NCBI GenBank assembly: GCA_973895155.1
Contig: OZ316891.1
Location: 16,123,137-16,187,136, forward strand
Source of the DNA: Marsupella aquatica
Lineage: Eukaryota; Plantae; Marchantiophyta
Length of the DNA: 64,000 nt
Reading direction: 5' to 3'
In this document: piece by piece, positions 1 through 64,000 of the stretch
How positions within the stretch are numbered: the stretch's first letter is position 1
Layout: every line of letters begins with the position of its first letter
Position numbers and translations under genes: made by a program
Notes under the pieces: model-generated
What the model was told of the DNA's origin: nothing
Seen by the model: only the letters and a program-made list of their open reading frames with translations
Databases searched by the model: none

Positions 1-1731
1 TTAAAAAACTTACCCTTGACAGAGTCACCATATTTCCTAAAATCATTCGTAACTATTTCAATGAGAGATTCGAATGATTCACATGCCCAATCTTGTAAGC
101 GATTCACGGGAATGGTTTGTTGGACCTCTCGTAGATCACATTGCAACATCCCCACCGCAATCCCTTCTACATTATTCCATGGAATCCAAGTGTGACACCA
201 CTGTTTGACTGGATCATCATTGACGCTATTCGGATGGAAGAATTGTCTCCGGAGCTCCGGATTGCAATGTGCTACAAGCAAAGTACTTCGTAGCTTGGCG
301 TCAAGAGCCGAAACAGCTGTAAAAAGCCTGGCCCGGTCCATGGTACACAACATGGTATCTGGTTTCTTCTCTCTCTTATTCCTCTCCGTGACAGCATACA
401 TCTCTGTGCACGTAGATAGAAAGTCCTCAAACTCTGGACTCAACAAAGGAGTGATTTTCAAGGTCTTAACTGCCCATTCCTTGGTTGCTTCCTTCATCAT
501 AACGGCATGCCTTATGGAAACCTCCTCGACCGACCAAGGGGTACCGAGGGTCGCAGCGGACTCCATGTCAATCTTGAACTGATTCGAATACGACTTAATC
601 TTATCCTGACATAGAATGTACAAAAGAGCCTCCTGAGGCATCTTCTTTGTGTACCAGGATCCTTTTCACGTCTTCACCCTGATCTGCTCAAACTTCTTGT
701 AATTTGCAGGGTCGATGAGCTTACTATAGTACTCCAGGTCGTGCATCAAGATCCGCTTAATTCGATCGGCATCTAGGATCCAGGAGGGTTCCACAACTGC
801 TTGTCCTAGCCTGAAATAAAAGAACGAAATGAGAACATATAAGCAGCGCCGGGCGCTAGCAAAAAATTGCCTCGAAAAGTTATGCTAGAAAGAATGAACA
901 ATTCATAATGACTCACGAAGTTCTGCACCAAAGGGTATCTTACTGGTTAACGGTGTGCATAGCCGCTTCGATTTCTATCAGCGAACTCTTGTCGCCATTG
1001 AAAACAGTACAAAGCACACGCGGGTGGTACTTTGGGTTTTCGGGACTCTCTTGAGTGACAAGAGTCCACGAGTAAAGCCTATGGTTCCCGTCAAAAACTG
1101 AGAACATTATGTCTTTCAAAACTAGAAAATCTGGGTCGGCAGCATATTCTTCCTCAAATTTCTCGTTCTCAGATGTCCATATTGGATCCCAACTCTCATG
1201 AATTTCTTGAGTATAGGTGAGAAGCGCTCCCTCAGCATCGGTAGGCTGAACGTAAAACCTCATTCCAATCGAAGAATTGTATCCCATGCTATGGAAAGAG
1301 TCTTTTAGCTTGTCGATGGAAGAACTGTCTTTCTATAGAGTTCGGACAACCTCCATATGCACCAATCGACATAGTGGAATTCATGGAGGCTCTTTGTCAA
1401 ACCCTCTGAAATCCTTCCCAAACGACATGACATGTTTTGAAATAAGATCCGTCTCGGAAAACGAAACATCTTGAATCGCAAATGTGTCAAGATTCTCCAT
1501 CTTCTTTCTCGCTGGTTTGGCAAACGAAATACTTGAGATTGGAACAAGCGATGCGGTGGACCTCGTTACTCGACGCGTATACACTGAACCAGAGAATGAA
1601 GACTCAGAAGACTCGCAATACCCACGATCCTGATCCCCATCCACACTATACCCCCTCGACGAGGAGGGGATTGCATCCATCGTCTTTACGATGAAAGGTG
1701 TACGAACGGAATCCTCACGACTAATTACCAA
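1..1731 (-). pseudogene. ParB/Srx-like domain gene, 5' part (runs off window); intron 811-943
   Basis: Reading through TGA/TAG stops gives IPLCRLVHMEVVRTL.KDSSSIDKLKDSFHSMGY...VFDGNHRLYSW, a ParB/Srx-like pattern. GT-AG intron (CA|GTAAGA ... TTTCAG|G) joins HTVNQ to LGQAVVEPSW, at the same position as in copy B. Start codon uncertain (1680-1739). Confidence 0.7.
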
Positions 1732-4700
1732 TTCTCCATACCATATTAACAGTTGCGTCCGTATTATATCCGATCAATGAGCGCTATTCCCCTCTTTGTA
1801 ATCGGTTGGAGAGACGTTACTCATTGCGAACGACAAGATTCAATTTAATTTATCAGTGACGGAAAGCGACAACTTAGAAATTGCGATAAGTATTAATGTG
1901 AACTAAGCTAAAATGTTTGCGTGATAATCACGCTGAACATTAGTTACCGTTAAAAGTTACCGTTGTCTCAGCACCTTGCGAACAAACATGCAATGCCAGC
2001 GCCGGGCACCAGCAAATAAGAGACTACCAAATTGAAGAACTTATTGGTGAACAAATGCTAGCGCCCGGCGCTAGCCATTTGAATAATTTCATTAACGTTC
2101 TTTCTAAGCAATATATATTGTCAACAAACTCCTAAATGTACCTGTTTCACCTGTAGTAACCAAATTTTACTTAATATTATGAGATTAAATTTATTGTATC
2201 AATAGTAGCGCCTGGCGCTAGTAAAAATTCACTATATTTGCATCAATATTTAGTATGTAATTATGCTAGCGCCAGGCGCTAGTCATAATACTTTTCAAAT
2301 TATGTCATTGTTATTACAATGGCTTTTAGGTAGCGCCCGACGCTAATGAAATGGACGCACTTGTATATACTACTATCTAGTCGTATTCATGTAATAAATA
2401 TTCCTGACACCCGCACTTGACGGGCAAAAACGACAAATGTATCATTTATGATTTCAACGGACGAGTGTTCTATGTCGTATTGAAACGTCTCTTTCAACGG
2501 CCGGTGGTCCTCGAAGGGGTGTTATAAGCACAAGAAATACGGTTGGGATTGGGCTATTGCATGAATTACTTCTGGCCTAAACTTCTTTCGTCTACAATGT
2601 CGCGCTCAATTGTTATTACACGTGCTTATACCCGGGAAGTCGTCAAAGTTCCCGTGCAGGTTTCTGATACTTATAGGCAAGTAAGCGAGAACTATCTGTG
2701 CGGGAGATTTGATTTGAGAATCAATGACATTCTGTCGATTGTTCTTGAGGAGTCATCGAGTGGAGGACATGAACCAGCTACGGCATTTGATGTGGATGAC
2801 GGAATACGTTTCTGGCACATGAATGTAGGACTTCGTTACACGCTTCATGTCAAACCTACTCCTCTTCAATCGGTTGTTCAGGACATTCCGCCCCAGGTTG
2901 TTGAAATATCTGAGAGTGAAGATGAGGAAGTTGCGCCCAATCCTCCTAAGAAGCACAAAGCTCCAAGCTCTAGTTGCCTTAAGAGTGAACCGGTGGCCAC
3001 TTCCACTGTAGATGTCCAAAAGGTTTACAGGCGGAGTGCAATGGACGCCTTACTCAAGGCCACAGGCCATAGTGAATTGTCAAGATTTATCTCGGCAGGG
3101 GACTTTCGACACGATCAAGTTCCTTGTTTGCCAAACAAGTACAACGGAAATATTGTATTTGAATTGCCTCCCATTGTGGGAATGCAGTCCAAAGGATCTA
3201 GACTTCGTGACATGGACCGTGCCAAAGATTGTTACATTTGGACCAGGATTTTTCCAACGACCGTAAACGTGCAACCAAAGAAACACTGGGAGTTTGGTAA
3301 AGTCAGTTGTACTGGGTTCGTCGAGTGCAGGAACAAGTCTTGTGAATATTTTTTGCGAAAGAAGAGATGCAATTCTAAAGCGTGGGCTGGTACCCCTAAG
3401 CTTAGTGGCCAGCATGTGGTGGGTTCGCTCATTGAAGAGGGTGGTATAGTATGTCACTACTGTGAAAAGATTCCTTTTTGTGTGGACTCTTGCCCTGCTC
3501 GCTTGTTTTATATGTATCCACAGGTCCTACTTGATACAGAAACCTATAGTCACATGTCTCGTCTCGCGATACATATAGGTGAACATAATCATCCGAGTAG
3601 AAAAGTTTTCTCGAGGAGTGCTGAAAAGATGGCCGAGGACTTAATAAAAAGAAATCACGAAGCCAATCCTCTTGCAAAACCGGCTGGGATTTTGAATTCG
3701 ACGACTGGTTCGCTTGTGAAAGCTCTTTGCGAGAACGTTGACGACATCATAGATATTGAAGAAACCGAAATTTGGAAGTCTCTCATGGTTCTATCTACTC
3801 CTCAGAAATTTGCGTCCCTTTGTCGCAGCATTTGAATGGACCAGGCTGGTCGTGGTGAGTTAGATTTCCTAGCTCGAATGCAAAGGTCAAATAATATTTC
3901 TTTTCTCCAAAGGTATCTTCTTCCGGGTCAGGGTTGTTTAGCAGATCGTCCCCACATATTCAAAATGTCAATGAAGGGTCATGGATCTGGTGTAGATCTT
4001 TTACGTCAGATGCAACCTGGCGGAAGACTGGAAGGGGCTTGGGTGAGTTTTGATGTCATGAAGCGAGTGACAACCGACTGGTTTACTTTTAGCACACACG
4101 TTTACGATCACAACTTTCGAGCTCTTTGTACAATATTCACATGCGAACTAAAAGCTGAAGACATAGAGTCCTTTGAGAAGGCATGGAGAATTATGATAGA
4201 GGTTTGTAAGGAAAATGGGTTACATGAGGTTACCATTCAAGGTTTTATGGCTGACAATGCTCAGGCTGGATGGATTGCCGTTCGCAATGTCTTTTTTGGG
4301 GGTCACCCAGACCCTGAACGTGAACGCTCCGATGCATTCCACTTTTACCAGTCTTTCCATCGACATTCCACCGAGGGAGTACTCGAGGGTAGGCAACCTG
4401 AACATCTAAGACTGTGGGAGAAATTGCAAAATGCTCCATCATTCGTTGCTGCGTACCGAGTTTCTAGGGAGATTGTGTTATGGTGGCAAGCAGGCAACTG
4501 TGTTCCAGGGAAACTGATGATGTTGCAGAGTTGGATATCATGGTGGGTCGTTCGATGGCATCAGTGGGGGAATTTCATTCGCGTGGTAAGTTTTAGCAAT
4601 GCTTACAATAGTCACTTCGCCATGTTTTTTACTAGCGCCTGGCGTTGCTTTTAACTGTACAGATGCCAACATTATATTATTACATCATACACAATGCTAG

Positions 4701-6625
4701 CGCCTGGCGCTGCTTTAAACTATACAGAGAACTTTGCCACATTCATGACTTATGAACACTTGATAATACCAACATTACCGTAATATATATTATATACATT
4801 GCTAGCGCCTGGCGCTGCTTAAACAAATTGACTAAAGTTGGTCTGGATCCACTTCATTGTAGAGCAAAAGCGCAGAAGAAGGTGCCCTCATTCCAAACTG
4901 TACAGGTTTTGAGTCAAGGCACGCTTCAATGAAAGCATGGGCAACCAAGAAAATGGTGGGCCTCTTCGAAGCATGCCAAGTTGATCAAAATCGGGCTATA
5001 TCTCAAGTTGCAGGTTACAGTGCATATCGGAAAGGACTCAATAGAGGGAAGGGGCCAACTATCTGGGAATTGGCATTCCGTTCGGCAGACCAAGCAGGTT
5101 CACCCAAGTTATTCGAAGAAGCCACTAACATGATTCTTTTCAACTCTGCCGATTTTGATCTGGGTAGGAATTCTCCTCTGAATGGAGATATTGTCACCAA
5201 ATCGGTTAAGAGGAAGGGACTTGCAACTGGGATTGTCTCACCACAAGACTCCCATCGGCATGACACCATTCTCATCACTACCCCAAATACTCGAGGATTC
5301 AAACGGAAGAATCTCAACAAGACTGAGTTCACTTCCATTCCCGCCAATGTAGTAGATCCTATAGTAGACCTCTACGGGAGTGACACTTCAACAAGTGAAA
5401 GCGGTTCCCTTGTGAACACCCCTGAAGCCACGAGGGAAACAACATCATCTCAACAACCACGTAGTGCCCCCGCTGTGGTTCAACGTTTGCCGACAGAATC
5501 AGGTCCATTGGAAATGGACGTTCCAAGAGGAAGCTGGCATTTGAGACGGACGGCCAAATATGGGGCAGGGGCATAGTGTAATGGGACCTTGCATGGAAAT
5601 TCTGACAGAGATGAGTGTCAAAATCGTGTCAAGAAAATAGGGTTCCATTCTGCTGCCGGTGTTGTCGGCATTGTTGTCAGCGGACATCGCATTTTCAGAG
5701 GAACTCCCATTGCCGAAATGATATGGTTCTGCCCAAACAGCACATGCTACAAGAGCCGCCCGCGTCGTGGTGTTGAACGCCTTCCTCCTGTACCGGACAT
5801 CCTGCCAGTTGTGAAAGGAACAAACCTTTCGCTTGGAGAGATAGAGTACCTTCAAGCGCAGGGAGTCTCTATGGTCCAAACAGCTACGCCCTCTCGAACT
5901 CGAACTGCACCATTTGCATTCGACTTGAGAATCAATGTTAACACATTTCCAGAGAAAATCAATTTTGCGGAGCCCAACGTGCGCCTTCGTAGCAGGAATG
6001 GGAGGAACTCCAGACCTCGCTCTAATCTAACTGTGGCTCATAGTAAACGAATGGAGTCGGCTCGAAAAGAAGCTATGACTCTGGATGGAGAGTGGGATGT
6101 GATTAGTGGAATTGCTTATGGGAAACAATTCAGAATACGGACTCATGAGAACCTTCGATCGCCAAACACTTACTTTGTCCAAATGTGCATCTTCCCTACT
6201 TGTTCCTGTGAGGATTTCTTCCATCGTCATTCCCGCGGCAAGCCGTATATGCCCTGTAAACATTTGTACTAGGTGTTCATAAATGTCTTCAAGTTTCATG
6301 TAGAGGAGTCTACCCTGTGTAGCCAGCCAATTTTGACAGTTGGAGAAGTCAGACTTGTGTTGGAGAGGCACAACGCAAATGGTTTATAGAGGGACACGAT
6401 TTATCCTTAACTATCGTATTCCATAACGGATACTATGTTGTTTTGTCTTTAGTCAACGGATATTACTTTAGGTTTTTATGTGGTTTTGGTTAGCGTCGGG
6501 CGCTGGTCAATAACTTATTTATAAAATTTTGTTTTTTGTGGTTATTGCCATTGGATGGTTCAATAAGCTTTTATTATCGTCCCATTATTCTGCGTACTTA
6601 ATCCTTTGTTAGCGCCTGGCGCTAG
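844..6625. repeat. Dispersed palindrome TAGCGCC(A/T/C/G)GGCGCTA, copy-A set
   Basis: Copies at ~844, 1997 (degenerate), 2057, 2206, 2265, 2331, 4632, 4696, 4801, 6491, 6610. All lie in introns, the intergenic spacer or the 3' flank. Confidence 0.9.
2597..6389 (+). pseudogene. MULE-like DDE transposase with N-terminal GCM/WRKY-like Zn finger and C-terminal SWIM finger; intron 4586-4862
   Basis: ATG at 2597. Cys/His cluster CTGFVECRNKSC...CHYC...C...HIGEHNHP. Putative DDE: FDVMKR, FMADNAQAGWIAVRNVF...FH, and CTGFESRH after in-frame splicing (GTG|GTAAG...TGTAG|AGC). SWIM: CSCEDF...PCKHL. Three in-frame stops (3833, 5574, 6270). Ends GL* like copy B. Confidence 0.75.
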
Positions 6626-7039
6626 TTTCACACTCTGCCTGACAGACCCCTATGTTTCCGATAACATAATTCAGTCCACAACTGGCTTTGTGGTGGGTCC
6701 CGCCTGAGCATACTCCATTTCTCCATGGGTATTATTATGGTTAGCCTTTTTTTAACCACACTAATGAAGTATATGAACTAAATGAAGCATTTAAAAGTGG
6801 ACTGTTTAGAAATGTTGTTGTATATAAACAGCAGTGAATTGAATGACAACCCTTTTTTATCTATAATCTGAGCAAGTGACAATGGATTGGAACCTCTCCG
6901 AGCAACTGTGAGCACACTTCTCCCTTAGATCTGACGTCGTGTCTTATGCCAGTAGGAATATTTTTGGCTTAAGTATGTGGTTGTTCCTTACGTGAATTTT
7001 AGAAAAACTTTGCCAAATAATACACTTTTACAATAACAA

Positions 7040-7077
7040 TTTCCTGTTACCAGGAGAAATTACCTGGTAACAGGAAA
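7040..7077. repeat. Perfect 15-bp-stem subterminal hairpin
   Basis: TTTCCTGTTACCAGG-agaaatta-CCTGGTAACAGGAAA, about 20 bp before the end of element copy A. Confidence 0.85.
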
Positions 7078-7100
7078 ACTGTTTCCTGTTTCCTGTCTCC

Positions 7101-10100
7101 ACTGCTATACCCACCAGGCTAAGGCGCGGGCTCGCAAGCAGGAATTAAGAACACCGCAGAGAGACAAAAATCATGCAGGAATACCTGATGGAAAAAACCA
7201 AGATCTCTCACATTCTTACATGAAAATTGGACGGCTGCAGGCATGAGGAATGGACCCGGACAGAGAAATTTGGTGGCTAATAGGAATGAAACAGACGCAG
7301 CAAGACAAGTAAGAGGTAGATCAGAAGAACGAGATATATCATAGGAGACCTGAGGTAACATCCGTGACAATAGATCCGTGGACAGGAACTCCTCACCTGG
7401 TTACTCTCGGCCTTCTACTCCTAGGAGTGGAGGACCGGGTGTGTCTCCCGGGGGCAGGCCTCAGATTTAGTTCAAGATGGAATAACATCCATGAAGAACT
7501 TAGCCTGAATTATATATTGAAGAATGGATTGATAATAGACTAAGGATTGCTTCATGGAATGTGTGTGGGCTCTGTGAGCCTAATAGAAAACAGCTAGTAA
7601 AAGAATGGTTACAAGGCTTTTCTGCCCTGATTGGAGCGTTGGCATTACAAGAGATCAAGACTGATCGTTGGAAGATAGATTTGGCTCACCGGGCTATTCT
7701 ACCGCACTACCAACTACTCTTGTCTGAACCAAATGAAGGACGCGGGGGAACGTGTTTGATGATCCATCAATCATGGAGGATTATTAGCCATGGAAAACTG
7801 GATTTAGGGAGAGCAGTCTAGGCAGTAATAGATCATGAAGAGGGACCAATTGGAATAGCCACTATATATGCACCAAACTTTGCATGACTTCGGGCAGCAG
7901 TGTGGCATGAACTAGCACTACCACAGGCAAATTGGATCATTTGCAAGAATTTTAACATGATAGAGGAACGGGAAGACTTGACTAGTGGATTGTCACTTAT
8001 AAGAGGAATGGAGTCTGAATTTTGGAGATTTTTGAAAGTTTGCTTTGACCTTGTTGATGCCATCAAGATTGGAGGGATCAAATCTGGCTCTTCTTTTACT
8101 TGGAGACAGGGGTTCCACTCTCTCAGATCATGACCTGGAAATACTTGAAATTTTGATTAAGGCTGAAGACAAGAGGGGAGGGAGAGGGAAGGCTCACTTA
8201 TTGAAGGCAAACCTGCTTTGTTAAGCAATAAGGATTCTTTGGAAAGACTCAAAGCACACTAGATGAAAGGAAGTGAGAAACGGATCCACATGTGCGATTT
8301 GCTAACTAAGGCACGCAACGCACTCCATAAGATATACAAGGTAATACAACCTCTACCAAAGAAAAAAGAAGAAGAAATGAGCTACCTGAGAGCAAAACTC
8401 CGACGACTAAAAGAGGCTTTAAAGGACTTCAACTCGGAAGAAGAAGTGATGGAATGCATTTGCACAGAGGACCAGCTCCATGCAGTAGAAATAGAGGAAG
8501 CATTACAAGGAAGAAGATTGACAAGAATCAATTGTTGGGTGAAGGAGAAGAATCTACTAATTTCTTTTCTTCGCTTTGATCAAGGCCAAAAGTGTGTTGA
8601 TAGAAGATGAACTTCTTACAGATAGATAATGGCAAAATTATCAAAGAAAACAAGTTGATAATGAAAGAAGTAGAACGACACTGTAATACTCTTTACTCAC
8701 CAAAGCAGTTATCAAGAGTCAAAAAAAGGGAATGTTTGGAGGCAAGAAGGAAGTTACTAGCAAATACTAGTGGGGGCACTGACAATGGCAGAAACTTGTT
8801 TGTTGGAGGAGCCTCCATCGGAGAATGAGATCTGTGGGGTGGTTTGGAGTCTTCCCTTGGATACAACTCCAGGACCAGATGGGCTCATTGTGGAAGTATT
8901 TTGAGCTTGTTGGGAATTCATCTCGCAAGAACTTGTTGGCAATGATACAAGATTTTTAGTTGACTGGGAAACTTGCGGCTGGCATCAAAGACAGAATATT
9001 AAAACTAATACCAAAGAAAGCAAACAAATGCTTCTTGAAAGATTGGAGACCATTGACCATGCTCAACATGACCTATAAGTTGATAGCCAAGATCTTAGCT
9101 GCCAAAATGCAGCTGATCCTTCCTAGGATGATTATCAAACAACAGACTGGCTTTATTTCTGGTAGACATATTTTGAAGAACATCTCGGTTGCCTGACTCA
9201 GTGGGGAATGGGTCCATAAGAGGCAGAGGTCTATTCTGTTTCTAAAGCATGACTTTGAAAAAGCATTTGACAAGGTAAACCATGACTATTTTTGGGAAAC
9301 CATGCTACAGACTCTTGGGATTCAGTGGAAGGATCATTCTTTTTGTCAGATTGTTGCTCACAGTGGCATTCGCTCAAGCAGCAATCAGTGGACTCATCTT
9401 TGATGCAATGGAGTTGAAAGGGGGGGGTGAGATAGCGGTGCCCGCTCTCCCCTTTACTCTTTGTGTTATTGACACAACCACTCATGTCCTGCTTAGAATT
9501 TGAGATGAATGCAGGGCAATTGAGTGGAGTTACAATAAATGAACACCTTAGTTACTATATGTTTTAGATTGTTTGCTAATGATGTAGGAATATATGTTTA
9601 TTCCAGCCACAAAGGAAGCGTTTGCAGCTGCTAAATGGGCTCTGGCTTGCTACGAGTCTGCATCTTGAGCCAAGCTAAACCTGCAGAAATCCACTATCGT
9701 TCCTTTTGCACTACTTAGAAACAACTTTGGATTGGCTGGTGGAGACTGGCTGCCACATGAGCAAAGCACGGGAAACATAGAAATACCTCGGGGCCCCCTT
9801 CGGGCTGGACCTCTCTACTGAATTGATACACAAATTTTGTCTTAACAAAATTGCCACAAGATTGGCTTCTTGGGCCAACAAATTGCTTTCATTCACCGGG
9901 AGATCACTATTGCTGAAACATGTATTAATGGCCATACCAATCTATCATGTCATGCATATGAGGACTTTAGTTGGGCTGGCTAAGAAGCTTATTGCTCTTT
10001 GCAGGGACTTCCTGTGGGGATACAATCTGGTAGGGACTAAGAGGATCCCTTTGGTGGCTTGGTCCGAGCTTGTACTCATCCTAAAACTGAAGGAGGATTA

Positions 10101-10580
10101 GGATCCAAAGATTTTCACATCCACTTTGATTCACTTCTAACTCAATGGTTTATGAAAGCTTTGGACTGGCCCAATGAAGCATGGTCGTTGGTGGTGAAAG
10201 CTAATCTAGACTTAATGGGCTGGAAGAATTATAAGGTGATACGTAGAAACCAACACTGGTTTAAAGATAAGCTCTTGATTTGTTCCCCTCGCTTGAGTTG
10301 TGGGTTGTCTTACACTTAGGGTCTATGGAAGGTCTGGGAAGAACTGCAACAAAGAATCACTTTTGTCCTTGGTGCAAATGGGGTGCCAAGCAGGTGGAGT
10401 ATCCAGGACACACTTAGGTGCCTTTCATGTTCCCACTCTTGGTTAGAGGAGCATTTTGACGAGGTAACAAGAATTGCAGGAACTTGGTGCGAGGTGCATC
10501 GTTGACTACTGGTTGGAACAAGCTGGATTGTGGATTGACTTTACTGGTCATTGGCATTTCATGAGGGGAGTGTCTCATGG
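7101..10580 (+). mobile_element. Degraded L1-type LINE (ORF1 tail, APE endonuclease, RT); truncated at both ends
   Basis: AKARARKQELRTPQR ORF1 tail; ASWNVCGL and LALQEIK endonuclease motifs; KDWRPLTMLN...KLIAK, QQTGFI.GR and DFEKAFD RT motifs; many stops and frameshifts. Homologous to the LINE at 14891-23890. Confidence 0.9.
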
Positions 10581-13500
10581 TGTGACGTAGCCAACACAAC
10601 TGGTAACTAGTAATACGGCTAATCCATATTAAGCATGTACAAAGTAGACGTAGGAATCTATAGTTATTAGCATAGACACCAGATTAGCTAGTCATGATGA
10701 TTAGCATAGGATTAGGATGATGATATGTCATAGACACCAGATTACTCAGATTAGCAGTGATGAGATTTGAGGTCCTAGGCATGAGCACTGGGTTGGCCCA
10801 ATCACAATGGGCTAAGGCACTCTGCTTGCGGACACCTAACTAGGAAGTTATGGGCGTTGCCAGTTGGTGGCGCGCCCAGACATGCAAGATAGGGTCCGGG
10901 TTGGGGACCAAAGTTTTTCTGGGGGCGGCAGGTCTCCAGAAGCATATATGAGGGGAGTGGTGTCTCCCTAGGGGCAAGCCAAAGTCATGAGTCGCGGCGG
11001 TTGCAACACTAAGGGAAAATGTCAAACGGAAACGACAATAACTTCCCAATGAGAAGTTTGTTGGGGGGACTTCTTGGGTGCATTGGAAATCTCTCTAGAA
11101 GGGATACGTCCTCTTGAGCTAAACTGGGTCTAGGGACGCCGTAGTTTCTCAAGGTTTGTGGGTGTTATCTTGCCCGCTTGCCAAATCCTGCCAAAACAGC
11201 AGCTAAGCCGCGTTCAGTCTCTCAAGGGAGCTTGCATTGGGGAGGCAAGGCCAAGTAGGTGTGGAGGTTGAGTTCCAAGGGCACTTGGCCCCTAGACCAT
11301 CGGTGGGCAAGAACCGGGAGTTAGTTGATAAATTAAGTCGGGGCCGTTTTGGTCCTTACATGTTGGGACAAGCTTTAGGACAAGCTACGCTATTTGGGCC
11401 ATGAGTCCCATGGCAGTAACTCCATCTTAACAATCGTGGATTGTTTTTCCAAGATGATGTATTTCTTGCCGACTACAAAAATGGTTTTGGCACAAGAGAT
11501 TGTCGGTCTAGTATTTGACAATGTCTTCCAACAATGGGGATTGCCGTTGCATATCCTGTTCGACCGCGATACCAAGTTCAAGGAACATTTCTAGAAGGCG
11601 TTGTTCTGGTTATCCAGAACAGACCTTACTAGGGGATCAACGTATCATCATGAGACGAACAGCCAAACGGAACGAGTGAATGGTACCATGGAGGACTACT
11701 TGTGTCACTTTGTGATAGCCAATCAAAAGGATTGGGCAAAGCACTTAACAATAGTTGAGTTTAGGTATAACTCAACCAAGCATTTGGTGACAGGGTTTGC
11801 GCCGTTTGTGTTGGCCACAGGGAGGACACCAAGGGCGCTCTCCTGGTTCATAAATCTGGAAGCTTGGTGGACGGAAAGCAAGGTTCCTTTTGCGGACAAT
11901 TTTATTCAAGAGCGATGCCTAGTTGTCAAAGTGGCTACCAAGGGTATGACCCTTGCCCAAAGTTGGTACAAGGAGCAAGGGGATAAACATTGACGCCAGG
12001 TAAGCTTTGAAATTGGGGAGAGCGTTTGGTTGCAGTTGAGACCTGAATAATGCCACAAGAACATAAGTAGGAAGCTGCCTCCCAGATATGCGGGGCCTTA
12101 TTGCATCATACAATGGGCCCACAAGGATAATCCGGTTTTGGTGGTGTTGGAGACACCCAAGGAAATGAGCGTAGGCAAAAGCTACCATGTTAGCCGGCTC
12201 AAGAAATTTGTCAAAGACAATGATCCCAACCGGGGTCAAGTCTTGCGTCCTGACGCCATGCTGGTGGAGGACGCTGAGGAGTTTGAGGTGGAGGCAATTA
12301 TGGACCACCGTTACAAACGCAAGTTAGGAAGGCAAATCTTAGAGTATTTGGTGAAGTGGGCTGGCTATGATCAGGCCGAGAGTACTTGGGAACCAGAAGA
12401 AAATTTGGGTAATGCCCCAGAGATCCTTGGAAGCTATCGTAAGCAAAGCGGCCTACCGTCGTTGTGAACTGGTACAGGCAGTAGTAACTACCTTTGTGAG
12501 TTGTATCCTAGTTTCACTCCTCATGGCCTCTTGAAGATAAAATTGGATTGCGTGGGCGCTAGAGGTTGTTGGGCGGCTGATTTGCTTCTTGCAAGTGGAA
12601 GTTGATGGTGCCCGCCTCACATCTGTGGGCGGGCTGGTTCAAACCAAAGGGCAGGTACCCCAAGGGGAGAACAATGGGTCCGACGAGTTTGCATTTAGCT
12701 TACCTGCTTGGACTAGCATCCCACTTGGATAAGTGGGAAAGGTTGGAATTTCCTAAGTCTGGAATGCGCATGCCAACCTGGTTTGCATCAGCCTTATGGG
12801 CAAACCATTTGTTACCTCATAATATTTTTTAAGACCTAAAGTGGTCTAGGCATGCTGGAACGTTTACTTAGGTCACGTGGACGTGACCATTTTTAAGGGG
12901 GGGTGAAAATCGCAGAACTCGACTACCTTAACACTTAGCTCCGGTGTCGCTGACTCTGACATTGAGCTCCCTTATGGTCCAAGCCCAAATAGGCCATCTG
13001 GGGAGGACTTAGCATGGGGAGACTTGTGGGCAATGAAACGTGGCACTGGCGAAGGCAAAGCGCCAAGCTGGTGACACACACTAAGGACTTAGGCTAGCTG
13101 AGAGCTGGTCGGGTCAAGGGGAAAAGGGTTGGGCTCAAGGTCAACCGTCCAGACCCCCAGATGAACTTTGAGTTCTGAGGGCTTGAGTGAGAGCTCCTCT
13201 TGGGCCCAAGGCCAATGGAGTTAACGCCATGGACAATGGATGTTTGGGGCGTGAGTTATGGCCCGATCTGGGTTTGGCCGATTGGGGCCCCAAGCTAGCG
13301 GCAATGAGATCTGAGGGCCTAGGCATGAGCACTGGGTCGGCCCAATCACAACGGGCTAACTAAGGCACTCCATTGCGGATGCCTAATTAGGAAGTTATGG
13401 GCGTTGCCAGTTGGTGGCGCGCCCAGACATGCGGGATAGGGTCCGGGTTGGGGACCAAAGTTTGTCCGCGGGTGGCAGGTCTCCATAAACATATATGAGG

Positions 13501-13690
13501 GGAGTGGTGTCTCCCTGGGGGCTAAGGGCAAGCCGAAGTCGTGAGCCGCGGCGGTCGAGTCGACACTAAGGGAAAATGCCAAATGGAAACGATGATAACT
13601 TCCAAATGAGAAGTCCATTGGGGGACTTCTTGGGTGCGTTGGAAAGCTCTCTAGGAGGGCTATGTCCTCTTGAGCTCATCTGGGTCTGGG
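10581..13690 (+). mobile_element. Decayed chromovirus (Ty3/gypsy) fragment: LTR-like 10581-11360, integrase-chromodomain, PPT, partial LTR
   Basis: TGTGAC...TTACA segment. Sequence 10765-11130 is repeated at ~13307-13690. Purine run AAGGGGGGG at ~12895 is PPT-like. Confidence 0.75.
11394..12467 (+). pseudogene. Gypsy integrase core + chromodomain
   Basis: TIVDCFSKMMYF, WGLP..I.FDRDTKF, YHHETNSQTERVN, and chromodomain FEVEAIMDHR...EYLVKWAGYDQAESTWEPEENL. Interrupted by stops. Confidence 0.9.
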
Positions 13691-13699
13691 GGTGTTAAA

Positions 13700-14850
13700 C
13701 ACTAATTCTTCCCTACGATTAACTCAACTTAACCCTTCTCTATTCATTCACGTTTGTATTAACCGATTAATCGTCCAACAATAGGGTAATCTAGTAAATC
13801 GTTTTCATACTCTAAACATGTAATTTCCGCTGAATGTTCTTCGATGTCTACTTCTTCTTTCCACCTCCTGGGTACGATTGACTCAGTTAATACTAATCCT
13901 TCCCTGTATACAATTTCTATAAATCCACACCACTCACAATAAGTGAAAATACAAATTGGAATACTCTCTTCCCTTAACCGACGAGTAATTAGGTGCAAAC
14001 CAATCGAACAGATCCACAATTCAATTGGCCTGAGTCTAATTAGTGAAGAATTCTTCCTATCCTCATTGCTAGTATTCATGCTTCCGGTGATTGTGATGTG
14101 ATTAGATCCAATCGTCTCATTGATGCTCTCACCAGGAGTTTGATCAATTACTTATGCTACGAAGTAGATCAAGAAAGGCTATTCGTAAGTAGAATGTCAA
14201 TTCAACAATTACTCCGTTATGCTGCAGGTGTATGACAATTAGATTGTCATTCTTGAAACACACACACTTTAGCCAGACTCCACTGCTTATGAGTTGTCTA
14301 TTGGTTTGATTCCGTAAGGTGTTACTCCTCAACGTGTTCACTCTAAGTGAATTAATCCTCATTCATTCCTGTGGTCGGAATATGACCGTCTTAACATACT
14401 TCTGTCGAATCCTTGGTTTATAACTTCAACAAATTCAACTTTCTTTATAATTCAGATTGTCTTACTCAATCTTCTCTTTAATTTTTCCTCTCCTCAATTT
14501 CTGAATCCCTTCACTCTCAACTCTTACTCTCGCAGTCAATCATCATCTCTTTCTGTAGACTCTCTCAACAATGTACTCATCCACGGACAATTCATCAGGT
14601 TGTGCCATAATGATTTCTTTACTTCTCAACATCAAAAATTCTACTCACATCTGAGTAGGGAGCACTTAAACAGATCTAGTGAACATCTTAAGGAAAGTCT
14701 AGCTTCGCCTTTCAATCAGATTACCTATTGCAAAAGTGACACCCTGTTCTACGCTCTTGTCTACCTTAAATACTATCTTCCGGAAAAATTATCGGTTTCC
14801 AATTGCCTGACTAACAAAATGGTTATCTAACTTACTAATCGAACACAACT
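13700..14850 (-). other. Unclassified degenerate repeat, possibly a retroelement gag remnant
   Basis: Broken Glu/Arg-rich reading on the minus strand with a QTPGESI-like segment; no diagnostic domain. Confidence 0.25.
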
Positions 14851-17800
14851 GCATAGTAGTTAATAAACTGCTGTTTTCCTGGGAAAATAATTTTTATAAT
14901 AAAAGGGTGAGACCGCGAAAACCCCACGGCCGGGGGGAAGCAAGCAGCCCCCTAGATATATCAGCACAACTCCCACAGGGAGGCCAGCAGGCATAAGCAA
15001 AGGCCGGAGTCACAATAAACAACAAAAAGGGGAGGCTGAAGCTATGGGCCCAGAACGTGAGTGACCCACACATCATGTCAACTTGTAGAGTCCTAGAGCC
15101 GATGAGCGAGGTAACCCATTCACCCTTTTCCAATAGCTATCACTCCTAGACCAGCAATGCAGCCACCAAAGTGACTCTGCCAGTACTCCTAGCAAACCAG
15201 TGTCGTCGTTTTAAAGCTATGAGATCCCTAGCCTTAGCTAGTCTGATGCACCGCCCACCAATGGGGAGGCACCAGCCCACAGCCCGCAAGTGCGTCTCAG
15301 TTTCCGAGAGGACCAGCCCAAAATCAAATACTCTGGTCCACTTTTTCTCAAAAATCTGCTCATTTCGTCCCATCCATAGAGCCCACAGCATTTGATACTG
15401 CAGGAAAAAGTAGGCAGATTGAGTGTGTGTTCTGGAGTCAGCAGCAACAAGGAGTTCCAGGCTACCCCAACCCCTGCCAAACAGTTGTCTCAAGGAGCTG
15501 GACTCTCCGATTCCCCAACAGAGCATGGCGTGGGCACAGCCAAAGAAAAGGTGGGGGATGTTTTCAATTCTCCAAGGGCAAACATGGCATATACCTGAGC
15601 CTGCACCAATCTTAGCAGCCCAAGATCCCGCGAAGAGACCACCCACTATCAAGCGCCAAATGAATGTTTTTGCTCTGGAAGACAAATCAGAGCTCCAAAT
15701 TTGAGTCCAAACAGCTTTCCATTCTGTTTCCTATCGCGTGCATCCCCAAATTTGATTCCATCTCTCAAAGTCAGTGCTTTTGTCCCTCAAGAGTTCGTAA
15801 GCTTGCTGGTTGTTAATTTGAAAGGACTTTGAGAAAGCCCGAGTGTCAGCCCAGCGCCACTGCCTAGCACCTAGTTCCAGGTCCAGCCAGCAGGAGTGAC
15901 CACGATGGATGACATCCAACAGGAGTGCGCACTATGACTTACATTCTATGGAGACACCTCTAAGATAATGCCAGCGACATGAAAGGTTGATCCATTCCCC
16001 TAAGCCCCCATACCAGCAGTCAGCTATTTTCCTGATTCCTAGTCGCCCAAAGGTCATTGTGGCCTTCTCCAAATCAGTGACCGGCCAGGAGTGAGGACCA
16101 GCGAGACATCGAATTGAGTCTTGAATGCTCCATCTGCCAGGTATACCGTCCACACCGGGCACAAAGGAGAGGCCACACCTTAAGGCCTCCCAGGCCTTCC
16201 ACAGGCCCCAAGTATAAGGCATTCCTCCGCTAGCCCGTGGTGAGCACATCAGTAACTTATCCTGGAAAGTGTAATTGTTCCGACGTATCACCTTGTAAAG
16301 CCTCCAGCCCATGAGATCAAGGTTAGCCTGCAGCAGTAGCGACCATTTAGCAGTGGGGCAATCCAGAGCCTTCATGAACCATTGGGTAAGTAGAGCCTCA
16401 GAGTGAGTGCGGAAGTCTTTGAAACCCAGTCCACCATCTGTTTTAGGCCGTGCCATCTTTGACCAGGCCACCAGAGGAATCTTCTTGTTCCCCTCGTTAT
16501 TATAGCCGCATAGAAAGTCCCTGCACAGCGCCACCAATTTCTTTGCCAGCCCAGCAGATGATCTCAAGTGCATCACATGGTAGATAGGGATGGCCAACAG
16601 AACCTGTTTAATCAGCAGAGTCCTTCCTGTGAATGAGATCAGTTTGTTAGCCCAGGAAGCCAATTTCTTAGCGATCTTGTCTAAACAGAATTTGTGAATT
16701 TGATCCGCCCCAAGCTCTAGTCCGAATAGCGCCCCAAGATAGATCTGCAGCTCTCCTGCTTTGCTGATCCTGCATTCAGTTTTGCTTAGCCATTCTAGAA
16801 TGCACTCAAGCGCGAACAGTATGATATTCGATTTTTGGAGATTCAGTCTAGCACCAAATGCGCACTCATAGCAGGCCAGCGCTACTCTAGCCTCAGAGAA
16901 AGCAGTCTCACATGCAGGGATAAACATTCCAACATTGTCTGCAAAGAGTCTAAAGCAGATAGTACATTGTTCGCTGATCTTGATTCCCTGCACTCTTCCT
17001 TCTTTGATCTCTGAATCTAAGAACGTCATCAGCGGTTGGGTGGACAGCACAAAGAGTAAGGGAGAGAGGGGGCAGCCCTGCCTCACCCCCCGACGCAACA
17101 AATTGCCTCTGAGATAAGCCCATTCACAGCCACCCGTGAAGAAGCCGCCGAGAGCAGAGCTTGAACTAGCTGAATGGTCCAGCTACTGAACCCCAGGAGA
17201 AGCATTGTTTCCCACAAGTAATTGTGATTTACCCTGTCAAAAGCTTTTTCGAAGTCTAGCTTCAAAAAGAGTGTCGGACATCTTGTCTTCCGAGCCCATT
17301 CGCCAGTGAGCCATGCTACCAAAATATTCTCTAAGATGTGTCGGCCAGGGATGAACCCAGTTTGCTGCTTGTTAATCAACTTAGGAATGACCAATTGCAT
17401 CTGGGCAGCCAAAAGCTTGGCAATCAATTTATAAATCGTGTTTAGCATGGTCAGTGGTCTCCAGTCTTTCAAGAATATTTTGTCCTCTTTCTTGGGTATC
17501 AGCTTGATAATGCCCAGCTTGATGCCTGCCGCTAGCTTGCCTGTTAACCAGTAGTCTTGTATCATCTCCAGCAGATCCGTGTGAATATAATCCCAGCCTG
17601 CTCTAAAGACCTCTGTTGTAAGTCCGTCTGGTCGTGGAATCTTATCAAGTGGGAGAGACCAAAGTCCGTCTCTAACCTCCTTTTCCGATGGGATTTCTTC
17701 CATCATGCGAATCTCAGTTGCAATAAGAGAGTGCCTTGTTTTCTCCAGCAGCCGCTTCCGAGCAGCCAAACAGTCCTGGTGTTCCAAGTAAGAGAGTGGC

Positions 17801-18472
17801 TCAGGGGAGTATAGATTGTTACAGTGCTTTTCCACTTCTCTCATTATCAGCGTCGGGTCCACTATGGTTGAGTCATCCTCCCTCTGCAAGAAGGACATCT
17901 TCTCCCGGTCTCGTTTGGCTTTAATCGTTGCAAAATAGAATTTAGTGCTTTCTTCCCCTTCTCCAAGCCATTTAATTCGTGCCAGTCTTCTGCCTAGCAT
18001 TGCTTCCTCCATTTCAGCCAGGTGAAGCTGATCTTCCGCCAGGACGTACTCCATCACTGTTTCCTCAGAGTTGAATTCTTCTAACGTTTCCTTCAGATTC
18101 TGTAGTTGGGCTCTTAAGAAGTTCATTTCTTCTTCCTTCTTCTTTGGTAGCGCCTGTATTTCCTTGTAAGCATTCCGTAGTGAGCTGCAAGCAATGGCAA
18201 ATTTCGCGTGTGGATCTCTAGCATTATCCTTTCCGGTCCTCCAGGCTGCTTCGAGCTTCTCCCTATTTTCCTCTTTTCTCAGTACAGTGGGGTCAGCCTT
18301 AAAGAGGTGAACCCGGTCCAGCCCTCCGCACTCCCTAGCCTCCTGGAGTCGAAGTTCCAACAGGATAGGGTCATGATCAGAAAGCGTGGACCCACCATCG
18401 TGCATGAGGCAGACCGGACCACAGACCCACCAGCCTCCATCGTTAACGTAGAAGCGATCCAGCCTTGATAGC

Positions 18473-20971
18473 TGTCATGCGATTGACATGGGTCTTAACA
18501 CCAAAAACGTCACTATGGGTGCCAAAACCATCTCCTTGTACCTGAGGATCACGAAGGGATGTTGTGAAGGCCGGTAAACACCAATTTATGCCCTTAACAC
18601 CAGACTATCATAGCAAGACTCTATCACACATCACCCAAGCTCAATCCCAAGGAACCAAGGTTGGGGATCAGATCTGCGCTCATGATAGTTCTGGTGAGAA
18701 GGGGTCTTCATATCGGGCCCGTACCCACAGGGCCTAGCGCTACAGTGCGCATAGGTCTATACGTATGCTTACTGTCATAGGTATGTTTCTATTCTGCCAC
18801 CGGAATGTACCCATAAACCAGTGACTCCTGACTGATTCCCGGCTTAGGGACTTCTAAGTCATTGCCCCACCACTCTGCCATTCCACTCTCAGCAATCAGA
18901 GCTATGATAGTCCTCACCCAGCCCGCTTCAATGCACCCTGTACACCTCTCAGTGGCGCTGCTAGTCCCATCATACACTCAGATTGCCTCACACACACACA
19001 CATCCATGAGAGAAATGAGGCCTGAGAGGAAAACTCAATTAGATTCAAAGATGTGCACAATAGTTCACTGAGAACACTTGATCCGAACACTAGGGCCGAA
19101 GGCTGTCTCCTCTAGATTGTGACGTGCTTGCCCCGCCAGCCCCATGCTTGCCATGCAAGCTCAATCCTGAACCTGAGCCCGGCTCACTCCAGATTGCGAC
19201 GGCAGATTGGACTCAAACCAATCCCGTACTTGCCTTGCAAACTCAATCCTGAACTCAACCTCCTTCACTGCACTTCATTCTTGGGGGCACATGCAGATCT
19301 CACACCTCCAATTCAGAACGTCAAGTTACGCATGCACAGTTGACTCGACTTCAAAGCTGATACCAGGCCTAACGATGATCTATCCCAGACTGCAATGAGG
19401 CCCGACCTCACGCTTGCCCTGCAAGCTCAGCTCTGGCCATAAATCCCTTAGTGCTCTCTACCAGACAAAGGCCGGGACTCCCCATGGATCATGTAGCCTT
19501 GCCAGACTGAACTATAAATGCTCCTCCTACTGCCCCTCAATCAGTGTCTCAGCCTCCCTAATGTGCTCACCACAAATCACATTGAAATCCTCCCCACAGT
19601 TTACAATCACCAATACATCACCTATCACCAAGGCTCTGTATCGGGGGAAAAGAACCCAGTTGTGCTGCCCACTAGAAAGAGCCACAATCCAGCTCGCAAA
19701 CCTAGCAACCCATTGCAGCTGTGAAGCTTGGCTGATTACTCCCTGAGTAATAGCACAACCAAGCTCTCCCCAACACGCAGCGTCCAAGTCCAGCCTTGCT
19801 TGCACAGAGCTCCTCCCTGCTGCTCAGTCTAAGTGAGATCACACAACTGAAGTCCCCCCCTCGCTTGCCTCTACCGGGGGGCTGCTCTATATACTCTCAT
19901 ACTGAGCCCAAATGGGTGGATACTACGCTGCTGGAGCCCCATCCCAGCCCTAACAGAGCCGCCACTATCTCTAACTACTGAACCCTAACTCGCAACTTTA
20001 TTTCTATCTCGAATTGGCTATGTACTTCGGATTTGGCCCTCCTCCATGGTTTTTGCGAGCTTGCGCCTCCTCTCCCGATTTCTCTATTCAACCATTTGCT
20101 GCGTGGATAGCAGCGTTGGAAGCGGCTTGAGCTCCTCTTTCCAACGAGGTCAATTATAGCCGATTTGGTCAAATACACAGAGAGTTATGCCCCCGCAACC
20201 GAGAGGGGGTACTCACTGCTGCGCTAACCCGAGTTACATAGCTAACCCGAGTTCGGCTAACCTAGCTATCCTATCTAACCCGAGTAGAGCTAACCCGTGG
20301 TCTCGGGTTAGGCCGCTACCCGCTATCCGCTAACCTAGCCTAAGCTGAGCCCGAATTTAGGCTAACCCGAGTTCAGTCTAACCCGAGATCAATCTAATCT
20401 GAACCTAGGTTAAGCCTAAGCTGAAGCCGTGCTTACCTGAGCTAAGCTGAAGCCGTGCTCACCTGAGCTAAGCTGAAGCCGTGCTTACCTGCGATAAGCT
20501 GAAGCCGTTCTCACCTGAGCTAAGCTGAACCCGTGCTTACCTAAGCTAAGCTGAAGCCGTGCTTACCTAAGCTAAGCTTAAGCCGTGCTCACATAAGCTA
20601 AGCCGTGGTCGAGCTTGGGTTAACCCGAAACTGAAGCCTAATCCGCTAATTCCGGCCATAAGTTAACCCGTCACACTAATCAGGTTGTATCTTCCTCAAT
20701 AGACCTCCGTTTCTTGAGTGTTTTATATCGATTTTACTCACCTTGACCAGATCTTTCCAATGCTCTTTACAGATCCAGATTTGGTGACATATTGAAAGAG
20801 ATATGGTCGCCGACCACCCGTGACATAGCTTTTATTTCCCTACTCTTAACGCCATGATTGCCCTTATTCTTGTCATCTTGCTAATTATTATGCGGTATCA
20901 ATAGCTACTCCTTGCATACAGCAACCTAGTTACTCAGATTATAGAATAAGGACCATGTCATCGGCGTCACA
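18473..20971. mobile_element. Solo LTR, family X (copy 1, ~2.5 kb)
   Basis: TGTCA...TCACA ends; 5-bp TSD ATAGC/ATTGC (1 mismatch); removing it restores LINE ORF2. Confidence 0.9.
20415..20605. repeat. 26-bp tandem repeat within LTR X
   Basis: About 7 units of GCTAAGCTGAAGCCGTGCTTACCTGA; same array at ~42050-42245. Confidence 0.85.
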
Positions 20972-21627
20972 ATTGCATCAGCTCCTCTCCTCTCCATCTC
21001 CTCCATGTGAATAGAGAGCCAGACTTTAGCCCTCCGATCTTCAGTGCATCCACCAAATCAAACCTGGTTGTCAGGAAGCGCCAGAATTCTGATTTTAGCC
21101 CCCTAATAAGCAAAGATCCACCCGTTGAGTCTGCACGATCTTCCGTCATGTTGAAATCCCCGCATATAATCCAATGCGCTTGAGGTAGAGCCACTTTGAG
21201 TTCATGCCACACCGCCGCCTAATATCTGGTTGAGTTAGGTGCATAAATGTTGGCAATTCCAATCGGCCCTTTCTTATGTTCTAGAATTACCCATACAACT
21301 CTTCCTAAGTCTAGAATTCCCTGATTAAGCACCTTCCACTTCGGATGAATCGATAACGTCGATCCCCCTCTGCCCTCCTCTGGTTCAGACATAAAGTGGT
21401 GGTAATCAGGTAGAATTGCTCGAAGTGCTAAATCTAATCTAAAGCTATCTGTCTTGACTTCTTGAAGAGCCAGCGCTCCAAACGGAGCAGTTAATCCTTT
21501 AATCCACTACTTTACTAGTTGTTTCCTGTTTGGTTCACCTAACCCACATACATTCCATGAAGCCATTCTCATCCGGTCCTCCATCTTCTTAGAGCACAAT
21601 GAGGCTCCCAGAATTCAAAGTTAGAGA

Positions 21628-23884
21628 TTAGATACGAGGGCGCCCTCCAGGAGAAGCACCCCTCCCGCCACTCATGGGCGTGGAAGGCCGCGAGGACACA
21701 GTATAGCCATTCTTATCAGTGGGTCGAATAGCCAGTTTCTTCAGAGGCGAGGTCCTCCCTTCCGATCTACCATCCGTAGATCTGGGTCTCTCCTTGTCCC
21801 AGCGGCCTTGCTCCCGCTCGATCCCTTCCAATTGCTCCTCAGCATCTGCATCCATCAGATTATCGTGTGAGAACAAGAGAGAGCGTTGCTTTTTCCCTTC
21901 TAATTTCTCTTTGTTAATCTTTTCTCTCTGGGGTGTCCTCATTTCTTGCTTCCGTGCGCGTGCCTTTGCCTGGCTCCGGAGGATGTATTCGTCATATTCA
22001 GACATCTCAATATCTGAGTCCCCATGATAGGAGAACGTTTCCTCTCCTCCAGCGCTTGAGTTAGGAGTAGCAGGGATTTGTCCAGACAGCTTTGCAGTTC
22101 GTCCTAAGGGCACGACTTGACCCGGGAGCGTCGAGCTTTGAACCTGTGCCCTTAGGTTAACAAAGAGAAATTAGAAGGGAAAAAGCAATGCTCTCTCTTG
22201 TTCTCACACGATAATCTGATGGATGCAGATGCTGAGGAGCAATTGGAAGGGATCGAGCGGGAGCAAGGCCGCTGGGACAAGGAGAGACCCATGGGACGAC
22301 TCGCAGAGTTGCTTTCCTTCAAGGCATTTCCTGAGACTTGTAAAGGTACATTGGACCTGTAGTCCGTTCCCTCATGAGGGAAAGAGGGCTCCCCCACACG
22401 GCCCTGCAGGCTCGAAATGATAACCCCACCACTATGAGCAACAGGCAAGTTAGATTGTGCACCCCGAGGTTCTAAATCCTGCTCAATTTCTGCATTTTGG
22501 TTCATTTCCTCTCCTTCAAAAGTACCTCCTTCTTGGCGTACGGTGACGTTTGCGCAAACAGCCGAGGGAGGGCCCATCTCCTCAGGTCCGTGGATCTCTG
22601 TGATCGTGTTATTGATGTCTTGTCTTTTTCCTTCTTCTCCGGGCCCAAAGTCCCACCTAGCCCTTTCCCATCTTTGTCATTCTCTTGCAATTCCGTAGTG
22701 CAGTCTCGTGCAAGGTGTCCCTTGACGTTGCATTTGTAACAGTGGAAGGGGATGTTCCTGAATATGACTGGCTGCCATATCACAATGTCTTCTCTCAGTT
22801 GAATCCGCACGCTAGCCGGTATTTCTCTTTCTGTATCCCATAAGATACAAGCTCTATCGTGCGGGTACGAGCTGTATTCCTCTCCTTGTATGTAGTATAA
22901 GAGTGGTCCAAAAGATTCAGCAATCCTCCAGCGGCATCCTTCCAGGATCAAAGCTTGAAACAGAATTTCAATCCAAACCGGGAGCTTGGTGAAGCTCTCA
23001 TTCTTAACATCGAACGCTGGTTCCCAAGCAAATGCATATACAAATCTCCTCTCCATGAACCAAGGGGCCAATGCAAGTGCTTCATCTCTGTGGTCGGGCT
23101 GCTCAAAGACCACCAGGTAGAAGTTCCTACCTACAAACTTGACCTGGACCACCGGCCACCTCATCTCCTTGACCATTGTCGCTTCAATCCATTCTCTGAA
23201 AACCTGCAGCAGCGGTGTACTGTCAGTGAAGTAAAACAAAGCTCCACAGTTGTACAGTTGATGGACGTTAACTGCCGCTTCCTCCAGGCTCCATTCCATA
23301 GTAGTATAGAGGCTATCTTCCCAATTCTCTTTTGAGTTCTCTGCGATCCCTTTTAGAATTCTAACACATTCTTCTGTAACTTCTTCAGTCTCCTGGTGGT
23401 CCATCATAGTTGCGTCTTGAGGTCGATTGTTTCCATAGTGCCTGCCGCTGAAGGAGCTCATGTGACCCCTATACATGTTTTCCCTTCGATGCTCAATTTG
23501 CGCTGGCCCCACTTGAGTTCCATAATTGAATTCATTCTCTTCGTGCCCCCCATCTTCCGCCGTTCTCTGTTTCTCCCATTCTACCTGTGCTGATAGGAAA
23601 GCAGTGGATTCCTTCCTCACCTGTGCAGACGACCGAGCTCCCATCTTGTTGTGTGCCAAATCAAAGGGCCGTTGCAGTGACACCCCACCGGTGTGCGCAT
23701 CCTGAGCTGAGTATTGTTGATTCATCAGGAAGTTATGAGGGTTCCTGTTATAGCGATCAGGTAATGTCCCTAGGCTTCCACCAGTACGCCCACCAAGCGA
23801 TCTTCCACCACTTCTTCCCGACAAAGCACGGCCACCATAAACCCCACCGGGAAAGAGGGACCGAGGATCCCGGGCGTGTTCCAT
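21628..23884 (-). pseudogene. LINE ORF1 (DUF4283-like region + CCHC zinc knuckle)
   Basis: 460-aa ORF with ALALAPWFM...LPVWIEI and CYKCNVKGHLARDC. C-terminal part broken by a frameshift and an inverted duplication. Confidence 0.85.
22156..22291 (+). repeat. ~136-bp inverted duplication of 21783-21918 inside LINE ORF1
   Basis: TTAACAAAGAGAAATTAGAAGGG...GAGAGACCCA is the near-perfect reverse complement of 21783-21918. Confidence 0.9.
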
Positions 23885-25362
23885 CTCTAAAAGATCCTAG
23901 TATAATAGAATGTCCTTATGCACTTGCAAATCTTTTAAACGGCTTGACACCTTGCAGCTAGTCATCTTACCTGTTTTGGATTCAGTGTACCCGGTATCGA
24001 TTCGATGGTGCTCCCGTTGCAGCTTCTCGCCATGATAGTAAAATTCAGCTGCACGCTAAGCATAGTCTCCTCCAGACGAGGCAACAGGCCACTCCTTCAG
24101 CGTCTCTCGCAATCCAAAGCTTAAGCTTACGGGTATAATGTGATCTCCACTCTCTGTAGCGTTCCAAAGGACCAGCATTCGCTAAGAAAGAAGCCGCTTG
24201 CCCTACAGTGTCGTCGATGGAACACGTTGTCAAGCGATTGACATTGGGTCTTGTCACTTGCCTCTCCAACGGTTAATACGTGCAAACCGCACTTTTCTTC
24301 GCTTAAACCGTTGGTATCGTATTACGGGGTCGTGGAGGGACGCTATTTGGATTCTTTTCACACCAGGATGAGTATTTTGGTTTCCGCTCCCGGAAATGTA
24401 GGTTTTGATCAAGTCTACCGACTACCCTCACCCCACAGCTTTTGATCAAGTCCTGCCGACTACCCCACTACACCTTCACTCGGAGTCACCCAAAGAGTGC
24501 TGTCACCACCCCTACTCACAAGGCCGACTCAAACCAAGCAAGTTTCTTCAAATCATAGAACGGGAGAACACAATTCGGAAAGCGAAAAAGGGAGAAGGAA
24601 CACACAACAAAAGCCCATCAAGTCAAATGTACAGATCCATATCTCTTGGGAAAAACGATACACATTGCATGAGTAACCCGGCCTCCTGCCGTCTACTCAA
24701 CTCCTGCCTCTCCGGACAATGAGTATGGCTCCCCCTCACTACTCTGAACACGCTTTCAAACTCCTCAGGCTCCACTCTATCCCTCCTTGCTAACTTCACA
24801 CTGAGTCCCCCTAACTACTTCGGGGCTATCCCCCTAAATACTGAAAAATCACACCAAAGCACCCCTCACAGGGTCACAACGGTGGCGGCTACCCTAGCGG
24901 CGCCGCTAAAACCTTGCACTAAGAGAAATCCTTAAACTGAAGAGGAGCATGCAGCACACACATGCTGCTAAAACCCTAAACCCAAAACAAGGGGGCCGAC
25001 GGTGCCTTCGACGGCGCCCCAACAGTACACGTGAACCCTGAAAGTGAGAGGCACCCCAAAATGGCCGAAACTAGGTGCCCTTCCAAGTGCACACCTGAGC
25101 TCACCCCTGGATAGCTCTTCTTTTCCTGCTTCCGAATCACTAAGTCGCTCCCTCAACGGACTTCAGACGCCTGAGTTATGGCCGTTTCCGTACCGCAAAA
25201 ACATAAGTTCTCCAGGCCATAACTTGCTCATCCTGGCTCCGTTTGAGGAGCGCCGCCTCTTGTTGGAATCAGCTCCGCGAGCTCATCCCAACAAGCCCAT
25301 GAGTGACCCCCCACTAAAATGTTGGAAATCTGGAGGCCGTACACCCACGTCCGTACGCCTAT

Positions 25363-27219
25363 CTAATCCTCCTCTTCTTCTTCGCTCTCGGTGCCCGGAC
25401 TTGTGCCCCGTGAGTGGTCCTCCTCCTCATCACTCACGGGAGTGAGTGCCATCGTACTTTTCTTCTTCTTCGACGGAGTACTCTTAGTGCTGCTGCTCCC
25501 GCGCTTCCTCAAAGCAGCCAAGGCCTGCCACGCCTTGATGTACCCCTCACCAATTGTGTCCTTCCAGAGGGTAGCCTCTTCTCCGGACCGCAACTCCAAC
25601 GGTAGAACTTGCCCCGTGGCCATGGGAGTCCCGGGGGTGACAGACCTGGGTGGCATCCCCGTACTGACCTGAGCCTCCCGTAACGATTTCCGTACCTCCC
25701 GGAGCTTCTTCTCCAAGCTCTTACTCTTCTCCTGACTCTTCTTGGCTCCATCCAACAAGGGTCCATACTTCCCACTAACCTCCTTCACCACCATCTCGAT
25801 AGCTTGGGAGATCACATCCGGGGAAAGTGTGGAGCCAGGTGTGCCGGGACTCTTCCGTTTCCCTAGACTCAGGGCCTCACTTCTCTTCGCTCGTGTCTCA
25901 AAGGCTGCCACCTGACTCCGTAGTGCTCCCACCTGGTTCCTCCACTCCATCACTTCTCCAGAATTTTGCTTCTCTTTGGCCAATGCTTGCCTCAACGCTC
26001 CTACTTCTTCTGCTTCCTTGGCCTTGGTGGACAAAGCTCCCTTCAAGTTGGTGATCTCTACGTGAGCTGCATTGATGTGCCTGACCTTCTCATGAATGGT
26101 CTGCTCCTTGGTCTTGATCACCTCCTTCAGTGACAAGATGCTCTGCTCTAACGTCTCTACTTTGACTGTGGCGTGCTTGAGAGACTCCCTCAATGCGTGG
26201 ACTAGCTTGAGTCCCTCGTGGACTCCCTCTCTGAAATCCCGTAGCTCTGCCAAGTAAACATCCGGAATGTTGTATTCCAGAGGCTGTTTCGGATCTCCCA
26301 CGAGTGATTCAAGCCACTCCAATGTGCAATCATCCTCCTGGTTCTCTTCTTCTCTATTATCCTCCCCACCAGCAGACAATGATTCCTCCGTGAGCTTCCC
26401 TAAAACGGTAGTGGCAATACTCCGGATCTCCGTGGTGAGAGATGATCCCGTGTCTTCATGCCCCGGAGAACCAATCAACCCTTCTGCCCTGGCCAATACA
26501 AATGACCCCATCAAATGTACAGCCCCACCTGGTTTCACACTCCCAGGCTCAGCGGCCAATAGCTTCTTCAATCCGTAGCACCACCATCCGTACACATGGG
26601 CTGGGTAGTTCTTGATGTCCATAGCTACCACGAAATGCTCCTCATTCAGCACTCCGGATTGCACGTTGCCAAGAACCCGTTGATGCACCTTGGCCAGGAA
26701 GCCCTTATACTCAACATCCTTGACAGCAGAAAGAGGGATGGCGGTGGTGGAGGTAGGATTGGTCACCCAAGTGGCCACCATTTTCAACGTGAGTTCTCCC
26801 CTGATATTCCGAGGTGTGAATGAGAATTTCTGATTCTCAAGAAACAATAGCTTAGCCAACTCCACATGGGGCACTACACGTTTGAGACATTCAAAGTAGA
26901 TTCCCTCCGTTCGGAACTCCATCCCGGCCTCAATGTCCCAGCTCTTCCCTGAAGGGATGGTAATCTCCACCTTCATGAATTCTGTAAGCCCGGTGGCTTG
27001 GAAAATGTTCCGACAATCCTCCATCACCTTGGTGGAGGTCTTGGGATAAATTCGACGAAAAATCTTCCTACCCACCGGTGAGGAACCCGCTGCCAATCCC
27101 GTGCTCATCATAACTTCTCTCTCTTCCCTTTCCCGTGTAATCCGAGTCTCCACGTAGTCACGGTAAGCAGCCTTGTATCTCCGAATGCGTGACGCACTAA
27201 ACTCTGGTTGATCTAGCAT
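25363..27219 (-). CDS. 618-aa LTR-encoded accessory protein (coiled-coil C-terminal half), 3' LTR copy
   Basis: Uninterrupted ATG ORF, same sense as gag-pol; heptad-rich region; basic and acidic tail. Confidence 0.8.
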   Translation of the reverse strand: MLDQPEFSASRIRRYKAAYRDYVETRITREREEREVMMSTGLAAGSSPVGRKIFRRIYPKTSTKVMEDCRNIFQATGLTEFMKVEITIPSGKSWDIEAGMEFRTEGIYFECLKRVVPHVELAKLLFLENQKFSFTPRNIRGELTLKMVATWVTNPTSTTAIPLSAVKDVEYKGFLAKVHQRVLGNVQSGVLNEEHFVVAMDIKNYPAHVYGWWCYGLKKLLAAEPGSVKPGGAVHLMGSFVLARAEGLIGSPGHEDTGSSLTTEIRSIATTVLGKLTEESLSAGGEDNREEENQEDDCTLEWLESLVGDPKQPLEYNIPDVYLAELRDFREGVHEGLKLVHALRESLKHATVKVETLEQSILSLKEVIKTKEQTIHEKVRHINAAHVEITNLKGALSTKAKEAEEVGALRQALAKEKQNSGEVMEWRNQVGALRSQVAAFETRAKRSEALSLGKRKSPGTPGSTLSPDVISQAIEMVVKEVSGKYGPLLDGAKKSQEKSKSLEKKLREVRKSLREAQVSTGMPPRSVTPGTPMATGQVLPLELRSGEEATLWKDTIGEGYIKAWQALAALRKRGSSSTKSTPSKKKKSTMALTPVSDEEEDHSRGTSPGTESEEEEED

Positions 27220-27641
27220 CCATGCATCCCGAAATCAATTTCTCAATCACCAATCCCGTCACCCGTGGCAATGTCAATTCCCTGGCCCGAAACAGCCCCC
27301 GTAGCCCGATCACTTAAATTCTCTCAATTTCCCGTCACCACTCCGTGCGGCCGCCACTAATGCCTGGAAGAATGACGCCAGCAAGCCCCACTAATCCACC
27401 ATGAAAGAGAGAGCTTCAAAAATAATTAGAATCTGGAGAGAGCTTCCGGCAAGAGAGAGAAGAACCCCGTTTTTGCTTTCGGCAATGAGAGGGTCGTGCA
27501 AAAGGAAGAGGGAAAGAAAAAGGAAGGAAAAAAAAATAGAACCGAAAAAACTCCTGGCGCCTTCGCCATGCGCCCCGGCCCATTTCTCGGGCCTTACCCT
27601 TGCGTCCTCCTGCGCGCGGCCCTATGCAGGGCGCGCGGCCA

Positions 27642-27966
27642 TTCCTCCCGGCTCGCGGGAGGCCCTTCAACTCCCCCCCGCTCGCGTGATCCTCCCAGCT
27701 CGCGGGAGGCCCTTTAACTCCCCCCCGCTCGCGTGATCCTCCCAGCTCGCGGGAGGCCCTTTAACTCCCCCCCGCTCGCGTGATCCTCCCAGCTCGCGGG
27801 AGGCCCTTTAACTCCCCCCCCCGCTCGCTTGCGCTCCTTCAGCTCGCGGAGCCTCATTAATTGCCCGGGCACGCAGCCCTATGGGCTCGCGAGGCAGCCC
27901 CTTCAGCTCGCGGAGCCCCATTAATCGCCCGGGCACGCAGCCCTATGGGCTCGCGAGGCAGCCCCT
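27642..27966. repeat. GC-rich 47-bp x~4 and 64-bp x2 tandem repeats in the LTR (U3 side); also at ~38340-38665
   Basis: Units TCCTCCCAGCTCGCGGGAGGCCCTTTAACTCCCCCCCGCTCGCGTGA and CTTCAGCTCGCGGAGCC...GAGGCAGCCC. Confidence 0.9.
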
Positions 27967-28292
27967 CTTTCTCTCGGACGGCCACTAATGGGACTCGCCC
28001 TCCTGAGGAGGGATTTATTTAAAAAAAAACCCCCCCCTCTCCTGACTTTGCAATGGGGGTCTCAACAATAGCTCTTGAAGCAAAACGGTAAGTCCTATGG
28101 GGCTGGTCCTGGCTAGTTTCAAGGTCCCAAAATATTTGCCCACTTAGGTCGCCGCAAATCTTAGAACTATTATGAGAGAAAGAATATAAAGTCACCTGGG
28201 GCATCATCAACCTATAATGACGGAATTAACTAAAAATTAAAAAATGGCTTATTTACATTGACTATTAACAAGGTATCGGCCTTTGCAACCAG

Positions 28293-31200
28293 TTATGTGT
28301 GACTTCCCGTGACGGGGTACCCGTCACATAGCTCCTCTCTTAATTGCGAAGCGCCCCCGCGAGCACCATACTCTTCCTCCGTGTAGTACTTCTTTAGGCG
28401 CTCTTGATTGATCCGTGTGTTGAGTAGTTGCCCCTCCAATGTCTTGAGTTGAACCGAGCCGTTGGAGTAGACGGCATCCACTACGTAGGGTCCCATCCAC
28501 CGTGTATGCAACTTCCCGGGGAAATGCATGAAGCGGCTATCGTAGAGGAGCACCAAATCTCCCTCCTCAATGGACACACGACGGAGACGGGAATCGTAAT
28601 GTGACTTGCGTTTGCCTTGCTCCTGCTCCGTATGTGTCAAAGCCTCTTCTCGTGTCTCCGTGAGTTGCTCCAACTGTTGGATCCGTGAAGCGACACTTTC
28701 TTCTTCTGCCCCTTCCCTTTCCCGTGTTAGGATTCGAATGGTTGGAACCTCAAATTCCACCGGCACAAGAGAGTGTTGTCCAAACACAAGGAAATAGGGG
28801 CTGTGGCCCGTGGTAGTCTTGTGAGCCAGGTTGTAAGCGTAAGTGGCAGCCAACAACTTCAAATCCCAATCGGTCTTGTGAGCGGATACCGTTTTGTTGA
28901 GGATCTTGCCCATGATCCCGTTGGCTCTCTCAGTGAGCCCGTTGGCTCGAGGGTGGTACGGAGTGGTCTTCCTATGTGAGATCAAGTAGTTCTCCGTCAA
29001 ACGTTCAATCGTATGATTGAGGAAGTGAGTACCCCTGTCACTTACCAACTCCAATGGTGGACCAAATCGTGTAAAAATCTGCTCATACAAAAAACGTGCC
29101 GTGGTGTTGGCATCATCCTTGGCAGTAGCTCGGGCCTCCACCCACTTGGTGGCATAGTCCGTTGCAAGAATGATGTAGCGCTTCCTCCCTCTTCGTGTGA
29201 TGGGAGTGAAAGGGCCAATGAAGTCCACCCCCCACTTCTCAAAGGGTGCAAGAGGAAGTATGGGCACCAATGGGTGTCGTGAGGAGGGCCCTGGTTTGCC
29301 TTGACGCTGGCACGGATCACATCGCTGGATGTACCGGTGTACATCCCGAAAGAGAGTTGGCCACCAATATCCAGCATCTAGTATTTTCCTTGCGGTGGTC
29401 TCCCGTGCAAAGTGGCCACCAGCTTCCTCCTCATGTAATGCTGCCATGACTGTACGTATCTCCGCTTCCTCCAAACAACGACGAAGTCGGCCATCCATGC
29501 CGTACTTGTGAAGTACTCCCTTCACAAGCAAGTAGGGACCTGTCTTACGCAAAAACACTGCTGCTCTCTCCGGGCCCAAACGTGAGGGAACTCTAGCCGT
29601 GCGGAGAAATTCCAAAATTTCTCCATACCAAGTAGTGGCCTCTGTATTCACGCTGAACACTTCCTCATCCGGGAACCGATCATCAATCTCCTGGGAGTCA
29701 GATGCTCCCTCAATACGGGAGAAGAAGTCTGCATTGCTATGACTCTTCCCCGATCTTACTCTCACCTCATAGTTGAACTCTTGTAGCAACAAAACCCAAC
29801 GTGCAATTCTCCCGGACAGATCTGGCTTGTTGACCATGTATTTCAAGCTGTTGTGATCCGTGTGGAACACAACCTTGTACCCCAACAAATAATGACGATA
29901 CTTCTTACAAGCGTAGATGATACCAAGTGCCTCCCTATCGGTGGGTGAGTAGTTTTTCTCTGCCGGGGCCAACTGCCTACTGGCAAAGTAGATGGGATGG
30001 TCTCTTCCATCATCATCTAACTGACTCAAAACGGCACCGATGCAAAATCCTGATACGTCTACGTAAACATGGAATTCCTTATTCCAATTGGGCGTAATGA
30101 GCACGGGGGCCTCTAGCAATCGTTTCTTCAATTCATCAAAAGCAGCCTGACGGGAAGGAGTAGGTTCAAACTCACTTCCTTTTTTCAACATGGAAGTGAG
30201 TGGCATGGCTACCTTGGCAAAGTCTTTGATGAAGCGTCGGTAGTAGCCAACACACCCCAAGAACCCTCTCACTTCCTTCACATTCTTGGGAAATGAGACT
30301 GCTACCCACACGGCGACCTTCTCACGATCAACTTCAATCCCTCGTGCAGACACTTTGTGGCCCAATAGGATTCCCTCCTCAATTCCAAAGAAACATTTCT
30401 CCGGATGCAGCTTCAGGCAAGTCTCCCGGCACCGCTGAAAAGTCAACCGTAAGTGTTCCGGATGCTTGACTCGTTTGCCGTAGACAGCAAAGTCATCAAT
30501 AAAGATCTCCAAGAACCTGCGTAAAAAGTCATGAAATATATTCATCATGAGCCGTTGGAACATGCCAGGGGCATTGCACAACCCAAAAGGCATTCTCCGG
30601 AATGCAAAAATCCCCCACTCTGTTGTGAAAGCCGTCTTGAGTTGGTCCTCCTCCCGTATCCAGATTTGGTTGTACCCAGAGTAGCCATCCAAGAAGCTGT
30701 ATATCTCCCAACCTGCTACCATGTCCAACACGATATCCGTGAACGGTAGCGGGTAGTGATCCTTCTTGGTCGCATCATTCAACTTTCGAAAATCTTGGCA
30801 CACCCGTATTTTCACCTTCCCGTCTGGCCCCTTTTTCTTGGGCACGATTACGATGGGTGACACCCACTCACTATGCATGACCGGATAAATGAATCCTGCA
30901 TCCAACAAACGGTCAATCTCCTCCTTCACCATGAGTGAGTATTTGGGGTTGAGGCGGTATTGGCGTTGCCTCACAGGTCGTGCTCCTGACATCAGGTCAA
31001 TGCTGTGCTCACCAAACTCAGGTGGCACTCCTTTCAAATCTTGGTGGCTCCACGCAAATACGTCTTGGTACTCTTTCAACAATTCCTGAATCGTGCGTTG
31101 CTCCGTAGCATCCAACTTACTACCAATGTTGAGTGTCTTGCCCTCACCCACTTCCACCTTTGTGTACTGCTCCGGCCTGATCACGTCCAACTTGTTGCGT

Positions 31201-34200
31201 GTCTCCTCATCAAAGGTTTCTTCCAACCGTGCGAGCCTCATCCCTCCATACACCGGTGCATCACTCTCCTCCTGGTCTGGTCGGGATGGAGGTGGATCCT
31301 TTGTCACATGGGCCATTATTTCTTCAACGTCAGATTCTTTGTAATGTGACAATAGCTCCTCTCTAAAGTCATCATCCAGGATGTCATTCAAAAACTGCTC
31401 TCTTTGCTCATCATCAAACATGATCGTGTGGGCTTGCATTTCCACCTCCTCGGGGTGATCCTCTGCCTCCCTATCATGAATCTCTAGAGGTTCAGCCTCC
31501 ACAATTTTGCTTCGCTCGTCTTCCATCTCTTCTAGAACAGCGTGCACTTGGCTAACTGATTCCTCTACTGCATGCTCTTGAGTAGCAACTCCGGGGCCAA
31601 AAACATCTTCCTCCGTGAGGTGAGAAATCAGTTTCACCATGTATACTTCATCCTCGTCTTCATCTGAGGTGACCTCTGAATCATATTCCTCCTCCATAGT
31701 CGTAGTCTCCCCGTGAGGTGACTCCGCTGACCATGGAATAGTGATAGTGGGGATACCAAACCGAAACTGCCGTTTGCCCCAATCACTTGTGACCTTGGCC
31801 ACATACAACCATGGCCTGCCAATTAAAATGGGAAAACCGTACGGCCGAACGGGTCGCATCACCAAATAGTTGAGGGGGAAAGATTTTCCCCCAATCATTG
31901 TTGGAATCTTGGTGAGACACCCCAACGGCACCACCCGTGCACCATCAGCCAACCTCATGGCACGTGCCGGTGGTTCTAACTCTGTATACCCCAACCGGTT
32001 TGCCGTCTCCTCAGTCATGATGTTGACTCCCGAGCCCCCGTCCACCGGTACAAACCGTATTGCACATCCATTGATGTCCACCGTGAGTTCTGGGGCACCC
32101 AAATCCTCCGTGACCCAGTTGACTTGTATGGGGTCAGCCCCAACTTTGGGTAACCTTCTTCTACGTCTCCTCCTCATGAGAATCTCCTTGACTTGGCGAC
32201 GGTATAGGGAGCTATCCCATAATAGTTGACCAATTGTGGCACTGACTGGGCAATCCAGAATGTCTTGAGCAATGTTGTACGCGGTTGCAGGAGGTATGGG
32301 TGGGATGACCTCTTCTCCCGGTTTCCAACGAACAACCCTCTCCTCCGCTTTCTTTCTGGCCTTTGCCTCCTCCATGTCTTTGTCAATGGCCGCTTGCATG
32401 GTTTGTGCTTCTAGCTCCTCCAACTGCTTACGTACCTCTTCTCCCACCTTCGGATAGAACAACTTGGGGTTGTCCCGATCAAAGTCACTATCCTCCATGG
32501 GTGGCACCTCCGGTTCGTGTGAGGTACCCGATGTGGAAGCTTGATGCACCTCCTTGTACTTCTGCTTGAGCTCGGACTTGCCCTTCTTTTTGCCGGATCG
32601 AGTGGAGACTCGGTAACAAGAGTAATGCCTTCTCTCCTCGTCGCTGTCTTCCTCCGGTAGATTCTCAGCATGAGTCCACTCATGACTTGGGGGTGAGGGG
32701 TTAGCAACTTCAACTTCCGTAGATGTTGCAACAACAACCACCGGTATCTCAACAACTGGAGATACTACAACGACTAGCGGTACCACCTCCTCCGTTATGG
32801 TGGTCATCCTTTGCTTGGGAATGTTCACTACGGTTTCTTCTCTTCTAGTGATTAGAGGGGTGTCGACTGCTTCCGTGGTGAGAAAGTTGACGCTAGCTTC
32901 TTTCAGAGGAGGTGGCGGCCCCTTCTTCTCTTGTGCCCCAATCGGTTGAGCCTTGAACGCCTCCAAGGTTGGGCAGTGTGGTGCAAGATGACCCTCCCCC
33001 TTGCATAGTTGACACAGCCGGGCAAAATCTCCATTGCCTTGACGGGTGGGCTCTGGGCACACATTAGCGTAGTGGCCCGCCACTCTACAATTGTAACAAA
33101 TAGGGATCTTCCTCACTCCAGGGTACGGTGGTCGATTCCCTGGGTTAGCGTTGGGATAGTTGGAGTATGCGGGTGCTCCGGCGTTTGTTGAAACTCCATG
33201 AATGCTCCGTGGTCCCGGGTTGAGAGGTTGTACACTATACACGTTGGCCTCTGGTGGCTCCTCCATGAAGTACTCTATTGGCCCTTCCGCTGCATATGAA
33301 GGATTTGAGTAGCTTGCCCCCTCAACATCCTCCTCCCGTACTTGGAAAACCTTGGCTGGTTCTCCCGCTGGGCACTCCTTCGGGGCATGACCAAACTTCA
33401 TGCACTTGGTGCACCACACATTGGCTCTCTCCACCGGAACTTTTCTCCTCTCAGGTTTGAGTCCGGCAAAATGTACTTTCAACGCTTTCATTTGCTCCGT
33501 CAGCTCATCATATCTGGCCTCTTGCTCCTTCAGGCGTCTTGCCGTAGACAATGGTGTAACGGCCACCGTGGGTAGTATCACTTCACGGTGAGAGGACTTC
33601 TTGACTTTCTTTGACAACTTCTTCTTCTTCCTCCTTCGTCTTTCAGCTTCTGACTCCGTAGTGTCTGACTCTGTAGTACTCTCAGAATCCTCAGATTCAT
33701 CACTACTATCTGAATCAGATCCACTCGACTCCTCACTGGAGGAACTGTCAACCGGCTTCAGCTTCTTTCTTCGGCAACGCTTGCTTGTGGCATCAGCTGC
33801 GGTGTATGACTCCGCTGCTGCAATAGCTTCAGCCAATGTGGTTGGCTTGGCTTGACGTACAAAGAACCCCATCTTGCTTGGTAGGGCAGCCACAAACCAG
33901 GCTTGACGCATAGCATCATCGGTACGGGCTTGGATCCGACGTACCAGCTTTTGGAACCTTTGCAAAAACCTCCGTAATGACTCCTTCTTCTTCATCCTGA
34001 GTTGGCCCACCTTTAATAGTGAGGTGGCCTCCACTCCTATGGATCTGAACTCCTTCAAGAAGGCTTGCTTGAACAGAGCCCAATCAGCTTTCACGTTGGC
34101 CAACAACGAAATGAACCATGGACCTGCCTCCCCTCTCATCATTCCAGGAATGATAGTGAGCTTATGTGCAGACTCCCCATTAGCTTCGGCAATCCCTTCA

Positions 34201-34694
34201 AACTCCTCAATCCATTCGTCTGGATCATCCTTTGGTCTCCCCTTGAAGGGTACGTACTGAACACGGGTACGTTGTGCAGCTGCCATCGGTGCAGCCGGTG
34301 CCTGTATCAACACAGGTGGTAATGGCGCTTGTTGGGCCACCGGTAACAGCACCGATGATAGGTGTGAGATGATTTGTGGCAATGCAGTGAGCTCTGGGAT
34401 CAGATTTTGTAACTCAGACTGCACCAACACAAAGGGCTCTCCTTCTTCTCGCTCGTGATCTATGTCTGGCTCTTCGTCTGGGCATATGGCCTCATTACGT
34501 TGAGCCTCTTCCTGTTGCACACCAACTTGTTCTTCCAGCACCAGTGGCAACCTCCTCTCTTCTGCAAGCCGTAAGCGTTCTTCGGCAGCAACTCGTCGTC
34601 TGGTCCCAATCCAAGAGGGCCCCCCTTCTAGCTCTGATCTTGGGGTACGTGTGTGTTGGGGACTTCCTCTACCTCCCCTTCTCCCTCTCGGCAT
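28293..34694 (-). CDS. Gag-Pol polyprotein (gag, 3 CCHC knuckles, PR, RT, RNase H, IN)
   Basis: 2133-aa ORF: CTKC/CYNC/CQLC knuckles, VDGGSGVN, FIDDF, YVDVS, WGVDFIGP...SDRG...ERAN. Gypsy domain order, no chromodomain. Stop codon lies inside the 3' LTR. Confidence 0.97.
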   Translation of the reverse strand: MPRGRRGGRGSPQHTRTPRSELEGGPSWIGTRRRVAAEERLRLAEERRLPLVLEEQVGVQQEEAQRNEAICPDEEPDIDHEREEGEPFVLVQSELQNLIPELTALPQIISHLSSVLLPVAQQAPLPPVLIQAPAAPMAAAQRTRVQYVPFKGRPKDDPDEWIEEFEGIAEANGESAHKLTIIPGMMRGEAGPWFISLLANVKADWALFKQAFLKEFRSIGVEATSLLKVGQLRMKKKESLRRFLQRFQKLVRRIQARTDDAMRQAWFVAALPSKMGFFVRQAKPTTLAEAIAAAESYTAADATSKRCRRKKLKPVDSSSSEESSGSDSDSSDESEDSESTTESDTTESEAERRRRKKKKLSKKVKKSSHREVILPTVAVTPLSTARRLKEQEARYDELTEQMKALKVHFAGLKPERRKVPVERANVWCTKCMKFGHAPKECPAGEPAKVFQVREEDVEGASYSNPSYAAEGPIEYFMEEPPEANVYSVQPLNPGPRSIHGVSTNAGAPAYSNYPNANPGNRPPYPGVRKIPICYNCRVAGHYANVCPEPTRQGNGDFARLCQLCKGEGHLAPHCPTLEAFKAQPIGAQEKKGPPPPLKEASVNFLTTEAVDTPLITRREETVVNIPKQRMTTITEEVVPLVVVVSPVVEIPVVVVATSTEVEVANPSPPSHEWTHAENLPEEDSDEERRHYSCYRVSTRSGKKKGKSELKQKYKEVHQASTSGTSHEPEVPPMEDSDFDRDNPKLFYPKVGEEVRKQLEELEAQTMQAAIDKDMEEAKARKKAEERVVRWKPGEEVIPPIPPATAYNIAQDILDCPVSATIGQLLWDSSLYRRQVKEILMRRRRRRRLPKVGADPIQVNWVTEDLGAPELTVDINGCAIRFVPVDGGSGVNIMTEETANRLGYTELEPPARAMRLADGARVVPLGCLTKIPTMIGGKSFPLNYLVMRPVRPYGFPILIGRPWLYVAKVTSDWGKRQFRFGIPTITIPWSAESPHGETTTMEEEYDSEVTSDEDEDEVYMVKLISHLTEEDVFGPGVATQEHAVEESVSQVHAVLEEMEDERSKIVEAEPLEIHDREAEDHPEEVEMQAHTIMFDDEQREQFLNDILDDDFREELLSHYKESDVEEIMAHVTKDPPPSRPDQEESDAPVYGGMRLARLEETFDEETRNKLDVIRPEQYTKVEVGEGKTLNIGSKLDATEQRTIQELLKEYQDVFAWSHQDLKGVPPEFGEHSIDLMSGARPVRQRQYRLNPKYSLMVKEEIDRLLDAGFIYPVMHSEWVSPIVIVPKKKGPDGKVKIRVCQDFRKLNDATKKDHYPLPFTDIVLDMVAGWEIYSFLDGYSGYNQIWIREEDQLKTAFTTEWGIFAFRRMPFGLCNAPGMFQRLMMNIFHDFLRRFLEIFIDDFAVYGKRVKHPEHLRLTFQRCRETCLKLHPEKCFFGIEEGILLGHKVSARGIEVDREKVAVWVAVSFPKNVKEVRGFLGCVGYYRRFIKDFAKVAMPLTSMLKKGSEFEPTPSRQAAFDELKKRLLEAPVLITPNWNKEFHVYVDVSGFCIGAVLSQLDDDGRDHPIYFASRQLAPAEKNYSPTDREALGIIYACKKYRHYLLGYKVVFHTDHNSLKYMVNKPDLSGRIARWVLLLQEFNYEVRVRSGKSHSNADFFSRIEGASDSQEIDDRFPDEEVFSVNTEATTWYGEILEFLRTARVPSRLGPERAAVFLRKTGPYLLVKGVLHKYGMDGRLRRCLEEAEIRTVMAALHEEEAGGHFARETTARKILDAGYWWPTLFRDVHRYIQRCDPCQRQGKPGPSSRHPLVPILPLAPFEKWGVDFIGPFTPITRRGRKRYIILATDYATKWVEARATAKDDANTTARFLYEQIFTRFGPPLELVSDRGTHFLNHTIERLTENYLISHRKTTPYHPRANGLTERANGIMGKILNKTVSAHKTDWDLKLLAATYAYNLAHKTTTGHSPYFLVFGQHSLVPVEFEVPTIRILTREREGAEEESVASRIQQLEQLTETREEALTHTEQEQGKRKSHYDSRLRRVSIEEGDLVLLYDSRFMHFPGKLHTRWMGPYVVDAVYSNGSVQLKTLEGQLLNTRINQERLKKYYTEEEYGARGGASQLREELCDGYPVTGSHT
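28329..28342 (-). promoter_or_regulatory. Polypurine tract
   Basis: AAGAGAGGAG(CTA) immediately before TGTGAC of the 3' LTR. Confidence 0.65.
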
Positions 34695-34910
34695 CCCATT
34701 GAGACCTGCATTCCAAACTTACACCAATGTCTCAGAAAGCAATATTTGTAAACATCAACCGTCGCACGATGCGTTGTGGTTGACGTACAATAACAAAGTA
34801 ACCAACAAACTTCTCACGTATCAACCGTCGCAAGTTGCGTTGTGGTTGATAGGTTTGAACTCCCAATAGACGTAGCTCCCCTCCTTCGTGTCGTCAAACA
34901 AGAAGAAGGA

Positions 34911-34929
34911 TTCCCCGGCAGCGGCGCCA
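34911..34929 (-). promoter_or_regulatory. Primer binding site
   Basis: Minus strand TGGCGCCGCTGCCGGGGA, resembling the Athila-type PBS, about 20 nt after the 5' LTR. Confidence 0.8.
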
Positions 34930-34949
34930 AAAACAAAAGACCACACTTA

Positions 34950-37900
34950 TGTCACTTGCCTCTCCAACGGTTAATACGTGCAAACCGCACTTTTCTTCGC
35001 TTAAACCGTTGGTATCGTATTACGGGGTCGTGGAGGGACGCTATTTGGATTCTTTTCACACCAGGATGAGTATTTTGGTTTCCGCTCCCGGAAATGTAGG
35101 TTTTGATCAAGTCTACCGACTACCCTCACCCCACAGCTTTTGATCAAGTCCTGCCGACTACCCCACTACACCTTCACTCGGAGTCACCCAAAGAGTGCTG
35201 TCACCACCCCTACTCACAAGGCCGACTCAAACCAAGCAAGTTTCTTCAAATCATAGAACGGGAGAACACAATTCGGAAAGCGAAAAAGGGAGAAGGAACA
35301 CACAACAAAAGCCCATCAAGTCAAATGTACAGATCCATATCTCTTGGGAAAAACGATACACATTGCATGAGTAACCCGACCTCCTGCCGTCTACTCAACT
35401 CCTGCCTCTCCGGACAATGAGTATGGCTCCCCCTCACTACTCTGAACACGCTTTCAAACTCCTCAGGCTCCACTCTATCCCTCCTTGCTAACTTCACACT
35501 GAGTCCCCCTAACTACTTCGGGGCTATCCCCCTAAATACTGAAAAATCACACCAAAGCACCCCTCACAGGGTCACAACGGTGGCGGCTACCCTAGCGGCG
35601 CCGCTAAAACCTTGCACTAAGAGAAATCCTTAAACTGAAGAGGAGCATGCGGCACACACATGCTGCTAAAACCCTAAACCCAAAACAAGGGGGCCGACGG
35701 TGCCTTCGACGGCGCCCCAACAGTACACGTGAACCCTGAAAGTGAGAGGCACCCCAAAATGGCCGAAACTAGGTGCCCTTCCAAGTGCACACCTGAGCTC
35801 ACCCCTGGATAGCTCTTCTTTTCCTGCTTCCGAATCACTAAGTCGCTCCCTCAACGGACTTCAGACGCCTGAGTTATGGCCGTTTCCGTACCGCAAAAAC
35901 ATAAGTTCTCCAGGCCATAACTTGCTCATCCTGGCTCCGTTTGAGGAGCGCCGCCTCTTGTTGGAATCAGCTCCGCGAGCTCATCCCAACAAGCCCATGA
36001 GTGACCCCCCACTAAAATGTTGGAAATCTGGAGGCCGTACACCCACGTCCGTACGCCTATCTAATCCTCCTCTTCTTCTTCGCTCTCGGTGCCCGGACTT
36101 GTGCCCCGTGAGTGGTCCTCCTCCTCATCACTCACGGGAGTGAGTGCCACCGTACTTTTCTTCTTCTTCGACGGAGTACTCTTAGTGCTGCTGCTCCCGC
36201 GCTTCCTCAAAGCAGCCAAGGCCTGCCACGCCTTGATGTACCCCTCACCAATTGTGTCCTTCCAGAGGGTAGCCTCTTCTCCGGACCACAACTCCAACGG
36301 TAGAACTTGCCCCGTGGCCATGGGAGTCCCGGGGGTGACAGACCTGGGTGGCATCCCCGTACTGACCTGAGCCTCCCGTAACGATTTCCGTACCTCCCGG
36401 AGCTTCTTCTCCAAGCTCTTACTCTTCTCCTGACTCTTCTTGGCTCCATCCAACAAGGGTCCATACTTCCCACTAACCTCCTTCACCACCATCTCGATAG
36501 CTTGGGAGATCACATCCGGGGAAAGTGTGGAGCCAGGTGTGCCGGGACTCTTCCGTTTCCCTAGACTCAGGGCCTCACTTCTCTTCGCTCGTGTCTCAAA
36601 GGCTGCCACCTGACTCCGTAGTGCTCCCACCTGGTTCCTCCACTCCATCACTTCTCCAGAATTTTGCTTCTCTTTGGCCAATGCTTGCCTCAACGCTCCT
36701 ACTTCTTCTGCTTCCTTGGCCTTGGTGGACAAAGCTCCCTTCAAGTTGGTGATCTCTACGTGAGCTGCATTGATGTGCCTGACCTTCTCATGAATGGTCT
36801 GCTCCTTGGTCTTGATCACCTCCTTCAGTGACAGGATGCTCTGCTCTAACGTCTCTACTTTGACTGTGGCGTGCTTGAGAGACTCCCTCAATGCGTGGAC
36901 TAGCTTGAGTCCCTCGTGGACTCCCTCTCTGAAATCCCGTAGCTCTGCCAAGTAAACATCCGGAATGTTGTATTCCAGAGGCTGTTTCGGATCTCCCACG
37001 AGTGATTCAAGCCACTCCAATGTGCAATCATCCTCCTGGTTCTCTTCTTCTCTATTATCCTCCCCACCAGCAGACAATGATTCCTCCGTGAGCTTCCCTA
37101 AAACGGTAGTGGCAATACTCCGGATCTCCGTGGTGAGAGATGATCCCGTGTCTTCATGCCCCGGAGAACCAATCAACCCTTCTGCCCTGGCCAATACAAA
37201 TGACCCCATCAAATGTACAGCCCCACCTGGTTTCACACTCCCGGGCTCAGCGGCCAATAGCTTCTTCAATCCGTAGCACCACCATCCGTACACATGGGCT
37301 GGGTAGTTCTTGATGTCCATAGCTACCACGAAATGCTCCTCATTCAGCACTCCGGATTGCACGTTGCCAAGAACCCGTTGATGCACCTTGGCCAGGAAGC
37401 CCTTATACTCAACATCCTTGACAGCAGAAAGAGGGATGGCGGTGGTGGAGGTAGGATTGGTCACCCAAGTGGCCACCATTTTCAACGTGAGTTCTCCCCT
37501 GATATTCCGAGGTGTGAATGAGAATTTCTGATTCTCAAGAAACAATAGCTTAGCCAACTCCACATGGGGCACTACACGTTTGAGACATTCAAAGTAGATT
37601 CCCTCCGTTCGGAACTCCATCCCGGCCTCAATGTCCCAGCTCTTCCCTGAAGGGATGGTAATCTCCACCTTCATGAATTCTGTAAGCCCGGTGGCTTGGA
37701 AAATGTTCCGACAATCCTCCATCACCTTGGTGGAGGTCTTGGGATAAATTCGACGAAAAATCTTCCTACCCACCGGTGAGGAACCCGCTGCCAATCCCGT
37801 GCTCATCATAACTTCTCTCTCTTCCCTTTCCCGTGTAATCCGAGTCTCCACGTAGTCACGGTAAGCAGCCTTGTATCTCCGAATGCGTGACGCACTAAAC

Positions 37901-39027
37901 TCTGGTTGATCTAGCATCCATGCATCCCGAAATCAATTTCTCAATCACCAATCCCGTCACCCGTGGCAATGTCAATTCCCTGGCCCGAAACAGCCCCCGT
38001 AGCCCGATCACTTAAATTCTCTCAATTTCCCGTCACCACTCCGTGCGGCCGCCACTAATGCCTGGAAGAATGACGCCAGCAAGCCCCACTAATCCACCAT
38101 GAAAGAGAGAGCTTCAAAAATAATTAGAATCTGGAGAGAGCTTCCGGCAAGAGAGAGAAGAACCCCGTTTTTGCTTTCGGCAATGAGAGGGTCGTGCAAA
38201 AGGAAGAGGGAAAGAAAAAGGAAGGAAAAAAAAATAGAACCGAAAAAACTCCTGGCGCCTTCGCCATGCGCCCCGGCCCATTTCTCGGGCCTTACCCTTG
38301 CGTCCTCCTGCGCGCGGCCCTATGCAGGGCGCGCGGCCATTCCTCCCGGCTCGCGGGAGGCCCTTCAACTCCCCCCCGCTCGCGTGATCCTCCCAGCTCG
38401 CGGGAGGCCCTTTAACTCCCCCCCGCTCGCGTGATCCTCCCAGCTCGCGGGAGGCCCTTTAACTCCCCCCCGCTCGCGTGATCCTCCCAGCTCGCGGGAG
38501 GCCCTTTAACTCCCCCCCCCCGCTCGCTTGCGCTCCTTCAGCTCGCGGAGCCTCATTAATTGCCCGGGCACGCAGCCCTATGGGCTCGCGAGGCAGCCCC
38601 TTCAGCTCGCGGAGCCCCATTAATCACCCGGGCACGCAGCCCTATGGGCTCGCGAGGCAGCCCCTCTTTCTCTCGGACGGCCACTAATGGGACTCGCCCT
38701 CCTGAGGAGGGATTTATTTAAAAAAAAACCCCCCCCTCTCCTGACTTTGCAATGGGGGTCTCAACAATAGCTCTTGAAGCAAAACGGTAAGTCCTATGGG
38801 GCTGGTCCTGGCTAGTTTCAAGGTCCCAAAATATTTGCCCACTTAGGTCGCCGCAAATCTTAGAACTATTATGAGAGAAAGAATATAAAGTCACCTGGGG
38901 CATCATCAACCTATAATGACGGAATTAACTAAAAATTAAAAAATGGCTTATTTACATTGACTATTAACAAGGTATCGGCCTTTGCAACCAGTTATGTGTG
39001 ACTTCCCGTGACGGGGTACCCGTCACA
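34950..39027 (-). repeat. 5' LTR (4078 bp)
   Basis: Direct repeat of 24252-28328; followed on the minus strand by the PBS. Confidence 0.95.
36061..37917 (-). CDS. 618-aa LTR-encoded accessory protein, 5' LTR copy
   Basis: Same ORF with 2 amino-acid differences (R/W, M/V). Confidence 0.8.
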   Translation of the reverse strand: MLDQPEFSASRIRRYKAAYRDYVETRITREREEREVMMSTGLAAGSSPVGRKIFRRIYPKTSTKVMEDCRNIFQATGLTEFMKVEITIPSGKSWDIEAGMEFRTEGIYFECLKRVVPHVELAKLLFLENQKFSFTPRNIRGELTLKMVATWVTNPTSTTAIPLSAVKDVEYKGFLAKVHQRVLGNVQSGVLNEEHFVVAMDIKNYPAHVYGWWCYGLKKLLAAEPGSVKPGGAVHLMGSFVLARAEGLIGSPGHEDTGSSLTTEIRSIATTVLGKLTEESLSAGGEDNREEENQEDDCTLEWLESLVGDPKQPLEYNIPDVYLAELRDFREGVHEGLKLVHALRESLKHATVKVETLEQSILSLKEVIKTKEQTIHEKVRHINAAHVEITNLKGALSTKAKEAEEVGALRQALAKEKQNSGEVMEWRNQVGALRSQVAAFETRAKRSEALSLGKRKSPGTPGSTLSPDVISQAIEMVVKEVSGKYGPLLDGAKKSQEKSKSLEKKLREVRKSLREAQVSTGMPPRSVTPGTPMATGQVLPLELWSGEEATLWKDTIGEGYIKAWQALAALRKRGSSSTKSTPSKKKKSTVALTPVSDEEEDHSRGTSPGTESEEEEED

Positions 39028-40139
39028 GGTCTTGACACCAAAGCTGTCACTATTGGGTGCCAAAACTATCTCCTTGTACCTGAGGATCACGGAGGGATGT
39101 TGTGAAGGCTGGTATACACCGGTTTATCCCCTTAACGCCAGACTATCATAGCAAGACTCTGTCACACATCACCCAAGCTCAATCCCAAAGGACCAAGGTT
39201 GGGAATCAGCTCTTGCACTCATGATAGTTCTGGTGAGAAGGGGGTCTTCATGTCGGGCCCGTACACACAGGGCGTAGCGCTACGGTGCGCATATGTCTAT
39301 ACGTATGCTTACTGCCATAGGTATGTTTCTATTCCGCCGCCGGAATGTACCCATAAACCAGTGACTCTGACTGATTCCCGGCTTAGGGACTTCTAAGTCA
39401 TTGCCCCACCACTCTGCCATTCCACTCCCAGCAATCAGAGTTATGACAGCCCTCACCCAACCCACTTCAATGCACCCGATACACCTCTCAGTGGCGCCGC
39501 TAGTCCCATCATACACTCAAATTGCCTCACACACACACACATCCATGAGAGAAATGAGGCCTGAGAGGAAAACTCAATTAGATTCAAAGATGTGCACAAT
39601 AGTTCACTGAGAACACTTGATTCGAACAATAGTCCCGAAGACTGTCTACTCCAGATTGCGACGTGCTTGCCCCGCAAGCCCCGTGCTTGCCATGCAAGCT
39701 CAATCCTGAACCTAAGCCCGGCTCACTCCAGATTGCGACGGCAAATTGGACTCAAACCAATCCCGTACTTGCCTTGCAAACTCAATCCTGAACTCAACCT
39801 CCTTCACTGCACTTCATTCTTGGGGACACGTACAGATCTCACACCTCCATTTCAGAATGTCAAGTTACGCATGCACAGTTGACTCGACTTCAAAGCTGGT
39901 ACCAGGCCTAACGGCGATCTACCCCAGACTGCAATGAGGCCCGGCCTCATGCTTGCCCTACAAGCTCAACTCTGGCCATAAATCCCTTAGTGCTCTCTAC
40001 CAGACAAAGGCCGGGACTCCCCATGGATCATGTAGCCTTGCCAAACTGAACTGTAAATGCTCCTCCTGCTGCACCTCAATCAGTGTCTCAGCCTCCCTAC
40101 TGTGCTCATCGTAAATGCAATCAAAATCCTCCCCACAGT

Positions 40140-42609
40140 TGTCACGTGATTGACATGGGTCTTAACACCAAAACCGTCACTATGGATGCCAAAACCATCT
40201 CCTTGTACCTGAGGATCATGAAGGGATGTTGTGAAGGCCGGTAAACACCAGTTTATGCCCTTAACACCAGACTATCATAGCAAGACTGTCACACATCACC
40301 CAAGCTCAATCCCTCAGATCCGCGCTCATGATAGTTCTGGTGAGAAGGGGTCTTCATATCGGGCCCGTACACACAGGGCCTAGCGCTACGGTGCGCATAG
40401 GTCTATACGTATGCTTACTGTCATAGGTATGTTTCTATTCCGCCACCAGAATATACCCATAAACCAGTGACTCCTGACTGATTCCCGGCTTAGGGACTTC
40501 TAAGCCATTGCCCCACCACTCTGCCATTCCACTCTCAGCAATTAGAGCTATGACAGTCCTCACCCAGCCCGCTTCAATGCACCCTGTACACCTCTCAGTG
40601 GCGCTGCTAGTCCCATCATACACTCAGATTGCCTCACACACACACACATCCATGAGAGAAATGAGGCCTGAGAGGAAAACTCAATTAGATTCAAAGATGT
40701 GCACAATAGTTCACTGAGAACACGTGATCCGAACACTAGGGCCGAAGGCTGTCTCCTCCAGATTGTGACATGCTTGCCCCGCAAGCCCCGTGCTTGCCAT
40801 GCAAGCTCAATCCTGAACCTGAGCCCGGCTCACTCCAGATTGCGACGGCATATTGGACTCGAACCAATCCCGTACTTGCCTTGCAAACTCAATCCTGAAC
40901 TCAACCTCCTTCACTGCACTTCATTCTTGGGGACACGTACAGATCTCACACCTCCATTTCAGAATGTCAAGTACGCATGCACGGTTGACTCGACTTCAAA
41001 GCTGGTACCAGGCCTAACGGCGATCTACCCCAGACTGCAATGAGGCCCGGCCTCATGCTTGCCTTGCAAGCTCAGCTCTGGCCATAAATCCCTTAGTGCT
41101 CTCTACCAGACAAAGGCCGGGACTCCCCATGGATCACGTAGCCTTGCCAGACTGAATTGTAAATGCTCCTCCTGCTGCCCCTCAATCAGTGTCTCAGCCT
41201 CCCTAATGTGCTCACCATAAATCAAATTGAAATCCTCCCCACAGTTTACAATCACCAATACATCACCTATCACCAAGGCTTTGTATCGGGGGAAAAGAAC
41301 CCAGTTGTGCTGCCCACTAGAAAGAGCCACAATCCAGCTCGCAAACCTAGCAACCCGTTGCTGTGAAGCTTGGCTGATTACTCCCTGAGTAATAGCACAA
41401 CCAAGCTCTCCCCAACACGCAGCGTCCAAGTCCAGCCTTGCTTGCACAGAGCTCCTCCCTGTTGCTCAGTCTACGTGAGATCACACAACTGAAGTCCCCC
41501 CCCCATCTCTACCGGGGGGCTGCTCTATATACTCTCATACTGAGCCCAAATGGCTGGGTACTACGCTGCTGGAGCCCCATCCCAGCCCTAACAGAGCCGC
41601 CACTATCTCTAACTACTAAACCCTAACTCGCAGCTTTATTTCTATCTCGAATTGGCTATGTACTTCGGATTTGGCCCTCCTCCATGGTTTTTGCGAGCTT
41701 ACGCCTCCTCTCCCGATTTCTGTATTCAACCATTTGCTGCGTGGATAGCAGCGTTGGAAGCGGCTTGAGCTCCTCTTTCCAACGAGGTCAATTATAGCCG
41801 ATTTGGTCAAATACGCAGAGAGTTATGCCCCCGCAACCGAGAGGGGGTACTCACTGCTGCGCTAACCCGAGTTACATAGCTAACCCGAGTTCGGCTAACC
41901 TAGCTATCCTATCTAACCCGAGTAGAGCTAACCCGTGGTCTCGGGTTAGGCCGCTACCCGCTATCCGCTAACCTAGCCTAAGCTGAGCCCGAATTTAGGC
42001 TAACCCGAGTTCAGTCTAACCCGAGATCAATCTAATCCGAACCTAGGTTAAGCCTAAACTGAAGCCGTGCTTACCTGAGCTAAGCTGAAGCCGTGCTCAC
42101 CTGAGCTAAGCTGAAGCCGTGCTTACCTGCGATAAGCTGAAGCCGTTCTCACCTGAGCTAAGCTGAAGCCGTGCTTACCTAAGCTAAGCCGAAGCCGTGC
42201 TTACCTAAGCTAAGCTTAAGCCGTGCTCACATAAGCTAAGCCGTGGTCGAGCTTGGGTTAACCCAAAACTGAAGTCGAATCCGCTAATTCCGGCCATAAG
42301 TTAACCCGTCACACTAATCAGGTTGTGTCTTTCTTAATACACCTCCGTTTCCCAAGTGTTTTATATCGATTTTACTCGCCTTGACCAGATCTTTCCAATG
42401 CTCTTTACAGATCCGGATTTGGTGACATATTGAAAGAGATATGGTCATCGACCACCCACGACATAGTTTTTATTTCCCTACTCTTAACGCCATGATTGCC
42501 CTTATTCTTGCCATCTTGCTAATTGTTATGCAATATCAATAGCTACTCCTTGCATACAGCAACCTACTTAATCAGATTACAAAATAAGGACCATGTCATT
42601 GGCGTCACA
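40140..42609. mobile_element. Solo LTR family X (inner copy) inserted into the outer copy
   Basis: TGTCA...TCACA ends; perfect TSD ACAGT; highly similar to 18473-20971. Confidence 0.92.
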
Positions 42610-43319
42610 ACAGTTTACAATCACCAATACGTCACCTATTACCAAGGCTATGTATCAGGGGAAAAGAACCCAGTTGTGCTGCCCACTAGAAAGAGCCACA
42701 ATCCAGCTCGCAAACCTGGCAAACCGTTGCTGTGAAGCTTGGCTGATTACTCCCTGAGTAATAGCACAACCCAGCTCTCCCCAACACACGACGTCCAAGT
42801 CCAGCCTTGCTTGCACAGAGCTCCTCCCTGATGCTCAGTCTACGTGAGATCACACAATTGAAGTCCCCCCCCTTGCCTCTACCGGGGGGCTGCCCTATAT
42901 ACTCTCACACTAAGCCCAAATGGGTGGATGCTACGTTGTTGGCGCCCCATCCTAGCCCTAACAGAGCCGCCACTATATCTAACTACTAAACCCTAACTCG
43001 CAACTTTATTTCTATCTCAAACTGACTATGTACTTCGGATTTGGCCCTCCTCCATGGTTTTCGTGAGCTTGCGCCTCCTCTCCCAATTTCTCTATTCAAC
43101 CATTTGCTGCGTGGATAGCAAAGTTGGAAGCGGCTTGAGCTCCTCTTTCCAACGAGGTCAATTATAGCCGATTTGGGCAAATACAAAGAAAGTTATGCCC
43201 CCGCAACCGAGAGGGGGTATGCACAGTTGCGCTAACCCGAGTTACATAGCTAACCCAAGTTTGGCTAACCAAGCTATCCTATCTAGCCCGAGTAGAGCTA
43301 ACCCGTGGCCTCTGGCTAA

Positions 43320-43482
43320 TCTGCTACCCGCTAGTCTGCTAGTCCGCTAGTATGCTATCGCTAGTCTGCTAGTCTGCTAGCCGCTAGTCCGCTAGTCTGA
43401 TATCCGCTAGTCTGCTGGCCGCTAGTCTGCTATCCGCTAGTCTGCTAGTCTGCTAGCCACTAGTCTGCTATCCGCTAGTCTG
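43320..43482. repeat. 8-bp microsatellite (CTAGTCTG/CTAGTCCG) in the outer LTR X
   Basis: About 20 degenerate units, in the region where the other two copies carry the 26-bp array. Confidence 0.8.
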
Positions 43483-44362
43483 AGCCCAAACCCGAGCTGA
43501 CCTATGCTAACCCGGGCCCGAGGTCAGGCTAACCCAAACTTGGGCTAAGCCTAAGCTGAAGCCGGGCTGACCTAAGCTAAGCCGTGGCCAAGCTTAGGTT
43601 AACCCGAAACCGAAGCCAAACCCGCTAATTCCGGCCACAAGTTAACCAGGCACACTAACCAGGCCGTATCTTTCTTAATACACCTATGTTTCCCAAGTGT
43701 TTTATATCGATTTTACTCGCCTTGACCAGATCTTTCCAATGCTCTTTACAGATCCGGATTTGGCGACACATTGAAAGAGATACGGTTGCCGACCACCCGC
43801 GACATATGATTGCCCTTATTCTTGCCATCTCGCTGATCGTTCTACAGTCTCACAGTTACTTACTGTGCACAACATACCAATTCCATCGTATTATTGAATA
43901 AGGACCATGTCACCGGCGTGACACACGCAGAGTTGTTCCTTGGCCGTTTCCCTCCGGTTTTCCGCTCCTACTAGCCTTGCTCAATCCATCTTTCCCGTTG
44001 CACTAGAAATTCCTGGTTGAAGATCCTTATTGCCAAAGTTGTGATCGATCAGGTCTCCTATTTCCTAGTCCAAGTTCCGCCTCAGTCCTCCTTCATGAAC
44101 AACCCCCACATCATCCGCAAAATACAATTTTTGCATTGATAGGACAAAAAATCACTATATCTATAAATTGTTGTTTTGCGGTTACTAAACCGCAATCCGT
44201 AGTTCCCGATTGGTATACTCTGTTTAACTAAGACTACTGCATCGAACATCTCTGTAAGCGATTGGTGGTTGAAGCCGTGGTTTCTGAACTGCCAATGGTT
44301 AAGTTTCTCAATTTTGATGTCACATGTTAGACATTCAATGGATCTTCTGGTTCACTAAAGTT

Positions 44363-44830
44363 TCAAAAAATGATTACTCGTTCAGTGGCAATTAGCCTCC
44401 AGCAGTGACATTGTCGTTGATCGAGTTCTCGTCCCAACATCAAGTTCCACTTTGATGACATGATTCCCCTGCAAAATTCTTCAACCGCTTCTTGAGTAGT
44501 CAACTGTCGTTGGAAAGTTTCACCATTCATGCCGAAAAGCTGTTGCCCTGCTTCATTCCATACTCGGCAGTCTCCCTCCCTAAGGCGGATCATGAATCGG
44601 AACATGGGCTTCCCCTCTCCTACGAGCTTGCAAATATGAGTGCCTCGATCCCTATTGAAAATGTTTGATTGTTCTTCTCCCATTTGCCTTCGTTGTCTTG
44701 CTTTCACCCCCAGAGCACAATCTCTACCGTCTCCTAGCTTGGTATCGCATCCTTTGTAGCAAAACCCTAATCCGGTACTACTCCATATAGCAAAAATTGT
44801 CGTGCCTTCTAATGTTAGTCTCCCAGCCAT
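44363..44830 (-). CDS. Putative RPA70 C-terminal-like OB-fold/Zn protein (155 aa)
   Basis: CYKGC...C...FRFMIRLREGDCRVWNEAGQQLFGM resembles the RPA1 DBD-C pattern; motif-level only. Confidence 0.45.
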   Translation of the reverse strand: MAGRLTLEGTTIFAIWSSTGLGFCYKGCDTKLGDGRDCALGVKARQRRQMGEEQSNIFNRDRGTHICKLVGEGKPMFRFMIRLREGDCRVWNEAGQQLFGMNGETFQRQLTTQEAVEEFCRGIMSSKWNLMLGRELDQRQCHCWRLIATERVIIF

Positions 44831-45068
44831 CTTACTAAGCTATTCCTACCTGCCACTGATCCCTTTAAATACTTGATCTATTGTCTTTTGCTTGACGTTT
44901 CTCTACTAATTAATTCTACTTAATTATTTTCTCAGTTTACGTTCTCCTTTATTTACTTACGGATTCGTCCTCGATATCCGTTCACTATTCCATCAACCGT
45001 TGTTCTCTATTTGTTGTTCGTTGTTCGTTCCACAGCTTTCATAACTCTTCTCCTTTGATTCTTGACCA

Positions 45069-45810
45069 CTAACCCATTTTCTTGCTTGGAGTTACTGTTG
45101 TACGATTTTGCGCCTTCAGCTTCCGGATTTCGGATTTCATGTCTAGAATGCACCGTTCCTTATCCTCTAATTCCTGAGAAATTTGATCATTCTCATTCCT
45201 GAGCTGTTCTACTTCTTCCATTCTCCCTTCGTTGCCTGGTTGTTGAGCCTTCGCTTGCACTAGTTGTGCTTCTAATTCTGTAATTCGCTTGTTTGCTGTG
45301 TGCAACTGTTTACTCAATTGGTCAATTTTGATGTTGAACGCCTCCTTGTGTACCCCTAGCATTACATCTGCTGGTAGAGTTGTATCCATGTTTTGACGGA
45401 GTTGGGAATCTAATTCTTCCCATTTCAACTTTATCTCCTTGACCTCCTTTTGCTCTTTTTTCCACTTGCTGGCTTCTTTTCGATGCTTACCCACTGTATC
45501 CTTGAGTTGCATCTATAATCTCTTAACTTCCTTTAAGGATTCCGCATTCACTTCGGATTGCAACTGTGCTTTGCGGTTCTCCATCTTCTCTACTTCAATT
45601 GCTGCCCTAATCGCCATGGTCACACCTTTGTAGTTTACTGTCAAGCCTCCCGTTTGGAATGTTCCCATGCCCAAAAACTCTGCTAGTGGTTCCATGGCAG
45701 TTTCTTCGTGCCTCCATCCCCGTTCGATAGTTGCAACGCTGCCCTCTTTCTTTTGTAGTCTCTCTACTTCTATTGACAGCTTCTCCATAATTTGCTGAGA
45801 GGTTTTTCTT
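45069..45810 (-). pseudogene. Coiled-coil ORF remnant, probably continuing upstream at 60897-61200
   Basis: Two in-frame ORFs separated by one TAG; K/E/Q-rich heptads; cut at the element end at 45811. Confidence 0.5.
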
Positions 45811-46195
45811 CGTGACAGGAAACAAGAAACAGTAACAATCATAACAGGAAAAAGAGTGGAACAAAACAGGAGATTTGGTACACACATAAACAAAAGATGG
45901 CATAATTATTGACAAAAAAGGAGACCAATTTCAATAGGAACTCCAATATGTTTAGAGTTCTATACAGCAATTGTGGAAAGACCAATTTTACTAGCGCCGA
46001 GCGCTAACCAAAAGTTTGTTACCGTGAAAAACAACGTTAAAAAAATGTTTGTTCACCGTCTCATCGAATGATCCAAATTCCTATAAACCATGAAGATTCT
46101 TCCTTCCTACGATGAACTAGAGTTCTCCGACAGTCAAAATTGGCTGGCTCGGTAAGACCCAATCCAACGGATCAAGCTTAAAGATCAATTTGTAA
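45811..46195 (-). mobile_element. Terminal fragment of a third family member (transposase 3' end + terminus)
   Basis: Minus strand encodes FKLDPLDWVLPSQPILTVGEL...GL*, homologous to the transposase C-termini. Then a palindrome (~45991) and a terminus ...GTTTCCTGTCACG. Confidence 0.8.
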
Positions 46196-46655
46196 GAGGG
46201 TTTTCCACATGACAGGAAACAAATTCTAGTAACAAGAAGCAACCAATTTCAATAGTAAAAGAGCCACTGATATTCTCAGGATATTCAAAGGACACAAGAA
46301 AAAAAAGAGTTGAAAGAAACAATTTTACATAGGCAAATTAACAAAATAGTGGAGGAAAAAAGAACATATATTAGTAGCGCCAGGCGCTAGTGACATGTGC
46401 TACTTCAAAAGGCCATTACAATGATATCCAGAAGGAAATAAGTAACCCTAATCACATATTCCAAAAACCTACTGCAAAAATGAAACTAACGAGAGAAACG
46501 AAAGGAGCAAAAAAGCAAACCCGGCTGAATAGAAGCCACTGTTCAAAGAGAAAAAATTGGAAGTAGATGACAGTAATGCAAATCATCAACCAGTCCAAAG
46601 ATGAGTCGAAAGCTAGCGCCAGGCGCTAGTTTTGGAGAAGAAATCTGTACACTAC

Positions 46656-47129
46656 TCACGACGTAGAAGACATGCAATCGTCTTCCAATCCTGCTTTAAA
46701 CCTATCCTCATCCTGTCGAAACCCCTCCTCTCGCACAACAAAAAAACGCGGTCCGGGATAGCGGCTCATCGGGCAGTTCGGGATGTTTGAATCTCCAAAA
46801 CTCACACGTCCAGTGTATTCTTGAATGTCCCTAAAAAACTCTGTCCTTGCAACCCGATAGACATCGAAAGGATCCGGATCATGAACAAAGAATCTCTCGC
46901 GGAAAGCAAGTGGAGGCGAAGGATCACGCGACGGAAGGTGTTCTGATCTGTGGCTGAAACCCTCATCCGGGGCCAGCCATAACCTGTTCCTCTTGGTCAA
47001 CGTCTCCGGGTATTGCATCACGGAAGAAGATCCAATCGACCTCATAACCTTCGTGTTTGGCGGAGTCTGGCTCCCCAATTTTGCAATTTTCTTCCCCTTA
47101 TCCATCGAGGCTAAGGGAATCACAGCCAA
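46656..47129 (-). CDS. Hypothetical 157-aa ORF/exon inside element B
   Basis: Open frame ending at a GTGAGT donor-like site and flanked by palindromes; no recognisable domain. Confidence 0.35.
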   Translation of the reverse strand: MAVIPLASMDKGKKIAKLGSQTPPNTKVMRSIGSSSVMQYPETLTKRNRLWLAPDEGFSHRSEHLPSRDPSPPLAFRERFFVHDPDPFDVYRVARTEFFRDIQEYTGRVSFGDSNIPNCPMSRYPGPRFFVVREEGFRQDEDRFKAGLEDDCMSSTS

Positions 47130-47490
47130 ACAACGGGCAGCTGAATAGTTTGAGAAAAGCCAAGATTAGTCCGAGTAGATGGAGAACTTCCAGGAGCGGG
47201 CGCCTCTCAGAAAGAATATGGAGAAGATGTTTAAGAAAGAGTGTCCTATCGAGAAAGAGAGAAAGACCAAATCAACGGAACATATCAGACGAATACGTAT
47301 GAAAATAAAAGTACAATATTTTTTGTACAATTGTACAAGTACATGCATTGATGGTATCCGCACACATATGTACTTAAATAGAGACTTCCGCTGCGTTTGT
47401 CTCCAGTGAAGAGTGAGATAGGAACATACACTTTAATAGCGCCAGGCGCTAGTACAAGGTTCCCAAGAAAACATTAAAGTTACACTTAAC

Positions 47491-50400
47491 CTACTCCAAG
47501 TCAGATGACTCGGACTCGCTACTGTTAGACCTGTCGGTAGACTCAGCTTCATCGTCTATAAATTTGCTTCTAGGCACATCATTGAGGAAAGGCTGGTGGA
47601 TAAATTTCCTAAGTATCTAAACCTCTCCTTAACCGTAGCCCCTTACTCTCCCAAGTAAGTGTTCTCCTATGTTCTTCTTTGCATGCAGCATATTCTGCAT
47701 AAGAGGGCAACACGAAAGGCTTCTGAGGCAAAATGAGAACTTTCCTAGAAAATTTCCTCCGTAGATTAAACCGTTCTTGAAGATTCCACTCCGATCTGGA
47801 AGAGGGACGGAACCGCATTAGAATTAAAAATCAAAAGGGGACATGTACATAATTGATAATGTAAAGTGAAGTAGCTTACGGGCATTACTTAGAAGAATCC
47901 GAATCTTCTGTTTCTTCCGTTGTCTCCCTCTCTTTTTGGTTTCCTGCATTCTCTTCTCCTGGTCCTCCAGAAGCATCATCTCCACCCGCCTCTTCCTCTT
48001 CTTCTTCTTCAGAGTCAAAATTCAAAACAGAGCAAACTTTATCTTTTGGTTTTTTCCCGCATCTTTAGCGGGAGATGAGGAACTGACATCTTTTGGAATC
48101 AATAACTCCATCCATGTCTTTTTCGCAATATCAACAAACTCTTTTCGGTTTTCTATACCAAGAATAAAACGACCACTATAGTCACCCACAACAAATGTAC
48201 TTCCCGAACCCACAGTCCAGTCCATGACAATGTCGCCCGGCCGGGTGATTAACTCTAATACGGATTGCATAAACCCAACCGACAAGCGTCCGTTCCCAAC
48301 AAATGCAGCTGAAGGAGTTGGATCCTTCCTCACACTTGGGAGGCCGATAAGATTAGTGATCGATGGATCTTCTGTTGCAGAGAGGGGCCAAAACACGACT
48401 TTGGAACCTTAACCTTTGAAGAAACACGACTGAACAGATCCAATCTTAAAGTGAAAACCTGTGAAAGACCCAAACAATTAATAAGTTCTTTCTAGAATTG
48501 AATACCCTAAACAGAAGAAAGTCCCTATCATGAAGCGAAGACGAATACATTTTGGATAGCGCCAGGCGCTAACAAAGTACAGCCTTTAAATGTAAGGGTG
48601 TATAAAAACATTTTTAGATAGCGCCCGACGCTAACAAAGTTTAGCCCACAGATGCAAACATGTTTTTGGATAGCGCCCGGCGCTAGTAAAGATCAGCACG
48701 TAGAGTGAGATACATATCATTGAAAATTTGGAAACAACATTATAATTGGGTGGGAATTCACCTGACAATCACTGCGGGCCATGTACATTGGAACTCCCAT
48801 AACCACGTTGAGGGTTTTCACACACTGGAACTTCTTGGACTCCTGGCTCGCGGCAATGACCTGTGAGATCTGATCGTACTTGCCGGTGTGCAAAATGGCC
48901 AGTAAACCATCATCGGCTAAAAAAGGGTCCATTGCGCTAAAGAATGACCCAACAATTCTATGATTTGGGAACTCCACTTCAGAGACTTCTTCTCTAAAAG
49001 AGATGGGCGCAGTCCAATTGGGAGGTAAACAAATCCAACATCGACTCCAAATGATCTTATCTTTCCTCCTCTTATGACTCCTTTCTCCCTGAGGCCAAGC
49101 AAGACAAGGTCTTTCACCCACTTCTCCACATTTGACACCCATGCCGGTTTTGCTCTTTTGTGAATACACTATCAAAGAAGTCCATCACACTGGACTCCAC
49201 AAAAACATGCCTAGTAGTTTTAGACTTGAACTGTCCAACATCTCTTTCAACACCAGTAGAAGCGACCGAATCCCGAGAGGAAAATCCAAGATCCGAAGAT
49301 TTCTTTTTCTTCGTGCTAGTGGCATCAGCGGGTCACACCATCTTCTCTGTGTTGGGAGGAGTCTCTTCATCAGGGACATCTTGTTCCCCCGTATCTGCTT
49401 TAGAGACGCCAGGAGTGACAGTAGTCTTGGCATCTTGTGTTTCTTCTCCATTGGATTTCCGTCCACCTAAAACAAAGATTGAAAACATTGCAAACCTTAC
49501 AATCTAAATAATACCAGCATCGGGCGCTAACCAAACTGCACAAAAAGCAACCAATAAAGAGACAACAACATCTGCGGCGCTAAACTAAAATCACTGAAAT
49601 ATCCACACTAGTAAAGGGAAAATTTGGAATAACAGTAAAAAAAATAGAAGAATCTCACGTTTCTTCCCAGATCTCGTGGATGGGCTGGTTACTCCCGTGT
49701 CTACTTTTTGCTTTCGCCTGCGGCTTTCGACTCCTATCTACATACAGGACTTCTATTTTGCAATGTTTCTGCAGCTCGATGGATGAGGCATCCACATCTT
49801 CGGATAAACCTTGTTTCATTTCAGAAAGAACTTTTCCAGGCACTAAAGACTTTGAAAATTTTAGAAAGGCATCCTTTTCTGCTTCATCGAAAGGGGTGTC
49901 CCACTTATCTGTGTCTAGATACCACGGACAGTGGGTTATCTCCCACTGTGAAATGTCACGCGGGGGAAAGTCCCCTTCGGCAAGGTACATTGAGTAAAAT
50001 TTGCTAAAAGCATCCCCCTCAAGAACGGACCACTTTTGGAATGTTGGAGGGTAAGCCCAAACATACTCAGGACAAACTGGTCTCCATCGCCATGTAGAAG
50101 CGATAGAGATATCTCTTCGCTCGCTTCTGGTTGCGAATCGTATAGTCTTCCTTGTCCCCGTACTTGGACTGCCAAATTGTGCTAAAAAAATTAGCCTTCA
50201 CTGTTTCACCGTATGTCTTGAAATCATTGGTAATGTTTAATACCAAAGCTTCTAAGGTATCCACTTCTCCTATCGTTAGACGGTCAACAGGTAGGATCGA
50301 TTGGACTTGCAAAAGTGATGTCTTTAACATTCCAATCGCAATTCCTTCCACCCAACTCCACATATGCCAGGTATGACACCACTGTTTAACAGGGTCATCA

Positions 50401-51809
50401 TTAACACTCGAGGGATGGAGAAACTGTTTTATGAGCTCAGGGGTATAGTGAGCGACAAGAAGGGTACATTGCAGCTTTGGATCCAAATAAGAGACAATAG
50501 TGAACAGACGTGCGCGGTCCATTGTACAGACTACAGAGTCCGGCTTCTTTTCCCATTTGTTCCTCTCTATAAGTAGGTACATTTTTGCACAAGTTGATAG
50601 AAAATCACCAAACTCTGGGCTAATCAGGGGGGCAATCTTGGATGTCTTTATGCTGCACTCCTTTGTTGCCTCCTCCATCATCGCAGCATAATGCTTACCG
50701 ATCTCTTCAGATGACCACGGGCGACCTTGACTTGTAGCAGCAGCCAAGTCAAGCTTAAATTGAAGTGAATACGACTTAATCTTGTTTTCACACAAGATGT
50801 AAACCAATGCTTCCAATGGCATTTGCTTGGTATACCATGACCCCTTTCTTGTCTTGGCGCGAATAGACTGAAATTGCTTGAAGCTAGTAGGGTTGATAAT
50901 TGGCTTGTAGGCCTCCAAGTCATGCGTTAGAATCTGATTAATTCTATCAGCGTCAAGAATCCATGACGGTTCCACCACTGCTTGCCCTAACCTGAGAAAG
51001 ATACCATAAATAAGCAGCGCCAGGCGCTAACCAAGCTTTCAAAAATCAAGTGCAATCTATCAAATTTAATAGCATTTATGCAACTAAAGGATGACTTACT
51101 GGTTCACCGTGTGCATAGCCGCTTCAAGCTCAACGAGAGAACCTGGATCTCCCTTAAAGACAATGCATTGAACATGCGGATGGTACTTGATATTGTCTGG
51201 GTTCTCATTTGTCACTTGAATCCACGAGTAGAGTTGATGATTCCCGTCAAAGACACAAAACATCTTATCCTTCAAGACATGGAAGTTAGGATCAGCAGCA
51301 CATTCTGCCTTGAACAAGTCGTTCTAAGAAACCCAAACAACATCCCAGGTCTCCCAGATTTCAGACGTACATAGTTGAATGACCCCTTCGGAATCCGCAG
51401 GTTGGACGTAAAACCGCATCCCTATTGAAGAGTTGTACCCAGAGCTCCGAAATGAATCCTTGAGCTTGTCGATAGATGCACTGTTTTTCTGTAAAGTCCA
51501 AACGACTTCCATGTGAACAAGGCGGCAAAGAGGGATACGCGGTGGCTCTTTCTTCTCCCCGTAGAAATCTACTCCAAATGACATAGCGTACTTGGCGATG
51601 ATAGCATCCATGGATAGAACTCCCTCACCCCCGTCCTCCATCACAAAATCTCTGTAAGACTCCATCAGGCCTTGTTTCGGCTTTGGAATTCCCTGACTAA
51701 TGTTTTGAAAAGTGTCCGATGCAGACGAACGGGTGACTCTTTGTGTATAAACCGATCCAGAGAACGAGGACTCGGAAGTTTTAGAATGGCCAGGAGAATG
51801 ATTCTCCAT
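47491..51809 (-). pseudogene. ParB/Srx-like + beta-class N4C/N6A DNA methyltransferase-like multi-exon gene
   Basis: ATG 51809; VFDGNHQ. Introns 50992-51099, ~49467-49658 and 48459-48761. Motif IV-like VDVGFVYLPIGL (~49010-49050), then FLADDGLLAILH, then motif X/I ITRPGDIVMDWTVGSGSTFVVGDYSGRFILGIE (~48150-48250). Acidic tail. Several frameshifts and stops. Confidence 0.7.
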
Positions 51810-53325
51810 GGTTGTTTAAGACCCAGACACATGCAGAACCTGTAGTGCAAAGTGTTTCTCGTGTGTTGCAACGTTTCCTGTGGTGCTGTACAGATAAGGA
51901 CAAATGACTGATCACGACCCAAACTACCTGCTCAGTGGTCGTTCTAACAATCACAAAAGACAATCTCGCAAAGAGATCTTATCTGATATACTCTCTGGCA
52001 GACCCACAAGTGTGACAAATATGCATGGAAAAGCACAAGCATCAAAAAACAAACAAACCAAAGATTGACACTTGTTACATTTTGACTTGCTCAAATGTAC
52101 CAATGAGCAAATATATCCTCGAAGTGGTCATAAATTGGAACGGTAAATGGTACAAGTTACCGTTATAAAGGACCATTAATCTGAACATTTTGCATCGAGC
52201 TAATATTAGCGCCTGGCGCTATTATTATGATGGTCTGAAATACAGGTAGAAATGAAGAATTTTAATAATAGCGCCAAGCGCTAGTATGGAGACAATTCAA
52301 AAATGACGTGCAGTTTATAACTAAATTAGAAATGTAAAACCGTATATTTCTATTGATTGAATAATAGCGCCTGGCGCTAGTATGAATACACTACAAAAAT
52401 GACCTAAAGGTTTCAACTAATGTAAGAAAGTTTCAGATACTAATGACCGTTAGACCCTAAGCTAATTATGATGGTTCCAATTAGATATGAAAATGATAGA
52501 TTTCTATACTAGCGCCAGGCGCTAGTGTCAAACTTCCAAAACATGTTCTTGTTTGCTTTCAAAAATGGCAAATTTGGACTTAAATATTAAAAATTTAGTC
52601 TGTGTTGTAACTCATACCTGAGTTAAGTCTACCTTTGGGATAACTACCTATGTAACTACCCTAACTACTTAGGCCGTAGCCACATGTACATATCCTACCA
52701 AGAGTAAAGATGGAACCAACTCTTTGTCTCATTAATCCCACAACACGTTATCAGCACGAGCCTGAGACTGGCTGAACTTTTTTAGGCCATGACTGATTCA
52801 CTCTAAGACGAAGAAAGAAGGGAAAGATGTGATTCGAATGTGCCAAAGTTTTTTTTGCGAGAGCTGCTTGAAGCGCTGCACGAGCAACTTTTCTTTGGGA
52901 GAAAGGCCAAGGAAGAATTGATCCCAGCTATGGTGAATTGAATATCAAGGCGCCATCTTATTCTTAAACTACATCTTTGATTGATAAGATTTCTAGCGAG
53001 CACCAGCTCACTGACGGCTGGTCGTGAGCGCACAACAGATTGGAGTACGACAACCTACTCTATTTCCTGTGTTTGCTTCCAGTTCTACTCGAGTCTGCCG
53101 CTGGAGGCATTCGAAATGGACGAAGCAGTAACAGGATGTTGTGATTTCTTTCCCGACACTACGCTTTCCCGACACTATGCTGACAGAAAAGCAACATTCC
53201 CCTCCAGGGTGAAAAGGATAAGAAGAGCAAGACGACAGCAATAGAGAGAAGACGATCAAAAAGCAGAAAGAAGAATTCAATTAGGACATCGCGACCTCAT
53301 AGGGACAGGCCTTGCTCGATAGCCA

Positions 53326-53442
53326 ATGATAGCCGCACGGGATGCAGCTATCTTGGAGCGAAATTCGGCTATCACGGAGAGAATAGCTGCATATGAGGAG
53401 AGAGACGCTGCCCTTCTGCTACGTGACGTAGCTTACGCTTAA
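53326..53442 (+). pseudogene. BBR/BPC (GAGA-binding, class II) alanine-zipper-like fragment
   Basis: MIAARDAAILERNSAITERIAAYEERDAALLLRDVAYA* matches the ERDAA...ERN repeat pattern of BPC6-type proteins. Confidence 0.6.
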
Positions 53443-53541
53443 GAATGGTTCAAATTATAGATACTTGAGCAGTAATGGCCCAAATCGTACTAGTTGTGAT
53501 TTTGAAGCTGTATGCTAGAGAAAGATTGACATGTAATTTAC

Positions 53542-54111
53542 CTCAAGACCAAGCTGCGTGATTAGAGCCTGGACATGGTCAGCTTTCTCGGAGTGCGAAA
53601 GCTTCGTGGGGAGGCGCACCTCAGCAGCGAACATGAAGGTCTCAGTAACTGTTAGAAAGGGGAAGAGAAGGTCTTCCTGCATCACGTACGCGCTGTTGAG
53701 CTTGATATAGCTGCCGGTCACTTGCTGCCCATCCAGCCGCACTGTCTCGCCCAGACTCCGTTGCTCAATGCGGCCGGCCAGAGCGTCCAGGAAGGTGGAC
53801 TTGCCAACACCGCTCGGTCCCATGATTCCCATCAATTGGCCTCTGATAGCCTTTCCCAAAATCCCTTGCAGAAGGTCGACGGGATAGGACTCCCATTTTC
53901 CGTCGATCTTCTCCTGCTTGACGACAGTGTACGTGAGATCTTCGAACTCGAGGCCCAATTCAGTGGTAAATCTCGTCGGCTCTGCACCTTGAATGGCATC
54001 AGCATTCGGTACTCCAAAATTGAGTTCTTTGTAGCCGCTACGGGACGGCACCTTGTTGATGTCCTCCAGGACAGTTTTCAGCGTCCTCCTGCCATCCTGC
54101 CGATGATTCAT
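53542..54111 (-). pseudogene. Captured first exon of a half-size ABCG transporter, STR/STR2-like
   Basis: GLEFEDLTYTVVK..K.DGKW, Walker A GPSGVGKST-FLDALAGRI, YVMQEDLLFPFLTVTETFMFAAEVRLP. Ends LGLE|GTAAAT at a splice donor. No ABC signature or TM domain. Confidence 0.85.
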
Positions 54112-55139
54112 ATTTCAAAGTGCTCAATCGGATCCGAAGCAAAACAAAAAAAATTGCTGCCAAGATGCTTCGATCCTGAAGACCTTCCAAAAACGCCTTA
54201 CGGTGTCATTCCACAAATTGTCGAGTCTGAGATCAAATAGTTTGTGGCAACAACATTAGAGACTTAAATTAACAGGCGCAAAATGTTTTGGTTTCGGGGG
54301 CCAAGTGAGGCACACTGAGCGTTTGCCGAGATGATACGTGGTTATACTGACGCGTCTGCACGAGTTCCACATTTGAAGTATATAATACGGTTGTATTTTG
54401 TAAGTTCACGGAGATCCGCGTTTTGGAACGAGTCATCAGACCTCCTATTTCCAGTCCGTGAAGGCGACCTCATACGGAAGATTGATTCATAAGGAACACC
54501 CATACGCCTAATTACCAATTGAAAAAGATAGGAAGAGAGAAGACGCTACAGAAATCGAACGCATATCGTGAGCAAGGCAGGCAGCATCACGAACATATAA
54601 AGACAGACAGTCCATGATCGAACGCGAAGGGAGAAACTGAAAAATTTGAAGGAAAGAATGCGAGACAGAGGAGAGAAACAATAAGCACCGAAACCAAGGA
54701 GGATAAATCCAAGAACATTGAAGGAAGCACAAACCCGAAAAAGCAAAGAGAGAACCCTGAAGAACAATGAGGCGAGACCGAAACTGATCGAGCCAAAGAG
54801 AGAACATGAGGAACGCCAGGAGAGAGAAGGACGTCCAATGCAGACGGAGATCGTGGTACAAGCTAAAGACGAGACGCTGGGCAAAGGAGGCAAACAAAGA
54901 GAAGCCATCAAACCAAAGGAAAGTCCTCCACCTTTTCTTCTAAGAAGACCATTTTACACTAAGGAATGGAGAACTAAAGAACAAAGAGACTTTCTCTTCA
55001 AAAGGAAAGAAAAACCAAACAACAAAGCATGAAGTAAGGACATAAAGAAAGAAGCTAAAGTACAGAACCTACATGGCGACAAATGATGATTACTTCCACC
55101 AATTAATTTCATAAATTCAGGGGGAGATATTTTCCCAGG

Positions 55140-55285
55140 GGTGCCTACTACACATAAAAGCCCTGTGCCTACTGCACATGGAAGCAAATGGGTGCCTACT
55201 GCACAGCCAGCCAGAAAGGAAAAATATTTGACAAATTGAGGGGGAGACCTCAAGCAAGACTTGCAAGATGTGCCTACTGCACAAG
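55140..55285. repeat. Four copies of GTGCCTACTGCACA
   Basis: At ~55141, 55165, 55192 and 55271. Confidence 0.75.
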
Positions 55286-56606
55286 TGCTTTTCACAACAA
55301 TCAATATTCAAAAATGGAACTACATTCCATGAGTTAGAAGCATATGGCCAAATTATGAAAAATGCATTAAATCACCAATATTGGATGACATGTCATGACG
55401 ACTAAAATTGGAAATATCAAAGACCCCACATCATATCATAATAAGGTATCATATGATCATATGAAGTATGGTATCACATTACAAGGTACTATCAGGTGAG
55501 GTATGACTTGGTAAGGCACCATGACAGCTGGTACGCTATACCTTGATAGGAAATCCCTATGATATATGAGACCTAGGATTGGACACTCCAAACGATTCCA
55601 AGGCCAACGGATTTCAATCAACCATATCATCTTCATTATGAACTAATACCTTGTTTTTTCCTTGCATGTAATCAATGACCATTGAGGAATCTTCATTGCC
55701 TGATCGGGAAGAGACGCAAGACACAAAACAGCATCAACTTTGCTAACACCAACCAAGGAGGATCTTCAACAAGCCTATAGTGTTGACAAACACCTTAAGA
55801 GACTTTGTAAAAATTACACATACACTATATGCTTAAACCCAATTATGTTACACCCATGGGGATGGTAATACTCTTTCCTCCCACAAAGAAAGTAGGGGAG
55901 GTTTTAATGAGGTTACATCCCCCACTTACACTTTACCATGCAACATGAATTATAAGACATCTATTAGGAGAAGCTTGACATTCATTTATAGTAGACTTGA
56001 GATGGCTACACCATTTATAAAATAGGCTAGACATAAACAAAACCTATTGTATACCACTGAGTATGCCCAAAGTAGACTCTTGATTGTAACATTTAAACCC
56101 CAATGTTACAAAGGGGGAGTGTTGTAACTCATACCTGAGTTAAGTCTACCTTTGGGATAACTACCTATGTAACTACCCTAACTACTTAGGCCGTAGCCAC
56201 ATGTACATATCCTACCAAGAGTAAAGATGGAACCAACTCTTTGTCTCATTAATCCCACAACAGTCTGTATTTTCTACCAAAATAACCGTTAATCTTTGGT
56301 TTAGTACCCCATTTTTTGCAACTTTCAAGATTGTATAACGCTAGCGCCAGGCGCTACTATTTCACCTAGTTGGCAAGAACGACAAAATAATTAACTCAAT
56401 AGTAACTAGCCGTCGAATTGATGGCTTTGTCTTTTTTGGAACAGGAAGAAATCCGTTCCCAATGGTTCCGGTTATCGCTCGTCGTCTCTTTACATTTGAG
56501 ACATGGATTAAGAAGAATAGTGACAAACAATTCCGCCAGTATCAATCAACCTTTATATTACCAAGTCTCATGATTTTGAGTAGTAGGTTCCCTATGTGGA
56601 GTCAGA

Positions 56607-59600
56607 ATATCTCAAGTTATTCGAATAACGTGTCCAACTACAGGTGACGTTGTGACGATCCCCATGTCCATTTCTGACAAGAACAAACACGTTAGTGATA
56701 ATTACCTGTGTAAAAGATTTGGCGTGACGAAGAAACATATTTTGACTGTCAAAATGTTGAACGATGGTCCCGCTCATTTTGATTCTGAAGCCGGGGAAAT
56801 TGTTTGGCATCTTGAATTTGGCGTGGAGTACTTGGTTTTCATTCAAGGAAGGGACATCGTTCAGGTCAAGGTGGAGATACCTCTAGTGTCTCATGAGGTG
56901 ATTGACCTGACGTCCGATGCTGAACTCTCTGAGAGTGAATCCACACCAATCTCAAAGGAGGTTCAGATCAAAAAGGAGTGCGGCAAGACCACTTCCTTAT
57001 TGCCCCAGGTACCCCCTGTATTGACTGTGTTGGAGGGGTCTGATGTTGTATACCCACTTACTCGTCCTGTTCTGGTTGTGTACAGAAGAAGCGCACTTGA
57101 TGCCTTGTTGAAGTCAACTGGACAAAGTGAGTTATCTCGCTTTATTAGGTCAGAGACATTCATGCACGAGTAGGTTGAATGCTTGCCTGTGGTTTACAAT
57201 GGGAATACAATATTTGAGCTTCCACCTGTTGATGGTGTCGGATCCAAAGGGGATCGTCTGCGAAACATGGATAGATCCAAGGACTGCTATCTATGGACTA
57301 GAATTTTTCCTACTTCTGCTAATGTCGTCCCGAAGAAGTTGTGGGAGTTCGGGAGAGTCAGTTGTAGTGGTTCTCTCAAATGTCGAAATAGAGCATGTGA
57401 GTTTTATACAAAAACTCAATGCAGGAATTGTACTGGATGGGATGGGACCCCGAAGCTCTCTGGACAACATTGTCCTAGGAGGTTGATCGATGCTGGCAGA
57501 ATCATTTGTTGCTATTGCCTTCAAGTTCCATTTTGTGTTGAATCATGTCCTGCAAAAATGTTTTATATGTACACGCAAGTTTTGATAGAGGATAACACTG
57601 CAAAGCACATGTCACGACTTGCAATCCATATGGGGGTGCACAATCATCCATGTCGGAAAGTATGGTCTAGAAGTGCTGAGAAAATAGCAATAGAAGAAAT
57701 CCGGAAACAACATGAGAAGTCTCCTTCTTCTACACCATGTGTTTTGAAAAATGAGATCACTGGATCTTTAATGGATGCTGTAGGTGAGTTTGTGGATGAC
57801 ATTTTAAAGCTAGAAGAATCAGATATCTGGAAATCACTTATGCTTGTTTCAACTCCTCAAAAGTTTTCTGCGTTATTTAAAAGCGTTTGTAAAGATCAGG
57901 TTGGTCGAGGTGATCTCGAATATCTGGTTCGCATGCAGAAGAATGTTACATTTCCTTTTCTCCAAAGATATCTTCTTCCTGGGCAGGGGTGTAAGAATGA
58001 TAGAGCACATATTTTTAAAATGACAATCAAAGGGCATGGATCTGGTGTAGATTTACTCCGTCAGATGAAGAAGGGGGGGCCTCTTGAAGGAGCATGGGTA
58101 AGCTTTGACGTGATGAAAAGGATGTCAAAAGAATGGAGTACTTTTAGCGCACATGTGTATGACCATAACTATCGAGCTCTGTGCACAATATTTATATGTG
58201 AACTAAAAGCAGAGGACACTGTATCGCTTGAGAAGGCTTGGAGGTTGATGATCGAAGTGGATTTGGAGAACGGTTTAGAGGGCGTGGAAATTCATGGCGA
58301 ATAATGCTCAGGCAGGATGGATCGCGGTAAGGAATGTCTTCTTTGATGGCCATCCAAATCCAGAGAGAGAGCGATCGGACGCATTCCACTTATATCAGTC
58401 TTTGCATCGCCACTCCATCGAAGGAGTCCTTGAAGAAAAAACGTGGTGAACATCGAGTCCTTTGGGACAAGTTACGGAATGCCGCTTCATTTGTGGAAGC
58501 TTACAGGGTTTCCCGAGAGATTGATTCATGGTGGCGATCAGGAAATTGGATTCTTGGGAAACTTCAAATGTTGCAAGGATGGATCGCATTTGGGGGTTGT
58601 GAGGTGGCATCAATGGGGGAACTTCATACGGTTGGTGAGTGAATCTTTACTAGTGCCAGGCGCTAGTATTAATAGTCCTTTCAAATTAAGATCCATAATC
58701 CTGATTTTGGCTAGCGCCAGGCGCTATCGTAGAGTTGTAATTGTAATTGCCTTCAAAATCATCATGAAAAACATCATTCATAGCTTCCGTCCATATTGAA
58801 TTGTCGCTTTGTTTTTTATTAGTCATATTGTCCTGAATTTGACAAAACTATTTGTCTCTTGCAGAGCAAAAGTGCACATGAAGGGGAGGATGATTCCCAA
58901 TTGCACTGGGTCTGAAGCTGTTCATGGAATCATGAAAGCGTGGCAGGGAAAGAAAACAGTTGGTTTGTTTGAAGGATGTAAGACTGACCACAATAGAGCT
59001 ATCTCGCAAATAGCAACCTATACAGCATATCGTGAAGGTCTCCATCGAGGTACCGGTCCAACAGTGTTTGAATTAGCTTTTCGTTCGGCTGACCAGGTAG
59101 GGTCACCAAAACTGTTCGAAGAAGCATCTAATATGTTACTCGCAAATGCAGCAGAATTTGATTTGGAGAGGGATTCTCCGTTGAATGGGGATTTTGTAAC
59201 AAAGTCTATAAAAAGAAAAGGTCCGGCGACAGGGAATGTCTCTCCACAAGACTCCCATCGACATGACACGGTTCTCATAACAATGCCAAATACCCGAGGC
59301 TGCAAGAGGAGAAATTTGAACTCATCTGAGTTTGAGAACATTCCGATACTTAGAACTCCTCCTTTGAATCCATTTATTGATTTGTTTGAGAGTGACTCTC
59401 CACTTTCCCATCATGCCTCCCAATCTCTTGAAGCTCCTGGAAGTGCTCCGAACACTACTCCATTCATTCCTGTAGACACTTCACTTTTTGAAGTAGACAT
59501 TGTACCCAGGTCATGGCACCTTCGGAGAGTTTCCAGACACGGTGCAGGACCACAGTGTAATGGGACGATGTCTAGAAGTTGTGATCATGATGAGTGTCAT

Positions 59601-60362
59601 AATTGTATTAAGAAGGTTGGATATCCTTCAAATGCAGGGATTGTCGGAATTTTCGTCAAAGGATACTGCTTATTCAGAGGTGAACACCATCCAGAGCTTG
59701 TCTGGTTCTGCCCCACTAGCGATTGCTGGAAAAGCCAACCTTGTCGAGGTATTGCGAACCTCCCTACTTGCCCTGACGTTTTTCCAGTACTGAAAGGCAC
59801 AAATCTTTCAAGTCTGGAGTTGAATTTCCTTCAAGAGTAGGGCATTGAAGTCTTGAGACGAGATAGTGTTGTCTCATGTTGCCCTTCTTCATTTGAACTG
59901 AGAATAAACATTGACATTTTTCCTGAAAAGATCAATCCCGCACAAGTTAACATCTATTTTTGAACGAGAAATGGGCGGGCGGTGAACTCCAGATCAAATC
60001 TCACTTAGGAATATCATAAAAGGATTGAATCAGCACAGAGGGAAACAATGACTCTGATCAAAGCTATGGAAGTTTCATCGGGAAACTCATACGGGAAACT
60101 ATTCCAGATACGCACACATGCACATTTACAAACTGCAAATACTTACTGGGTGCAGATTTGCATTTTCCCTTGTTGCTCTTGTGAAGATTTCTTTCGTTGA
60201 TATTCTCGAGGGAAACCTTTCATGCCATGTAAACACTGGTACTGGGTTTACAAAGCTATATTCAAGCTTGATCTAGTGGACAATGTCCTCCCAAGCCAAC
60301 CGATTTTTACCATTGGGGAACTGCATTATATTTTAGGGAGGCAGAATTATGATGGTTTATAG
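56607..60362 (+). pseudogene. MULE-like DDE/SWIM transposase, copy B; intron 58635-58864
   Basis: Collinear with 2597-6389: FDVMKR, NAQAGWIAVRNVF, CTGSEAVH, CSCEDF...PCKHW, ending GL*. Probable start ATG mutated to ATA. Many stops and frameshifts. Confidence 0.78.
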
Positions 60363-61548
60363 AAAGGCTCACCATTCTAGTATACGTTCAACGGGTATGT
60401 ATGAGTTGTCGTATCGCAATGGTAACTTAGTTTTAGGTAGCACCCGACGCTATTAAACAATGGTTTTGTGGAAAATGTTGTTCTTCCATGTCTAACAATT
60501 TTTAACTTCAAAGCGAAGTTCACATTTGTGTTCAACAAGGCTCAAAGTTTTATGTGTTGCACAAAAAACTTCTTATTTCACCGCTATTGACTTAAGGTTC
60601 TATGAATTTCATTGTATGGATTGTGGAGATGTTAATTTTGTCTGATCGTCACGTGACCTTAAGTTTGGGTAGCGCCCAGTGCTAGTAAACATTTCTTTAC
60701 TTGGTTCCTGTTAGAGCTATTAAATGCGTCTTTTGATAATTGTTGTTTTCCCCATCATATTGCATTTTATGTTGAAATTGACCTCTTTGGTTTTGTCCAG
60801 AATTATTTTGTTTATTTGGATGATAGTACCAAATCTCCTGTTTCATTCCGCTCTTTTTCCTGTTATGATCATTGTTGTTTCCTGTTTCCTGTCACGGAGG
60901 TTGGGCCCTTTGCTGATTCTCCGATGTTTTCTTCTCTAACTCTTCTGCCTTTGCATTTGCTGCAATGAATTACTGTTCTCTACTATTCCAGAAATGTTGG
61001 TCCAGTGCGTTGCTCATCCCTTGGTAGATTGCTACCTGCCGAATGATTTGTCCCGTCATGGTGGTGAAGATGCTGCTTCTTCTAATGTTTTTGATCTCTT
61101 CTCTTAGCTTCTCGATCCCAATTACACTTTGTACCGTCTGTACCTCAAGCGTGGAGCAAGTTTCTATCGCGTATCTAATGTCGGTATCCTCTATGGCTTC
61201 GGAAATGTGTGATGCCTAGCCAGGAATCACTAGGACGGTTTACATGGTAAAAGCAAGAGTGTACCCTAGAAACACCTTAGTATAGTAACAAGACAAGGAA
61301 AATATAAACAATTAAGGGTGACTATGGAACCCGGGCCGAGGCCGGAAGTAAGGACGCCGGGGGAGAGAACACGATTAGGAATAGGGCGCGCTAAGTGTCG
61401 GCGGCTAGGGGTGACCAACGGGAAAGAAGACCAGAGGAGGAGTGGGGTAAGGACCGCTCGCGAGGAATAGTGGCTCATTTGCAAGCACGAACTGGGCAGA
61501 CGACTACGGGAGGCCAAATACTGTCAGCTGCTTAGGCAAGCACTCTGG

Positions 61549-62487
61549 GTGGGAACAGATACCAACGATCGAGTCAAGGAGGGTATGAGCAACATCAATC
61601 AAGCGGCACATTTTTGGGGATACCTGTTCAAACGGGCAACTGAGTACATTGGGACTTACGAGGACAAAGAATCGGAGAGAGCAGCTCGAGAATGGCAGGA
61701 GCTCGCTCAACTGTGGGAGCTGCAGAAGTCTGCCTTCTTAGGAGGAGAACTCATCAAGGCTGAGTTCTTGTGGACTCCTACTGCCAATCAGCTCGATGAC
61801 CTTCTGTTTTGCGAAGACAGAATCGTCGGCATTCGGGAAGCCATCAACCGCTGCAACGACGCGCACTGGGAGTTGAAGGGTAGCACGAAAGGGTGGACAA
61901 AGGCAACTGTGCTAGGAGAAACATCCACGGCAGCCGAGATGAAGAGGAAAGGAAACAACAACAGAGAGGCCACCCCAGCAAAAAGAACGAGGTCGGCGGC
62001 ACCAAGGAAACCAGTAGAGCAGCAGAATAGGAGGCAGGGAGAAGCCAAAGAGGAGGAGGTCAATCCCAACAATGCCATTCCAACAAATGATGGCACCTGG
62101 AAAGGCTGGGCGGTGACCCTACCAGAGGAAGTGCAATTACATTTTGCACGGGAGGAGGATGCATGCTTTACGGCCATGCAGACCAAGAAGTACCAGGGCT
62201 TCATGGCCGGATCCGGCTTGGAAGCCTTCGTAAGATTACCATGGTTGAAGCCGGACTCAGACTTATTAGAATTTGCGGGATCATGGGAACCCGAGACCAA
62301 TTCCACGAGGGTGTATGGGAAGGATTTCTATCTCACTCCCCGGGTGATTTCCGAGGTGTTTGGCTTGCCGATGGGTAATAAGACCAAGGTTGATACCAGG
62401 AAGACCTTACCTGACAAGGAGTTCCCGTCGTTCCCAGGACCATCAACGAAGAATGGATTCTTCCGGTGTCGTCGAGATGGAAAATAG
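61549..62487 (+). CDS. Hypothetical TE accessory protein with a plant-mobile-domain-like segment
   Basis: SGLEAFVRLPW...LLEFAGSW...T.VYGKDFYLTPRVISEVFGLP resembles the PMD/plant transposon protein motif. True start uncertain. Confidence 0.45.
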   Translation: MGTDTNDRVKEGMSNINQAAHFWGYLFKRATEYIGTYEDKESERAAREWQELAQLWELQKSAFLGGELIKAEFLWTPTANQLDDLLFCEDRIVGIREAINRCNDAHWELKGSTKGWTKATVLGETSTAAEMKRKGNNNREATPAKRTRSAAPRKPVEQQNRRQGEAKEEEVNPNNAIPTNDGTWKGWAVTLPEEVQLHFAREEDACFTAMQTKKYQGFMAGSGLEAFVRLPWLKPDSDLLEFAGSWEPETNSTRVYGKDFYLTPRVISEVFGLPMGNKTKVDTRKTLPDKEFPSFPGPSTKNGFFRCRRDGK

Positions 62488-64000
62488 AGGAGGGGAAGTG
62501 AAGGCCTTATTTTTGAGTTGGAGGTATTTGATGAAGGAATGCAATTTGGGTGAGATTTTTGTTGTGGTAGGAAAACAGTAATAAGACAAAAGAAAAATAG
62601 AGAAACCAGTTTTGCCAAGGCTTAAAAGGGCTTTAATGACAGAATTGTGAGAAGATGACACATGGAGGCCTATGTGCGCTCGGGCATAAAGGGCAGTTTG
62701 AGTTGACGCGCGGATGGGGAATGGAAGTGAATAAGGAGGAAGAAACGGCCGAAAGAAGGTGTGGGGTAGTTATCAAGCTTTTTTGGGGAAAAGGGAAAGG
62801 GGAGCGAAGAAAAGAAAACGGCCGATCTGGCATAGCTGTGGTGATGGGCGGGGAGTGATGTGTGTGCGCCAAGGAGTTCAGAGAGAAAAAGGAGTGAGAT
62901 TTAGCCGGAAGGACGTGGGTGTGGTATGGAAGGTCTTAAAGTTTTTTTTTCGAGTGGCGGAGGCGTGTGGTCGTTACTTGTCTGGTCGCAACTGCTATGG
63001 AAGTAACGGAGGTGATCGTTACAGTGGAGGGAGTGGTTGATGAGGTTCGGCGATAGAATGAAGGGACGTTCGTGGAAACATGGTGAAAGTTAAATTTTTG
63101 CAGGAAGGAAAGGAAGGCAATGAATGGAGGAATGGAGAAATGCTGATGCGCGTGATCGGATTTGAGAGCTTTCGAGTAAAGGGGACTTCAGGATCAAAGA
63201 GGACGGAAAACAAAAACGGAACGAGTGAACGAACGTAGGAGGATATGGAGAGATGAAGAATTGAGGCAGTGACGAGAAAAAGGCGAAGAGAGGTGGAGGT
63301 GCGCGATCTGAGTTCAGAGCTTTTTGAGTGAACAGAGAATTTTGGTTGAAGAGAGGGAATGGAAATGGCGATAGTAGATATTGAATTGAATAAGCAAACA
63401 AAGAAAAAAATGGAAGGTGAGTGATGATGCGAATTCAAGAATCCAGGGAAGAACGGAAATTGAAGTGTATGAATGAGCGCGATCAGTGGAGAGCTTGAGA
63501 AGAAAACTTTTGGGATACAAGAACGAGTTGCGATGGCAGAGATTTAGCCAGACAAACAATGAGCTGTGAAAAAGCTGAAGATTAGCTTGGGAGAAGACTG
63601 ATGTCATTCTGAAAGCTGTCGTAAAACAATTTTTTTCCATATGAAAAGAAAGTTGATAAGTGCCGAGTTAAGAAAGAGATAAGGACGACAGAGAAAAAGA
63701 GTTCACAAGTTGTTGATGTCGAGGAGAGCTCGTAAGGGAGAAAAGGGAAGACAGCAGAAGACTTGTGACAATAACAAGAAAAGTCAAAAGGAGGTTGATG
63801 CGCATTTGAAAGCACAAAGAAAATAAAAATAAAAATGCAGAGGTGAGGTGGGGCGAGAGAGAAGTTCAAACATGGAAAGGAACAGCGCTGGTGTAGATGA
63901 AGATTGAATAAGAGACAAGCGCCCGATCATTGAAACCGATGAAGAAGGGATTTCGAGAAGTGTTTAAGGCAGACAAGGAAAATGTAAAGGAATTGAAAGT

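What the first reader, a model, noticed from the sequence alone, without database searches (positions are those of the whole stretch)
844..60686. About 29 CCNGG-centred palindromes confined to the non-coding DNA of this element family
Seen: TAGCGCC-N-GGCGCTA (up to 19 bp, ACTAG/GCTAG arms) occurs in introns, the divergent spacer and subterminal DNA of copies A and B and the fragment. It persists in homologous introns whose remaining sequence has diverged. I saw none in exons or in the intervening retroelement DNA. Established: ParB loads on palindromic parS sites; CCWGG is a known m4C target (MvaI type); VANC binds motifs repeated in non-coding VANDAL DNA. Inference: cis sites for an element-encoded protein (ParB-MTase loading or target site, or transposase binding sites), forming a site-plus-writer self-recognition system.
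Basis: partly seen in the sequence, partly recalled or inferred. Interest (0 to 1): 0.88.

Follow-up and report, generated by a model that had tools for sequence, protein, structure and literature searches.

The report
Transposon's own palindromic protein-docking sites
A plant Mutator-like DNA transposon carries 29 copies of a conserved 15-letter palindrome only in its non-coding DNA, likely as docking sites for its own ParB-like protein, which would let the element recognise itself; the proposed N4-methyl 'writer' role is not supported.

Summary
In detail: 29 sites matching TAGCGCC-N-GGCGCTA (14 exact, 27 within 2 mismatches) lie in 18.5 kb of element DNA, 0 within 2 mismatches in the other 45.5 kb, 0 in exons. 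They persist between copies A and B although synonymous sites are saturated. Neighbouring sites prefer about 62 bp spacing. The element is a Mutator-like transposon with a divergent accessory gene: ParB-like domain, helical domain and beta-class methyltransferase-like domain; named relatives come from liverworts. A relative from another clade (L001) keeps the half-site in the same intron but with no spacer (CCGG), so CCNGG is not the conserved unit. The catalytic SPPY/DPPY motif is absent in copy B and 5 of 5 Riccia proteins. Best reading (0.55): parS-like binding sites for the element's ParB-like protein, working like VANC self-targeting; binding is untested. ParB-plus-methylase accessory genes, and nearby inverted repeats, are already proposed for algal transposons. 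New here: a land-plant case, an explicit site, its spacer switch and its spacing rule.

The parts
844..858 (.). Palindrome in intron 1 of the copy A ParB-like gene; orthologous to 51015
1997..2345 (.). Five palindromes in the copy A divergent spacer (1997, 2059, 2206, 2267, 2331; spacings 62, 147, 61, 64). Site 1997 is decayed here; most contig depth reads the consensus letters at 2008 and 2010
4633..4817 (.). Three palindromes in the copy A transposase intron 4586-4862 (4633, 4698, 4803)
6491..6624 (.). Two palindromes in copy A 3' subterminal DNA (6491, 6610)
45992..46006 (.). Palindrome in fragment C (inverted right end of a third copy)
46375..47451 (.). Three palindromes in copy B left subterminal and intergenic DNA (46375, 46614, 47437)
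48557..48685 (.). Three palindromes in intron 3 of the copy B ParB-MTase-like gene (48557, 48619, 48671)
49515..49529 (.). Decayed palindrome (3 mismatches) in intron 2 of the copy B gene
51015..51029 (.). Palindrome in intron 1 of the copy B gene
52207..56356 (.). Five palindromes in the copy B divergent spacer (52207, 52269, 52365, 52510 and, beyond the LTR insertion, 56342; 167 bp from 52510 before the insertion)
58651..58726 (.). Two palindromes in the copy B transposase intron (58651, 58712)
60438..60684 (.). Two decayed palindromes in copy B 3' subterminal DNA (60438, 60670)
1..1680 (-). Copy A accessory gene, 5' part (ParB-like domain, intron about 811-944, helical domain); broken; runs off the window; start approximate
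2597..6389 (+). Copy A Mutator-like transposase gene with one intron and in-frame stops; limits approximate
7030..7099 (.). Copy A right terminus with ACAGGAA/TTCCTGT units; 18 nt identical to the right end of B
45812..46205 (-). Fragment C: TIR, one palindrome and transposase 3' piece, inverted
47885..51812 (-). Copy B accessory gene: ParB-like, helical and beta-class MTase-like domains; introns 51099-50992, 49658-49467, 48761-48459; broken by a stop and frameshifts; PF01555 match in 48025-48408
46659..47815 (-). Two small ORFs of unknown status (46659-47105; about 47491-47815), no Pfam match
56600..60363 (+). Copy B transposase gene, broken; limits approximate
60826..60895 (.). Copy B right TIR, 88% complementary to 45808-45881; no target-site duplication seen
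52603..56262 (.). LTR element inserted in the B spacer; holds no palindrome

Best explanation
The palindromes are conserved cis sites of a Mutator-like plant transposon and are likely loading sites for a dimer of the element's own ParB-like accessory protein, which would then mark or shield the element against host silencing. Shown: the sites are real, non-coding, family-linked and conserved; the half-site TAGCGCC is the conserved unit; neighbours prefer 61-65 bp; the divergent gene has a ParB-fold N-terminal domain and a methyltransferase-like C-terminal domain without SPPY/DPPY. Inferred: each half-site is read by one subunit; paired sites six helical turns apart allow cooperative binding or bridging; the ParB domain may clamp and spread; the methyltransferase-like domain more likely binds DNA or acts atypically than writes 4mC at CCNGG.
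For: 29 of 29 sites are non-coding and none at <=2 mismatches lies in 45.5 kb outside. Sites survive at orthologous positions while pS is 0.73-0.89 and dN 0.19-0.34 in both genes. L001, in a separate clade (99/98, against 95/93 for A+B), has 3 zero-spacer palindromes in the same intron and none in its exons. 7 of 16 window spacings are 61-65 bp (0 of 100,000 random sets) and phasing at 10.3-10.6 bp gives p=0.0008, or 0.024 without those seven. 4 of 5 two-motif joints in other copies imply 62-63 bp. Model residues about 20-180 of Riccia relative P0073 match Noc (Z 7.2, rmsd 2.9, 99 aligned) and ParB (Z 6.8, rmsd 2.7, 97 aligned); the top five of 48,161 chains are all ParB/Srx-fold. The termini carry a different repeat unit, and the nearest palindrome is 164-475 bp inside. 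Precedent: VANC21 motifs in introns, intergenic and terminal DNA; inverted-repeat arrays beside ParB-like PAG3.
Against: No binding data. No HTH was identified with confidence: only weak extensions to residue about 390 (rmsd 8.5-9.1) and SopB Z 4.2. Z values under 8 are middling; Foldseek gave no hit at E<=0.001, and neither Pfam nor PDB sequence search saw the ParB domain. L001 is a 2-kb contig, so it is unknown whether it carries the accessory gene. L001 spacings (84, 90) are not phased (p=0.66). One joint gave 40 bp. Spacings of A and B are not fully independent, and 4 of 10 tested pairs have flank identity 0.55-0.65, pointing to local duplication. Variant depletion in motifs among other copies is only p=0.07. 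A Mutator transposase alone can bind and activate its own copies.
Confidence: 0.55

Rival explanations
1. The sites are bound by the transposase's zinc-finger DNA-binding domain, as internal enhancers of transpososome assembly or of self-activation.
For: AtMu1c transposase binds cognate motifs and hypomethylates its own copies. MULE transposases carry WRKY-GCM1-fold DNA-binding domains. In L001 the only gene known to be linked to the motif is the transposase. Phased sites would suit DNA looping.
Against: AtMu1c peaks are at the TIRs; here the TIRs lack the palindrome and carry ACAGGAA units. Most sites lie in introns and the spacer, kilobases from the ends.
Confidence: 0.2
2. One reading: the accessory protein is an active amino-methyltransferase that writes 4mC (or 6mA) within the palindrome as a self mark.
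For: PF01555 at E 5e-9; the SAM-binding motif is kept in copy B and 3 Riccia proteins; the gene is under purifying selection in its ParB and helical parts. Active 4mC writers exist in Marchantia and rotifers.
Against: Motif IV is [DH][LM]P[TS]G in 5 of 5 Riccia proteins and YLPIG in copy B (CLPPN in the other open frame), with no aromatic fourth residue; SPPY is required in N4CMT. The centre differs between clades (CCNGG versus CCGG). All 23 deviations from consensus are transitions, 14 of them C>T/G>A, and sites with a central CpG decay more (p=0.002), as expected for ordinary 5mC.
Confidence: 0.12
3. The sites recruit a host transcription or chromatin factor, or a product of one of the two small extra ORFs.
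For: The sites flank both promoters. Two small ORFs sit in copy B and are covered by contigs of other copies.
Against: The spacer switch between element clades suggests co-evolution with an element protein. 0 of 29 sites match the E2F consensus (pattern recalled). The small ORFs have no Pfam match.
Confidence: 0.08
4. The motif is a neutral repeat: a MITE remnant or a self-correcting hairpin spread by local duplication.
For: Some clusters arose by local duplication. One L001 site sits at the centre of a 69-nt near-perfect foldback.
Against: No flanking duplication of 3 bp or more at any of 29 sites; none outside the family in this window; CpG-rich sites persist past synonymous saturation; 5 of 7 pairs at about 62 bp have background flank identity; no Rfam match.
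Confidence: 0.05

Closest known systems
Ectocarpus Sola1-1_Ec32 ParB-like plus N4C/N6A methyltransferase accessory gene (PMC12477816; passages read)
   Same: One protein of about 1,100-1,200 aa joining a ParB-like and an amino-methyltransferase domain, on the strand opposite the transposase; self-binding and self-modification are proposed there.
   Different: Brown alga and Sola superfamily; no binding site is named (0 hits for 'palindrom'); catalytic state not discussed in the passages seen. Sequence kinship to this protein was not tested.
Red algal Plavaka accessory genes PAG2/PAG3, also in Chondrus Mutator elements (10.1101/2025.02.11.637652; passages read)
   Same: ParB-like domain and PF01555 methylase carried by DNA transposons; tandem arrays of inverted repeats beside PAG3 are proposed as its binding sites.
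   Different: ParB is fused to a 2OG oxygenase and the methylase to SET, in separate genes; repeats form an array next to one gene rather than being spread through introns, spacer and ends.
VANC/VANDAL anti-silencing system (PMC5735166; passages read)
   Same: Mutator-like element; accessory protein; short motif accumulated in introns, intergenic and terminal DNA, partly by tandem duplication, differing between subfamilies.
   Different: VANC motifs are 9-base and arrayed in one orientation; here a 14-15 bp palindrome. No VANC-like Pfam domain was hit in any ORF scanned. VANC binding and demethylation were shown; here neither.
Bacterial ParB/parS and Noc/NBS
   Same: ParB-fold N-terminal domain and multiple palindromic sites of similar length (parS properties recalled).
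   Different: No ParA partner; no confident HTH; DGNHR in place of the usual CTPase arginine patch (recalled); eukaryotic intron-bearing gene.
Marchantia MpDN4MT1 and rotifer N4CMT (passages read)
   Same: Beta-class amino-methyltransferase fold in a eukaryote, liverwort lineage for the first.
   Different: They keep (T)SPPY and are shown to be active host enzymes; this domain lacks SPPY and is transposon-borne.

Membership tests
Mutator/MULE DNA transposon | MULE-type DDE transposase | tested here: inconclusive
   Atlas places relative P0100 (35% identical to copy A core) with MULE clusters at 0.95, 10 of 10 best hits; Pfam MULE was hit by 0 of 33 aligned members.
Mutator/MULE DNA transposon | Terminal inverted repeats | tested here: met
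   45808-45881 / 60826-60899, 88% complementary; a second left-type end at about 46211; A and B right ends share 18 nt.
Mutator/MULE DNA transposon | 8-11 bp target-site duplication | tested here: not met
   None seen at 45812/60895 or 46211/60895 by reading the flanks; the locus is nested and rearranged, so this is weak.
ParB-methyltransferase transposon accessory protein (Sola1-1 type) | ParB-like N-terminal domain | tested here: met
   Model of relative P0073: Noc Z 7.2, ParB Z 6.8, PadC 6.1, KorB 5.9-6.5; Atlas DUF3723 and ParB_N clusters for P0071; homology to the window by tblastn. Scores are moderate.
ParB-methyltransferase transposon accessory protein (Sola1-1 type) | PF01555 domain in the same gene, opposite strand to the transposase | tested here: met
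   PF01555 E 5e-9 at 48025-48408; Riccia P0071 (1207 aa) aligns in order along the copy B gene.
N4-cytosine methyltransferase (MvaI/PvuII/N4CMT/DN4MT1 type) | SPPY catalytic motif | tested here: not met
   [DH][LM]P[TS]G in 5 of 5 Riccia proteins; YLPIG or CLPPN in broken copy B.
N4-cytosine methyltransferase (MvaI/PvuII/N4CMT/DN4MT1 type) | 4mC at the target | not testable with these tools
   No base-modification data.
ParB/parS system | HTH domain that reads the palindrome | tested here: inconclusive
   Only weak extensions over ParB's DNA-binding domain (rmsd 8.5-9.1) and SopB Z 4.0-4.2.
ParB/parS system | Site binding, CTP-dependent clamping and spreading | not testable with these tools
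VANC/VANDAL | Family-specific motif concentrated in non-coding DNA | tested here: met
   29 of 29 non-coding; 0 at <=2 mismatches outside in this window.
VANC/VANDAL | VANC-homologous protein | tested here: inconclusive
   No such Pfam hit in the ORFs scanned; no direct comparison with a VANC sequence was made.
Independent MITE | Own TSD and insertions outside the family | tested here: not met
   No duplication of 3 bp or more at 29 of 29 sites; none outside the element in 45.5 kb.

The most novel reading that the evidence does not exclude
A land-plant transposon family has repurposed a bacterial parS/ParB-style clamp: its accessory protein loads on paired, helically phased palindromes in its own introns and spreads along the element, carrying a catalytically rewired methyltransferase domain that shields it from 5mC silencing; changing the spacer by one base gives each subfamily its own self code.
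Probability: 0.25. Interest if true: 0.87.

Novelty: new variant of a known kind. Interest (0 to 1): 0.63.

Why it matters
Two 2025 papers propose that ParB-like accessory proteins of algal transposons bind and modify their own element, and one states that VANDAL is the only transposon known to do so. This locus supplies an explicit, conserved candidate site, a natural specificity variant (spacer 1 versus 0) and a spacing rule, in a lineage close to the tractable model Marchantia. That makes the hypothesis directly testable. If true, it is a second, independently built self-recognition system in plant transposons, using a bacterial chromosome-segregation fold. It also warns that the methyltransferase domain of such proteins may not be an ordinary writer.

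Tried and rejected
No genome is held, so no genome-wide scan. Two word-index searches for longer homologues found nothing. The first metagenome scan gave 0 relatives among 179 pattern matches; the second gave 1 of 23 (L001); viral and prokaryote collections gave 0 of 77 and 0 of 9. Exact motif scans gave 85 viral and 35 prokaryote loci, nearly all single matches, and none encodes a relative: no prokaryotic source array found. Single-sequence folding of the methyltransferase domain failed (pLDDT 33) and was not used; an Atlas look at that domain did not complete. Alignment A2 was misaligned and dropped. BFVD gave no hit at E<=0.001. No RNA holder was listed. No Rfam match. Searching fetched proteins for motif read-through peptides gave 0 of 106. 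Earlier-findings look-ups returned nothing. MITE and E2F readings were rejected. The label 'Copia' for the insertion was not verified.
Full report
Observation. The motif TAGCGCC-N-GGCGCTA occurs 14 times exactly and 29 times within 3 mismatches in 18,523 bp of element DNA. The other 45,477 bp (mostly retroelement DNA) hold 0 within 2 mismatches and 3 at 3 mismatches, near the chance level; shuffles of the element DNA gave 0 within 2 mismatches. None of the 29 overlaps my exon models, which cover 70% of the element (P about 8e-16). CCNGG is intact in 21 of 29 and CCWGG in 17 of 29. All 23 deviations are transitions, and sites with a central C or G are more decayed than those with A or T (p=0.002), which fits ordinary 5mC decay in these dead copies (inference).

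The element. Copies A (1 to about 7099) and B (about 46211-60895) are 64-69% identical in coding DNA. B carries an LTR insertion (52603-56262) and is preceded by the inverted right end of a third copy. One gene is a transposase with Cys/His-rich segments; 33 relatives were found, including Calypogeia fissa proteins. The Atlas places a relative with MULE transposases, although Pfam MULE did not hit. TIRs are present; no target-site duplication was seen. The divergent gene has 65 relatives for its middle part; 5 of the 10 clusters looked up are Riccia sorocarpa proteins, and P0071 (1207 aa) aligns in order along the copy B gene. Whether the Riccia genes sit in transposons was not testable. Both window copies are broken, but many contigs at 80-99% identity lie on both copies in public runs, so the family is multi-copy; the number was not measured.

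The accessory protein. A model of P0073 (52 sequences, mean pLDDT 67) matches the ParB/Srx fold over residues about 20-180: Noc Z 7.2, ParB Z 6.8, and the top five of 48,161 chains all belong to this fold. These scores are moderate, and Foldseek found nothing at E<=0.001. The Atlas adds DUF3723 and ParB_N clusters. No HTH was firmly identified. The C-terminus matches PF01555; its SAM-binding part is closest to the adenine methyltransferases DpnA, CcrM and MboIIA, with PvuII at E=1. At the catalytic position 5 of 5 Riccia proteins read [DH][LM]P[TS]G and copy B reads YLPIG in the frame that aligns with them. SPPY is the N4 signature and is required for N4CMT activity (PMC8885841, passages). An N4 writer is therefore not supported; an atypical or inactive domain is more likely.

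Conservation. Between A and B, pS is 0.73-0.89 and dN 0.19-0.34 in both genes. Orthologous introns, spacer and 3' DNA share the palindrome, two short promoter-side words and the TIR tip, and little else. In other copies the decayed site at 1997 reads the consensus at two positions; 0 of the other 37 listed variant positions fall in the four intact sites, but 75 rows were not shown and p is only 0.07. The strongest outside evidence is L001, the single relative recovered with its DNA (1 of 23 matches). It lies in a separate clade, is 66% identical in exon DNA, and its orthologous intron holds three palindromes of the form TATTGCTAGCGCC-GGCGCTAGCAATA with no spacer, none in its exons and none of the spacer-1 form. 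The half-site is conserved; the CCNGG centre is not. This rests on one contig.

Spacing. Seven of 16 neighbour distances under 300 bp are 61-65 bp, and the set is phased at 10.3-10.6 bp (p=0.0008; 0.024 without those seven). Five of the seven pairs have flank identity at background level, so recent duplication does not explain them, though four of ten tested pairs do look duplicated. Of 12 joints shown (31 not shown), 5 have a motif on both sides; assuming one strand they imply 63, 63, 62, 62 and 40 bp in other copies. L001 spacings (84, 90) do not show the rule.

Mechanism. A conserved palindrome whose half-site is fixed while the spacer changes, repeated on one face of the helix and kept out of exons, is what a dimeric DNA-binding protein would require (inference). 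The TIRs use a different repeat and lack the palindrome, which points away from the transposase and towards the ParB-like protein, whose bacterial relatives load on palindromes (recalled, and stated). I put this at 0.55, the transposase at 0.2 (AtMu1c precedent; section 7 of 10.64898/2026.08.24.746577), an active writer at 0.12, host or small-ORF factors at 0.08 and a neutral repeat at 0.05. An anti-silencing outcome is by analogy with VANC only (PMC5735166, passages).

What is known. The Ectocarpus paper describes a 1104-aa ParB-like plus N4C/N6A methyltransferase gene opposite the transposase of Sola1-1 and proposes self-binding and self-modification. The Bostrychia preprint reports ParB-like PAG3 with adjacent inverted-repeat arrays and a PF01555 gene, also in Mutator elements; its supplements are closed and may list repeat sequences that bear on novelty. 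Iyer 2011 was seen only as a reference entry. Iyer 2016, Walker 2021 and Babu 2006 were read as passages. Searches listed no paper on this element in land plants; the library is open-access only and I did not search for the motif string. The concept is thus in print as a hypothesis; this is a new variant with an explicit site.

Verdict. Real and under selection; interpretation partly right. Interest 0.63.

Noticed in passing
window 52603-56262: LTR element with identical 144-bp LTRs and a 5-bp target duplication, carrying an ABC-transporter fragment (53515-54114, Pfam ABC_tran E 5e-13); a very recent insertion with captured host sequence.
   Followed up: partly
L001:1168-1236: One zero-spacer palindrome is the centre of a 69-nt near-perfect foldback (-38 kcal/mol as DNA); may reflect hairpin extension by template switching.
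   Followed up: partly
window 1942-1964 and 52151-52168; 2423-2437 and 56372-56386: Two further short words conserved between A and B in the spacer, one near each gene start; possible promoter elements. Contig depth also peaks at 2389-2417.
   Followed up: no
window 45812-46205: Right end of a third copy lies inverted against B's left end; the two outer right-type TIRs could have moved as a composite, but no target duplication was seen.
   Followed up: partly
window 46659-47105 and about 47491-47815, minus strand: Two small ORFs downstream of the accessory gene, no Pfam match, covered by contigs of other copies.
   Followed up: partly
window 24252-39027: Gypsy-type element with 4,078-bp terminal repeats 99.8% identical, each holding a 623-aa ORF, around an open 2141-aa polyprotein frame.
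   Followed up: no
window 18470-20972 and 39028-43923: Tandem array of about 1.1-2.5 kb units (92-95% identical) interrupted by the Gypsy insertion.
   Followed up: no
P0071 residues 150-340: The ParB-like domain's nearest Atlas clusters are fungal DUF3723 (a term frequent in Starship papers, search listing only) and an unnamed cnidarian cluster; ParB-like accessory domains may be shared across eukaryotic mobile elements.
   Followed up: partly
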